NCBI GenBank assembly: GCA_030390025.1
Contig: CM059452.1
Coordinates: 9,052,001 to 9,116,000, forward strand
Direction of reading: 5' to 3'
DNA length: 64,000 nt
From: Squalus acanthias
Taxonomy: Eukaryota
Shown here: positions 1 through 64,000 of the stretch, piece after piece
Layout of the letters: every line of letters begins with the position of its first letter
Position numbering within the stretch: position 1 is the first letter of the stretch
Program-made: the position numbers and the translations under genes
Notes under the pieces: model-generated
The model's input: only the letters and a program-made list of their open reading frames with translations
What the model was told of the DNA's origin: nothing
Databases searched by the model: none

Positions 1-320
1 AATTGTGAAGGGATGGACAACACGAGAAACAGGGACACCGAGATCTAAATATGCTGCCTTTGTTTGTCTGAAATTGGAACTTTTTGATTCACCCAGCGGG
101 AGGAAAGTTGCTTAAGTGACTTTGAGAAATCCTGTCATGAAAGAGCCTCAGTCTGTCTCTAACCCGTGGTGTATCTGAACTGGTACCGCTGGCTGTACAA
201 GCCTTGGGCCCGAGACCGGCCAATATCCTGCTTCAGATAAGCAGCCCTCCCCTTTTCAAAAATGGGAAACAAAATTAATCGAGCGGCTGTGTGTTTAACT
301 GACGATTGGAAGAAAAGGCC

Positions 321-335
321 TTTATTGGTTTTATT
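321..335 (-). terminator. poly(A) signals of secretory IgM transcript (copy 1)
   Basis: Two AATAAA hexamers on the minus strand 30-40 nt after the stop codon; conserved in copy 2. Confidence 0.75.
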
Positions 336-363
336 CAAGAACTGAAATGCAATCCAGTGATTC

Positions 364-755
364 TCATTGACAAGAATTCACGGTGTCCATCAGAACAAGG
401 GAAATGTTCACAAAACTGGGTTTACCGCTGGATTTATTAACCGGTCTGTTGATGATCTTCAAGGGGGTCGCTTCATGTCCCACCACACAGGAGTAAGAAG
501 CGCTGCTGGCCCACTCCTCCGCTGCAATGGATAACAGGCTGTACATGAAGAAGGAACTGCTGCCGTTCTCCGCCATCACCTCGGTGTTCTTGTCGTTGCC
601 GGAATTCACCGGCTTGTCATTGAGGGTCCACTTGACGAAGATCTCTCGGGGGGAGAAACCTCTCACTAAGCAGGTGAGGGTGACGAACCTCTGAGCGGAG
701 ACTTCTTCTGCCGGGGGCAGGAGGACAGACACGGACGGTTCCCGCGGATCTTTAA
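364..755 (-). CDS. IGHM: IgM heavy chain CH4 + secretory tailpiece exon (orphan copy of relic cluster; open frame, function doubtful)
   Basis: C1-set domain [19 protein letters not shown]...YSCVVGHE; tailpiece [19 protein letters not shown] with penultimate Cys; ctgcag acceptor at 756-761; internal G|GTAAA TM donor; about 97% identical to 58895-59286. Confidence 0.93.
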
Positions 756-2083
756 CTGCAGAACATTTACAATAAAGGTCAATAAACTGGAGAATTCCAG
801 AGAAAATGAAACCGGCGGTGAGATGTGAGAGAAATGTGCTTTGCGCTGAATTTTAAAGGAATACCTTTCCCCTCTGTGGCGTGTGCGGTTTTCCAGCCCG
901 GAGCTTGAAGAGTTGGCCTGGAAAATTATATAGAATTTACATCACAGAAACAGACCATTCGGCCCAACTGGTCAATGCCGCTGTTTATACTACACACGAG
1001 CCTCCTCCCACCTTCCTTCATCTAACCCTAATAACATATCCTTCTATTCCTTTTCCCCTGATGTACTTATCCAGCTTCCCCTTCAGTGCATCATTTCGGG
1101 TCCCAGAGTGTTTTGTTAGTGAAGTTAGCAATTAAATTATCAGAACAGTCACACAACTCCTACAGCTAGATCTACTGGTTGTTTTACCTTTAAAACGTGT
1201 TTACAGCGTCTTTATAGAGCATGACCCCGAATTATAAAGTAATACATCTTTACAGCCCAGAAGTAGTCTATTCGGCCAATCTCGCCTCTAAAAGATCTCT
1301 CCACCAATCTCGTGCTCCTTCTAATTCCCAATCTTCTTCTCAAATGTTCAATTTTATCGAGCTATTATGGATTCTGTATGCAGCCGTCTTTCTGATAGGA
1401 CATCCCATGTCCTAACAACCTCATGGGTAGAAAAGTAAAGTAATACCCTCTCCCTTCATTCTGTTGCAGCTGATTTTAATTAGTGCCATTTACTCACCAA
1501 CTCACCGACCCGGGAAATATGTTTCCCGAACCCCTTCATAAAACCCTTCATAATTCCAAAACCCCTCTATCAGACCTTATCGAAATCGTCTTTGTTCCCA
1601 TGACAATAAAGGACGCTTACAATAAAAGGTTGAGGTCTCCTTTAAAATATGAACTGAACAATGTAGCGCACGGATTTGAAAAGGGAACTTTTGCACAGCC
1701 TGGTTTCTAAGATTCAAGCTTAAGATGAATCGGGATTGATTCGACTCTCTCTCTTTCCTTCTCAGAATTGGAGGGAGAGCGATGCAGTGTGACTTGTGCT
1801 CTGTCCCGTTCTGCTGAATGGATGTCTCCTGACTATCCTCCTCCCACTCACTCAATTAAATAATCCGAATTAAATACGATTCCCAAAGCCGGTTATATGG
1901 AACGATGCTCTTTAAATGGTCCATTTCATTTTCCAAATTACTTTCCAACCTCCCACCAGTGAGAACAGGCGCTGCTTTCTGGGTCGTTACAGTCACTTCT
2001 TGTTGCTGTTTATACCGAACATAATCTAAACATCGGGACAGGTTTCTTCTCTAAATATCTAATATTAGCAATCCTTAAACATT

Positions 2084-2846
2084 GGCCCAAAAATTCGGCC
2101 GAATACGGGAGAGTACCCGCTGCTTACTCACCCGTATTCGTTCCCGAAGTGCCGTTTCCTGCATGCACTGCGCATGCGCGGGAAACTGGCACTTCCGGTA
2201 TGGCGTAGGGGGCGGTTCCGAGGTGAACCGCGTGCGCACTACAGGCTGCGCGCACGCAGCACACTGAGGTTTTTTTTCAGGTTTCAACGCGAGGGTAATT
2301 ATTGAAGATTTTACACAAGTGCAAAGGAGGCGTAAGACCCCTTTTGAACAAGGTAAGTAGTTAATTAAGTACAATTTTAAATTTTTTTCAACAGGTTTAT
2401 CTTTTTTAGAGACTTTAAAGAAAGGTAAGTATATTTTTATAACTTTTAAAAAGAATTTAAATTTTTTCAAAAATTTTAATTTTTGTTTAAAGTGGTGAAT
2501 TTATTTAATTATAGTTATTTTATTAATGTGATGGTTTTTTTTAAATTTATTTGAGGTTTAGCTGTTCTTTTGGGGACGATTTGTATTCATAGATTTGACA
2601 GGTCTTCCTGTCAAATCTATGAATGAAAGATGGTCTGCTGCCATTGGCTCTCCATGGCCCACGTGATCCCAGGAGTCCCATCGCACTAACTGCGCCCCTG
2701 GGACACGCAAGCACTGCGCGCCGGCACTAGGGAGAGGCCCGGGACCCGAAGTTCCTGTGGGCCCGAAACACAACGGCAGGCGCGGTAGAGAAGAGCGCGC
2801 GCGATGCTTACCCCAGCGGCAAGCCGGCCACCCGAATTTCTAGGCC
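2084..2846. mobile_element. Non-autonomous DNA transposon (MITE, possibly PIF/Harbinger-like)
   Basis: Imperfect TIRs ggcccaaaaattcgg / ccgaatttctaggcc flanked by ATT on both sides; second family member at 37306-38049. Confidence 0.65.
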
Positions 2847-2999
2847 ATTATAAATCGACTGGATATCAGCGGATTCTATGCAAGGTAGGACAAACAATAA
2901 CTAATGTGCTGACTGCTGATATGGACAACTCTCGCTTCTGGTTTGTGCGGATAACTCAAACACCTGCGGCTTATTGGTCAGATACTGAAAGCTTGGTCT

Positions 3000-4175
3000 A
3001 CAGTGTGAAGTAACAGAGAGGGTTGATGATGGTGTTGCAATAGGTGTTGTACACATAGACTTTCAAATGGCGTTTTATAAAGTATCTCATAAAATACTTA
3101 TTCGGAAAATAGAAGCACATGGGATTAAGGGACGGAGGTAACTTGGGTATGTAATTGGCTGAGGGAGAGCAGGCAGAGAGTAGTGGTGACGGATGTTTTT
3201 CTGACTGGAGGTTTGTATGCAGTGGGGTCCCCCTTGGGTCGGTATTAGGACCATTGCTTTTCCGGTTTTATATATAAATTACCTGGACTTGTTTATAGGG
3301 AGTACAGTTTCCAAGTTTGCGAATGATGCAAAACTTGGCAAGGTAGTTACTAGTGAGCAGGATAGCAGCGGACTTCAGGAGGACATAGACAGACTGGTGA
3401 AATGGGCAGACATGTGGCTGATGCAGTTTAATGCAGATAAGTGTGAGGTGATGCACTTTGGGAGGGACAACAAGGAGAGACAGTATAATCTAACTGTCAC
3501 TATTTTGAGGGGTGTGTAAGAGCAGAGGGACCTGGGGCACATATTGACAAACCTTTGAAGGTGCCAGGGCAAGTTGATCTGGTTGTTATGGAAGTGTGTG
3601 GGATACTTGGCTTTGTAAAAGGGGCATTGAATACAAAAAACAAGGAAGTCATGCTACACCTTTACAAATCACAGGTTAGGCATCAGCCGGAGTAGTGCAT
3701 ACAATTCTGGGCACCGCAATGTAGGAAGGATCAAAAGGCCTTGGAGTAGGTACAGAAGAGGTTGACCAGGATGATAACGGAGATCAGAGACTTCAGTTAT
3801 GTGTAGAGATTGGAAAAACTGAGATTGTCCCTCAGAGCAGTGAAAGTTAAGGGGAGACATAATAGAGGTGTTCAAAATTGTGAGAGATTTTGTCAGAGCA
3901 AATCGGGAGAAATGGCTTCCTTTGGCGAGTAGGTCGGTAACCAATTTTCACATATTTAAAATAATTTGCAAATGAACCAGAGGGGAAATGGGGATATTTA
4001 TTTTTTCAAACAGAGTTTTGTTAAGTTCTGGAATACACAAGGCAACTGGACATGAAGAGGACTCAGTGGATGGTTACGAGGAAAAAGCTGGGATTTGATT
4101 GGACAGCTCTTTCAGAGCCAGCACAGGCAAGACGGGCCAAATGGCCCCTTCTGTGCTCTGAGATTCTGTGATTCT
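3000..4175 (+). mobile_element. Degenerate CR1-type LINE, RT and 3' end
   Basis: Frameshifted RT remnants (SKFANDAKLG, WLMQFNADKCEVMHFG) and CR1-like 3' UTR. Confidence 0.85.
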
Positions 4176-4854
4176 ACAAGGCTCAGCGGAAGTAGTTCTT
4201 CCCGATTTAATGGAAGGAAATGCTTCATAATGTTGAACACCTCTATCAGAACTAATTTTATTGTTTGTTGCAATGCAAGAGAATATTTAAATTATAGGGA
4301 ACTGAGGAATTTGACTCAAATGATTCAATCGGATACCGTCACAGAGACTTAAATCTTATTGTGAATGACGACTCATCGCAGACTGACTGTTTCTCTTTAA
4401 ATGTTTCACAGAGGTGCGGCTCAGTGACTGTGAGCCTTGTGCTGTGACCCAGTCCAATAGCTGCATCTCCCCCCGAGTTTGTCTCTGCCTGTTACCTTTT
4501 TAAAAAACAATTGAACGAAATAATGCTTTCAAACATAATGTTCCCATGATGGTTATTTGGAGCTGGAGTCTCGACATTCTCCATTTAAATTCTTAAAATA
4601 ACTTCTAGCCTCCCATCAGATCAGAACAGGCTCTGCTTTCTGGGGCGATAGTCACTTCCTGAAACTGTTTGTTCTGAAAATGAGCTCAGGATCAGGCCAA
4701 TCTCAAAATGTTTAAAGTTTAGCAATTCTTTAAAAATTGGGCAGTCATTATTTTTGGAATAAGGTTAAACTCAATTAATGCACGTTTGCTTCACCGGAGC
4801 AATAGAAAGTTTTATTTTTATATATCTGTGGTTCGAGAACTCACACTTTACTAA

Positions 4855-5140
4855 TCAAGTACATGTCCAGTTAGCTATCTAGTGCATTCCAGAACTTAAC
4901 AACCCTCTGTTTGAAAAATAATCTCCTAATTTCCCCTCTAGTTCTTTTGGCAATTATTTTAAATCTGTGGCCTTTGGTTATCGACCTACTCGACAGAGGA
5001 AACCGTTTCTCTAGACTTGCTCTGACAAAACCTCTCACAATTTTGAACATCTCTATTGGGTCTCCCTTTAACCTTCTCTGCTCTAAGGAACAATCCCAGC
5101 TTTTCCAATCACTCCACATAACTGAAGTCTCTCATCCCGG
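4855..5140 (-). mobile_element. CR1-type LINE 3' fragment
   Basis: LEQRRLKGDPIEMFKIV...QRVVKFWNAL, typical CR1 ORF2 C-terminus. Confidence 0.8.
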
Positions 5141-5249
5141 GTTTTATTTTTAGATATCTGGCTGGAGAAGTCACATTTTATTCGTTGGATGCAGATTAAG
5201 ATTCCTTGAACAACGCGGGACAAAGTATTCTCAGGTCTGTTAATGTACA

Positions 5250-5865
5250 GATAATACAGAGTAAAGCTCCGTATCCACTGCCCTGCCATGCGCTGTATGG
5301 TCAGGTATCGCAAGGAATTGATTCCGAGCAAAGCCAAGTCTACACTGCATTGTCAAACACTCCGGGTAAGGTACCGCAATGGTTAAATACAGAGTATAGC
5401 TCCATCTACATTGCACAAAACACTCCAAGGGCAGGTACAACACGGGCTAGATACAGAGTAAAGTTCCATCTACACTGTCCCGTCAAACACGACCAAGCCA
5501 GGTACAGCATGGGTTAGACACAATGTAAATGCTCCCTCCACACTGTCCCATCAAATGTCACGGGTCAGTTACAGCACGGGTTAAATAAAGCGTAAAGCTC
5601 CCTCTACACTGTCCCATCAAACACTCCCAGGGCAGGTACAGCACGGGTTAGATACAGAGTAAAGCTCCCTCTACACTGTCTCGTCAAACACACCCAGGGC
5701 AGGTACAACACAGGTTAGATACAGAGTAAAGCTCTCTCTACACTGTCCCATCAAACACTGCCAGGGCAGGTACGGCACAGGTTATATGCAGAGTAAAGCT
5801 CTCTCCACACTGTCCCATTAAACACTCCCAGCGCGGGTTAGAAACTGATTAAATTTCCTTCTACA
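5250..5865. repeat. ~59-bp tandem satellite (ctctacactgtcccatcaaacactcccagggcaggtacagcacgggttagatacagagtaaagctcc)
   Basis: About 10 diverged tandem units; the same unit recurs at 16140-16550 and, inverted, at 54270-54455. Confidence 0.9.
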
Positions 5866-6119
5866 GTCTGCCAGAAGTGTTTCTGAATTCCTTCTTCTGA
5901 ATATCACAAACTGGGGCACTGTTCCCAAATCGGAAGCACCTCCTGAAACTTAAAGTCAAACTATCGCATTTCTCACAGGTACAAACTTCTGAAATAAATG
6001 AGTCGAATTGTAATCCATGAAACACAAGAGAACAAACCAGCAGGTTTACAACCAGTCAGGAGGACTCCTGATTCTCACACAGTGAGCAGGCGCACAGAAA
6101 CAGAACAGACACAAACGGT

Positions 6120-9100
6120 GCAACAATCGTGCTCTCAGCAGATAGATCACAATCACAAGTCGTGGTACACATCGGTACCAACGACATAGGTAGGAGAAGG
6201 GACGGGGATTTAAAACAGGAATTTAGGGAGCTAGGTTGGAAGCTGAGAGCCAGTACAAACCATGTTGTAATTTCTGGTTTGTTGCCGGTGCCACGTGCTA
6301 GCGAGTTGAGGACCAGGGAGAGAGTGCAGATAAACACGTGGCTGCAGGGATGGTGTAGGGGGGAGGGTTTCAGTTATGTGGATAATTGGAGCACATTCTG
6401 GGGAAGGTGGGACCTGTACAAACAGGACGGTTTGCACCTGAACCAGAGGGGCACCAATATACTGGGAGGGAAATTTGCTACGGCTCTTCGGGGGGGTTTA
6501 AACTAATTTGTCAGGGGGATGGGAAAAAGGGCTGTAGTCCACGAGCCAGTGGTGAGTGTAGGGAGGTACTGAGGAGGGTATCAAGGTCGCAGGAATGTAC
6601 CGGCAGACAGGAAGATGGCTTGAAGTGTATCTACTTCAATGCAAGGAGCATCCGGAATAAGGTAGGAGAACTTGGAGCGTGGATTGGTACTTGGGACTAC
6701 GATGTGGTGGCCATTACGGAGACATGGTTAGAGCAGGGACAGGAATGGTTGTTGGAAGTTCCGGGGTATAGATGTTTCAGTAAGAGTAGGGAAGTTGGTA
6801 AGAAAGGTGGAGGAGTAGCATTGTTAATCAAGGATAGTTTAACAGCGGCAGAAAGGCAGTTCGAGGGGGATCTGCCGTCTGAGGTAATATGGGCTGAAGT
6901 TAGAAATAGGAAAGGAGCGGTCACGTTGTTAGGAGTTTTCTACAGGCCCCCAAATAGTAATAAAGATGTGGAGGAAGAAATTGCAAAGCAGCTTATGAAT
7001 AGGTGTGGAGGTCACAGAGTAGTTGTCATGGGTGACTTCAACTTTCCAAATATTGATTGGAACCTTTATAGGTCAAACAGTTCGGATGGGATAGTTTTTG
7101 CACAGTGTGTGCAGGAGGGTTTCCTGACACAATATGTGGATAGGCCGACAAGAGGTGGGGCCACGTTGGATTTGGTACTGGGTAATGAACCGGGCCAAGT
7201 GTTTGATTTGTATGTGGGAGAGCACTTTGGAGATAGTGACCACAATTCGGTAACTTTCACTATTGCAATGGAGAGGGATAGGGCCATACGGCAGGGCAGG
7301 GTTTATAATTGGGGGAGGGGTAATTATGATGCGATTAGGCAAGAATTAGGGAGTATAAGATGGGAACAGAAACTATCAGGGAAAGGCACAAACGAAAAGT
7401 GGAGCTTTTTCATGGAGCAATTACTGCGTGTCCTTGATAGGTATGTCCCTGTCAGGCAGGGAGGAAATGGCCGAGTGAGAGAACCATGGTTCACAAAAGA
7501 GGTTGAATGTCTAGTCAAGAGGAAAAAGGAAGCGTATGTAAGGATGAGAAAACAAGGTTCAGTTGGGTCGATTGAGGGGTACAAGGTAGCAAGGAATGAG
7601 CTAAAAAAAGAGCTTAGGAGAGCTAGGAGGGGGCATGAGAAGTCCTTGGCGGGTCGGATCAAGAAAAACCCCAAGGCTTTTTACTCTTATGTGAGAAATA
7701 AAAGAATGACCAGGGTGAGGGTAGGGCCGGTCAAGGACAGTAGTGGGAACTTGTGCATGGAGTCAGAAGAGATAGGAGAGGTGATGAATGAATACTTTTC
7801 GTCAGTGTTCACCGAGGAGAGGGGCCATGTTCTTGAGGATGAGAGTTTGATAAAGGTGGATAGGCTGGAGGTGGTAGATGTTCTGAGGGAAGATGTTTTA
7901 GCAATTTTGAAGAACCTGAGGGTCGATAAGTCCCCTGGGCCAGATGGGATATATCCTAGGATTCTTTGGGAGGCAAGGGAGGAGATTGCAGAGCCTCTGG
8001 CTTTGATCTTTGGGTCCTCACTGTCCACGGGGATGGTGCCAGAGGACTGGAGAGTGGCGAATGTTGTTCCTCTCTTCAAGAAAGGAAATAGGAATGATCC
8101 TGGTAATTATAGGCCGGTTAGTCTTACTTCGGTGGTTGGTAAGATAATGGAAAAGGTCCTGAGGGATAGGATTTATGACCATTTGGAAAGGGGCAACTTA
8201 ATCAGGGATAGTCAACACGGATTCGTGAAGGGTAAGTCTTGCCTAACAAATTTGATTGAATTCTTTGAGGAGGTAACTAAGTGTGTAGATGAAGGTAGAG
8301 CAGTTGATGTCGTATACATGGATTTTAGTAAGGCGTTTGATAAGGTTCCCCATGGTCGTCTCATGAAGAAAGTAAGGAGTTGTGGGATAGAGGGAAATTT
8401 GGCCGCTTGGATAAGTAACTGGCTATCTCATAGAAGGCAGAGGGTGGTGGTGGATGGAACATTTTCGGACTGGAGACCAGTTACCAGCGGTGTGCCACAG
8501 GGGTCGGTGCTGGGTCCTCTGCTGTTTGTGATTTTTATCAATGACTTGGAGGAGGGGACTGAAGGGTGGATCAGTAAATTTGCTGATGACACCAAGATTG
8601 GTGGAGTAGTGGATGAGGTGGAGGGCAGTTGTAGGCTGCAAAGAGACATTGATAGGATGCAGAGCTGGGCCGAAAAATGGCAGATGGAATTTAACCCTGA
8701 TAAGTGCGAGGTGATTCATTTTGGTAGGGCAAATTTGAATAAGGATTACAGGGTCAATGGCAGGGTTCTGAGGAACGTGGAGGAGCAGAGGGATCTGGGG
8801 GTTCATATCAACATAAGAACATAAGAAATAGGAGCAGGAGTAGGCCAATCGGCCCCTCGAGCCTGCTCCGCCATTCAATAAGATCATGGCTGATCTGATC
8901 CTAACCGCCAATCTACTATCTATCACAGAACCATCTCCTGCATCTAACAGAATTGCACACACGAAATAGGAGCAGAATCAGGCTACACAGTCCCTGGGCC
9001 CGCTCCACTACCCACAGGGCCATGACCGATCTGAACCTAGACTCATGTCCAAATTCCTGCCCGCTCCCCGTAACCCTTAATGCCCTTTACTTCTAGGAAA

Positions 9101-9965
9101 CTGTCTATTTCTGTTTTAAATTTAATTAATGTTGTAGCTTCTACAGCTTTTTGTGGCAGCATATTCCATGGACCTACCACCCTCTGAGTGAAGTAGTTCC
9201 TCCTCATCTCAGTTTTGAAAGAGCAGCCCCTTATTCTAAGACTATGTCCCCTAGTTCTCGTCTCACCCGTCATCGGGAACATCCTCCCCGCATCCACCCG
9301 ATCCAACCCCTTCACAATCTTATATGTTTCAATAAGATCGCCTCTCATTCTTCTGAACTCCAATGAGTAGAGTCCCAATCTACCCAACCTCTCCTCATAT
9401 GACCACCCCCTCATCCCCGGGATTAACCGAGTGAACCTTTTTTGCACTGCCTCGAGAGCAAGGATGTCTTTCCTTAAGTAAGGACACCAAAACTGTATGC
9501 AGTATTCCAGGTGCGGTCTCACCAATACCTTGTACAACTGAAGCAATACCTCCCTATTTTTATATTCTATCCCCCTAGCAATGAAAGCCACAGATCTCTG
9601 AAGGTTGCCACTCAAGTGGATAGAGCAGTAAAGAAGGCCTATGGTGTGTTGGCGTTTATTAACAGAGGGTTTGAGTTTAAGAACCGTGAGGTTATGCTGC
9701 AACTGTACAGGACCTTGGTGAGATCACATTTGGAATATTGTGTGCAGTTCTGGTCACCTCACTATAGGAAGGACGTGGAAGCATTGGAAAGAGTGCAAAG
9801 GAGATTTACCAGGATGCTGCCTGGTTTGGGGGGGAGGTCTTATGAGGAAAGATTGAGGGAGTTGGGGCTTTTCTCTTTAGAGCGGAGGAGGATGAGAGGC
9901 GACTTAATAGAGGTTTATAAGATGATGAGGGGGATAGATAGAGTGGATGTTCAGAGACTATTTGG
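6120..9965 (+). mobile_element. CR1-type LINE: esterase-like ORF1 3' part plus APE-RT ORF2, interrupted by a nested inverted LINE
   Basis: ORF 6129-6506 (VHIGTNDI...DGLHLN, SGNH-like); ORF 6386-8824 with APE motifs (YFNARS, ITETW, GDFN, SDH) and RT motifs (DFSKAFD, GVPQGSVLGP, FADD); ORF2 resumes at ~9589. Confidence 0.93.
8812..9588 (-). mobile_element. Nested 5'-truncated CR1 LINE (young family)
   Basis: ORF2 C-terminus HLEYCIQFWCPYLRKD..., 3' UTR ending in (TTCTTATG)n; near-identical to 57977-58376. Confidence 0.9.
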
Positions 9966-10430
9966 TCATAGCAGTACGGCGTTCCGGTCTGTCACTGTTG
10001 GTGTTGTCCATGAGGGTCCATACGTTCCAGGTCCCGAACTTCATTTTAAAGGGTGGAAGCGCCTGTGCGTGAATTATTTTAATGTGGGGTGGCCGTTGCA
10101 CACCAGCTACCTCAGGGGCTTGACAGAGCAAGGTCTTGCTCCAATGGCAAGGGGATCCAAGACGATTGGAGACCAGGCTCTGCTACAACGGCCTAGCTCA
10201 CACACACAAACATACTGCTACTGTCTTCCTCCCTCCTTCCCGCAGGTCCTCTCTGCCTGGGTCTCGTAGGATGCATTTTGGTCCTCCCAACATCTCTGTT
10301 GGTCCGTGCCGCACCTTCCCTGGGCCCCGACCCCGCTGCTGGTCAATGCTGTGCCACTCCTGGGCCTTGACTTCGCTGCTGGGCTCGTCCTCGCTCCTGG
10401 GTCCCGGCCTTGGACATGAATGATGTTCTC
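9966..10430 (-). mobile_element. RTE-clade LINE 5' fragment
   Basis: Minus strand from 10044 reads MKFGTWNVWTLMDNTNSDRPERRTA, an RTE-type AP-endonuclease N-terminus; upstream extent approximate. Confidence 0.65.
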
Positions 10431-10729
10431 TCACAGGACCAAATTAGCACTGATATTCTCGCGATCCCCGGCCCCGAGCTCCACTCGCGATCCGCTAGTC
10501 ACTAGATCACTAGTCTAGTGGAGAAACGTAGTCTTGACGGCAGAGAGGTCTGGGAATTTGGGAGCTAAGTTTAAGTGAAGAGCCAGTGCTCACTGGGAAC
10601 AAAGAAAAGGCATGGTCGGGGGATGGGCAGTGGGCTCAGGTAACTTTAACCTTGCAGCTTGAACTTGCAGTTAGGGATAAAATGCACCCACTATTAGAGC
10701 CAGGGGAACTTAAACAGCAGAAGAGAGGA

Positions 10730-13040
10730 GAATTGAAACAACAACAGAAAACGCTGGAAAAACTCAGCAGGCCAGGCAACATCCGTGGAGAGAGAAACAG
10801 AGTGAAGGTTTCAGGTCGAAACCCTTCGTCAGAACTGAGAACAGAGCAGGAAATGAAACAGATAAAAATACAAGGGGGAGGCTGGGGGGAGGGGGTGGGG
10901 AATAACTAAGGTAAGTAGAGACATTAAGAGATGCTCAAGGCAAGACGAGATGGTAATGGGACAAGTTTAAGAAACAAAAGGTGAGGTGTGAAATGCTGGC
11001 AGAATGAGGGACAGTTGCCGTGGGGGGAGAGAGAGAAAAAAAAGGAAAAAGGCACGAACCAAAAGGGTGGATAAAATGTATATATATGTGGTGGGGGCCG
11101 AGGTTATGATCTGAAATTGTTGAACTCGATATTGAGTCCGGATGGCTGTAAAGTGCCTAAACGAAAGATGAGGTGCTGTTCCTCGAGCTTCCGCTGAGCT
11201 TCCGTGGAACAATGCACAAGGCCGAGGACAGTGAGGTCTGAGTGGGCGGGGAGAGGTGAATTAAAATGACAAGCGACCGGAAGCTCGGGGTCACCCTTAC
11301 GGACTGAACAGAGGTGTTCCGCAAAGCGGTCACCCAATCTGCGTTTGGTCTCCCCAGTGTAGAGGAGACCACATCGTGAGCAGCGAATACAGTATACTAG
11401 ATTGCAAGAAGTACAAGTAAATCGCTGTTTCACCTGGAAGGGGTGTTTGGGGCCTTGGAGAGTGGGAAGGGGGGATGTATAAGGGCAGGTGTTGCATCTC
11501 CTGCGCTTGCACGGGAAGGTGCCGGGCGAGGGGGAAGGGGTGCTGGGGGTGATAGAGGAGTTGACTAGGGTGTCTCGGAGGGAGCGGTCCCTACGGAATG
11601 CTGAAAGGCGAGCTGAGGGGAAGATACGTTTGGTGGTGGGATCACGTTGGAGGTGGCGGAAATGGCGGGGATGATCCGTTGAATGTGGAGGCTGGTGGGG
11701 TGAAAGGTGAGGACAAGGGGAACTCTATCGTGGTTCCGGGAGGGAGGGGCCGGGGTGAGGGCAGAAGTGCGGGAGATAGAACGGACACGGTCGAGGGCCG
11801 TTTCGACCATGGTAGAGGGGAATCCTCGGTTGAGGAAAAAGGAAGACATGTCGGAAGCACTGGTATGGAAGGTGGCATCGTCGACGCAGATGCGGCGGAG
11901 ACGGAGAAACTGGGAGAAGGGAATAGAGTCCTTACAGGAGGCGGGGTGGGAGGAAGTGTAGTCCAGGTAGCTGTGGGAGTCAGTGGGCTTGTAGTGAATG
12001 TTGGTCAATAACCTATCCCCAGAGATGGAGACGGAGAAGTCGAGGAACGGAAGGGAAGAGTCGGAGATGGACCATATGAAGGTGAGGGAAGGATGGAAAT
12101 TGGAGGCAAAGTGAACGAAATTGTCTAGTTCAGGGCGAGAGCAGGAAATGGCACCGATACAGTCGTCAATGTACCGGAAAAAGAGGTGAGGGAGGGGACC
12201 CGAGTACGACTGGAACTAAGAGTGTTCCACATATCCCACGAAAAGGCAGGCATAGCTAGGACCCATGCAAGTGCCCACAGCAATACCTTTGACTTGGAGG
12301 AAATGAGTGGAGTCAAAGGAGAAGTTGTTCAATGTGAGAACAAGTTCAGCCAGGCGGAGGAGGGTGGTGGTGGATCGGGACTGGTTGGGCCTCTGTTCAA
12401 GGAAGAAGCGGAGCGCCCTCAGGCCATCCTGGTGGGGGATGGAGGTGTAGAGGGATTGTACGTCCATGGTGAAAAGGAGGCAGTTGGGGCCAGGAAACTG
12501 GAAACTGTTAAAGAGGCGGAGGGCGTCAGAGGAATCGCAGATGTAGGTGGGAAGAGACTGGACAAGGGGAGAAAACATAGAGTCGAGATAGGAAGAGATA
12601 AGTTCCGTGGGGCAAGAGCAGGCTGAAACGATGGGTCTACCAGGGCAGTCCTGTTTGCGGATCTTGGGAAGGAGGTAGAAGCGGGCTCTGCGGGGTTGGT
12701 GAACTATGAGGTTGGCGGCCATGGGGGGAAGATCTCCAGAGGAGATGAGGTCAGTGACAGTCTTGGAAACGGTGGCTTGATGTTCGGTAGTGGGGTCATG
12801 GTCCAGGTGGAGGTAGGAGGAGGTGTCGGAGAGTTGGCGTTCAACTTCCGCTAGGTAGAGGTCGGTACGCCAAACAACAACAGCACCACCCTTGTCAGCA
12901 GGTTTAATGACAATGTCGGGGTTCGATCAGAGAGAGTGGAGTGCTGCAAGTTCAGAGAGAGGTAGGTTGGAGTGAGTGAGGCGAGCAGAGAAATTGAGAT
13001 GGCCGATGTCACGGCGGCAGTTAGCAATGAAAAGATCTAG
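10730..13040 (-). mobile_element. Penelope-like element (RT + GIY-YIG endonuclease), frameshifted
   Basis: RT motifs FYLLPKI, GRPIVS, TMDVQSLYTSIP; GIY-YIG segment NLVYCIRCSRCGLLYTGETKRRLGDRFAEH. Confidence 0.9.
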
Positions 13041-15019
13041 AGAGGGAAGAGAGGAGACTTGGGGGAAAAAGAGCAAAGGATGGCAACGGATGGCCAAGGA
13101 TGGCAAAGCAACTCCCGAGGGAGCTGCCAGCCCAGGAGCCATCTTGTTTCAAAAATCCGGTTACCCACTGGGTTAATATAATTTCATAATTAAATATAAC
13201 CTGGAAAATCATTGAGGCAAAACACATTAAAATCTGCGGCGACACCTTCTCGAGCTGAGCACAGCTGATTAAGACATGTATTGTTTTTAAATTAATTTTA
13301 GACAAAATTTAAAATTCTCTCCAACCCTAGAGATTTTGCAGCAACTGTCAACCTGTTCAGTATACAACGCAATTGTGGGAGTTTAATGATGTTTAATAAA
13401 TGCGCACTGATATGATCCTCTAATTTAATATTGATGTTATCTGATGTTACACTGGATTATAATAAAATTAGGTAAAATTAATTTTAAACCTGTTTCTGCC
13501 TGGTACCTGTGAACTATTAGGGTTTCAATTAAATTAGCATGGCACTTATCAATATTAAAATATTAAGAATCATATTAATAGATAAAGACATTCAGAAAAA
13601 TATATTAATTTTACTTAAATCAAATCACATTTGAATAAGTTAAAATGGTCACTAACTTCTAATACATTCCCGCTCTCTATCTACACACTTGTAAACTCTG
13701 CATGTTTCTAAACTCTCTGATACAACAGAAACTCCATCTTTTCTCAGAGTGGATTTCACAGGATGGATTTAGGAGTGGACTATTTTAAACAGTTCAAAGT
13801 CTGGCCGTGGTCACATCTCATTAGCTACCAATGGACTGTAACACCGTGTGTTTACAAAAGCAGGGCTCTCGAGTTTAAACATTGTCCTCAATCTTAACTA
13901 GAAAAAACTATTTTCATGAATTAAAAGACAACCGGCCAGTTTGCAGTCAGCAACAGAGCCTCCGCTGTTTAATAACACAGACAATCTTTTTATATTTACT
14001 CCTGTAATTCACACAATGCCGGTAAATTAATTATTAAATATATTCTGCTATTTGATGAAATTCAGTTCCAGAATGATCAGTGTAAAACTGGCGGAGAACA
14101 AATCAATCAGAGCATCTGCAACACTAAAATTTAATGAGCAAATGGAGGCGAGATTTTGTTGATCAATTTGGTATTAATGAGAATTAAACATAACTCTCAG
14201 ATGTAATCTGTTCATTGTCTATAATTCTATCCCGTAAACAGCACCGTTACAGGAGACAGGATGTTGTTGTTAAATTTAAAACTAATATTAACCTTTCATA
14301 ATTAAATTAATCTGCTTGAATGTCAATGTGTGTCTCCAGCCTTACGCAGTCTGCACTTTCCTTGAATTTAAATAGAATCACATGAACAATTCTTTGACTG
14401 CCAGCAACCGCTCAGCCTATGATCTTACAAACTGTTTAAGATTAGTTTAGTGATAATTGTCTCGCTATCAAACAACAAATAATATTGAAGGAATAACATG
14501 CTTTCCCCTGCACAGTAAGAATTTAATAACCCGGCAGATTTATTACATTTACAAACTTCTATTTACAACTCGCATTTGATGCATAATTAAATACAATCCG
14601 TCATTCATCTGTGTGAAACAAGGAGATAACAAGTAATTTCAAACACTCATTAAACTGAACACTGCGGTGGAAATCAGTCTGCTGTTATTAAAATAATTTC
14701 AGACATAAATCAGAAATTGTCCCCAGCCTCTAACATTTCTCCGCTCACGTTAATTGTGATCAGTTTAGAGCAGACCTCTGGAAGGCGAATAATGTTTAAT
14801 ACATTAATATTAATACTACAGCATATTGAGTAATATTGGGCAATATTACCGCATTATAATCGTTTGAGTTATATTGATTTCATTCTCCTTCAACCTGAAT
14901 TTTTTTTATTATATCATTCATAATTACAGTAACAATTTACCTATTAAATGTGAGCACCGTAAACCATATATTAATAGTTGAATCTGCAATTCTCACTTAA
15001 ATAAAAAGATGCATTAAAT

Positions 15020-16050
15020 TATTTTTAAATGATTTTTGAATAAGAAAACCGATTTGTTGTCTGCCTACAATCATCTTTCAAACAGTTTTAAACAGATCTG
15101 AAAACCTGCAGCAGTTCGATGTCACCGAGATTAAACATTGCAGAAACTCCAAACAGTTTCACAAACTTTAGTTATTCAAAGTAACCCAGGCACACACTCT
15201 CCTCAGCAGATAAACAGCAAATCACATCACTGAGGGGCTGAATCCCGCAACAGAACGTTTTGTGGAGAAGCAGCTTCATTCTATAAACCCTTTCAGCAGA
15301 ATCAAATGTAACATTGCAAAAAAATCTCAATACAGAATCCAGCGAACCCATCTATCACTGAACGAGTTAATTATTGAAATAAACAAAAATATAAAATAAT
15401 GACAGCAGAATTCTGAGTAGACGGATCATGTTTAATAAATTAATATTGATATAGCATATTATTGTAATATTGAGTGATATTACTACAATAAATTAATTTA
15501 ATTTATATTAATTTAAAACTGATTCAGGCAACAAATTTGTTAATTATTAAATTATTAATTACATTAACATTTCACGTATTGAATATGACCGTTGGTGGAC
15601 ATTAGATTAATAGATGATAATGTAAATATCACAAATAGAAATACGTCAAAATATCTTTAAATTATTTTTGACAGCTAAAGCTTTCTGTTTTCTGCCTACA
15701 ATCTTATTTCAAACACATTTAGTCACATAAATGTTTACATTTGATCAGCGAACCTGCAACCATTAGTTCTCACCGAGATTAAACACTGTAGAATCGCCAA
15801 ACAGTTCAAAAACCGTTGGGTATTTAAAGTAACCCAGGCGCACAGTCTCAGCAGCAGATAAACACCAAATCACATCAATCAGGGGCTCAATCCCTCAACA
15901 ATATATTTTTCTGAAGAAGCAGTTTAATTCTATGAACCCTTTTCAGCAGAATCAAATGAAACATTGCAAAAAATCTCAATACAGAATCCAGCGAACACAA
16001 GTTTCAGTGAATGAATGAATTGCTGAAATAAACAGAAATATAAAATAAAG
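15020..16050. repeat. Local ~400-bp direct duplication in the AT-rich JH-CH intron
   Basis: 15020-15420 aligns by eye to 15660-16050 (e.g. aaagtaacccaggc, acattgcaaaaaatctcaatacagaatccagcgaac). Confidence 0.85.
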
Positions 16051-16091
16051 ACACAAATACAGCAGTTACTGAAAGAGCGAATGGTTCTCAC

Positions 16092-16138
16092 CTGCAATCA
16101 CCGTCACCATGGTGCCTTGTCCCCAGTAGTCGAGGATA
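16092..16138 (-). pseudogene. IGHJ: IgH JH segment lacking its RSS
   Basis: Encodes ILDYWGQGTMVTVIA (WGxG motif) with phase-1 donor GTGAG at 16087-16091; the 5' flank is satellite with no heptamer/nonamer. Confidence 0.9.
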
Positions 16139-16139
16139 G

Positions 16140-16720
16140 ATATGTTAGATATCGAGTAAATCTCCCTCTACACTGTCCCATCAAACACTCCCAGGGCAGG
16201 TACAGTACGGGTTAGAAACAGAGTAAAGCTCCCTCTACATTGTCCCATCAAAAACTCCCAGGGCAGGTACAGCACGGGTTAGAAACAGAGTAAAGCTCGC
16301 TCTACACTGTCCCATCAAACACGCCCAGGGCAGGTACAGCACAGGTTAGATACAGAGTAAAGCACCCTCTACACTGTCCCATCAAACACACCCAGGGCAG
16401 GTACAGCACATGTTAGATATCGAGTAAAGCTCCCTCTAAACTGTCCCATCAAACACTTCCAGGGCAGGTACAGCACGGGTTAGATACAGAGTAAAGGTCC
16501 CTCTTCACTGTCCCATCAAACACTCCCAGGGCAGGGACATCACGGGATAGATGTCTGACACAGATGCACCAGTTAGCACAAACCCTGGGGATGATTCCCA
16601 GAGCCTGGGGCCTATCTGACACAGCCTCTCTCCAGCGTTTAGACAGTATTTGAGGGAGAGGAGATGAGGGATCGGGCGGTGTCCACAGACACATTTGGAG
16701 CCTTCTGCGTCCAGTGGGCA
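16140..16720. repeat. 59-bp satellite array plus attached dispersed-repeat segment
   Basis: About 7 units at 16140-16550; adjacent 16550-16640 matches the reverse complement of 54170-54270. Confidence 0.85.
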
Positions 16721-18614
16721 CAACTAGATAAAGGTTGTGATAAAATCAAATTCTAATGGAATATAATATTACTTTAGTTTAGGCCTAGTGTGCGAGTGGA
16801 GCCCTCCTCTCCGGTGGGCACTAGTGGAATATATTTTTGTTTTGGAATCGCCCCTTTAAAGGAGACCCGAGTTCAATTGGTCCACACAGACCAAAGGAGC
16901 AAAGTAGGCCCAGCACTGGGGTAACCACTTCCAAGCCTTCTTCAATCTCAGCCACACCCATAAACCCTGGCCCTCTGTCTCCTGTTTCCCTGACGGCATT
17001 TCTCCCTGCTCTGCTCCATTCCCTATGACATCATCTCCCTGAGCTCACTGAACATCACCCCAGGGATCCTTTCTCCCTGTTCTTGCTCCATTCCCTCTCA
17101 AAGCATCTACCTGAACTCACTGAACATCACCCCAGGGAGCTTTTCTCCCTGCTTTCCTCCATTCCCTCTCATACCATCGACCTGAACTCACTGAACATCA
17201 CATCCGAGATCCGCAGTGAACTTCAGATCTTTGCTCCCTGTTTCCTTCAACTTTCGCTCCACGTCCTTCACCGTCTCATCAGATTAGTTCGGTGACTGCG
17301 TGCCACATGAACATCTCCAGACGTTTCTGGCCAGGCCCGAGTATCTGCGGTTCTGCTCTTCTTTGGAACTCCTTAAATTCAGGCGTGAGGTCTCCCACAG
17401 TTGAATATGACATCGGGTTAAGAGAGGGAAGAATTAACGGACCGTCTGAAGGGAGATTGGGAATGTATGGAATTGGTGCTTTTACTCCGTCTCTGCCACA
17501 ATCTCTCACCCCTCCCCCTATCCGGGGCCGCCATCCTCTCTAATGTCACCCTCGTCTCACATCCCTGTTCCCAGGCTCTCACTGACTCCGGGCTCGGTGA
17601 TTCTCATGGAGTGCAGTGTCCCTTTAAGAGGCCCCGTGCTGCCCCCGCCCCCTCTTCTGGTAATAGGACTGAGTCAGGTGTCACAGGTGCCACAAACTGG
17701 GGCTCTTTAGCGCTGAGCGGAGGCTGGAGACGCCCCGTGATCTCCTAACCCTAAATCAATGGGGGAAACCGCCAATAACGTTGCTGAAACATGCTTAGGG
17801 ATTATGGCGTCATCAACTGCAGGGCAAACCTGCATTGGCGAAGTTTGTGTGACATACAGTCGGTAGTGTTTGTGTGACGTATAACCGCTGCGCGATTGAA
17901 AAACAAATTTACATCAGTTTCCATCAAAATAAATGCTCGATCTTAATCGAGTAAAGTGAAATTCTGGCACAGGAGAGAATAAAAAAGTTGTCATTAAAAG
18001 GTTTTCTGAGGTGCAAATGTGCGGACAGTTCTCCCAGAATGCAGCGCGGCCCGTGTCACAATGGGCCTTTTACCTGTCGCTGTGAATTGTGGGAGCCGCA
18101 GCCCTTCATGACCGAGTCATTAACTCAGTGAATCCAAACCCAAACTCCTTCAGCCGGGAGCTGGCCGGGTTGTTGGTCCGGACAGACTGCGGGTGTCCTG
18201 TTGAGCGGAGAGAATCTCTGAGCAGATTGGACCCCGAATCCGGGAAATCCCAGGAGGTGGAGACCGCTGATCAACCCAAGCGTTGAAAGACGGATTGAAC
18301 CAAAGAAAAGGAAATATGAAACTCTGCTGGTCCCTGTGAAAACAGGCGGACAATAAATATCCTAGGGTGAAATATCAATCGGCAAAATATAAATGTTTCA
18401 GTTGAGAAAACAATTATTTACACAGAAGGAAGTGAAAATGTGGAATAAATGCATCAAATATTTAAACTGGGGAATTGGATAGGAGACATGAAAGAAGGGA
18501 ATATTAAAGGGTGTGAGGAGCGATAAGAAAAGTGTAGACTTGATGGCCTTAATCAGTTGTTTCAGTAGGGTAAAACTCTAAGATTCGTCTAGAATGCATC
18601 CAAGAAGAATATTT

Positions 18615-20569
18615 TTTCTCTCTCTTCGCGCTCTGTATCACTGTGTGTCTGTAATCCTCACCATGTTCAGGTTTGTGAACTCTCTCCGTGCTCTGCATCA
18701 CTGTGTGTCTGTAATCCTCACCATGTTTAGGTTTGTGAACTATCTCCGTGCTCTGTATCACTGTGTGTCTGTAATCCTCACCATGTTCAGGTTTGTGAAC
18801 TCTCTCCGTGCTCTCTATCACTGTGTGTCTGTAATCCCCACCATGTTCAGGTTTGCGAACTCTCTCCGTGCTCTCTATCATTGTGTGTCTGTAATCCTCA
18901 CCATGTTCAGGTTTGTGAACTCTCTCCGTGCTCTGCATCACTGTGTGTCTGTAATCCTCACCATGTTTAGGTTTGTGAACTATCTCCGTGCTCTGTATCA
19001 CTGTGTGTCTGTAATCCTCACCATGTTCAGGTTTGTGAACTCTCTCCGTGCTCTCTATCACTGTGTGTCTGTAATCCCCACCATGTTCAGGTTTGTGAAC
19101 TCTCTCCGTGCTCTGTATCACTGTGTGTCTGTAATCCCCACCATGTTCAGGTTTGTGAACTCTCTCCGTGCTCTGTATCACTGTGTGTCTGTAATCCCCA
19201 CCATGTTCAGGTTTGTGAACTCTCTCCGTGCTCTGTATCACTGTGTGTCTGTAATCCCCACGATGTTCAGGATTGTGAACTCTCTCCGTGCTCTGTATCA
19301 CTGTGTGTCTGTAATCCCCACCATGTTCAGGTTTGTGAACTCTCTCCGTGCTCTGTATCACTGTGTGTCTGTAATCCCCACCATGTTCAGGTTTGTGAAC
19401 TCTCTCCGTGCTCTGTATCACTGTGTGTCTGTAATCCCCACGATGTTCAGGTTTGTGAACTCTCTCCGTGCTCTGTATCACTGTGTGTCTGTAATCCCCA
19501 CCATGTTCAGGTTTGTGAACTCTCTCCGTGCTCTCTATCACTGTGTGTCTGTAATCCCCACCATGTTCAGGTTTGTGAACTCTCTCCGTGCTCTGTATCA
19601 CTGTGTGTCTGTAATCCTCACCATGTTCAGGTTTGTGAACTCTCTCCGTGCTCTCTATCACTGTGTGTCTGTAATCCCCACCATGTTCAGGTTTGTGAAC
19701 TCTCTCCGTGCTCTGTATCACTGTGTGTCTGTAATCCCCACCATGTTCAGGTTTGTGAACTCTCTCCGTGCTCTCTATCACTGTGTGTCTGTAATCCCCA
19801 CCATGTTCAGGTTTGTGAACTCTCTCCGTGCTCTGTATCACTGTGTGTCTGTAATCCCCACCATGTTCAGGTTTGTGAACTCTCTCCGTGCTCTGTATCA
19901 CTGTGTGTCTGTAATCCCCACCATGTTCAGGTTTGTGAACTCTCTCCGTGCTCTGTATCACTGTGTGTCTGTAATCCTCACCATGTTCAGGTTTTTGTAC
20001 GGCTCTCTCCGTGCTCTGTATCACTGTGTGTCTGTAATCCTCACCATGTTCAGGTTTGTGAACTCTCTCCGTGCTCTGTATCACTGTGTGTCTGTAATCC
20101 CCACCATGTTCAGGTTTGTGAACTCTCTCCGTGCTCTGTATCACTGTGTCTGTAATCCTCACCATGTTCAGGTTTGTGAAGCTCTCTCCGTGCTCTGTAT
20201 CACTGTGTCTGTAATCCCCACCATATTCAGGTTTGTGAACTTTCTCCGTGCTCTGTACCAACTTGTGTCTGTAATCCTCACCATGTTCAGCTTTTTGTAC
20301 GGCTCTCTCCGTGCTCTGTATCACTGTGTGTCTGTAATCCCCACCATGTTCAGGTTTGTGAACTCTCTCCGTGCTCTGTATCACTGTGTCTGTAATCCCC
20401 ACCATGTTCAGGTTTGTGAACTCTCTCCGTGCTCTGTATCACTGTGTGTCTGTAATCCCCACCATGTTCAGGTTTGTGAACTCTCTCCGTGCTCTGTATC
20501 ACTGTGTGTCTGTAATCCCCACCATGTTCAGGTTTTTGTACGGCTCTCTCCGTGCTCTGTATCACTGTG
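18615..20569 (-). repeat. Tandem array of ~33 RSS-derived units (mostly 60 bp, three of 63-bp type)
   Basis: Each unit is CACAGTG + spacer + nonamer-like + 24-nt linker; heptamers counted from 18639 to 20563. Confidence 0.95.
20531..20569 (-). other. 23-RSS of the supporting V-delta
   Basis: CACAGTG (20569-20563), 23-nt spacer, ACAAAAACC (20539-20531): full consensus. Confidence 0.95.
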
Positions 20570-20875
20570 CTGTGCGCGGACTCAGTGCACAGTAATACAC
20601 AGCGGAGTCACTCAGTTGCAGTTTCGCGATGTTTAACCGGCTGATTTTCTGCGCACCATCGACAGAAGCAGAAATTCGGCCCCCGGCAGCGTTTTCTTTA
20701 TTCCCCTCTCCTGAAGTGTGTCTCTGGAGCAGGTATTTCGGAGCCTGCCCTAGGGACTGACGGTACCAGTGTACTGTGTGCTGACAGAACCCTGAATATT
20801 CGCAGCTTAAAGTAACGGTGTCTCCGGCAGCAGAGGATTGTAGAGGCGGACCCTGGGACACCGAGAAACTGGAAT
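20570..20875 (-). CDS. TRDV: NAR-TCR supporting TCR-delta V exon
   Basis: Open V domain TLSCEYSGFCQHTVHWYRQ...DSAVYYCALS with extra CDR1 Cys; ctgcag acceptor; no functional leader; lies downstream of NAR-type V-D-J. Confidence 0.9.
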
Positions 20876-21039
20876 CTGCAGGATTAAAATGGAGAAATGT
20901 TATTTATTTGGCTGCTGTTTACCCGGGGACACTTGTCAATCACAGGAATAGTTCTGCGTCTCGCGGTAATGCTGTGCTTCATTTGAAGCCTGTTCCAACT
21001 TTATTCACTGTCATTGGCAAAAGCACCGGCGTGGGGAGG

Positions 21040-21300
21040 GGGGCCGGGTGGGTGGAAGGGAAATGTATTTACGCAGTTAGCCTTTATGATCTGGAATGCA
21101 CTGCCTGAAAGTGTGGTGGGAGCAGATTCAATAGTAACTTTCAACAGGAAATTGGATCATTACTGGAATAGGAAAATTTGTCAGGACTATGGGGAAAGAG
21201 CAGGGCGATTGGGACTAATTGAATAGTTCCTTCAAAGAGCAGCACAGGCAAGGTGGGCCGAATGTTCTCCTTCTCTGCTGTATGATTCTATGATTTCTAT
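21040..21300 (+). mobile_element. CR1-type LINE 3' end fragment
   Basis: IWNALPESVVGADSIVTF...QDYGERAG and (ATTCTATG)-type tail. Confidence 0.75.
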
Positions 21301-21419
21301 TGAATTTCTGGTTTTATTTTTCTTCGTGAAAGATAAACCCGAAAAAATAATAGTAAATTCTCCTCCTCACTGAGACAACCACATTCCAATGATGTTTGAC
21401 CGAGAGTGACCCGGCTTTG

Positions 21420-21467
21420 TTATGTCACTGCGCACAGCAAGATCCAACTGAAAGCAGTGAGATTCAT
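21420..21467 (-). pseudogene. Probable vestigial leader exon of the supporting V-delta
   Basis: MNLTAFSWILLCAVT then TAA where a phase-1 GT donor is expected. Confidence 0.5.
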
Positions 21468-21894
21468 CAGCACCGATTGAGCCAAACTGACACTGAAAAT
21501 CTGTGGGTCAAAGGTCAATATTTTACTGCAGTTTAATACTTCACGGGAGCTCCTGTCTGTCTCTCGCTCTATTTGTCTCTTTTCTTCCATCAGTGGGGCC
21601 CCTTTGCTCCATTTCACTTTAATTTGAATTATTTACAGTTAGTTTCATTTTATTTCTACATCTGGGTCGCTCACTTTGTGCTGTTTGTGGTTTTTTGCCA
21701 GCCTGAGAACTTGTCCCAAAGTCTCTCGGTTGTCGGTTGGGTTCAGTCTGTGCAGTTTCCGCAGTGGTTTTACTGTTACTCACTGGGAACTGGCTCTTCC
21801 GGCTCTCTGACAACTTCAATTCCTTCAGCCCATTGGCTGATTCTCTCCCGTGTTCTCCGGGCGGAGTTTTCTCTGAGTTTTACATTATGCAGAA

Positions 21895-22325
21895 TCTGCA
21901 GAACAGGAACAGGCCATTCGGCCCAACTGGTCTGTGCGGTGTTTATACTCCACACGAGCCTCCTCCCACTCTAATTACCTCTTCCCACCCTGACCCCTGT
22001 GTCCCTCGATTCCTTTCTCCCTCCTGTATTTTTCAAGCCTCCCCTTAAATGCATCAACGCTATCTGCTCCAACTGCTCCGTGTGGCAGCGAGTTCCACAT
22101 TCTGACGCCTCTCTGTGTGAATAAATTCTTCCCAATGTCTTTATTTGTTCTGTTAGTGACTATCTTATATTTGTGGCCCCTTGTTCTGGACTCACCCACA
22201 ATGGAAACAGTTTCCCCACGTGCACCCTATCGAACCCCTTCATCATTTTAATCACCTCCATCAGGTCTCCTCGTTTTCTTCTCTTTTCCAGAGAAAAGAG
22301 TCCCCGCCTGTTCAATCTTTCCAGA
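21895..22325 (-). mobile_element. CR1-type LINE 3' fragment
   Basis: GESRTRGHKYKIV...FTQRGVRMWNSLP; a related fragment lies at 22735-22995. Confidence 0.75.
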
Positions 22326-23236
22326 AATGTGTGGATTGCTGCTGATGTCTTTTCTCAGGAGTGCAAGAAATCCAAAGCTGAGAAAAGGGCCGGAGCCCAA
22401 TCGCAGCCCGTCCCTCCAGTAAATCTCACTGCCCCGGTGTCGGATTGTGCTTTGAACGGCCCAGAGACCGGTGTCTCCACACCCCCGCCCGGCCGGTGAA
22501 GTCCGATATTTCTCTCCCTTTCGGTGAATGATTTCTTGCTGGTTCTAAATGGGCTTCCCTCCAGTCTGTACTTGTTCCCTCGGGTGTTCCTGCTCTCCTT
22601 TATAGGAACATTAGAACCTCGCCCTCACTCGCTCACTGCCCAGTGTTGTTTCAGTTAACAGTAACCAGGGATACAGATAAATTACTGCAATCCGATCTCT
22701 CAAACATGAACATTAAATATTACAGAGAATTACACAGAATGTAGAGCACAGAAACAGGCCATTGGGCCCAATCGGTCCATGCCGGTGTTACTGCTCCACA
22801 CGAGCCTCCTCCCACCCCTACTCCATCTCACCCCATCAACATATCCTTCTATTCCTTTCTCCCTCACCTACTTATCTAGATTCCCCTTCAATGTATCGAT
22901 GTTATTCGGCTCAACTGCTCCTTGTGGCAGCGAGTTCCACATTCTGACCACTCTCTGGGGAAAGAAGTTCCTCCTGAATTCCCCATTGGATTGATTAGAA
23001 AATATCGAACAATATAAATAATATCGAAAATTACCTGTAGTTCGGAGCTTTTACATTTCGACTTAAACGAGAGACATGGAGGTAAAATTATTGTTTATAC
23101 AAAAGCAATTGGAATAAATGTCAGACACAGCACAACTAATTTCAGTCACTGAGTGCCCAATAATGAAATGTGATCTAGACCTACAGGCGGATCTCTTGTA
23201 TCTGAAGCCCCGCCGTGTTGTGCTCCAGTTTTTCTG

Positions 23237-23325
23237 CCGCTGCAGGTATCGGACGGGCCGCTGCAGGTATCGGACGGGCCGCTGCAGGTATCGGACGGGC
23301 CGCTGCAGGTATCGGACGGGCCGCT
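23237..23325. repeat. 21-bp minisatellite (gctgcaggtatcggacgggcc) x4
   Basis: Perfect tandem copies. Confidence 0.9.
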
Positions 23326-23808
23326 GTATTGTTGGGTTCACTCTCCCGGTACCTGATTCACACTGCCCGGCTCGGACTGCAATATCCTGCCCAGGAGGGA
23401 GCTCTGTGACCCCCCTGCCCCCTGCCCTGCTCAGTCAGTTAACACCGAGTGCGGAGGCCTGAGTGCAGACATCTGCGCTCATTTAAACCAACTGGGGATC
23501 AGAGTGAGAGTCCGGGATGTTCATCGGATCTCCGAGGTCCCCGTTAAATCAATGATGGTCCAGATGGGGTCAAACCCCCCAGACTGCCTGCTCCGTGGGG
23601 GTCTCACACCTCCTCTCTCCGGACTCACACCCGGACCCGAACCCGGTTCATATTCTGCTCCCCAATCTAAAACTGTAATGGAAAAGCCCCCTTATAAAAT
23701 CGCTCTGTTTTATTTGAAGGGGTTGAGGTGATACTGATCACAATAATAAACTGACGGTGAACATTAACCGGGACAGTCTGTAACACGGCGGGGTTTGGAG
23801 TCACTTAC

Positions 23809-23904
23809 CGGCTGTGACAGTCACCACCGTCCCGGATCCATCCACAGTATCATATTTATAATAACCACAGTGACACCGCTCTCAGTCACCCCGGTACAAG
23901 AACC
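23809..23904 (-). CDS. NAR-TCR J segment (23809-23865) with 23-RSS (23866-23904)
   Basis: YYKYDTVDGSGTVVTVTA, NAR-like GxGTVVTV; GTAAG donor; CACAGTG-23-ACAAGAACC. Confidence 0.9.
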
Positions 23905-24219
23905 ACCGACACCTCAATCTGCCGGTCACACATCACCGGACAGTCGGCGCTGCCCAATTATTCCAGGGATCAATAAACAATATTCCGTGTTCCACAGTCC
24001 CCGTCGGTTCAAACTGTTCTTTGTGAGACTCTGAGCTCTCAGTAAAATGGCCCAGGAACACGGCCGGAGATGGGCGCTTCATAGAAACGGAGAAAATATC
24101 AAAGAAAGAAAACTGAAAGCAGGAAATTACAATGAAATTAAACCAGATTACAGCGATAATAAGATCAAACCTACAATTCAGGTTCCGGGCCCGGGGAATT
24201 TATATTTTAATTGTACACA

Positions 24220-24288
24220 GGTATTTGCTCAGGTCTCAGCCACTGTGAGGTTCCAGTAAACACAGTGTTTCAAGTCAGCATCAAATCC
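24220..24288 (-). CDS. NAR-TCR D segment (24248-24260, TTTACTGGAACCT) flanked by two 12-RSS
   Basis: ggtatttgc-12-cactgtg and cacagtg-12-atcaaatcc; open in all three frames; satisfies the 12/23 rule with both V and J. Confidence 0.88.
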
Positions 24289-24611
24289 CCCGGTACTCGG
24301 TGAGATGGGGGACATTAGTTACACGGCGGGGAGCGCGGTTCCCGGTTCCAGCTGTTAGAACAGGATCCCGTCTGGTGTTCGGGAATTGTAACTGGGATCA
24401 GTCATTCCCAATCGCCATTCATTGACACCAATCCCGGGAAAGACGTCACCGCCCGCACACACTCAGCATTTACAAAACTCAAGGTGTTAACTGCAATAAT
24501 CCAATCTGATTATAAACTAGACTGTGGGGCAGACGGTGCGAGGCGGAACTGTGGGTTTAACGGCAGATTAACTCCGCTTTTTCATTTGTTTCTGTCACAA
24601 TCTGCAGTGAG

Positions 24612-25131
24612 AGTTTTTGTATCGCGGGAAGCCGAGGCCCATCACTGTGTAGTTATCATACTTGTACTCAGCTTTACAGTAATAGGTGGCGCTGTCTTCA
24701 ACTCGCACATCCCGAATTTCCAACGAAAATGTCTTTTCTGCCTTATTAGTCCTCACAACAAATCGCTCCTCACTCGAGATCCGCTCCCACTCTGTCCCGG
24801 TCTGGGTTTGTCTGAAGAAATGTCCACTCGTTAAAGGATTAGCATAAAAACCACCATAGAAAACACAGGTGATGGTGAGAGACTGACACTCCTCCCTGGT
24901 CACCGCTGGCGGGGTCTGTACCACTGAATTACTGAAAGAGCCTGGAAATTAAACAGAGAGAGTTTAATGGGCCATCAGAGCCGAACCACACAACGGGGCT
25001 AAAACCCAGAGAGTGTCCGCAATTCGGATGGACCCGGGCAGTTTTACAGTAAATCCACACAATATCGGTTTGTTTGATCGGTACTCACGGGGTAAACAGA
25101 CACACAGGGTGAAAACAAGGAGGATTCCCAT
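24612..25131 (-). CDS. NAR-TCR V gene: leader 25089-25131, V exon 24650-24941, RSS 24612-24649
   Basis: Leader MGILLVFTLCVCLP with GTGAG donor; short NAR-like V lacking a full CDR2 (VTREECQSLTITC...RVEDSATYYCKA) with extra FR1 Cys; CACAGTG-22-ACAAAAACT. Confidence 0.9.
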
Positions 25132-26334
25132 CGTTCTGTTGCCTGGAGCGGATGGTTTATATGACGGGGAGCTGGAGACTGCAGCCCAGGACTGTTCTGG
25201 GAGACTGTACCACAGACCTGGACTGAAATACTTCAGGAGACCGAGTTAATTAGCACAGGGCGGTGTCCCGGAGATCATTGATGGGCCGCACGGTTCCCGG
25301 ATCTCTGGCTGTGGCTTGTGTTAATAAGCGAGAGGTTTAAAGAAAAACCTGCAGTTTTCTGGCGCTTCATTGGGTCTCTGAGCCCGATGTGAAAGTCCCT
25401 CCCACATTGTACAGGGGGGAGTTGTTCTGTCGGCAGAGACTGCCGCCCGCCTTTGCCCCACATTAATAAGCTGGGAGGTCGGTTCCTGTGGTTTTATTTG
25501 GTGGTGTTTATTGAGGGTGGAATGTGGGCCCAGGGCACCGGGAGAATCCCCCGCTCCTATTCCAATAGTGCCGGGGATACTTTAACATCCTGCTGAACGG
25601 GCTGGCGGGACCTCGGTTAAACCTCTGCTCGAAGGACGGCGCCTCAGACCCTGCAGTACTCCCTCAGTCCAGCAACTGAGTGTCAGGTTACACATGAGAC
25701 AGTGTAGGGCCATTTTCAATATACAGGCAGATACACACAATATACACAAATAATAAACTCTCTCTGTAATTTAAATAAATGCTTCATGCACCGTCCCCTT
25801 CTGTGGTTTGCTTGTAAAGTTATGTTTCAATTAAGTAACGATTGCTTTCAAAGTCTCTAATATTCAGCGTTTCCAGGTGCAGTGACAGAGAATGAAGCGA
25901 CACTCGGAAGGCGAATCGACATTGGGGAAACTCTGTGCTTGTGGCTTGTTTTAAAGAACACAATCACTACCTTGTGACATCTGTTCATTGTGTAAGAACA
26001 GTATCTGACCCAGCAACATACCCTGATCAACTAAACCTAGTGTACAGGCCGCGATCAAAGGGTCCGGGAAACTTTCAGGGGAGATGTGTAAAGGGCTACA
26101 CAATATTGCACGCATGCACCGAAAGGGTATCAAAGGACAAATGGCGAGTAAAGGGCCACAGAATCATGGCCGACAGTACGTCACATAATCACGGCCGACT
26201 AATGGGAGCTGTGCTGAAACACTACAATGCCGCAGTTACGCTGTAAGCATCAGTTGATGCAAATACCAATTGATAAAAAAATCCTGCTTTTAGAATGGTA
26301 ATGAGTGTGAAAATGTCTTATCTTGTTATCTTGT

Positions 26335-26770
26335 GTCTTGTGTGGCTCAGTGCTGGCACTCGTGCCAATGAGTCAGAAGGTTGTGGGATCAAGTCTCGGC
26401 TGACACTCCAGTGCAGTGCTGAGGGAGTGCTGCACTGTCCGAGGTGCTGGCTGTTGGATGAGACGTTAAACCGAGGCCCAGTCTGCTCTCTCAAGTGGAC
26501 GTAAAAATACTATGGCACTATTTCGAAGAAGAGCAGGGGAGTTATCCCCGGTGTCTCGGCCAATATTTATCCCTCAATCAACATCACTGAAACAACTTAT
26601 CTGGTCATTATTACATTGCTGTTTGTGGGAGCTTGCTGCACGCAACTGGTTGCCGCGTATCCGACATTACAACAGGGACTGCACTTCAAAAGTACTTCAT
26701 TGGCTGTAAAGCGCCGTGGGACGTCCCGAGGTCGTGAAAGGCGCAATATAAGTGCAAGGCTTACTTTCTT
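26335..26770 (+). mobile_element. tRNA-derived SINE (Deu-domain type)
   Basis: tRNA-like head tggctcagt...gggatcaagtc, core gcagtgctgagggagtgctgc...gacgttaaaccgagg; second copy at 61545-61970. Confidence 0.7.
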
Positions 26771-27619
26771 TATATCTGGTGAGTGTGACCTGCTTAGGGC
26801 CTGTAATGATTAATTTAGGGATCCATAATCTTCAGATTTTGGATTTTCAATGAGAGAGAATCGAGAGAGTAGCGCATCGGCGCTTTTCAGTAATTTACCG
26901 CTCATCTGCTTTAAGTTCCCGGGAGCAGTGCGCGGGAGCGGGTTCAAAGCCCCGAGGGTGAGGTGTAGGGCGGGTCCTCGATAACAAGAGCTCAACACAG
27001 CAGGGCGTGAAACACTCCTTACAACTTTCACTCATATTAGAAAAGACGTGGCGCAGAAAAACACACAAAACAGGCGGTTTCGGTTTGTCTTTTGCCCCTT
27101 TAACATCGAACTTCACCATCAGTACAGTTAATGGCTTCAGAAATCAGATCTCAGGCTGTGTTTTTCATTCACATTTTAATATTCCTTTCTCCATCTTCCT
27201 GTCTGCAGTTCCTGGTTATGGGAAGCTGGGTTGGAGCGGTTCTGAATAGATGTACAGAGAAGCAGCAAAGGTTTTACATCTTTAAACTAAAGACTGGAAG
27301 ACGGAAGTTCACAGGAGTATAGGTGAAGAGTAGAGACAGGATATGAGAAGGCATAGGCAGGCACGGAAAGGGCGTCAATAGACAAAAGGGGAGGTAAGGC
27401 GCCACAGATGGATTTGTGAAGTTATTTTTAAAATTATAAATGGGAGTTGAAATCACCAACTAATATAATTCCGCCAGTGGAGTTCACCTGTTGATGATGA
27501 GTAATGTGTATTTGCCCTTTTTAGAATCTATGTGACTCTCACTGTGGAGGCTGAATTATCGCTTCTGTTTATCGGGGTGAGAGCGCCCTCTGCTGAGCAC
27601 TAACTGGAACTCTCAGTGT

Positions 27620-28142
27620 GGTTTTTGTACGGGATCCGCTATATCTCTGCAGCAGTGTGGGGCTCATCGCACAGAAATACACGGCGGTGTCGGAGATCAG
27701 GGCTTTGCCGATCGTTAGCTCGGTAATCTTAGTAGTTTCATTAAACGTAGAATTAAATCGATCCGTGAAGTCGGGGTTCCGGTTTCTATCCCTCCGATAA
27801 GACGAATCGCATACTGTGGAGGCTGCCCAAGGTGCTGACTGTACCAGAACACATAAGGGCTTCTGTCGCTTGCTTTTAAGGTGCTGGTTAGGGTGACATT
27901 ACTTTCCTCTTCAACCATCATTTCAGGGACCGGCTGTTCCACTGTGTCTTGGTGGCTCCATTCTAATATAAAATAATTATAATAGTCAGAATCATCATCC
28001 CCTCAACCAACATAATCATCATCATTTGACCAATAATAACATCTGGGATACAGCAGTCAGAGGAGAATGGATGTTTACTGGGAAGGAATTCCTGACCGAG
28101 AAGAGATATAATGATGAGGAGCGGTGCGAGACGGTTCCGCAT
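27620..28142 (-). pseudogene. TCR alpha/delta V pseudogene (leader 28097-28142, V 27660-27962, RSS 27620-27659)
   Basis: Leader MRNRLAPLLIIISLL; first Cys replaced by Ser; frameshift after YAIRL; DTAVYFCAMSP end; CACACTG-24-ACAAAAACC. Confidence 0.85.
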
Positions 28143-28980
28143 GATGTCCCTGAGTCTGTAACTCTGCAGTCCGGGAAATCCTCTGTCGGAGCAGAAATAC
28201 AGATCCCCGCCCCACTGCACTGCTGATCCAACCAATGTCAAACAGGGAACAGCGGCAGCAATCTCTCCAATAACACAGGGCAGGCAAGGTGGGTCAGAGC
28301 GAGGGCAGGAAACGGAAGCTGTGGGCGGTGTGATCACCGTAAGATCCACCTGTGAGGAACTGAATTCAATAATAATGTCCCCTTTGGAAATTATATACCT
28401 CTGTCTCTCTATAAGGGCGGCGTTACTTTCACATTCATTACAAATTCGGGACAAGCAGACTCGCGACAGGAATTGCAGAATTATCATATTATTCAAAAAT
28501 TTACAAAATTTTGTTGTGAATTGGGTTAAAACCAGGGGCTGAAACTAGCGGTGGGAAATAGAGCAAAATTGCAACCGATCCCGAGGTTCTGGAGGCGCAC
28601 ATCTTGTTTCAACTTCACTAACTTCTGAAATCATAAAACTGTAAAGGAATGTATAACATTAATAAACATAAATAATGAGATCAAAAGGAATTTCATGTTA
28701 ATTTATATTGAGGAAGTGTCAGTCAGAATTATTGACGCAAGGTGCCCGGCGGTGGGAATCGGCGCTCTGTCAGCGCCACCTGGTGGCCGAGTTTAAAGCA
28801 GTTTCTTTGAGCTGATCTCACAGATCGCGGTTATTGTACGATGTGTCCCGAAGTCCTTCTCAATGTTGACCTCAGTGCACCGTAGTACACGGCGCTGTCA
28901 GCGAGCCGCAGCTCAGAGGGTGAAAATAGCGATATTTCAGGACGTTTCCAAAATGACAGAGAAACGGTCGTTATCTTTAA

Positions 28981-31450
28981 CACCACTTGGAAGAAGCACT
29001 GAGAGTAGCAAGGGCGCAGAATGTACTCTGGGTGGGGGACTTCAATGTCCATCACCAAGAGTGGCTCGGTAGCACCACTATTGACCGAGCTGGCCGAGTC
29101 CTGAAGGACATAGCTGCCAGTCTGGGCCTGCGACAGGTGGTGAGAGAACCAACACGAGGGAAAAACCTACTTGAGATCGTCCTCACCAATCTATCAGTCG
29201 CGGATGCATCTGTCCATGACAGTATTGGTAGCATGACCATCGCACAGTCATTGTGGAGACGAAGTCCTGTCTTCACACTGAGGATCCCCTCCATCGTGTT
29301 GTGTGGCACTACCACCATGCTAAATGGGATAGATTCAGAACAGATCTAGCAGCTCAAAACTGGGCATCCATGAGGCACTTGGGCCATCAGAAGCAGCAGA
29401 ATTATATTCCAGCACAATCTGTAACCTCATGGCCCGGCATATCCATCACTCTACCATTACCATCAAGCCAGGGAACCAACCCTGGTTCAATAAGGAGTGT
29501 AGAAGAGCATGCCAGGAGCAGCTCTAGGTGACTACATGCATGCTAAAAAGCGGAAGCATCATGCTATAGACAGGGCAAAGCGATCCCACAATCAACGGAT
29601 CAGATCAAAGCTCGGCAGTCCTGCCACATCCAGACGTGAATGGTGGCGGACCATTAAACAACTAACGGGGGGAGGAGGCTCCATGAATATCCCCATCCTC
29701 AATCATGGAGGAGCCCAGCACGTGAGTGCAAAAGACAAGGCTGAAGCGTTTGCAAACATCTTCAGCCAGAAGTGCCGAGTTGATGATCCATATCGGCCTC
29801 CTCCTGAGGTCCCCACCATCACAGAAGCCAGTCTTCAACCAATTCGATTCACTCCACGTGATATCAAGAAACGGCTGAGCGCACTGGATACAGCAAAGGC
29901 TATGGGCCCTGACAACATACCGGTTATCGTGCAGAAGACTTGTGCTCCAGAACTAGCCACGCCTCTAGCCAAGCTGTTCCAGTACAGCTACAATACTGGC
30001 ATCTATCCGACAATGTGGAAAACTGCCCAGGTATGTCCTGTCCACAAAAAGCAGGACAAATCCAATCCGGCCAGTTACCGCCCAATCAGTCTACTCTCAA
30101 TCATCAGCAAAGTGATGGAAGGTGTCATCGACAGTGCTATCAAGCGGCACTTACTCACCAATAACCTGCTCACTGCTGCCCAGTTTGGGTATCGCCAAGA
30201 CCACTCGGCTCCCGACCTCATTAAAGACTTGGTCCAAACATGGACAAAGGAGCTAAATTCCAGAGGTGCGGTGAGAGTGACTGCCCTTGACATCAAGGCA
30301 GCATTTGACCGAGTGTGGCATCAAGGAGCCCGAGTAAAACTGAAGATATTGGGAATCAGGGGGAAAACGCTTCACTGGCTGGAGTCATAACTAGCACAAA
30401 GGAAGATGGTTCTGGCGATTGGAGGTCAATCATCAGAGTCCCAGGACATCGCTGCAGGAGTTCCTCAGGGCAGTGTCCTAGGCCCAACCATCTTCAGCTG
30501 CTTCATCAATGATCTTCCCTCCAACATAAGGTCAGAAATGGGGATGTTCGCTGATGACTGCACAGTGTTCAGTGCCATTCACAATTCCTCAGATAATGAA
30601 GCAGTCCATGCCCGCATGCAACAAGACTTGGAACCCGTTCAGGTTTGGGCTGATAAGTGGCAGGTAACATGCGTGCCACACAAGTGCCAGGCAATGACTA
30701 TCTCCAACAAGCGAGAGTCTAACCATCGCCCCTTGACATTCAACGGCAGTACCATCGCCGAATCCCCCACTATCAACATCCTGGGTGTCACCATTGACCA
30801 GAAACGTAACTGGACCAGCCACATAAATAATGTAGCAACAAGAGCAGGTCAGAGGCTGGGTATTCTGCGGCGAGTGTCTCACCTCCTGACTCCCCAAAGC
30901 CTTTCTACCATCTACAAGGCACAAGTAAGGAGTGTGATGGAATACTCTCCACTTGTCTGGATGAGTGCAGCTCCAACAAGACACAAGAAGCTCGACACCA
31001 TCCAGGACAAAGCAGTCCGCTTGATTGGCACCCCATCCATCACCTTAAACATTCACTCCCTCCACCACCGGCGTACCGTGGCTGCAGTGTGTACCATCTA
31101 CAAGATGCAATGCAGCAACTCGCCAAGGCTTCTTAGGCAGCACCTCCCAAACCCGCGACCTCTTGCACCTGGAAGGAGAAGGACAGCAGGCGCATGGGAA
31201 CACCACCACCTCCAAGTTCCTCTCCAAGTCACACACCATCCTGACTTAGAAGTATATCGCCGATCCTTCATCGTCGCTGGGTCAAAATCCTGGAACTCCC
31301 TACCTAACAGCACTGTGGGATTACCTTCACCACAAGGCCTGCAGCGGTTCAAGAAGGCGGCTCACCACCACCTTCTCAAGGGCAATTAGAGATGGTCAAT
31401 AAATGCTGGACTTGCCAGCGACGCCCACATCTCATAAACGAATAAAAAAA
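28981..31450 (+). mobile_element. 5'-truncated non-LTR retrotransposon (APE-RT), inactivated
   Basis: GDFN, DIKAAFD, GVPQGSVLGP, FADD motifs with stops and frameshifts; A-rich tail; clade not assigned. Confidence 0.9.
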
Positions 31451-31454
31451 ACTT

Positions 31455-32165
31455 AGAGTCATAGAGTCATAACAGCACAGACGGAGGCCACTCGGCCCAT
31501 CGAGTCCGTGCCGGGGCCCTGCAGAGCAATCCAGTCAGTCCCATTCCCCCGCTCTATCCCCGTAGCCCTGCAAGTTTATTTCCCTCAAGTGCCTACCTAG
31601 TCTCCCCTTGAAAACATTGAATGTGTCCGCTTCCGCCACTTCCATCGGCAGCGAGTTCCAGGTCCTCATCACTCGCTGCGTAAAAATGTTTTCCCTCACA
31701 TCCCCCTGAATCTCTTGCCCAAAAGCTTAAATCTGTGTCCCCTAATCCTTGTACCATCAAATAGTGGGAACAGCCTTTCCCCGTCTAGCCTATCCAAACC
31801 CGTCATAATCTTGTACACCTCAATCAAATCACCCCTCCACCTCCTTTGGTCTAATGAAAACAAATCCAGCTTCTCCAACCTGTCCTTGTAGCTAAGATCC
31901 CCCATGCCCGGAATCATTCTGGTAAATCTCCTCTGCACCCTCTCAAGGGCCTTCACATCCTTCCTAAAGTGTGGTGACCAGAACTGGACGCAATACACCA
32001 GTTGTGGCCTAACCAGCGCTTTATAAATATTCAGCATAACTTCTCTACTTTTATACTCAATACCTCTATTTATGAAACCCAAGATCCCATATGCTTTGCT
32101 AACCACTCTCTCAATATGTCCCGCCACCTTCAGGGACCTTTGCACATTAACTCCCAGGTCCCTCA
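31455..32165 (-). mobile_element. CR1-type LINE 3' fragment
   Basis: ORF 31696-32175 LVRPQLVYCVQFWSPHFRKD. Confidence 0.85.
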
Positions 32166-32389
32166 CCCTTTCCAAAGGAATGTGTCTGAATTACGACAGT
32201 GGGAGCCTTGTTCTGGCTCTGAGGGTAAAGCTCCAGGTAATAGCTTGCTAGGGATGTTGAATGACTACAATTAATGCTCATTGAGGTTTCTTCCACAGAT
32301 TGGGCTTCGATTGGCCACTGCTCAACTGAGTCTCCAGAACTCAGTCCTGCAGAAAACATTCCTGGTTACCCATGGAAACAGAATGAAAA

Positions 32390-32612
32390 CAGATAACAGA
32401 GAGATAGATAGATGGAGAGAGAGAGACACACACACACAGAGACAGAAAGACAGATAGAGAGATAAAATGATAGAGACACAGAAAGGGAGATCGAGAGCGA
32501 GAGAGAGAGAGAGAGGGACAGAGAGAGAGAGAGGGACAAAGTGATAGAGACACAGAGAGAGAGAGCGACAGAGAGGGAGAGAAAGAGGGACAGCGAGAGG
32601 GAGACTCACACA
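32390..32612. repeat. GA-rich simple repeat
   Basis: (GA)n/(GACA)n low complexity. Confidence 0.85.
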
Positions 32613-32854
32613 CATAGCTCGGCATGGAAAGAATTTGTAGGGAGACATCAGTAATTGGTCCACAACTAACACTGATTGGTGCACAGCTGGTATCAGTTCT
32701 GAGAGACCAGCCAATCCTGTCCCTGGGAAACGCCCCTCAGTTTCCTAATCAGTGAATCTTGCCCCTGATCTGAGTTTACTCGTTAATATCAGACTAGAAG
32801 GTCAACATATTTAACGCGTGCTGCTATTTTCTGTCGAATTCTAAACCAGACAAC

Positions 32855-33332
32855 ATGTGCTCCCCATGTTCTTTACTGATAATAATTGTCGTGCTGTCCG
32901 GTGAGTACATGTTTAATGGGTCAGTGTGTGTTCCATGGCTTTTATTTATTCCCAGACTTATCACACATTCTGTATTTTTTTTGCAGGAACGCGTGGCAAA
33001 GACTCAGTGTCCCAGGATCCGCCTGAATTAATGGCTCAGGAAGGACAGACCATAATACTGAACTGTAGTTACTCGGCAGAGTACACTGGTTCAACTCTCT
33101 TCTGGAACATCCAGTATCCCGGGGAAGCTCCTAGATATTTACTGAAGCGATATAGCTCGGTGTCGGGAGACAAGTCTCCAGATTTCCCAGACCGGTTCTC
33201 TGCTGACTTGGACGCAGACAAGAAAACGGTTCCTTTAAATGTCTCCGGGGCGCTTGTCTCTGTCTCTACCGTGTATTTCTGTGCGCTGAACCTCACACTG
33301 TTACAGGGGCGCAGTCAGTCCGTTCAAAACCA
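32855..33332 (+). CDS. TCR alpha/delta V gene, open frame (leader 32855-32900, V 32987-33293, RSS 33294-33332)
   Basis: Leader MCSPCSLLIIIVVLS with GTGAG; KDSVSQDP...LNCSY...LFWNIQ...VYFCALN; CACACTG-23-TCAAAACCA (weak nonamer); conserved Asp before YFC replaced by Val. Confidence 0.85.
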
Positions 33333-34916
33333 GCAAAGGACTTTCACCTCCTCTCACTGAATCAGATCTGGGACTTGGATTATGATAATACAACAGAACC
33401 AAACTATAAAAATAAAAAGATAGATCAATATATATAGCTGGATGGATATCTAAGTAGATAGACAGACAGAGAGATAAATAGAGTCTCCCTATCCTCACTT
33501 TCTCTCTCAATGATCCTTTGTCTGAAAGTATCCAGCCCATGCAGACAAAACCCAGCCCATTCGATTCCGGCAGCAGGTTCTGCGAGTGTAAAACGCGGTC
33601 TGTTTCACTGCTCAGTGACGGGTTTGTTCTCGACAGTTTGGGAGCTGAATGTTGAGATAGTTGGACACTGGCGCTTCAATCATCCCGAGTTACCGACTAC
33701 AGTGAAGCCAAGAGGTAGATCAGATTGTGAAGAGGCTAAAACAGTTACCTCGGAATATAACTTAAATTAACATTCGGAAGTAAAACTTGGGGACACGGGT
33801 TCAAAATATGAAAGGTCATTTTAGGCCTGATATCAGGAAATTCTTCAGACACAGAGCGATAACTGTGTGGAATCAGATTCTAGATCGATCAACGAGCGTT
33901 AAACCTGGGAATAATGGATATTCCAACGGGGAAGGAGAAGGGGCTGTGGTGTTAGGATCTCGCTGGGTGGATAAACTAAGTAGTGGCAGAATTCCTTCTC
34001 CCATGCGGAATTATCCTATAATCTTGTGAACTGTGCGAAGGCAGGACTTGGAATCGGACATTTAGTTGCCACCAGAGGGCAGTGGCAACTAAATGTGTTT
34101 TTTCTTCCTTCATGGGATGTGGGTTTGGAGTCACTTACAGGTCAGACAGCAGGTTTCCCTTCCCTAAAGGACATTAGTGAATTAGATGGGTTTTTACGAC
34201 AATCCAGTAGTTTCATGATTAACATTACTGATACTACATTTATTTAATTAACTGAATTTAAATTACGCTGCTGTCGTGTGGTGGGATTTGAATTCACGTC
34301 TGCAGATTATTAATCCAGGATTATTCGTCCAGTAACAGAACCACTATGCTACCGTTCCCGTAAGTGTTCACTGTTGGTTTCAGTGTATGGGGCGAGTTAC
34401 AAACTGAGAACATTATTCAATGACTTTATTGAAGAAACGGAGTAAAGAAATAGTTCCAGAAATAGAAGTATTAATTTCAAACAGAAGCTGTGCTTTATTC
34501 TCAATGTTATTATGAAGTATTAAAATATTATTAATGAAAATATGCTGCATATATTTTTTAATAAGCAGCTCTTCCCAGTATCACTTTGGCTGTCTGTGCC
34601 CTCCCATTCAAACCTGTCAGTCACGCCCCATTTCATTCATGTCAAAGGCGGCGTCTGTCTCATTTACCGCATCGCTGTGTTTAAATCCTCCCGGGACCTC
34701 TACATCCGCCTTTATAACTGTGGGTGGTTCTAATGGTCAGTGAGCAGCTCTTTTAACGCGAGCCTCCGGCACTGATAACAGAACAACATTAACTATTACA
34801 CTTCACTGCGTCCACCTCCCAGATTGACCCTGTTAATGGGCCAACATTGGGTTCAATTCCGGTCCAGTTCTCTGTTGCGAGGAGAACAATTTCACTCCGT
34901 TCCCCGCTGCCCGCTC

Positions 34917-35105
34917 TGACGTCATGAATTGGAGAACAAAGGAGCTGTGAGCTGATTCGATCAATTGGAGAATAAAGGAGCTGTGAGCTGATTCGATCAA
35001 TTGGGGGGGAAAGGAGCGGTGAGCTGATTCGATGAATTGGGGAACAAAGGAGCTGTGAGCTGATTGGATGACATCTGCTGCCTCTGTTAGGAATAAACCA
35101 ATCGG
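34917..35105 (+). promoter_or_regulatory. Candidate V promoter: CRE (TGACGTCA) followed by four ~36-bp ATTGG-containing repeats and a CCAAT
   Basis: TGACGTCA at 34917-34924; repeats aattggagaacaaaggagctgtgagctgattcgat; located 100-290 nt upstream of leader ATG 35206. Confidence 0.5.
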
Positions 35106-35205
35106 CCGAGAGGCCGGATATTACTCAACATCTTCCCAGCTCTTGATTAAAGCAATTTCAGGTTCAACCCGTTTTGTTCAAATCCGCCAGCAACTCCCTG
35201 CAAAC

Positions 35206-35257
35206 ATGTTGGCTGTTACTTTTTATTCATTCGTCACAGCTGAAGCTCTCTTAACTG
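35206..35257 (+). other. Orphan or alternative V leader exon
   Basis: MLAVTFYSFVTAEALLT with phase-1 GTAAG donor; no V exon recognised before 36473. Confidence 0.55.
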
Positions 35258-36327
35258 GTAAGTTTACATGTTACACAATACTGTATTTCACATCTGGATC
35301 ATACATTATATTTAATCGGTCAGTTGCCTGAACACAAGTATATCAATAGGTTGATACGAAGTGAAGAAAACCATCTGGAACATCCTTGACGCAACACTGA
35401 ACAGTGTTTGGGGGAAACTAAATAAACACAACTGAGCCACGGCTGACAGCTCGTACTTGTAGATTGGAGTTAAACTGTTTATTTTAATACATATTTATCT
35501 TTGTTAATAATAAATATGTAATGTGTATGTACAAAATCCAGGCAGATGAGTGAGAGTCCTTTGTAGAGGTAACAAGGCTGATGACTGGCAAACAGATGGA
35601 CACCGGTCTGTCTGGGTCACTTTATGGCGGTAAGTTATTATCTCGGTGAAAAATATCGGTTTGAATGTAGATGAAGATGTTCAGTTTCTTTCACTCACTG
35701 TCACTAATCAGACCGAGGTGGTTGCCGGGGTTGTGCGTGGGGGGGGGGGGGGGGGGGGTCGGGTTTGAATAACCTTCTCCTGGAGGCACACAAGCGGAAG
35801 ATTTTCTCTGGTCTGTCAGTGGAAATCTCCTCGGATAGTTGCTTTAGCGAAATCGTAAATGCGTTAACTGTTTGGGTAGAAATAGCGAGCAGAGGAAATC
35901 TACCACCCAGAGTGGATAGTTCAGTGTGAACAGGAATGAAACAGGAGAATGAAGCTAATGCTCTCGGTGAGCCGTCACACACCGACAAAAATTAAACAAA
36001 CACTCAGTGTGACCGATTCGGGCCCAGTAAATAAATCCCTAAACGTCAGCAAAGCTGAAGCTTTCTTCACACCACAGATTCAGCTCACTGAGAGAGTTAC
36101 TCCAACCTCAGATAGTTTAAGCTGTGGCTCAAAGGCCTTCAGGTGACCCATTGTCCACATTTGAATCTCAACTGATTATATCGGCGGGTGTATTGGAGAT
36201 TACGGAATTGGAGGGAAACAATGAGAGCAGGAAATGACAGTGAACCAATAGAAGCCTCTGACGAGATCTATTCCGGTTCGGGTTTGGACTTTTAACCGGA
36301 CCGACAGGTTCGGGCTCGTCAGCGGCC

Positions 36328-36823
36328 ATGCGGCTATTCAGCGCCTGGGTTGTGTTTATGGTGTTTATTGTCGGTAAGGATGAATCGAATCAATTCGTTT
36401 TCAAACCAAAGTGTTAATATTATTTCAGCTTTTAATGCTCGGTCTTATCTTGTTACTGAACACATGTTACAGATCAGAGTGATGGAGATTCTGTTACTCA
36501 GTCCCAGACTTCAGTCAGCAGCAGAGAAGGTGAAGCGCTGACTATAAGATGTACCGACAGTACCACAGCCAGCAGCTATTATTTATATTGGTACCGGCAC
36601 CAACCAGAGAAGGAGCCCCAGTTTGTAATCAGCAGACGGTCTTGGGACGCACGTGAACTGAGAGGAGAAGGTTTCGGAATCCGTTTCTCTGCTGAGCTCC
36701 AGACCTCGACTAAACTCACCAGTTTAACCATCTCTGGGCTGCAGCTGACTGACGCTGCCGTGTATTACTGCGCTCTCTGGGACTCACAGTGATGGAAAGC
36801 AGTCTCAGCCCTGCACAAAAACT
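36328..36823 (+). CDS. TCR alpha/delta V gene, intact (leader 36328-36373, V 36473-36784, RSS 36785-36823)
   Basis: Leader MRLFSAWVVFMVFIV with GTAAG; GDSVTQSQ...TIRCTDSTTASSYYLYWYRH...LQLTDAAVYYCALWD (not in ORF track); CACAGTG-23-ACAAAAACT. Confidence 0.93.
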
Positions 36824-37305
36824 GCCATTGGACTGTTGGGCGGAGCTCCTGTCTGTTGGGGTTGTGTGGAATCGCGGGCAGATGCAGCCACAATGTGCAG
36901 CACGCTGTCAGGCGCTCAAACACACACCGAGAGGAAACCAAATTAACCTCGGATCAAACTGTCACCCAACTATTTCCAGGAGCGGCCGAGAAAACAAACT
37001 GCAGAATCCAATCGGCCAGAAAGATCGATCACAGAATGAACCGACCGGTTAAACTGTCCTTTCTGCTTCTGATCAGCTGTTTTCCCTTAAAGTCATGGGT
37101 CGATGTTCAGATCAGCTCCGAGAAAGAGGTTGTTGACAGCGCCAGGAACTTCCTGCTGGTCGCTCCGTTTATTGGACAGGATCTGGTCCCTATATTCTGC
37201 CTGTGTTTGTGATTTTTTTTATACCCGTTACATTAACCCGCGGTTATTTAATGTCGTGAAGACAACTCATTAAAAAACATTTCCATCAAAGCCCAAACAG
37301 ATATG

Positions 37306-38049
37306 GGGCCGAAAATTGATCCCGGGACGCGAGAGTACGCACTGCATACTCTCGCGTATTCCCACTCCAATTGCCGGTTTTCTGCATGCCCTGCGCATGC
37401 GCTGAAAACCGGCAATTGCTCTTCCGAAAAGGGGGCGGGGTCTGAGTGCATCGCGTGCGCGCTACAGGCTGCGCGCACGCTGTGCACTTCATGCTTTGGA
37501 CGCGCAGGTAAGTACTGAAGATTTTGGAAATGTAAAAAGGAGGAGTAAGACCCGCTTTTAAGAAGGTAAGTAGTGAATTAAGTATTTTTTTGAATTTTTT
37601 TTTACAGGTATATCTTTTTTATAGACTTTAAAGACAGGTAAGTTTATTTTTATAACTTTTTAAAAGATTTTAAATTTTTTCAAAAATTTAATTTTTTATT
37701 TAAAATGGTTAATTTAATTAACTATACTTATTTTATTAATGTGATGGTTTTTTTTTTAAATTTAATTGAGGTTTAGCTGTTATTTTGGGGGGGTGTAAGA
37801 TTCATAAGTCTCACAGCCATGCTGTGAGACTTATGAATGGAAGATGGTGTGCTGCCATTGGCTCTAACTGAGTCACGTGATCCCACAGCTCGCACGAATT
37901 CACTACGCCGCTGGGATACGCAAGCCCAGCACAGCTGATGTCTGGAACATCAAGTTCGTGCGAGCTGGATCTGAAAAAGCATAAGCGAGGTGAGACATCG
38001 CGGGGAAGGCTTACCCACGCGGGAACAGAGCGAGATCAATTTCTGGGCC
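37306..38049. mobile_element. MITE, same family as 2084-2846
   Basis: TIRs gggccgaaaattgat / atcaatttctgggcc; colinear internal similarity. Confidence 0.7.
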
Positions 38050-39214
38050 ATTATCTCGAGCCTTTCCACGGTGGAGGCGGGCACGGCCTGGGAGCGGGAG
38101 ATTCACATCTGTGGGGCGGTGGGGCGGGGGGGCGGCGGCGGTGTGGGAGGGAATAAGAGATAAATCGGCCGCTTGGAGCAACGAATCTGTAAACGTCATG
38201 ATGTATATATAAAATCAAACCACCTTTCTACGTGTTTGTTCTGAATTCTCCTTTTCTCTTTTAGCTCCCGCAGTCTCACTCACGGAGATTTTTTCCCTGA
38301 GGAGCGCCCGGCCTCAGTTTTGAAAATGAAACCCAGCTGAAGGATGAGCAGGGTGCTCACTGGGCGAGTGCCGGCCGCTCCACCCACCGCCCTGGGACCG
38401 CTCGTGTCCCCCCGACCCGCCACAGCTGGCAGATAGGAACAGGAGGAGGCAATTCAGCCCCTCGGGCCAGTTCCGCTATTCAATCAGATCAAAGTTATTC
38501 TCCACCTCAACTCAGTCTACTCGCTTTAGTTACGATTCCTCGATATCCTTACATAGGAATATGATGAGGTAATTCAACCCCTTGAGCCTGTTCCGCCATT
38601 TAATTGGACCAAGCTGATATGTACCTCAACCCTATTTACCCGCCTTTGCTCCATATCCCTCGGTACCCTTACCCAAAAAAACTCTATCTACCTCAGCCTT
38701 GGAAGCTCCAATTGTCCCACAGCATCCACAGCATTTTGAGGTTGAAAATCCCAGATTGCCGGTTACCCTTTGTGTGAGAAAGATGTGGGGCTTGTCAACA
38801 AGCCTGGTGGAAGAAGCGAACAAAATGTTGTCAACGTTTAACTTCGCTTCTGTATTTTTGGTTTATTTTTATGTTCTCTTGAATGAGACATGAGAGATGG
38901 CACCCTGCAGCCTGGGTATTTGGTGGCACTGGTTTGCCGCCGTTGTATCTGTACCTCCATGGAGTCTGAGCGAAAAACTGCAGGTAGCTCGATATAAATT
39001 GAAGAGGAAACCAAGTGCCTCCCTCTTAAGTCCTACCTGTCAGCCACCTTCCTCGGCGCGGGTCATTTAATTTTCCTTTTCTCCCAAATCTCCAGCTCCA
39101 CTTGGTGAGATGCCCCATGGGAAGAATTTGCACTCAGCTGTTCGCCCGCCATCTAGCGGTCTCCTCTGGCTATTTCATCCACAGGTCTTTGAAGGAGCAG
39201 AGGCTGATAAAAAC

Positions 39215-39830
39215 AAATATGGTATTCTGGGCTTTTTAAATAGAGGCATAGAGTACAAAAGCAACAAAGTTATACTAAACCTTTATAAATCATTGCTTAG
39301 GCCTCAGCTGGAGTATTGTGTCCAATTATGTGCACCACACTTTAGGAAGGATGTCAAGGCATTAGAGAGGGTGCAGAGGAGATTTACGAGAATGGTGCCA
39401 GGGATGATAGACTTCAGTTACGTGGAGAGACTGGAGAAACAGGGTTTGTTCTCATTCGAGCAGGTAAAGTTGAGAGGAGATATAGTAGGTGTACAAAATT
39501 ATGAGCAGTTTTGATAGAGTAGACAGGGAGATACTTTTTCCACTGACACGAGGGTCGGTAACTGGAGGAAACAGATTTAAGATAATTGGCTAATAAAGGG
39601 GAGAAGAGGAGAAATTTGTTTACGCAGTGAGTTGTTACGATCTGTAATGCACTGCCTGAAAGCGTGGTCGGAGCAGATTCAATAGCAACATGCAAAAGGG
39701 AATTGGATATATACTTGAAGTGGAACAAATTGCAGGGCTATGGGTAAGAAAAACGGGGAATTGCACTAATTGGATAGCCGGCACAGCCACCATTGCCGAA
39801 TGGCCTCCTTCTATGCTGTATGATTCAACG
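39215..39830 (+). mobile_element. CR1-type LINE 3' fragment
   Basis: YGILGFLNRGIEYK...LEYCVQ...LERVQRRFTRM. Confidence 0.85.
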
Positions 39831-39914
39831 ATTCAGCCCACAGGAATTGCACTCTGTGTTGCAGCTCTCTCTGACCGCACTGAAACTCATCCTCCACCAA
39901 AACAGACCGCAGGC

Positions 39915-40420
39915 AGTTTTTGTACGAGAGGAGAACTAGGTTATATCACTGTGTCGAAGCGATGGGGCGAATCCACAGATGTACAGCGCCGTGTCACTAA
40001 GCTGGAGATCAGTGACGGTTAAAATAGACAATCTTGAGGATGTGTTTAATTCAGAAGTGAAGCGATTCCCAATATTTTTTGCTTTTCCCCGACTGTTGCT
40101 GGAACTTCTCCACACGATCATCTCCGGGGGTGTATCGGGATACTTTCGGTACCAGTACAGGTCGTACCGGCCTGCTGTTGTCGAATAGCTACATTGCGTT
40201 CTGAAAGTCTGTCCCATTTTCAGGACTACAGCCGACCAATCCTGAGACACAGAATCTCCCTGACTCAGATCTGGTGGAAAGATTGAAAGTATTGATTCGA
40301 GTTTAATTGTGGATTTAATAAGAACTTGTGCTTGACAAATGTTTGTACTATAACATCCTTTAAAAACTTACCAAATGTTAAGCAGGTGAGGGTACTCAAA
40401 AGGGTGAATTTGAAATGCAT
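39915..40420 (-). CDS. TCR alpha/delta V gene, intact (leader 40372-40420, V 39954-40270, RSS 39915-39953)
   Basis: Leader MHFKFTLLSTLTCLTF with GTAAG; GDSVSQ...QCSYSTT...LYWYRK...DTALYICGFAPSLR; CACAGTG-23-ACAAAAACT. Confidence 0.92.
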
Positions 40421-41419
40421 GATCTCCGACAATCCCCGCCAGTGTGGGCCTCTCCGGGTCGGGCTGATTTCCAATACTCTCTCCTTTGCTGGGAAGCTGA
40501 TCCAGTCTTTGCACTGAGCAGCTCGCGACAATATTCGTCAATGACAAATCACGTGCTCAAGGTTAAACCAATCGGGACCGTTTGCTAACAGTCCTTGAGA
40601 TGATTGGACATGTGAGAGAGAGGCCCAATATGATTGGATAAACAGAAGTGGAATGTTAATTTATTCTCGGGCTGCAGGTATCGCTGGCGATTATTGCCGC
40701 TCCCCAGTTGTCCAAGTTGGTGACTCCATTCCCATACCAATGTGACTGACTCTTAACTGCATTGTGAAGTGGTCCAGGAAGACAGTCGCTTCTAAAAGGG
40801 CAACTTGCGATGAAAATAAATGCCAGCCATGCCAGAGACGCCCACATCCGGAGAATGAATTAAAAAAAGGTTTGTGAGCCAATTCAACACGTGACTGACA
40901 TCGCCTCACACTGATCATTGTATCCGCTCCCCTTCCTTCAGCGTCAGTGGTGGTTCAATAAAGTTATATAAAATTCTCAGTCTAATCATTTTGCTTTTTC
41001 AACAAATTTTGTGCCATATTGGTGACTTGCCGTGTCCTCTGTGTTCCACATCTTCACACCAGGAGTTTGAATTTCACAATACTTTTTTTCCATTGCAGGA
41101 AGTCCCAGCAGCCAACTGGTTGGCCATACTCAGTTGACTAACTTCAATGATTTGATGCAGCAAACAAAGGCGCTGCCCTAATGGAGGGCGGGGACTTCAC
41201 TGAAGGGGTAGGCTGGGGTCCTGCCGCCCCCTGGTGGTTGACCCAAACATTGCACGCGGTGCTCCGGTACCGACTCTTCTCAAGAAAATACCTGATAAAA
41301 ATAAGAAAGGTGAATTTCGTATCCTGGTAATTAGAGCTTAAAAAACAAATAAATTGTGCTTGATAGAAAAGGTGATGTTAGTAACACCAATAAAACAAGT
41401 TTCAAAATTTAAATCAAGG

Positions 41420-42265
41420 GCGAGAACATGGTAGATGGAATATAATGTGGATAAATGTGAAGTTATCCACTTTGGTAGAAAAAACAGAAAGGCAGAGTAT
41501 TTCCTAAATGGTGAAAGATTGGGGAATGCAGATGCTCAAAGGGACCTGGGTGTCCTTGTACATGAATCACTGAAAGTGAATGTGCAGGTGCAGCAAGCCA
41601 TTAGGAAGGCAAATGGTATGCTGGCCTTCAATCAAGAGGATTGAGTACAGGAGTAAAGAAGTCTTATTCCAATTATATAGGGCCTTGGTGAGACCACACC
41701 TGGAGTACTGTGTACAATTTTGGTCTCCTTACCTAAGGAAGGATATACTTGCCATAGAGGGAGTGCAACGAAGGTTCACGAGATTGATTCCTGGGATGAC
41801 GGGACTGTCGTATGAGAAGAGATTGAGTAAACTAGGCCTGTATTCTCTTGAATTCAGAAGAATGAGAGGGGATCTCATTGAAGCATACAAAATTATTACA
41901 GGGCTTGATAGGGTGCATGCTGGGAGAATGTGTCCCTTGGTTGGGGAGTCTAGAACCAGGGGCCACAGCCTCAGGATAAAGGGTAGGCCATTCAGGACTG
42001 AGATGAGAAGACATTTCTTCACACTGAGGGTGGTGAATCTTTGGAATTCTCTACCCCAGAGGGCTGTGGATGCTCAGTCATTGGGTATATTCAAAACAGA
42101 AGTCGATAGATTTCTGACTAGTAAAAGCATCAAGGGATATGGCGATAGGGCCGGTGAATGGAGTTGAGGCAGAAGATCAGTCATGATCTAGTTGAATGGC
42201 GGAGAAGGCTCGAAGGGCCGAATGGCCTACTCCTGCTCCTATTTCTTATGTTCTTATGTTCTTAT
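41420..42265 (+). mobile_element. CR1-type LINE 3' part
   Basis: ORF 41580-42167 and (TTCTTATG)n tail. Confidence 0.9.
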
Positions 42266-42443
42266 TACGCTTCAGAGAAAGGGCTAATTGCGAGAGAAAG
42301 GGAGCACCAGGCGAGTATTTCCTTCTTCTTACTCCCTCTTCATCAGCACCGCTCACAGCTTCCGTTTGCTGCTGAGGGGGAGCAGTGAAGGGCTATAGTT
42401 AATGTTGTTCTGGTGCCGGAGCCTCCCATCCATACCAGACACC

Positions 42444-42795
42444 ATGTGCTCCCCATGTTCCGCACTGATATTAGTGGTCGTGCTGCCCGGTGAGTCTATG
42501 TTTAAAGGAACGTATGTATTTCATGGGTTATATTTACTCCCAGACTTTTGACAGATTATGCATTTTGTTGCACTGGCGAAGCCTCATTAACACATGATCC
42601 ATCTGATTTAACGGTTCAGGAAGGACAGATCTTAATACTGAACACTAGTTACTCCACGCCGATAGATTTCCCTTCCTCTTCTGGTACAACCAGTAGCCCC
42701 GGGGATGATCCGAGATAATTAATGAGGAGATACATCTCGGTGCAGGGAGACAAGTCTCCAGATTTCCCAGAGCGGTTCAAAGGCACAGACACGAA
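42444..42795 (+). pseudogene. Decayed, 3'-truncated TCR V pseudogene (family of 32855 and 46383)
   Basis: Leader MCSPCSALILVVVLP with GTGAG; remnant ggagacaagtctccagatttcccaga; indels; no RSS. Confidence 0.8.
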
Positions 42796-42911
42796 TACAA
42801 CTGTTTGATATTGAAACCTGATAGTATATTGTCTCCGTGGGTTTGGGATCAAATTAACCCCACAGATAACAGCACAGAAGAATACTTAATGGAGCTGTAA
42901 ATTCTCGCTGA

Positions 42912-43443
42912 GGTTTTTGTACCGGGCCTTTGCTTTTTCTGACGCTGTGCCTCACTGCACAGTAATAGACCGCCCCGTCCTCCACACTCAGGCTGCTTAT
43001 ATTGAGGTAATTGTACTTTCTAGACGTGTTAGCAGCCGCCAGATATTGTCCTGAGATTTCGACTCCCTTCAGTGCTACTGTTTTGCTAATTATCCAGCTT
43101 GGAGGCTGTGCCAGTTTCTGCCGATATCATTGCATGTAGTCAATATCCGGGCTTTTATATTCGCAATCTAACTGCACCGAACCCTCTGTTGACACGGCGA
43201 TTGTCACCGGAAACTGAGTTACTGGATCTACACATAGTCCGCCTGAGAACATAGGGGAACTTGTGTCTATCTGTATGAGAGTGTGTAACCCTCCATCTAC
43301 GCAGCTGTCCATCATGTGGATATTTCTGATCGGTAATTGTACTAAATCCCTGCACACGCTCTTTGCATCAACCAGCTAACCTGTGTTTTTAATATAATCC
43401 AATACTTACTGTTCAACACAGCCGCCAGTATTATTAGAAACAT
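42912..43443 (-). pseudogene. TCR alpha-like V pseudogene (leader 43410-43443, V 42950-43242, RSS 42912-42949)
   Basis: VQLDCEYKSPDIDYMQ*YRQ...EDGAVYYCAVR: conserved Trp codon changed to TGA; CACAGCG-22-ACAAAAACC. Confidence 0.87.
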
Positions 43444-43707
43444 GTCTGACTGAATCTCTCACAGTGACTTGGAATTGAATGAGGCAGAGATTGAGAAGGA
43501 GAGCGGTAACCCGGGATGTTCAGCTCATTGTTCCACCCGCACACTGCAGGGGGCGGCCCCATTGTGACCTCACTCAGGCTTCGATCGCTATTGGCTTTGG
43601 CGTTTGCATCACGTGACTTTCTAATTAACATTCTTGGGTTTGGCGCCTTCTGCTTGTGCATTGTGTAACATCGAGCTCAGAATGAGGGCATTGAGGGGAT
43701 TTAGGGT

Positions 43708-44018
43708 TTTGTAGTGGGATTGTGCCCTGGGCTATAGGACGGGTTGTAGTGGGATTCTGCTCAGGGCTATAGGACGGGTTGTAGTGGGATTCTGCTCAGG
43801 GCTATAGGACGGGGTGTAGTGGGATTGTGCTCAGGGCTATAGGACGGGGTGTAGTGGGATTGTGCCCTGGGCTATAGGACGGGTTGTAGTGGGATTCTGC
43901 TCAGGGCTATAGGACGGGGTGTAGTGGGATTGTGCCCTGGGCTATAGGACGGGGTGTAGTGGGATTGTGCTCGGGGCTATAGGACGGGGTGCTGTGGGAT
44001 TGTGCTCTGGGATATAGG
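43708..44018. repeat. ~35-bp minisatellite (gtagtgggattgtgctcagggctataggacggggt)
   Basis: About 9 tandem units. Confidence 0.9.
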
Positions 44019-44319
44019 CTGAACTGAGTGATTCTGATCAGACCTGTCACTCTGAACATTTCACCTCACTCTGGGGGCGGCAGCCCATTGTACACTCCGC
44101 GCGATTTGCTATCGCCAGTCCTGCACTACTGCCCAAGACGAACTCTGTGGCCTCGCCTCTCTTTCCGTGTTTTAGAATGGCCCCATGTACCTTTGTTCCT
44201 GGTCAGTGCGTTGAGCGCTACGGTGTGACCCGGTACCTGCTCAGAGGTCAACAGACATGGCTGGGGGGGACGAGTATGTGAGTTCTGGGTGCTATTTCCT
44301 GAATCCATTTTGCTTTTAT

Positions 44320-44599
44320 CCCTTATAAATAATTAAAGGTGCTCCATTTAGTGTCATAGCTACAGTTTAAAGTCACCGCGTCTCCTTCTGTCTGAACTCC
44401 CGAGGACAGCGGCTGAGTGACAGAATCTCCAAGACTCAGATCTGAAAAACATGTTCAAACAGGAAAAGATCAGACCGGCGGGTGTTTAAAATTCAGAGTC
44501 ACACCATGTTTGGAAATGAGAGAAAAGATGAAATGTCTTTCCTCCACAATTACCTGTCAGAAATGCTCCCCACACAGCCCAGATGCTGAGTAGCCGCAT
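44320..44599 (-). pseudogene. Truncated TCR V pseudogene (leader 44554-44599, V from 44441)
   Basis: Leader MRLLSIWAVWGAFLT; GDSVTQPLSSGVQTEGDAVTLNCSYDTKWSTFNYL* followed by unrelated sequence. Confidence 0.8.
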
Positions 44600-45149
44600 T
44601 GTCGCTGTCCGCTCTGTAAAAGGGGGGGTCGGATATTTGAAGACACCCGTTCTAATCCCCGCCCTCAATAATCAGCTGTCGTGTCTCAGGATGCTCTCAC
44701 CTCACTTCTTGGTGTCCCCAGTGGTGCTGTGAGACCGGTAGGTGGTGAGTTGGCTGCCAGTGAATGGAAACATCCCGAGCTGGGCCACAGTTCGTGCCCT
44801 TATATTGGAATGGTTCCGCTTTTAGAGACCGGGGGTGGGAATGAAACTCTTGCCTGGTTATTGGAACCCGGAAGCTGAGGGATTGTTAATGGTGACGGAA
44901 AATATTCCAGCATTAAAGAGACATTCTGAAGGGCAATGGACATTGGGGGAACTCTGTGCTTGGGGCCTGTTTTAAAGAGCACAATCACTACCTTGTGAAA
45001 TCTGTTCATTGTGTATAAACTGTCTCTGACCCAGCAACATACTCTGATCAAATAAACCCTGTGTACAGACCGCGAACAAAGGGTCCGGGACACTGACAGG
45101 GGAGATGAGTAAAGGGCTGCACAATATTGCAGGCAGGCACGGAATGGGC

Positions 45150-45665
45150 ATCATAGATTCATAGAATCTTACAGCACAGAAGGGGGCTTTCGGCCTGTCG
45201 TGCCTGTTTAGTCCCATATCCCAGCTTTTTCTCATAACCCTGCAAATTAGTCCTCTTCAAGTACATGTCCTATTGCCTTTTGAAAGTTCCCATGAAATCT
45301 GATTCCACCACCCTTTCAGGCACTGCCTTTCAGATCTTAACAACCCGCTTTGTGAAGAAATGTCTCCTCATTTCCCCTCTAGTTCTTTTTCCAATTATTT
45401 TAAATCTATTCCCTCTGGTTATCAACCCACTTGCCAGAGGAAATAGTTTCTCCCTATTTGCTCTGTCAAAACCCCTCATAATTTTGAATACTTCTATTAG
45501 GTCTCCCCTTAACCTTCTCTGCTCTCAGGAGAACAATCACAGCTTCTCCAATCTCTCCACATAACTGAAGTCCCTCATCCCTGGTATCATCCTGGTAAAC
45601 CTCCTCTGTTCCCTCTCCAGGGCCTTGACATCATCCTAACGTGTGGTGCCCAGAAATGTACACAA
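45150..45665 (-). mobile_element. CR1-type LINE 3' fragment
   Basis: Reverse-strand CR1 ORF2 C-terminus and 3' UTR similar to 4855-5140. Confidence 0.75.
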
Positions 45666-45912
45666 TAGAGAAAGGACAAAAGGGGAGTTAAGGCGCCACA
45701 GACATGATTTGTGAAGTTCATGTTTATTCTAAATACGAGTTGAAATCGCCTAAAAGATCCCCAAGTGGACCTGACCTGTTCTTGTTGAGTGTTGTGAAAT
45801 GTCGCTCTGTTAAGTAGGTACCTGTGACTCTCACTGTGGAGGCTGAATGATCGCTGCTGGTTATCGATGTGAGAGCGCCCTCTGGTGATCACTAACTGGA
45901 ACTCTCAGTGTG

Positions 45913-46383
45913 GGTTTTTGTACGGGATCCGCTATATCTCTGCAGCAGTGTGGGGCTCATGGCACAGAAATACACGGCGCTGTCGGTGACAAGAACCGCG
46001 GTGATATTTAAAGGGACCGTTTTGCTGTCTCTGTGCAAAACAGCAGAAAACCGGGCTGGGAAATCTGGAGACTGGTCTACCGTCCCCGAGCTATATATCC
46101 TCAGTAAATATCTGGGAGCTTCCCGGGATACTGGATGAACCAGAACAGAGTTGGAGCAGCTGCCGAGTAACTGCAGTTCAGTATTATGCTTTTTCCATCC
46201 TGAACCATTAATTCAGACGGATCCTGGGACACTGAATCTTTGCCACTCGTTCCTGTAACAAAACACAGAATGTGTCAAAAGTCTGGGAGTAAGGATAATC
46301 CGTGAAACACACAATGACCATTTACATATGAACTCACTGGACAGCACGACCATTATTATCAGTATGGAACACGGGGAGCACAT
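45913..46383 (-). pseudogene. TCR V pseudogene with a 1-nt deletion (leader 46338-46383, V 45953-46252, RSS 45913-45952)
   Basis: KDSVSQDPSEL...LNCSY...LFWFIQYPG then frameshift relative to the 32987 paralog; DSAVYFCAMSP; CACACTG-24-ACAAAAACC. Confidence 0.87.
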
Positions 46384-46429
46384 GGTGCCTGGTTTAGAAT
46401 TAGACAGAAAACAGCAGATCATTTTAGAA

Positions 46430-48465
46430 GCATAGAAACATAGAAGATAGGAGCAGGAGTAGGCCATTCGGCCCCTCGAGCCTGCTCCGCCATTTAATGA
46501 GATCATGGCTGATCATCCAAGTTCAGTACCCTGTCCCTGCTTTCTCCCCATATCCCTTGATCCCTTTAGTCTGAAGAAATATATCTATCTCCTTCTTGAA
46601 TATATTTAATGAATTGGCCTCAACTGCCTTCTGCGGTAGAGAATTCCACAGGTTCACCACTCTCTGGGTGAAGAAATTCCTCCTCATCTCAGTCCTAAAT
46701 GGCTTAGCCCTTATCCTTAGACTGTGACCTCTGGTTCTGGACTCCCCCGCCATCGGGAACATCCTTCCTGCCTCTAGTCTGTCTAGTCCTGTTAGAATTT
46801 TATAAGTTTCAATGAGATCCCCTCTCATTCTTCTAAACTCTAGCGAATATAAGCCTAATCGACCCAATCTCTCTTCATACGTCATTCATGCCATCCCAGG
46901 TATCAGTCTGGTGAATCTTCGCTAAACTCCCTCCATGGCAAGAACATCCTTCCTCAGATAAGACTACCAACACTGCACACAATACTCAAGGTGTGGTCTC
47001 ACAAAGGCCGTGTACAACTGCAGCAAGACATCATTGCTCCTGTACTCGAATCCTCTCGCTATGAAGGCCAACATACCATTTGCCTTCTTAACCGCCTGCT
47101 GCACCTGTATGCTTACCTTCAGCGACTGGTGCACAAGGGCACCCAGGTCTCGTTGCACTTCCCCTTTTCCCAATCTATTGCCGTTCAGATAATAATCTGC
47201 CTTCCTGTTTTTGCCAACAAAGTGGATAACCTCGCATTTATCCACATTATACTGCATCTGCCATGCATCTGCCCAATCACCCAACCTGTCCAAATCATAC
47301 TGGAGTTTCTCTGCATCCTCTTCACAGCACACACGCCCACCCAGCTTTGTGTCGTCTGCAAACTTGGAGATATTACATCTAGTTCCCTCGCCTAGATCAT
47401 TAATATATATTGTGAATAGCTGGGGTCCCAGCACCGATCCCAGCGGTACCCCACCAGTCACTGCCTGCCACTCGGAAAAAAGACCCGTTTATTCCAACTC
47501 TTTGCTTCCTGTCTGCCAACCAATTCTCTATCCAAGTACCCTAGGATGTAGATTATCAGGCCCTGGGGATTTATCGGCCTTCAATCCCGTCAATTTCCCT
47601 AACACCATTTCCCTACAAATACTGATTTCATTCAGTTCCTCCCTCTCATTGGACCCTATGTTCCCCGACATCTCTGGGAGGTTATTTGTGTCCTACTTTG
47701 TGAAGACAGAGCCAAAGTATGTATTTAATTGGTCTGCCATTTCTTTGTTCCCCATTATAAATTCCTCTGATTCTGACTGCAAGGGACCTACGCTTGACTT
47801 CACCAATCTTTTTCTCTTTACATATATATAGAAGCTTTTACAGTCAGTTTTTATGTTCCCTGCAAGCTTACTCTCATACTCTGTTTCCCCCCTCTTAATT
47901 AATCCCTTTGTCCTCCTTTGCTGAATCCTAAACTGCTCCCAAACCTGAGGTTTGCTGCTTTTTCTGGCCAATTTATATGTCATCTCTTTGGATTTTATGC
48001 TATTACTAATTTCCCTTGTTAGCCACGGTTGAGTCAACTTTTTTGTTTTATTTTTATGCCAAACAGGGATGAACAAATTCTGTAGTTCATCCATGCGATC
48101 TTTAAATGTTTGCCATTGCCTATCCACCGTCAACCCTTTAAGTAACGTCCCCCAATCCATCCTAGCCAACCCGCGCCTCATACCATTGTAGTTTCCTTTA
48201 TTTAAATTCAGGTCCCTAGTCTCTGAGTCAACTAATTCACTCTCCATCTTAATGAAGAATTCTGTCATATTATGATCGCTCCTCCCCAAGGGGCCTCGCA
48301 CAACAAGATTGCAAATAAATCCTTTCTCATTACATAATACCCAGTCTAAGATGGCCTGGTCTCTAGTTGGTTCCTCGACATATTGGTCCAGGAAACCATC
48401 CCGTATACACTCTAGGAATTCCTCCTCCACGGTATTGTTACTAATTTGGTTAGCCCAATCTATAT
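46430..48465 (-). mobile_element. CR1-type LINE, 5'-truncated with internal deletions
   Basis: ORFs 47693-48430, 46964-47461 and 46523-46885 (APE tail, RT, C-terminus). Confidence 0.9.
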
Positions 48466-48469
48466 CAGG

Positions 48470-51008
48470 ATAATGAAACAGTTTGGGTAGAGATTAGGAA
48501 TAATAAGGGGAAGAAAACACTGGTGGGCGTAGTATATAGGCCTCCTAATAGTTGCAACTCTGTTGGAAGAAGTATTAATCAGGAAATAGTTGGGGCATGT
48601 AATAAGGGAACAGCTATAATTATGGGGGATTTTAACTATCATATTAACTGGACAAATCAAATTGGGCAGGGCAGCCTTGAGGAAGAGTTTATTGAGTGTC
48701 TTAGGGATGGATTTCTTGAGCAGTATGTAACTGATCCTACAAGGGGGCAAGCAACCTTGGACCTGGTACTGTGTAATGAGTCTGGATTAATTAATAATGT
48801 CCTAGTTAAGGATCCCCTTGGAATGCGTGACCATAACATGGTTGAATTCCATATCCAATTAGAGGGTGAGAAGGTTGGTTCTCAAACAAGCGTACTGAGC
48901 TTGAATAAAGGAGACTATGATGGCATGAGAGCAGAATTGATTAAAGTGGACTGGGAAAATAGATTAAAGGGTAAGACGGTACATGAGCAGTGGTGTTCAT
49001 TCAAGGAGTTATTTTACAACTTTCAAAATAAATATATTCCACTGAGGAAAAAAGGGTGTAAAAGAAATGACAGCCATCCATGGCTAAGTAAAGAAATTAA
49101 AGAAAGTATCCAACTAAAAACAAGGACATATAAGGTAGCCAAAGTTAGTGGGAGGATAGAAGATTGGGAAGTCTTCAAAGACAACAAAAAGTAACTAAAG
49201 GATTGATTAAGAAAGGGAAAATAGACTATGAAAATAAATTAGCAAAAAATATAAAAACAGATAGCAAGAGTTTCTATAGTTATATAAAAAGAAAAAGGGT
49301 GGTTAAGGCAAACGTAGGTCCCTTAGAGGATGAGACCGGGAAATTAATGGTGGGAAACATGGAGATGGCAAAAATGCTGAACAAATATTTTGTTTCAGTC
49401 TTTACGGTAGAGGACACTAAGAATATCCCAACACTGGACAAACAGGGGGCTCTAGTGGGGGAGGAGCTAAATACGATTAAAATCACTAAGGAATTGGTAC
49501 TCAGTAAAATAATGGGACTCAAGGCGGATAAATCCCCTGGGCCTGATGGCTTACATCCTAGGGTCTTGAGGGAAGTGGCAGTAGGAATTGTGGATGCTTT
49601 GGTAATAATTTTCCAAAACTCCCTGAACTCAGCAAAGGTCCCGGCAGATTGGAAAACTGCTAATGTAACACCCTTATTTAAAAAGGGTTGTAGGCAGAAG
49701 GCTGGAAATTATAGACCAGTTAGCCTAACATCTGTGGTGGGTAAAATTTTGGAGTCTATTATTAAGGAGACAGTAACGGAACATTTAGATAAACATAATT
49801 TAATAGGACAAAGTCAGCATGGCTTTATGAAGGGGAAGTCATGTCTGACAAATTTGCTCGAGTTCTTTGAGGACATAACGTACAGGGTGGATAAAGGGGA
49901 ACCAGTGGATGTAGTGTATTTAGACTTCCAGAAGGCATTCGACAAGGTGCCACATAAAAGATTATTACTCAAGATAAAAAATCGCTGGATTGGGGGTAAT
50001 ATTCTGGCATGGGTGGAGGATTGGTTATCTAACAGGAAGCAGAGAGTTGGGATAAATGGTTCATTCTCGGACTGGCAAACAATACAATATTGGAAAATGT
50101 GAGGTTATGCACTTTGGCAGGAAAAATCAGAGAGCAAGTTATTATCTTAATGGCGAGAAACTGGAAAGTACTGCAGTACAAAGGGGCCTGGGGGTCTTGG
50201 TGCAAGAAAATCAAAAAGTTAGTATGCAGGTGCAGCAGGTGATCAAGAAAGCCAATGGAATGTTGGCTTTTATTGCTAGGGGGATAGAATATAAAAACAG
50301 GGAGGTATTGCTGCAGTTGTATAGGGTATTGGTGAGACCGCACCTGGAGTACTGCATACAGTTTTGGTGTCCATACTTAAGAAAAGACATACTTGCTCTC
50401 GAGGCAGTACAAAGAAGGTTCACTCGGTTAATTCCGGGGATGAGGGGGTGGACATACGAGGAGAGGTTGAGTAGATTGGGACTCTACTCATTGGAGTTCA
50501 GAAGAATGAGAGGCGATCTTATTGAAACATATAAGATTGTGAAGGGGCTTGATCGGGTGGACGCGGTGAGGATGTTCCCAATGATGGGTGAAACTAGAGC
50601 TAGGGGACATAATCTTAGAATAAGGGGCTGCTCTTTCAAAACTGAGATGAGGAGAAACTTTTTCACTCAGAGGGTAGTAGGTCTGTGGAATTTGCTACCC
50701 CAGGAAGCTGTGGAAGCTACTTCATTAAATAAATTTAAAACAGAAATAGACCGTTTCCTAGAAGTAAAGGGAATCAGGGGTTACGGGGAGCGGGCTGGAA
50801 ATTGGACATGAGTTTGAGTTCGGATCGGTCAAGGCCCTGTGGGTGGCGGAGTGGGCCCAGGGGCTGAGTGGCCGGGTCCTGCTCCTGCTTCTTGTGTTCT
50901 TTAGAGTTGAGGTTGGATCAGATCAGCCATGATCTCATTGAATGGCGGAGCAGGCTCGAGGGGCCGATTGGTCTACTCCTGCTCCTATTTCTTATGTTCT
51001 TATGTTCT
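48470..51008 (+). mobile_element. CR1-type LINE, 5'-truncated with RT deletion
   Basis: ORFs 48523-49194, 49164-50102 and 50056-50811; (TTCTTATG)n tail. Confidence 0.9.
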
Positions 51009-51029
51009 TATATGTAGATTAAAATCACT

Positions 51030-51598
51030 CATGATAACTCGCCACAGAATACCCAGCCTCTGACCTGCTCTTGTTGCCACAGTATTTATGTGGCTGGTCC
51101 AGTTAAGTTTATGGTCAACGGTGACCCCCCACCCCACCCCCCCCAGGATATTGATGGTGGGGGATTCGGCGATGGTAATGCCATTGAATGTCAAGGGGTG
51201 GTGGTTAGACTGTCGCTTGTTGGAGATAGTCATTGCCTGGTCTTGTTGCATGCGGGCATGGACTGCTTCATTATCTGAGGAGTTGCGAATGGCACTGAGC
51301 ACTGTGCAGTCATCAGCGAACATCCCCATTTCTGACCTTATGTTGGAGGGAAGGTCATTGATGAAGCAGCTGGAGATGGTTGGGCCTAGGACACTGCCCT
51401 GAGGAACTCCTGCAGCGATGTCCTGGGGCTTTGATGATTGACCTTCAACCACCACAACCATCTTCCTTTGTGCTAGGTATGACTCTAGCCAGTGGAGACT
51501 TTTCCCCCTGATTCCCATTGACTTCCCTTTTACTCGGGCTCCTTGATGCCACACTCGGTCAAATGCTGCCTTGATATCAAGGGCAGTCACTCTCACTT
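51030..51598 (-). mobile_element. Internal RT fragment of the LINE family at 28981-31450
   Basis: VRVTALDIKAAFDRVWHQG...GVPQGSVLGP...FADD. Confidence 0.85.
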
Positions 51599-51599
51599 T

Positions 51600-51745
51600 C
51601 ATTCTGTTTCCATGGGAAACCAGGAATGTTTTCTGCAGAACTGAGTTCTGGAGACTCCTTCAAGCAGTGGCCAACAGAAGCCCAATATCTGGAAGGAACC
51701 TCAATGAGCATAAATTGTAACTTTTCAACGTCCCTAGTGTACCAA
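51600..51745 (+). pseudogene. 5' fragment of a TCR V (paralog of the 32349 V)
   Basis: Acceptor ttttctgcag then LSSGDSFKQWPTEAQYLEGTSMSINCNFSTSL; abuts V 3'-flank sequence. Confidence 0.8.
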
Positions 51746-54169
51746 AACGCCCACTGAGAGGGCGCTCTCACACCGATAACCAGAAGCAATAATTCAGCCT
51801 CCACAGTGAGAGTCACACGGACCTCCTTAAAAGTACAAAAAAACACAGCACTCAACAAGAACAGGTGAGGTCCCCTGGCCGAATTATATTAGTTAGTTGT
51901 GATTTCAACTCGCATTTATACTAAAAATGAACTTCAGCAATCATGTCTGTGGTTCCACAACTCACCTTTTGTCTTTTGATGTAATTTCCGGGCCTGCCTG
52001 TCTCTTCTCATCCCTTGTCTCCACTCTTTACTAATCGTATGGACTTTCTTCTTCCAGTCTTTAGTTTAACGATATAAAACCTTTACTGCTGCATGGCATA
52101 TTAATTCAGAACCGCTCTAACCCAGCTTCCCATAAACAGGAACTGCAGACAGGTCAGTGAATAATGTTAAGATCAGCTCCGAGAAAGAGGTTGCTGACAG
52201 GGCCAGGAACCTCCTGCTGGTCGCTCCGTTAATGGGACAGGATCTGGTTCCCATATTCTGCCTGTGTGTGTTATTTCATCTCGTGTATTCCTTCAAAACC
52301 AATACTTAATGTATTGGGGTGCTCGGGAAATCCTCCGACCCATTACTCTATTTTAGTTTCACTATATTTAGATGACACTTTCCAAGCTTGAAAACAGAGG
52401 TGTTGGAAACCCACAACCGAATGGGAGAGGACATGAAAGAGAAAATTAGTTGAATGTTTCGGGAGATCTGTGGAGAAAATAGAGAGATTTCTGATCTCTT
52501 TCGCTATTCTTGCTGTTCCGGTCACTGGTTGCCTCATTGAACTTCCGTGCGTCAGTTAACCTGCAATAAATCTGACCAAGTGCTATTGGCCTGTAAGGAG
52601 AACTCTGACTGTGTGGCAGTTTCCCCGAGGGAGGCTGTAATAAATTGCTATTCAGTGGTTCAGTTGGCTCACACCCTGTCAGTGATTTAAGCAGCCATGA
52701 AGGACAGTGATTCCCACAATGCACAGCTGGCCAGAATAGGCCCAATGTTGACCACGGGCCGTGCTGCTCCCTGGGAGCACTGTTCGCACATGCGCAACTC
52801 GCCAACCGCTTCAATTATTGTTGTCTGTATCTTTATTTCTGTCTCATATTTTCTCCTTTTTATTAAGAAAGGGAGACCGTTTCTTTTGTGGGAATTGAAG
52901 TCACACGTCACACCGCACGTCACACAAACATGGCCGTCACCGCTTTGCCCTGCACTGGATGACGCCACAATGCTTTTCGCATGTCACAGCACCGCGATTG
53001 GCTGTTTTTCACATTCATTGAGGGTCAGAGGTCACGGGCAGTCTCCAGGCTCCGGTCAGCGCTAAAGATTCCGCGTGTGTGCAGCCTATGACCCCTGACC
53101 CAGGGCTGTGACCCTGGGGGGTCAGCTCGGAAAGTCTTCAATGGGCCCTGCACCACCCGATATTCTCGGAGCCTGGGGACAGGATACAGAGCCGGCAGAG
53201 ACAGCAATGGTGGCTGAAGGTATTTGTCGCTTTGAGGGGAGGGAGAGAAATTGGGGCAGAGACATAGTTTAAACAGCAACTCCATCCATTTGCAATGTTC
53301 CTTCTCAGCCCTTCAGAAGGGCCGCCTAATTCATCCGTTCCTCAACCTGATCATATATTCAACCACAGGAGACCTCGCGCCTGGACTCCAGGAGCTCAGA
53401 GGGAAAGCAGCACTGCATCAAAAGGAGAATGCCAGAAGATACTCGGGTCTGGCCAGAAACCTCTGGAGATGTTCCCGGGGCGGGGAGGCATCGAAAGAGC
53501 CCGAGGATCCGGTTAAGGACGTGGAGCAAAACTACAGGGAAACAGGGATCAGAGATCTGAAGGTCACTGGCGGTACACAGTAGTGATGTTCACTGAGTTC
53601 ATGGAGATGGTACAAGAGGGAATGGAGCAGAGCAGGGAGAAAGGTCGTCAGGGATACAGGAGACAGATGGTCAGGGTAAATGGGTGTGGCTCAGATTGGA
53701 GAAGGGTTGGAAGTGGTTACCCCAGTGCTGGGCCTACTCTTTCATTGGTCTGTGTGGACCATTTGGACTCGGGACTCCATTAAAGGGTCTAATCCAAAAC
53801 AAAAAATACATTCTATAGCGCCCTCCCCGAGAGGAGGGCTACACTCGCTCACTTGGCCTGAACAAAACTAGAACGATATTCCATCAGAATTTGATTTTGT
53901 CCGACTGTCACACAACCTGTGTCCAGCAGTGACCAAATATACCTGAGGACACCGCGTGATCCTAATCCCCTCTCCCTCAAATACAATCTCTCCTTCTTTC
54001 CTCTCTGCCCTGGGTGTCTGTGTGCGTATACACCAGAATAGGTGGAGAGAAAGAGTGAATGTGTAACAGGGAAGTTCGAGAGTCTGTGTTTATAACAGAG
54101 AAGTTGGAAACAGAATCTCTGTGTTTATAACAGTAAAGTGAAGAGTGCCTGAGTGTGTATAACAGAAAA

Positions 54170-54455
54170 GCTGGAGAGAGAGCCTGTGTGCCGGATAGGC
54201 CCCAGACTCTGAGAATCATTTCCAGGGTTTGTGCTCCCCAGTGTGTCTGTGTCAGATATCTAACAAGTGTGCAGCTGCCGTGGGAGTGTTTGATGGGACA
54301 GTGTAGAGGGAGCTTTACTCTGTATCTAACCCATGCTGTACCTGCCCTGGGAGTGTTTGATGGGACAGTGTAGAGGGAGCTTTACTCTGTATCTAACAAG
54401 TGTGTACCTGCTCTGGAAGTGTTTGATGGGACAGTGTAGAGGGAGATTTACTCTG
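54170..54455. repeat. Inverted copy of the 59-bp satellite plus attached segment
   Basis: gggagtgtttgatgggacagtgtagagggagctttactctgtatctaac x3. Confidence 0.85.
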
Positions 54456-55298
54456 CCATGTACTGTAATGTATCAAACTGTGATGGAGCAGAGCCCTGCT
54501 CTTTATTAGAACCTGGCATGTCACTGTTACAGACCATAATATTAGAGAAGACTGCGAGGTGCGCCTGGTCGCTGTTGGTCGCTATGCAGTCATTCCGCCT
54601 CTGGGTCTTGACATAAAAAGGCAGGGGTAAAGGTGTCTTTACTCTGATGGGGCACTATGTGGCGCAGTGGCTCCTTAACCGAAGGGACTTGGGTTTAAAC
54701 ACAACCCAGACAGGACGGGTGAAAAATACCTGTCAGGGAAATAAAACAAAGTGTGATAGGGAAAATGGAGCGGTATGGAGCAGCCTTGGAGAAAGGAATT
54801 CAGCAAAGTCCAAGTTAGTCAATTTGTCATTCCAGATTTATTAACAATTTCACAGAGAACAATTTACAGTGAAGTTTTTAAAAAGTTAACACAAAGTGAA
54901 TATAACAACAGAGCGTCACATTGAGACCTGAACACAGGCGGTCTGAGCTGCCAGTTATCTGTACAACTGTAACAGACACCAGGGAGAGAAAACAGGGGCT
55001 CTACATAAAGGGAAGGGAACAATTGTGAATTACGAATGAGAAAAGTGACTTATTTACACATGAAATATTCAAACAACGGTGAAACTCTAAGATTCATTTA
55101 CATTATAGCCACGATTATCTCACACATTTCAAACAGAGAGACGGAAATCCCGGTTATGATTTTCTCAGCTACAGATTCGGATCTATTAACTGAAGGCATT
55201 TGACTCTGAGAATCACCAAGAGGACATATTTTATTTTCAGGACACAGAGATGTTAATAAACAGATGAGGAAAATCCACGGCGTCCGAAATTCAACCGT

Positions 55299-55307
55299 TC
55301 ACTTGAT
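55299..55307 (-). CDS. IGHM: IgM TM2 exon coding part (IK*)
   Basis: ttttacag|ATC AAG TGA, 140 nt downstream of the TM1 donor. Confidence 0.85.
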   Translation of the reverse strand: MK

Positions 55308-55447
55308 CTGTAAAAGAGGGATAAAAGAATGAAGCAGAGATTTAGTGGTTTGGGGCATTTATCTCAGGGTTTTTATCAATGAAACTTTTAGAGATTTGTC
55401 AAACCGCTTCAGTCAGATCGAAGTGTGAGTGGATTGAATCTTCTCAC

Positions 55448-55575
55448 CTTCACTAGAGTGACGGCAGCGCTGTAGGCCATGCTCAGGAAGAACAGGATGA
55501 TGAATGTGGAAGCGGTTGTCCAGATGTTGCCGCTCTCTTCCTCATAGTCTTCAATCAAGATGTGGTCTGAGGAAT
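55448..55575 (-). CDS. IGHM: IgM TM1 exon
   Basis: DSSDHILIEDYEEESGNIWTTASTFIILFFLSMAYSAAVTLVK (CART motif); cgtag acceptor, GTGAG donor. Confidence 0.95.
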
Positions 55576-56219
55576 CTACGGGGATGTAGAGGCGGAAATA
55601 TATTCAGATCCTTTATTAATCCAAGATATCATATTATTATTATATATTCTCTTCTTTTCCTTAAGGTATTAGTTTGTTCTCTAATTGAATTTTCAATGTA
55701 TATCTTGAGTTAAGTTAATCACTCTCAGCAATCTATCTCTGTTCCTAACTCCACAGTCGCTCTTCCTTTATGATCCTCCTATAGTCTGTGCTGGAAAAAA
55801 CGACAGTTTTTTCTTCAATGTCACACGCTAATTGATTTTGCATCAATTTCGTACAATCTATCATTCGGGAATTATGTGATGAAATATCGAGGGAGGTTTA
55901 CTGATTGATATCGATTATTTTAACGATAGGTTTAGATAGCTACTTATTTGGAGACTGTCAATGGGGCTGGGTAAGAGATCAGATGTGAGTTATAATCTTG
56001 TTTATTTATTTGTTATGGCAGTGCTCTGAACATAATTAACTTGTATCAGTTTCCAACAAGAACATTGATTCAGTGTATGTGTAGGACCAGAATAGAGAAA
56101 TGTGAGATGTTATGGTATCAGGAATTATTCATTCAGAACAATCGTTGGAAACTGTGCTCGTTCAAAAAGTGCATTTTAATTCTACAATCGTCTATAGCCT
56201 GAGGTTTTTTCGCGCATTC

Positions 56220-56975
56220 GTATTTGCGTATGTGTGTATAACAATCTCTTGTTTTGTTTTAGTCTGTGTTTGTGTGTTAATGTGTGTGTTGCTGTGTAAG
56301 TGTGTGTGCTGATGTTTAAGTTTGCGTGTTTGTGTAATTCTATATATGGGTATTTATGTGTAAGTGTGTGATTATGTGTAAGTGTGCGTGTATTTTTGTC
56401 AGTTTGTGTATGTTTATGTGTAAGTCTTTGTATAAGTGTGTGTGTTTATTTGTAATTGTGTGTGTGTTTGTGTGTAAGTTTATTTGTAAATGTGTTTATG
56501 TTTAATTGTGTGTTTGTTTTTTGTGTATGTGCGTCCATGTGTGTGTTTATGTTTATGTTTATGGTTATGTGGAAGTGTTTGTGTATGTTCAGGTGTAAGC
56601 GTGTGAGTGTTTCTGTGTAATTGTGTGTTTGTTTGTAAGTGTGTGTTTGTGTGTGTGTGTTTGTGTTCATGTGTGAGTTTATGGGTGTGTAAGTGTGTGT
56701 GTGTTAATGCGTGTGTTTGTGTGTGTTTTGTTTAAGGGTGTGCGCGTGTGTATTTCCGGTACTGTTCAAAGTTTCAGCGAGTACCAATAACTGGGTCTGA
56801 CAATGACGGTGTGTATTATATTCTGGGTATGTGTAATATTCTATGTCAATGTGTTAATGCGTGTGTTTATGTGTAAGTCTGTGTGTGTTTATGTGTAAGT
56901 GTGCACTTACAAAAAACACACACACACACAAAATCGCAAAAGCACTTACACATAAACACAGACACACTCACTTTA
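56220..56975. repeat. TG-rich low-complexity tract
   Basis: Degenerate (TG)n/(TTTG)n. Confidence 0.85.
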
Positions 56976-57304
56976 CACGCATTCTTCCCCGCTCTGTGGA
57001 AATGTGTTCTGTGTGAGACGCAATGTGACGTCAGCCGATGGGCCTCAGAATCTTCAGGGACACAACCGTGAGAAACCCGCAGAGGATTCAATCACCAGTT
57101 CAGATTTGGACTATTAAAATTCAATCTGTTAGTTTATGAATAACAGGGACAGATTTACCCCAAACACTAGTTAAAGATAAGTTGTTGAATAAATATTTAT
57201 TTTACAATATGATTCTCATCCGGCAACTTTAACGTTTTTAGACTGTGAGTTAAAGCTGACTTTTTACTGATGGCAACTGAGTTCATATAATAGAGATTGG
57301 TTCA

Positions 57305-58462
57305 CCTCCCCTCTCTCTGGTGGGGGAGTGGGGGGTACAGTGGCTTCACAATTACCCTTTCCCCTCTCTGGTGGGGGAGTGGGGGTACAGTGGGTTAACA
57401 ATTACCCTTTCCCCTCTCTGGTGGGGGAGTGGGGGGTACAGTGGGTTAACATTGCCCTTTCCCCTCTCTGGTGGGGGAGTGGGGGTACAGTGGGTTAACA
57501 ATTGCCCTTTCCCCTCTCTCTGGTGGGGGAGTGGGGGGTACAGTGGGTTAACAATTGCCCTTTCCCCTCTCTCTGGTGGGGGAGTGGGGGTACAGTGGGT
57601 TAACAATTGTCCCTTTCCCCTCTCTCTTGTGGGGGAGTGGGGGTACAGTGGGTTAACAATTGCCCTTTCCCCTCTCTCTGGTGGGGGAGTGGGGGGTACA
57701 GTAGGTTAACAATTGCCCTTTCCCCTCTCTCTGGTGGGGGAGTGGGGGTACAGTTGGTTAACAATTACCCTTTCCCCTCTCTCTGGTGGGGGAGTGGGGG
57801 TACAGTTGGTTAACAATTGCCCTCTCCCCTCTCTCTGGTGGGGGAGTGGAGGTACAGTGGGTTAACAATTACCCTTTCCCCTCTCTCTGGTGGGGGAGTG
57901 GGGGTACAGTGGGTTAACAATTGCCCTCTCCCCTCTCTCTGGTGGGGGAGAGGGGGGTACAGTGGGTTAACAATTGCTGAGATGAGGAGGAACTACTTCA
58001 CTCAGAGGGTGGTAGGTCCATGGAATATGCTGCCACAAAAAGCTGTAGAAGCTACATCATTAAATAAATTTAAAACAGAAATAGACAGTTTCCTAGAAGT
58101 AAAGGGCATTAAGGGTTACGGGGAGCGGGCAGGAATTTGGACATGAGTCTAGGTTCGGATCGGTCATGGCCCTGTGGGTAGTGGAGCGGGCCCAGGGACC
58201 GTGTAGCCTGATTCTGCTCCTATTTCGTGTGTGCAATTCTGTTAGATGCAGGAGATGGTTCTGTGATAGTAGATAGTAGATTGGCGGTTAGGATCAGATC
58301 AGCCATGATCTTATTGAATGGCGGAGCAGGCTCGAGGGGCCGATTGGCCTACTCCTGCTCCTATTTCTTATGTTCTTTCCCCTCTCTCTGGTGGGGGAGT
58401 GGAGGTACAGTGGGTTAACAATTACCCTTTCCCCTCTCTCTGGTGGGGGAGTGGGGGTACAG
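57305..58462. repeat. ~52-bp G-rich minisatellite interrupted by a CR1 3' end (57977-58376)
   Basis: Unit tggtgggggagtggggggtacagtgggttaacaattgccctttcccctctctc; units resume after the CR1 tail. Confidence 0.9.
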
Positions 58463-58894
58463 TTCGTGTTCGTGTGTGGCCTTATTTCAGATCCCAGAGG
58501 GTGCGATGCTGCAAAATAAAACTGGCCCCAATTCTGAAGGGTTGGACAACACGGGAAACAGGGACACCGAGATCTAAATGTGCTGCGTTTGTTTGTCTGA
58601 AATGGGAACTTTTAGATTCCCCCCAGCGGGACGAAAGTTGCTGAAGTGACTTTGAGGAATCCTGCCATGAAAGAGCTTCAGTCTGTCTCTAACCCGTGGT
58701 GTATCTGAGCTGGGAGCGGTGGCTGTACAAGCCTTGGGCCCGAGACCGGTAAATATCCTGCTTCAGATAAACAGCCCTCCCCTTGGCAAAAATGGGAAAC
58801 AAAATTAATTGAGCGGCTGTGTGTGTAACTGACGATTGGAAGAAAAGGCCTTTATTGGTTTTTATTCAAGAACTGAAATGCAATCGAGTGATTC

Positions 58895-59286
58895 TCATTG
58901 ACAAGAATTAACGGTGTCCATCAGAACAAGGGAAATGTTGACAAAACTGGGTTTACCGCTGGATTTATTAACCGTTCTGTTGATGATCTTCAAGGGGATC
59001 GCTTCATGTCCCACCACACAGGAGTAAGAAGCGCCGCTGGCCCACTCCTCCGCTGCAATGGATAACAGGCTGTACATGAAGAAGGAACTGCTGCCGTTCT
59101 CCGCCATCACCTCGGTGTTCTTGTAGTTGCCGGAATTCACCGGCTTGTCATTGACGGTCCACTTGACGAAGATCTCTCGGGGGGAGAAACCTCTCACTAA
59201 GCAGGTGAGGCTGACGAACCTCTGAGCGGAGACTTCTTCTGCCGGGGGCAGGAGGACAGACACGGACGGTTCCCGTGGATGTTTAG
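58895..59286 (-). CDS. IGHM: IgM CH4 + secretory tailpiece exon (cluster 2)
   Basis: Intact C1-set domain and tail ...DTVNSCQ; acceptor ctgcag; AATAAA at ~58851-58866. Confidence 0.96.
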
Positions 59287-59805
59287 CTGCAGAACAATTA
59301 CAATAAAGGTCAATAAACTGGAGAATTCCAGAGACAATGAAACCGGCGGTTAGATGTGAGAGAAATGTGCTTTGCGCTGAATTTTAAAGGATTCCATTTT
59401 CCCCCTCTGTGTCCTGTCCGGTTTTCCAGCCCCGAGCAGAGGGAGATACAATCCTTCTCTCTGGGAGCTTGAAGAGTTGGACTGGAAAATTATATAGAAT
59501 TCACATCACAGAAACAGACCATTCGGCCCAACTGGTCAATGCCGCTGTTTATGCTCCACACGAGACTCCTCCCACCTTACTTCATCTAACCCTAATAACA
59601 TATCCTTCTATTCCTTTTTCCCTCATTAACTTATCCAGCTTCCCTTTAAATGCATCATCTCTGGTCCCAGAGGGTTTAGTTAGTGGAATTGCCCATTGAA
59701 TTATCAGAGCAGTCCATTAAAACACTTAATAGAACGAATTGGGCCGTGCACAAGCACCGGAAATAGTCACAGAGTCTCACTTATTGCTACAATCTCACCG
59801 CTCAC

Positions 59806-60114
59806 CTTTTTCCTTGTGGATGGAATCTCTTATAGGAGTCGGCATATCCTGATGGCTCACCACGCAGTAGAACTCATCCCCACTCAGCCAGGCTTGTGTC
59901 GAGATGTTTAAGTTGCTGATCACGCTGTTGGGAGCCTCTCCGGGTTGGACGGCAATCTCTGATTTCAAAGTCTCCTTTTCTCGGGTCCAGGACACGTTGA
60001 CTCCATAAGGAGCATTAGACACGACGCAGGTTAAGGTCACCGTCGCCTCCAGTAAGACCTGTTCTAGTGACGGTTGCGGAAGAGTGATTTCTGGATCGTT
60101 GCATGAGGAACCAT
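59806..60114 (-). CDS. IGHM: IgM CH3 exon
   Basis: [43 protein letters not shown]...FYCVVSHQD; 309 nt, AG/GT boundaries. Confidence 0.95.
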
Positions 60115-60814
60115 CTGTGAACAGAAATGAAAGTCAAGCAAAGCTTCATCTTCAGAATCAGGACACCAGTATTCAGCCTTCACTCTCTCAGGGAGAATAA
60201 ATCACCTTTGAGATATTAACCTCTCGTTGTTGCTTAAACACCATCGTTATTGGAAGGACAACGAATTGACAACGATTCCGGGAGACTCTTTAACATTTCC
60301 TGTGTATTTGCTCCCAGAGCCTCCTGTAATGGGCTGTGAAGCAAATACCCGGCGTAAAAAATGAATAAATTCGGGCGCAATTGTGTTACGCACTGAATAG
60401 CGCTCTTCCTGAAATCCCTTGCTCCTTTACGCCCGTCTATAGATCCTTGTGCCCGAACGCATTCCCGCTCATTATAATGGCTCCGCCCCCAGGGTCAAGA
60501 GCTCTACACGAAAATTACACTGGTTCAAAACGAGTGTCAAATGAAATCCAGGATTTTAGGTGCAACAGGAAACAAAGTTAATTTTCTGGTGTCTTGTTGC
60601 GATTTTGGGGCGATGAAAATGTGCAGGAACCAGTTGCAGCCCCTGTCAGAGGAGAAGTGAAAGGTCGGGAGAATGGAGTTCCAAGGGGTCTTTGTGGTGG
60701 TGAATAATGTGTAATGCCGATGTGAAGTAGTTTCTTCATCTCTGTCATTAGTGAGCACTTAACATGTCTGGTGAGAGAGAGTCAGAAGGAAATATGACCG
60801 CAGGGCAGTAATAA

Positions 60815-61360
60815 CAACATGGGAACAGGAGTAGGCCATTCGGCCCATCCAGCCTGTTCCGCCATTCAATGAGATCATGGCTGATCTACACCTCAACACC
60901 ATCTACCCGCCTTGTTTCTGTAACCCTTGATACCCTTGCCTTACAAAAATCTATCAATCGCAGTTTTGAAATTTTCCGTTGACCCCCAGCCTCAACAGCT
61001 TTTGGGGGAGAGAGTTCCAGATTTCCACTGTCCTTTGTGTGAAGAAGTGCTTCCTGACATCACCGCTGAACGGCTCGGTTCTAATTTTAAGGTTATGCTC
61101 CTTGTTCTGGACTCCCGCACCAGAGGAAATAGTTTCTCTCTATCTCCCCTATCAATTCCATTTATCAACTTAAACACCTCAATTAGATCACCTCTTAATC
61201 TTCTATACTCAAAGGAATACAAGCCTATTCTGTGCAACCTCTCCTCATAATTTAACCATTTTAGCCCTGGTACGTTTCGGGTGAATTTGCGTTGCATCCC
61301 CTCTAAAGCCAATATATCCATCCTGATGTGTGGTGCCCAGAATTGAACGCAGTTCTCTAA
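60815..61360 (-). mobile_element. CR1-type LINE 3' fragment
   Basis: DILALEGMQRKFTR...NYEERL...RLRGDLIEVFK. Confidence 0.85.
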
Positions 61361-61544
61361 ATAGGGAAGATGTCCTTTCTAGCAGTGCGCCCCGAGACAG
61401 TTACCAGTAAAGGGTTCCAGACACCTACTGTCGCTCCGAATATGATCAGCCAACTCAGGATTAACCTGAGACCAAGGACACCTCATGCACTCTCTGACAT
61501 CAGAGCAGAGGGAAACCTTCTTTGGCGAGGTTATGGAATCCTGA

Positions 61545-61970
61545 GCCATGAGGAATCCTGATTCAGAGGATCGTGGGTTCAAGTCGCACTCCAGATACTT
61601 GAACACAAAATGTGAGCTGACACTCCCAGTGCAGCACTGAGGGAGCGCTGCATTGTCGTCTTCTGGATCAGACGTTAAACCGACGTCTGCTCTCTCAGTT
61701 GGACATAAACGATCCCATGGCTCTATTTGGAGGAAGAGCGGGGCAGTTCTCCCAGGTGGCCTGGCCAATACCTATCCATCACCAAATAATAAGATTATCT
61801 GGTCATTATTACATTGCTGTTTGTGGGACCTTACTGTCTGCAAATTGGCCGCCGCGATTTCTACATTACAACAGTGACCACATTTCAGGAAGTACTTCCT
61901 TGGCAGTAAAGCGCTTTGGGACGTCCAGAGGTCGGGAAAGGCGCTATGTAAAGGCAGTTCTTTCTTTTAT
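61545..61970 (+). mobile_element. tRNA-derived SINE (same family as 26335-26770)
   Basis: B-box-like gggttcaagtc, shared core and tail gtaaagcgctttgggacgtcc. Confidence 0.7.
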
Positions 61971-62268
61971 TTTATATCGGAAGAAAACACAAACAGCATG
62001 ATTGTAAATTAGAAATAGAGCTTTCTCAGGGTAAACCTGAGACTGAGGACACCTCACTCACTGACATCACAGCTGAGGGAAATCTTTGCCGAAGTGCTGG
62101 AATCCTGAACCGTGAGGAACCCTGAGTCAGCACTGACATCGGAAGGAAACACACACTGTGTGATTGGAAATTAGAAATATTTCTGTGCTTTTTACGAATT
62201 CCAATAAAATTGCTGGCAGAGATCAGCGGTCAGAATGGTCTGGGACTTCTCGGGATTGTGTCTCTTAC

Positions 62269-62580
62269 CCGGAGATCTGGAAATGTTTCGGCTTTGGGTG
62301 ACCCCTTGATGAGAGACCTGGCAGGTATAGACCGAGCCAGCGAACCATTCCCCGGCGGGGAATGTCAGCCGACTGGTCGCCGAGAAGTTCCCGTTCACTT
62401 CAAAGACGGGAGAGGTGACGAAGCCCGAATCCATGAGTTGTCCATTCTTCAGCCAATTCACGGTCATTGAGTTTGGACGGAAATCGATGATTGAACACAC
62501 GGCGGTTGCAGACCTGCTGCTGATGATTTCTTCACTGGAACTCAGGGTGAGGATCACAGTTGGATGATGTACCACACGAT
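62269..62580 (-). CDS. IGHM: IgM CH2 exon
   Basis: [12 protein letters not shown]...[23 protein letters not shown]...YTCQVSHQG; 312 nt, AG/GT boundaries. Confidence 0.95.
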
Positions 62581-62649
62581 CTGCAAGAAAATACATTTTA
62601 TTGGGATTATTTGTTGCAATCCAAACAATTAAGAATTGTAAAGTGTTTT

Positions 62650-63190
62650 TTTACATAGAATCTACAACACAGAAACAGGCCACTCGGCCCAACAGGTCGG
62701 TGTTTATGCTCCACATGAGCCTCCTCTCTCCCTACTTCATCTCCCTCATCAACATAACCTTCTATTCATTTCTCCCTCCTGTACCTATCTAGATTCCCCT
62801 GAAACACATCTATGCTGTTTGCCTCAACCACTCCATGTGGTAGCGAGTTCCACATTCTACCCACTCTCTGGGTAAAGAAGTTTCTCCTGAATTCCCTATT
62901 GATTTATTAGTGATTATCTTATATTTATGGCCCCTAGTATCGGGCTCCTCCTCAAGCAGAAATATTGTCGCTATATCTAACCTTTCAACCCCCTTCATAA
63001 TTTTAAAGACCTCTATTCGGTCAACCCACAGACTTCTCTTTTCTAGAAAAAAGATCCCAAACCCGTTCAATCATTCCTGACAGTTACAATTTTTCTTTCT
63101 GGTATCGTCCTTGTAAATCTTTTTTGCACTTCTCCAGTGCCTCTGTATCATTCTTATAATATGGAGACCAGACCTGTACACAGTACACTA
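62650..63190 (-). mobile_element. CR1-type LINE 3' fragment
   Basis: IEVFKIMKG...DTRGHKYKI. Confidence 0.8.
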
Positions 63191-64000
63191 AGTGTGATAT
63201 GGAAACCAAAACTATAGGCAGTACACTCAGTGTTATATGGAGACCAGGCCTGTACACAGCAATCTTTGTGTGATATGGAGACCAGACCTCTACTCAGCAA
63301 TCTATGTGTGATATGGAGACCAGACCTCTACTCAGCAATCTTTGTGTGATATGGAGACCAGACCTCTACTCAGCAATCTATGTGTGATATGGAGACCAGA
63401 CCTGTACACAGTACTCTAAGTGTGATATGGAGACCAGACCTGTGCACAGTACTCTAAGTGTGATATGGATACCCGACCTGTGCACAGTGCTCTAAGTGTG
63501 ATATGGAGACCAGACCTGTGCACAGTGCTCTAAGTGTGATATGGATACCCGACCTGTGCACAGTGCTCTAAGTGTGATATGGAGACCAGACCTGTGCACA
63601 GCACTCTCAGTGTGATATGGAGACCAGACCTGTGCACAGTGCTCTAAGTGTGATATGGAGACCAGACCTGTGGACAGTGCTCTAAGTGTGATATGGAGAC
63701 CAGACCTGTGGACAGTGCTCTAAGTGTGATATGGAGACCAGACCTGTGGACAGTGCTCTAAGTGTGATATGGAGCCCAGACCTGTGCACAGTACTCTAAG
63801 TGTGATATGGAGATCAGACCTGTGCACAGCACTCTGTGTGATATGGAGACCAGACCTGTACACAGTGCTCTAAGTGTGATATGGAGACCAGACCTGTACA
63901 CAGTACTCTAAGTGTGATATGGAGACCAGACCTGTACACAGTGCTCTAAGTGTGATATGGAGACCAGACCTGTACACAGTGCTCTAAGTGTGATATGGAG
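63160..64000. repeat. 39-bp minisatellite derived from CR1 ORF2 sequence
   Basis: Unit gtgtgatatggagaccagacctgtgcacagtgctctaa, the reverse complement of HLEYCVQ.WSPY-coding DNA; runs off-window. Confidence 0.9.

Follow-up and report, generated by a model that had tools for sequence, protein, structure and literature searches.

The 64,000-nucleotide stretch of Squalus acanthias DNA analysed here (the window; CM059452.1, positions 9,052,001 to 9,116,000) very probably belongs to a shark TCR alpha/delta V array, of which it forms one repeat unit, TCR V genes taking turns with IgM miniclusters and NAR-TCR cassettes along the array. Segmental duplication and inversion have likely multiplied it, and the parts of the unit would rearrange in known ways.

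Organization of the window and its recurrence along the scaffold

A six-frame scan and a recombination signal (RSS) scan were carried out across the window, all RSS scans being based on a heptamer and nonamer consensus that was assumed. These placed shark-type IgM constant exons at both ends, with V-set exons between them. The features are as follows (position in the window, strand, description).

364..755, minus: CH4 and secretory tail of the headless IgM relic on the left, whose TM1 is outside the window, 2.7 kb to its left
1149..1150, no strand: deletion junction (CH1-CH3 gone from the left relic), common to two other copies on the scaffold
16092..16135, minus: JH without an RSS, shortened by its first four coding bases and abutting a 67-bp satellite; splice donor kept
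16144..17853, no strand: 67-bp satellite and inverted copy of the sequence normally 3' of the IgM TM exons, homologous to 52919-54455
18620..20569, minus: RSS ladder, about 32 head-to-tail units of 60-63 bp built from the RSS of the supporting V
20570..20875, minus: supporting V-delta of NAR-TCR, leaderless, open frame, CDR1 Cys, perfect 23-RSS
23809..23865, minus: NAR-TCR J, 23-RSS; its donor is phase 1 and in frame with the acceptor of the supporting V
24248..24260, minus: NAR-TCR D, 13 nt, 12-RSS on both sides
24650..25131, minus: NAR-TCR leader (25089-25131) and V exon (24650-24941), open frame, 22-RSS, A-B loop Cys, no WYRQ tryptophan
27660..28141, minus: TCR alpha/delta V pseudogene, frameshift
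28860..28930, minus: TCR V 3' fragment
32165..32350, minus: TCR V 5' fragment, cut by LINE-like sequence
32854..33296, plus: TCR alpha/delta V (V33.0), leader, open frame, weaker 23-RSS
36328..36784, plus: TCR alpha/delta V (V36.5), leader, open frame, good 23-RSS
39954..40419, minus: TCR alpha/delta V (V40.1), leader, open frame, good 23-RSS
42445..42790, plus: TCR V pseudogene, frameshifted and truncated
42950..43443, minus: TCR V pseudogene, in-frame stop
44335..44600, minus: leader and 5' fragment of a TCR V
45953..46382, minus: TCR V pseudogene, frameshift
51637..51740, plus: TCR V 5' fragment, the V piece nearest the right IgM
55299..55575, minus: IgM TM1 (55448-55575) and TM2 (about 55.3 kb) of the right cluster
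58895..62580, minus: CH4 (58895-59286), CH3 (59806-60114), and CH2 (62269-62580) of the intact right IgM cluster

Each V was read individually, which gave 13 TCR-type V genes or fragments; a first-pass annotation had put about 12 between the IgM TM exons near 55.3 kb and the JH at 16.1 kb. Five have an open frame and an RSS (the NAR V, the supporting V, V33.0, V36.5, and V40.1), and the other 8 are frameshifted, stopped, or truncated. Conventional TCR alpha/delta V genes, represented by V-set exons with a leader and a 23-RSS, make up 3 of the open and all 8 of the broken copies. The first-pass annotation had classed these V genes as TCR-type, and PDB searches and a 42-row tree agree that they are TCR-type and not IgH: the six V genes that represent the window in the tree are all placed outside the VH clade (99/97), with deep branches among the TCR V genes being weak. 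The NAR V groups with the NAR-TCR V genes of Mustelus and Cetorhinus (100/97), sister to the IgNAR V, and the supporting V groups with the supporting V genes of the same two sharks (97/100).

Genome searches returned at least 28 IgM CH2 exons, at least 22 NAR V, at least 16 supporting V, and at least 97 conventional V between 5.97 and 10.29 Mb of the scaffold (C29), counts that may include second haplotypes, several small contigs duplicating parts of the array. Among the matches listed, TCR-type V sequences occur in 26 of the 27 CH2-to-CH2 intervals and NAR V in 15 of the 27, over 4.3 Mb. Duplication is the likely mechanism by which the unit multiplied, judging by shared junctions and exon identities of 90-100% rather than by a dated tree of whole units.

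The main layout has already been published for other sharks and rays, and the window is a further, dense example of the elasmobranch antigen receptor complex, AgRC (PMC12227049, Flajnik et al. 2025). In the text and Table S1 of that paper, TCR alpha/delta V exons lie between IgH clusters, a proximity said to support VH-to-D-delta rearrangement. The table has IgM, 'IgM (missing V)', TCRa/dV, and NARTCR V-V entries alternating over 9 Mb of great white chromosome 27, including one 'NARTCR V(gj)V(gi)V', and the same interleaving is listed for great white shark and stingray. Ig-TCR linkage in the elephant shark (PMC3964593) and a summary of chimeric Ig-TCR chains (PMC5931798) are also in print. The Squalus array resembles the AgRC in its IgM miniclusters alternating with TCR alpha/delta V and NARTCR V-V pairs, in its V-less and pseudogene IgM units, in having IgNAR further along the chromosome, and in the VH-like V genes before C-delta. 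IgNAR-type V and C exons were located at 17.1 Mb of the scaffold, so IgM and IgNAR share a chromosome with TCR alpha/delta V here as well. The present array is denser, with at least 28 CH2 exons in 4.3 Mb versus about 10 IgM entries in 9 Mb in the great white, a difference that may be partly one of method, the table consisting of gene models. Two less-known details go beyond the published layout, namely the RSS ladder and a unit made up of a NAR-TCR cassette with a headless IgM behind it; neither was found in the available portion of the AgRC description. The genome thus adds a dense, base-level example of the published layout, in which germ-line duplication, breakage, and re-joining have affected Ig and TCR parts together.

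The NAR-TCR cassette and the RSS ladder behind its supporting V

NAR-TCR is the doubly rearranging TCR-delta of cartilaginous fish (PMC1845163, PMC5931798), and the features given in the accessible part of PMC1845163 match the two V genes of the window. The cassette that the first-pass annotation had seen embedded in the V block proved complete, with a leader and with V, D, J, and supporting V-delta segments that each carry RSS. It has its own D and J, and its signals (22 / 12-D-12 / 23) are 12/23-compatible. The supporting V lies 2.9 kb beyond the NAR J and could be spliced to it in frame. The best PDB matches of the NAR V are shark VNAR domains. As in NAR-TCR of other cartilaginous fish, a leader-bearing NAR V with an A-B loop Cys and without the WYRK tryptophan is followed by a leaderless supporting V-delta with a CDR1 Cys, each with separate V(D)J signals. 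None of the sequencing runs listed is on record as RNA; four possible RNA runs yielded low-depth, unspliced pieces and repeat noise over the cassette, with no spliced or rearranged transcript among them, and so are uninformative on its expression.

Two features set the Squalus cassettes apart from NAR-TCR as known. The first is germline joining, which affects 10 of the 22 cassettes listed on the scaffold (5 VDJ, 4 VD, and 1 DJ). The cassette of the window is not joined, and a pre-joined neighbour lies 20 kb left of the window. Germ-cell rearrangement is the subject of PMC2193156, to go by the part available. The second is the 32-unit ladder that follows the supporting V. Each unit consists of heptamer, spacer, and nonamer plus 24 bp of flank; the window's ladder holds 31 perfect heptamers, with 3 full signals of 23-bp spacer and 25 with a 20-bp spacer. 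In the DNA examined, such a repeat was found behind all 16 supporting V genes (3 to 97 units) and behind none of 35 other TCR V, 19 VH-type, and 13 NAR V genes.

In Hemiscyllium, Rhincodon, Pristis, and Pristiophorus, gene models have read-through tails that match the translation of the ladder unit above 200 shuffles each, and several of these tails reach a second unit; of the 71 tails listed, most end at the heptamer and so are uninformative on the ladder. The ladder may help RAG to find the supporting V, or it may merely ride along. A join to a distal unit would be non-productive because the first heptamer contains an in-frame stop. Literature searches returned no publication on the ladder or on the cassette-plus-headless-IgM unit; accounts of the ladder or of germline-joined NAR-TCR may exist in Criscitiello 2006/2010, Deiss 2019, Ott 2021, or Supplementary Note XI of PMC3964593.

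The right IgM cluster and predicted routes of rearrangement

The right unit is an intact minicluster whose CH1, JH, D2, D1, VH, and leader lie 0.3-10.6 kb past the window end. It comprises leader-VH-D1-D2-JH with signals (V 23 / 12 D1 22 / 12 D2 12 / 23 J), CH1-CH4, a secretory tail, and two TM exons, with open frames throughout, and in-silico splicing gives an open secreted mu chain. This is the V-D-D-J-C organisation of the elasmobranch IgM minicluster, for which germline-joined forms are also known. The VH differs, being IgW-type and apart from the other IgM VH family of the array: it groups with IgW V genes in the tree (100/99) and has 69% identity to Heterodontus IgW W26. IgW-type clusters, which in an AgRC would share a linkage group with PSMB5 and UrIg2, were themselves located on an unplaced contig (C284).

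Among the 28 VH-bearing IgM units read on the scaffold, 20 are partly or fully pre-joined. Eight are fully split; in 2 the V is free and the D-J pre-joined; the other classes are V-D1-joined (3 units), VDD-joined with a 12-RSS (8), and VDJ-joined (7).

A C-delta-type query matched only contig C911 (864 kb). In the 200-240 kb of it that were analysed, the order is IgM CH1-TM, TCR V, VH-like V genes with 23-RSS (about 20), one D (12/23), at least 15 J, a first C, more J, and a second C, the two C regions being named C-delta and C-alpha from gene order. This order is that listed for stingray chromosome 26. C911 carries the same V families as C29 together with IgM exons and is a separate contig in this assembly. 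Cis linkage of the window's V genes to D-delta, J, C-delta, and C-alpha would be expected by synteny with other species. There is one tentative candidate point of attachment: a VH-D1-D2 ends at a scaffold gap at 5.803 Mb of C29 and C911 begins at a CH1, but identity does not single out this pairing, and its orientation conflicts with the stingray order. PSMB5 was sought as an anchor, and none of the 21 proteasome-family matches fell on C29 or C911.

Routes of rearrangement can be proposed from established shark immunogenetics. In B cells, rearrangement of the right IgM would stay within that cluster. In T cells, the NAR V, D, and J would join inside the 1.3-kb cassette, and the supporting V would join a distant D-delta/J-delta, so that splicing would yield V(NAR)-V(delta)-C-delta, a delta chain with two V domains. 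Conventional V genes would be joined to D-delta/J-delta or J-alpha, some by inversion and others by deletion, because V genes lie on both strands. The right VH, with its free 23-RSS, could also reach D-delta by a cis join, as has been proposed in print for IgHV-TCR-delta chains. This route is open on paper because the 23-RSS of the VH fits the 5' 12-RSS of the single D-delta, and cis Ig-TCR joining along the chromosome is likely possible. Under the 12/23 rule, only 13 of the 28 IgM units (the split, free-V, and V-D1-joined classes) could reach D-delta.

The arrangement resembles that behind the IgHV-TCR-delta chains and TAILV of the nurse shark, as described in the available parts of PMC12227049 and PMC5931798, in that a VH with a free 23-RSS lies close to a TCR-delta locus with a 12-RSS on the 5' side of its D, and in that dedicated VH-like V genes lie upstream of D-delta, here on C911. 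In Squalus no chimeric transcript was seen, and the window holds no TAILV-type V. The layout turns the old 'trans-rearrangement' of shark VH to TCR-delta into a testable cis event, and whether the VH of a given IgM cluster could reach D-delta can be predicted from its free signal (23-type, 12-type, or none).

It is unlikely that Ig-TCR recombination is routine in both directions, with the plus-strand V33.0 and V36.5 inverting onto the D of the right cluster and being expressed on C-mu. V36.5, an intact gene with a good 23-RSS, is situated 37 kb downstream of D1, which has a 5' 12-RSS, in the orientation that gives inversion. This is an argument from geometry only, and it runs against the joining of shark IgH segments, which takes place mostly within one cluster. 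The accessible portions of PMC12227049 and PMC5931798 describe the opposite combination, IgM or IgW V on TCR-delta D-J-C.

The left IgM relic and its copies

Whereas the first-pass annotation had spoken of two IgM clusters with full constant exons on both flanks, only the right unit is a cluster, and the full set of constant exons stands there alone. On the left, CH4 and TM are the only constant exons that remain, CH1-CH3 having been deleted. Neither VH nor D was found upstream of its JH, inverted IgM 3' flank being there instead. The satellite occupies the place of the JH RSS, and no cryptic RSS was seen by eye in the satellite at the break. The left IgM is therefore a dead fragment, which cannot take part in cis joining because it has no V, D, or JH RSS. 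Distances of a few kb between Ig and TCR segments had also been noted, and this holds for the supporting V, which is 4.4 kb from the dead JH, and for one V fragment at a distance of 3.6 kb from TM2 but not for intact conventional V genes, of which the nearest open one is about 15 kb away from the TM exons.

A search of the genome for the satellite-JH junction gave exactly five identical copies, all of them 2.7-4.5 kb behind a supporting V and on the same strand. Three of the five headless-IgM copies have the CH1-CH3 deletion in common, and two keep CH1-CH4. One of these two has a CH3 frameshift; the other has open CH exons and follows a frameshifted NAR V. Behind the remaining 11 of the 16 supporting V genes, no JH of this type was found in the 13-30 kb read.

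The position of the break, four bases from the JH coding border, suggests a RAG cut in the germ line, a post hoc reading of a single event whose junction is known from five copies within this one assembly. Such a cut would have fused a headless C-mu behind a NAR cassette, after which the unit would have been copied five times and then have lost CH1-CH3 in the lineage common to three copies.

A bolder version, to which we give only a slim chance, holds that this germ-line cut grafted a C-mu that was once, or still is, read with the cassette as a working unit, the rearranged NAR V-D-J being spliced to C-mu to give an IgM-type chain with a single V domain. The shared position and strand of all five junction copies and the CH1-CH4 kept by two of them are consistent with it, as is the phase, which is 1 for the NAR J donor and for all CH acceptors. 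Transfer of a NAR-TCR V to an Ig cluster is moreover proposed in PMC12227049, in the part available, for the origin of IgNAR, and a NAR-V/C-mu unit would be a repeat of that transfer, caught in the act. However, no examined copy has both halves intact, and thus none of the five offers an intact template for such a chain because of the CH deletions, the CH3 frameshift, or the frameshifted NAR V. The supporting V acceptor also intervenes, with an in-frame stop after it, and behind 11 of the 16 supporting V genes the region read contains no such JH. The left unit is thus best regarded as a relic.

Contiguity of the assembly

The window contains no N, and neither do the 219 kb that begin 100 kb to its left and end at a gap 55 kb to its right; two N runs were met in the 1.21 Mb sampled on the scaffold. 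An 82-92% identical paralogue of the segment between the last V fragment and the TM exons lies 90-97 kb to the left. The adjacency of Ig and TCR segments reported by the first-pass annotation, which had named a misjoin or V genes grouping with non-rearranging or IgH families as the ways in which it could fail, therefore stands: it is gap-free and recurs over megabases, and the V genes do not group with IgH V. That Ig and TCR contigs were joined artificially through satellites and LINEs is extremely unlikely, for although 67-bp, 52-bp, and 60-bp tandem repeats and LINE pieces abound in the region and scaffold gaps adjoin satellite blocks, the window and its surroundings are free of gaps, the pattern is repeated in 26 of 27 intervals among the matches listed, on other contigs, and in the assemblies of other species, and the junction paralogues have diverged (82-94% identity), which a misjoin does not produce.

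NAR-TCR cassettes and the RSS ladder

Four tandem cassettes read outside the window (L022, L028, L031, and L034) were found to share the order split NAR V-D-J, germline-joined NAR VDJ, and supporting V, for which the splice phases read from the DNA would allow a three-V delta chain. Further joined forms lie on C29, the scaffold carrying the window:

C29 9032.3-9032.8 kb (L009, 20 kb left of the window): in-frame NAR-TCR VDJ, germline-joined, leader intron retained
C29 9343-9344.5 kb (L038): broken NAR V with germline-joined D-J

The VDJ junction of L009 is unlike that in four other joined copies. No supporting V was found downstream of the NAR V-D-J at C29 7698-7699 kb (L027) in the 8 kb read. 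Supporting V genes are trailed by a ladder of tandem RSS-derived units, which in DNA fetched from the array was present behind 16 of 16, with 3-97 units each; an echo of it was also found in gene models from other sharks and a sawfish. The window contains one such ladder:

Window 18620-20569: ladder of roughly 32 units that follows the supporting V

VH and VH-like genes

The VH of the right IgM cluster (L012:102-404, C29 9126.1 kb) is IgW-type, and at least 7 further VH genes of this family occur on C29. At C29 5801.7-5802.9 kb (L062), a leader-VH-D1-D2 running into a 500-N gap shares 96-98% identity with the upstream region of the right cluster itself and is either a paralogue or a second haplotype. 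On the separate contig C911, about 20 VH-like V genes (377-520 kb, L044-L049) that carry 23-RSS and all lie on one strand are of the TAILV or Ig-TCR-delta V type, and the single D-delta of the contig lies directly downstream of them.

Repeats and mobile elements

Tandem repeats of 67, 52, and 38 bp sit within and next to the IgM units of the window, and mobile-element sequences were also identified:

Window 5353-5838, 16144-16552, 54257-54455, 57307-57977, and 63159-64000: 67-, 52-, and 38-bp tandem repeats
Window 6386-8821: LINE-type open frame, endonuclease and reverse transcriptase (RT), 812 aa, located within the left relic's JH-CH intron
Window 11107-12926: fragment matching GIY-YIG weakly, adjoining an RT-like frame
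Window 30391-31386: LINE-type open frame, RT fragment

The fragment with the GIY-YIG match presumably represents a Penelope-type element. Long blocks near scaffold gaps are also made of the 67-bp repeat.

What the first reader, a model, noticed from the sequence alone, without database searches (positions are those of the whole stretch)
18615..20569. Tandem array of ~33 recombination signal sequences amplified from the supporting V-delta 23-RSS
Seen: the ~1.95 kb 'minisatellite' unit is the RSS itself (CACAGTG-spacer-nonamer plus a 24-nt linker), head-to-tail and in the same orientation as the V's RSS. About 31 of 33 units keep a perfect heptamer. Three have a 23-nt spacer: the genuine one (20531-20569), 20290-20328 (ACAAAAAGC) and 19990-20028 (perfect ACAAAAACC). 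The homogenised majority has a 3-nt shorter spacer and TCACAAACC. Repeat similarity starts exactly at the first C of the V's heptamer, the RAG nick position. Established: RAG needs CAC and 12/23 spacing, and germline-joined Ig genes imply germline RAG activity in sharks. Inference: the array may derive from RAG signal-end repair followed by expansion. It could act as a RAG-loading platform or a decoy field tuning NAR-TCR use. Joins at the extra RSSs would be non-productive (in-frame TGA at the first heptamer) but would leave the true RSS available for a second round. I know of no described RSS tandem array of this kind, but cannot search.
Basis: partly seen in the sequence, partly recalled or inferred. 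Interest (0 to 1): 0.9.

Follow-up and report, generated by a model that had tools for sequence, protein, structure and literature searches.

The report
RSS-derived minisatellite behind shark V gene
A 2-kb run of 33 head-to-tail copies of a T-cell-receptor gene's recombination signal sits directly behind that gene, and it looks like one small block of a much more abundant repeat family, not a purpose-built device.

Summary
TRF finds one array at 18620-20569 (period 60, 32.4 copies, 95% matches). On the minus strand there are 33 units starting at the heptamer of a V 23-RSS. 31 of 33 keep CACAGTG, and 3 of 33 (units 1, 5, 10) are 63 bp with a 23-nt spacer. The V is the leaderless second V of a NAR-TCR cassette.

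The monomer is clearly the V's RSS plus 24 nt of flank. However, 29 of 33 units have a 20- or 21-nt spacer, so they fail 12/23 spacing. The heptamer is not conserved more than the linker. There are no head-to-head heptamers. The array shows an ordinary minisatellite pattern: a homogenised core, variant edges and a 240-bp higher-order block.

Contigs of four public runs under three organism labels lay 230-1640 unit-like contigs on the proximal 935 bp. Summed k-mer depth there is roughly 400-2000 times that of the V-RSS junction, where this locus allows at most 23. Most copies therefore lie elsewhere.

Unchecked first-reader notes of this scan list RSS-like arrays and satellites up to 37 kb on other pieces of this genome. 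I found no published description.

The parts
18618..20569 (-). Tandem array of 33 units (32 full, last truncated after about 28 nt). Unit = heptamer, spacer, nonamer, 24-nt linker.
   Evidence: TRF; unit table; unit alignment.
20531..20569 (-). Genuine 23-RSS of the V (unit 1): CACAGTG, 23-nt spacer, ACAAAAACC.
   Evidence: Contigs cross from this RSS into the V exon in X1 (20520-20726, 0 differences), X6 (20510-20779, 2 differences) and X9 (20544-20648, 0 differences).
20290..20328 (-). Extra canonical-format 23-RSS (unit 5), nonamer ACAAAAAGC (8 of 9).
   Evidence: Weak contig support: bin 20286-20317 has depth 0 in X1, X6 and X9, and 170.8 in X3.
19990..20028 (-). Extra canonical-format 23-RSS (unit 10), nonamer ACAAAAACC (9 of 9).
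19066..19965 (-). Homogenised core (units 11-25): 9 of these 15 units are identical to the 60-bp consensus.
18646..19065 (-). Distal part with a 240-bp higher-order repeat: units 26, 27, 28 equal units 30, 31, 32.
   Evidence: identical classes u16/u26/u30, u27/u31, u28/u32.
20570..20875 (-). Supporting V exon (V-set, ends ...YYCALSPRT). It has no leader and is preceded by an AG acceptor at 20877-20876, phase 1.
   Evidence: Sequence; ORF; V-set Pfam on relatives; V-domain PDB matches.
23809..23865 (-). NAR-type J segment with a 23-RSS upstream (heptamer 23866-23872) and a phase-1 GT donor after 23809.
   Evidence: Read; RSS scan.
24248..24260 (-). 13-nt D element flanked by heptamers on both sides (3' 12-RSS at 24220-24247).
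   Evidence: Read; RSS scan.
24650..24924 (-). NAR-type V exon with its own RSS (heptamer 24643-24649, 22-nt spacer).
   Evidence: Best PDB matches are VNAR domains, E 3.6e-16 and below.

Best explanation
This is a minisatellite whose monomer descends from the 23-RSS of a NAR-TCR supporting V gene plus the 24 nt that followed it. It is one small block of a much more abundant satellite family. Inferred history: a 63-bp segment starting at the heptamer was duplicated in tandem. A variant with a 3-nt spacer deletion and two nonamer changes arose. That 60-bp form was amplified and homogenised by replication slippage and unequal exchange, here and at other places in this and related genomes. The V keeps its canonical RSS (unit 1) and should rearrange normally. 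Two more units (5 and 10) have canonical 23-RSS format. If RAG used them, the join would retain the first RSS and its in-frame TGA. The other 29 full units have the wrong spacer length and would at most act as heptamer-only cryptic sites. No dedicated function is needed to explain the array. Shown here: the anatomy, the spacer lengths, the pattern of variants and the abundance elsewhere. Inferred: the order of events, the growth mechanism and neutrality.
For: Homology of the 60-bp and 63-bp forms. Spacer 23 in 3 of 33 units; spacer 20 in 28, 21 in 1, and 1 truncated. Minisatellite pattern: 13 of 33 units are identical to the consensus and lie mainly in the centre, length variants (58, 59, 63 bp) occur only in the ten V-proximal units, there is a 240-bp higher-order block at the far end, and a variant alternates in units 14, 16 and 18. 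Among the 26 full 60-bp units there are 25 differences from consensus: heptamer 1 (2.9 expected), nonamer 2 (3.8), spacer 10 (8.3), linker 12 (10.0), so no sparing of RAG-relevant parts. There are 0 head-to-head heptamers. Abundance: 348, 1640, 230 and 601 contigs were laid on 935 bp in X1, X3, X6 and X9, where this stretch alone gives 22 unitigs at k=31. Top summed depth on consensus units was 129,476 / 425,850 / 19,118 / 100,374, against 315.8 / 718.8 / 32.1 / 49 at the V-RSS junction. No 31-mer occurs more than 23 times in this array. Loose ends show units joined to other flanks. One matches this array's distal flank at the same junction point, so at least one paralogous array exists. In the window, 1 of 5 V RSSs carries an array.
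Against: The tool itself warns that contig depth is summed and is no copy number, and sequencing errors at high depth inflate contig counts. I could not read the rest of the genome, so I do not know whether the other copies lie behind V genes or elsewhere. Similarity starts exactly at the RAG nick position. A random duplication boundary would hit that point about once in 60; I explain it only loosely by the CA-rich junction. 31 of 33 perfect heptamers is compatible with selection as well as with recent homogenisation. The unit and the V-RSS junction recur under three organism labels, which could mean conservation. No data on RAG binding, cleavage or joins were available.
Confidence: 0.7

Rival explanations
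1. The array is a selected regulatory device. It would be a field of decoy or loading sites that holds RAG near the supporting V, or diverts it, and so tunes NAR-TCR use or permits a second round of rearrangement.
For: 31 of 33 perfect heptamers in the V's orientation, about 66 times the heptamer density of the rest of the window (15.9 versus 0.24 per kb). Two extra canonical-format 23-RSSs lie 241 and 541 bp beyond the true one. The unit and the V-RSS junction occur in runs under three organism labels. Satellite-borne cryptic signals can be cut by RAG in mouse (PMC2193808, passages read).
Against: 29 of 33 units have 20- or 21-nt spacers, and their nonamer score at 12 or 23 spacing is 1-5 of 9. 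Heptamer and nonamer are not conserved above the linker. Contigs with the same V 3' end but a different RSS and no such unit exist in X1, X6 and X9 (loose ends at 20581). The unit is far more abundant than the V junction. Extra-RSS unit 5 has almost no contig support.
Confidence: 0.1
2. The array was started by RAG acting in the germ line. A cut at the V/heptamer border would have been followed by aberrant repair or re-insertion of signal-end DNA, and later expanded.
For: Similarity begins exactly at the first C of the heptamer. Compared with contigs from paralogues, this V's coding end differs from about 11 nt before the heptamer and is about 8 nt longer and GC-rich (loose ends at 20581; read by eye). 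Germ-line RAG activity in cartilaginous fish is established (PMC2193156, listing and abstract only).
Against: Signal joints are head-to-head, and none is present (0 matches). All units are head-to-tail, which slippage or unequal exchange explains directly. The linker-heptamer junction is CA-rich, a slippage-prone context. The paralogue comparison may involve a different V subfamily.
Confidence: 0.07
3. The satellite came first, and this V acquired its present RSS by recombination with a neighbouring array.
For: The 60-bp form is vastly more abundant than the 63-bp form. Contigs with the same V 3' end carry a different RSS.
Against: Unit 1 has a consensus heptamer, a 23-nt spacer and a perfect nonamer, the format of the other 23-RSSs in the window, while the abundant form is degraded. 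Canonical to degraded is the simpler direction.
Confidence: 0.05
4. Assembly artefact: the array is misplaced or its length is wrong at this locus.
For: No read spans it. Only k=31 contigs were available. Units 5-7 have zero depth in X1 and X6.
Against: Contigs from three organism labels run from the V exon through the true RSS into the linker and stop where the graph must branch (X1 20520-20726, X6 20510-20779, X9 20544-20648). Contigs of 90-138 bp cross unit boundaries. X3, a second sample and study of the same organism label, holds the units. The window has no N.
Confidence: 0.05

Closest known systems
Minisatellite / satellite DNA grown by slippage and unequal exchange
   Same: Head-to-tail 60-bp units at 95% identity. 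Homogenised centre, variant edges, higher-order 240-bp block, truncated last unit, many more copies elsewhere.
   Different: The monomer is recognisably a bona fide antigen-receptor recombination signal plus its flank, and the array starts at the heptamer of a live-looking V gene.
Cryptic recombination signals in mouse gamma-satellite DNA (Cowell et al. 2003, PMC2193808; passages read)
   Same: An abundant tandem repeat whose units contain heptamer-spacer-nonamer-like sequences. In that paper two of three tested units recombined on plasmids (0.6% and 0.02%), and breaks at heptamers rose when RAG was induced.
   Different: The mouse signals are chance resemblances inside a 234-bp centromeric repeat, not descendants of a V-gene RSS, and have 23-nt format. 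Here descent from a V RSS is evident, but most units have a 20-nt spacer. No cleavage data exist here.
Isolated cryptic or secondary RSSs used for editing or locus inactivation (VH-replacement heptamer, kappa-deleting element; recalled, not from a call)
   Same: Extra signals near a V gene that could give secondary or non-productive joins. Units 5 and 10 could in principle act so.
   Different: Those are single conserved sites with demonstrated use. Here there is a 33-unit array with no usage data and mostly wrong spacing.
NAR-TCR doubly rearranging TCR-delta genes (Criscitiello et al. 2006; cited in PMC12227049, passages read; the 2006 paper was not held)
   Same: The context matches: NAR-type V, D and J, then a leaderless supporting V with its own 23-RSS.
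   Different: The passages I could read do not mention repeated RSSs ('tandem' occurs 0 times in PMC12227049). I could not read the original description.

Membership tests
Functional 23-RSS (RAG substrate) | Heptamer beginning CAC | tested here: met
   32 of 33 units keep CAC and 31 of 33 are CACAGTG.
Functional 23-RSS (RAG substrate) | Spacer of 23 (or 12) nt, give or take 1 | tested here: not met
   Met by 3 of 33 units (1, 5, 10). The others: 28 units with 20 nt, 1 unit with 21 nt, 1 truncated. The tolerance of about 1 nt is recalled knowledge.
Functional 23-RSS (RAG substrate) | A-rich nonamer close to ACAAAAACC | tested here: inconclusive
   9, 8 and 9 of 9 in units 1, 5 and 10. 7 of 9 in 27 units, 6 of 9 in 2 units, none in unit 33. 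At 12 or 23 spacing the short units score 1-5 of 9.
Functional 23-RSS (RAG substrate) | Cleavage or joining by RAG | not testable with these tools
   Only DNA contigs were served, and no joints were listed.
Minisatellite / satellite DNA | Head-to-tail units with high identity | tested here: met
   Period 60, 32.4 copies, 95% matches.
Minisatellite / satellite DNA | Signs of unequal exchange: homogenised core, variant edges, higher-order repeats | tested here: met
   13 of 33 units are identical. All length variants lie in units 1-10. Units 26-28 equal units 30-32.
Minisatellite / satellite DNA | Copies at other places in the genome | tested here: met
   230-1640 contigs laid where this stretch gives 22 unitigs. 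Depth ratio to the V junction is about 400-2000, against a maximum of 23 from this locus. Loose ends show other flanks. Caveat: contig depth is not a copy number. None elsewhere in the 64-kb window.
RAG signal joint / excision product | Two heptamers fused head-to-head | tested here: not met
   0 matches to either head-to-head heptamer pair in the window.
NAR-TCR cassette (context) | NAR-type V with its own D and J, spliced to a leaderless supporting V | tested here: met
   VNAR structures are the top PDB matches, E 3.6e-16. D and J with RSSs and a phase-1 donor. Phase-1 acceptor directly before the supporting V exon. Expression was not tested.

The most novel reading that the evidence does not exclude
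Recombination signals of antigen-receptor genes have seeded a whole satellite family in this elasmobranch lineage. It would run from 2-kb arrays behind supporting V-delta genes to blocks of tens of kb beside germline-joined genes, as unchecked notes of this scan suggest. These arrays would be RAG-accessible: they would mark, or result from, germ-line RAG activity, and in lymphocytes act as a large sink or cryptic-site field that shapes V usage and genome stability.
Probability: 0.1. Interest if true: 0.85.

Novelty: new variant of a known kind. Interest (0 to 1): 0.5.

Why it matters
An ordinary satellite mechanism has here copied a real V(D)J signal dozens of times next to a working-looking V gene, and apparently thousands of times in the genome. 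This offers a natural test of how strictly RAG obeys spacer length and how it handles dense heptamer fields in chromatin it scans. In a lineage known for germ-line RAG activity, it is also a possible source of off-target breaks or germ-line rearrangements. If the arrays are inert, they are still a practical warning for annotating shark TCR loci and for RSS-based gene finders.

Tried and rejected
Protein route to other species. The supporting V exon gave one close relative (P0001, 72% identity), whose sequence stops before the RSS.

Metagenome scans with two unit patterns found 0 matches.

The array's open frame on the minus strand found no candidate. The plus-strand frame found 175 proteins at E up to 0.001. 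All listed hits were 15-47% identical long repeat proteins, which I take as periodicity artefacts of a 20-residue leucine-rich repeat and not as the satellite.

The PDB search with the supporting V only showed it is a V domain. Multi-V constructs topped the list.

The unit is not related to the other seven tandem-repeat families tested in the window: local alignment scores were within the shuffle range.

I considered and rejected reading the 60-bp unit as a 12-RSS or a 23-RSS in another register or on the other strand. Nonamer scores there are 1-5 of 9, and the plus-strand reading has no nonamer in the right orientation (by eye).

A formal RIC score could not be computed, because the model is not available here.

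The search of earlier findings by sequence was blank.

Papers. Eight searches found no description of an RSS tandem array or RSS-derived satellite. One search returned only unrelated hits. PMC1458790 and PMC7909615 were not held. I asked for no supplementary files. The locus maps in the supplements of PMC12227049 might bear on whether such arrays were seen.

Full report
OBSERVATION. Tandem Repeats Finder reports a single array at 18620-20569: period 60, 32.4 copies, 95% matches, 1% indels, score 3472. Read on the minus strand and split at the heptamer, it has 33 units. Twenty-seven are 60 bp (counting the truncated last one), three are 63 bp, two are 58 bp and one is 59 bp. 31 of 33 units carry CACAGTG and 32 of 33 keep CAC. 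Units 1 (20569-20507), 5 (20328-20266) and 10 (20028-19966) have a 23-nt spacer and the nonamers ACAAAAACC, ACAAAAAGC and ACAAAAACC. In the short units the best nonamer is TCACAAACC, at spacer 20 in 26 units and spacer 21 in one; two more spacer-20 units have one further change. Probes for the linker and the spacer hit only inside the array (32 and 33 matches, 0 expected in 100 shuffles). The window has no N.

CONTEXT. The V exon next to the array (20875-20570, minus strand) ends ...YYCALSPRT. It has no leader and is preceded directly by an AG acceptor in phase 1 (ORF). About 3 kb upstream on the same strand lie three segments:
- a J segment (23865-23809) with a 23-RSS and a phase-1 GT donor;
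- a 13-nt D (24260-24248) flanked by heptamers;
- a V exon (24924-24650) whose best solved relatives are VNAR domains (E 3.6e-16 and below).
This is the architecture of a doubly rearranging NAR-TCR delta cassette as summarised in PMC12227049 (passages), so 'supporting V-delta' is a fair name. No tool named the organism. I infer a cartilaginous fish from these features.

ARE THE UNITS RECOMBINATION SIGNALS? Only 3 of 33 have 12/23-rule spacing. At 12 or 23 spacing the short units score 1-5 of 9 against the consensus nonamer. From recalled knowledge, spacer changes of more than about one base strongly reduce recombination. Most units are therefore at best heptamer-only cryptic sites. Units 5 and 10 are canonical in format.

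HOW DID IT GROW? The 60-bp form equals the 63-bp form minus 3 nt of spacer, with two nonamer changes. Several features are the usual marks of slippage and unequal exchange:
- Thirteen of 33 units are identical to the consensus and cluster in the centre.
- All length variants lie in the ten V-proximal units.
- Units 26-28 recur as units 30-32, a 240-bp higher-order block.
- One spacer variant alternates in units 14, 16 and 18.
Among the 26 full 60-bp units, the 25 differences from consensus fall as follows: 1 in the heptamer (2.9 expected), 2 in the nonamer (3.8), 10 in the spacer (8.3) and 12 in the linker (10.0). The RAG-relevant parts are thus not specially protected. No head-to-head heptamer pair, the mark of a signal joint, occurs in the window. 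The other four V-gene RSSs in the window are single.

BOUNDARIES. Ungapped similarity between the V coding end and the linker end stops at the first C of the heptamer. The junction between units is CA-rich. The far end is a unit cut after about 28 nt (18645-18618) and joined to unique DNA. This needs a later deletion or a more complex origin. A loose end in run X1 shows another copy in which 25 letters match the window's distal flank at 18591-18615 and join a unit at the same point (compared by eye). At least one paralogous array therefore shares this boundary.

COPIES ELSEWHERE. The look-up of sequencing runs listed 20 holders in 10 studies under nine coded organism labels plus one metagenome. 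It then laid 19966-20900 on Logan contigs of X1 and X3 (organism A, two samples and studies), X6 (organism B) and X9 (organism E). 348, 1640, 230 and 601 contigs were laid, of which 259, 1403, 186 and 536 fit two places. The same 935 bases give only 22 unitigs at k=31, and 18300-20900 gives 43. Top summed depth on consensus units was 129,476 (X1), 425,850 (X3), 19,118 (X6) and 100,374 (X9). At the V-RSS junction the figures were 315.8 (X1 contig 20520-20726, 0 differences), 718.8 (X3 bin 20542-20573), 32.1 (X6 contig 20510-20779, 2 differences) and 49 (X9 contig 20544-20648, 0 differences). The ratios are about 400-2000, while no 31-mer occurs more than 23 times in this array.

The tool warns that contig depth is summed and is no copy number, and errors at high depth inflate contig counts, so these are orders of magnitude only. 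Even so, most copies of the unit must lie outside this array, and the unit and the V-RSS junction occur under three organism labels. Against my reading, and against the locus as assembled, bins 20190-20317 (units 5-7, including most of the extra RSS of unit 5) have depth 0 in X1 and X6 and 0-208 in X3 and X9. The tool says a hole proves nothing. Loose ends at 20581 in X1, X6 and X9 show contigs with the same V 3' end but a different RSS and no such unit. All runs were contigs, so no joints, RNA evidence or spanning reads could be obtained.

EARLIER NOTES OF THIS SCAN (unchecked; only titles were shown). These list:
- five RSS heptamers behind another supporting V-delta, 1.1 Mb away;
- a 279-nt RSS array on another piece;
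- satellites of 4 to more than 37 kb 'made of' RSS-like monomers on other pieces, several beside germline-joined genes.
They fit the abundance seen, but I could not read those places, so identity of the monomers is not established.

LITERATURE. Eight searches found no described RSS tandem array or RSS-derived satellite, and no paper printing the spacer sequence. The closest precedent is Cowell et al. 2003 (PMC2193808, passages read). That paper reports cryptic 23-signals in the mouse gamma-satellite repeat that recombine on plasmids and are cut when RAG is induced. The original NAR-TCR paper and a 2021 locus paper were not held, and the library lacks most subscription journals, so absence from print is not proven.

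VERDICT. The most likely explanation (0.7) is an RSS-derived minisatellite belonging to an abundant satellite family, grown by slippage and unequal exchange. It contains three RAG-format signals and about 29 mis-spaced ones. A selected decoy or loading role (0.1), a germ-line RAG origin (0.07), capture of the RSS from a pre-existing satellite (0.05) and an assembly artefact (0.05) remain open. It is a new variant of a known kind. Its interest lies in being a natural substrate for testing RAG specificity, and in the possible family-wide link to germ-line rearrangement.

Noticed in passing
window 20570-20581 (minus strand, V coding end): Contigs in X1, X6 and X9 share this V's 3' end up to 20581 but then carry a shorter coding end and a different RSS spacer. 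This V has about 8 extra, GC-rich nucleotides before the heptamer (by eye). This may be a subfamily difference or a trace of an old open-and-shut event.
   Followed up: partly
window 18549-20405 (-) and 18594-20636 (+): Because 60 is a multiple of 3, the array is open for 618 and 680 codons on the two strands. The plus-frame 20-residue repeat draws weak matches to long repeat proteins (15-47% identity). This is a trap for gene finders.
   Followed up: yes
window 63159-64000: A 38-bp tandem array of at least 22 copies at 91% identity runs off the window end. Its unit contains a CACAGTA heptamer-like word but no nonamer at 12 spacing by eye.
   Followed up: no
window 5353-5838, 16144-16552, 54257-54455: Three arrays of one 66-67-bp repeat family, the third in inverted orientation. 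Unrelated to the RSS unit (one search tested the 16144 copy).
   Followed up: partly
window 23236-23326: A perfect 21-bp repeat, 4.3 copies at 100% identity, inside the intron between the NAR J and the supporting V.
   Followed up: no
window 57307-57977 and 43710-44018: Further minisatellites: 52/105 bp x12.9 and 35 bp x8.8. The window is minisatellite-rich, which raises the base rate for an array forming at any given site.
   Followed up: no
window 36460-36823 (+), 40367-39915 (-), about 42949 (-): Three more V genes with single 23-RSSs on both strands. The mixed orientation implies some inversional joining in this part of the locus.
   Followed up: no
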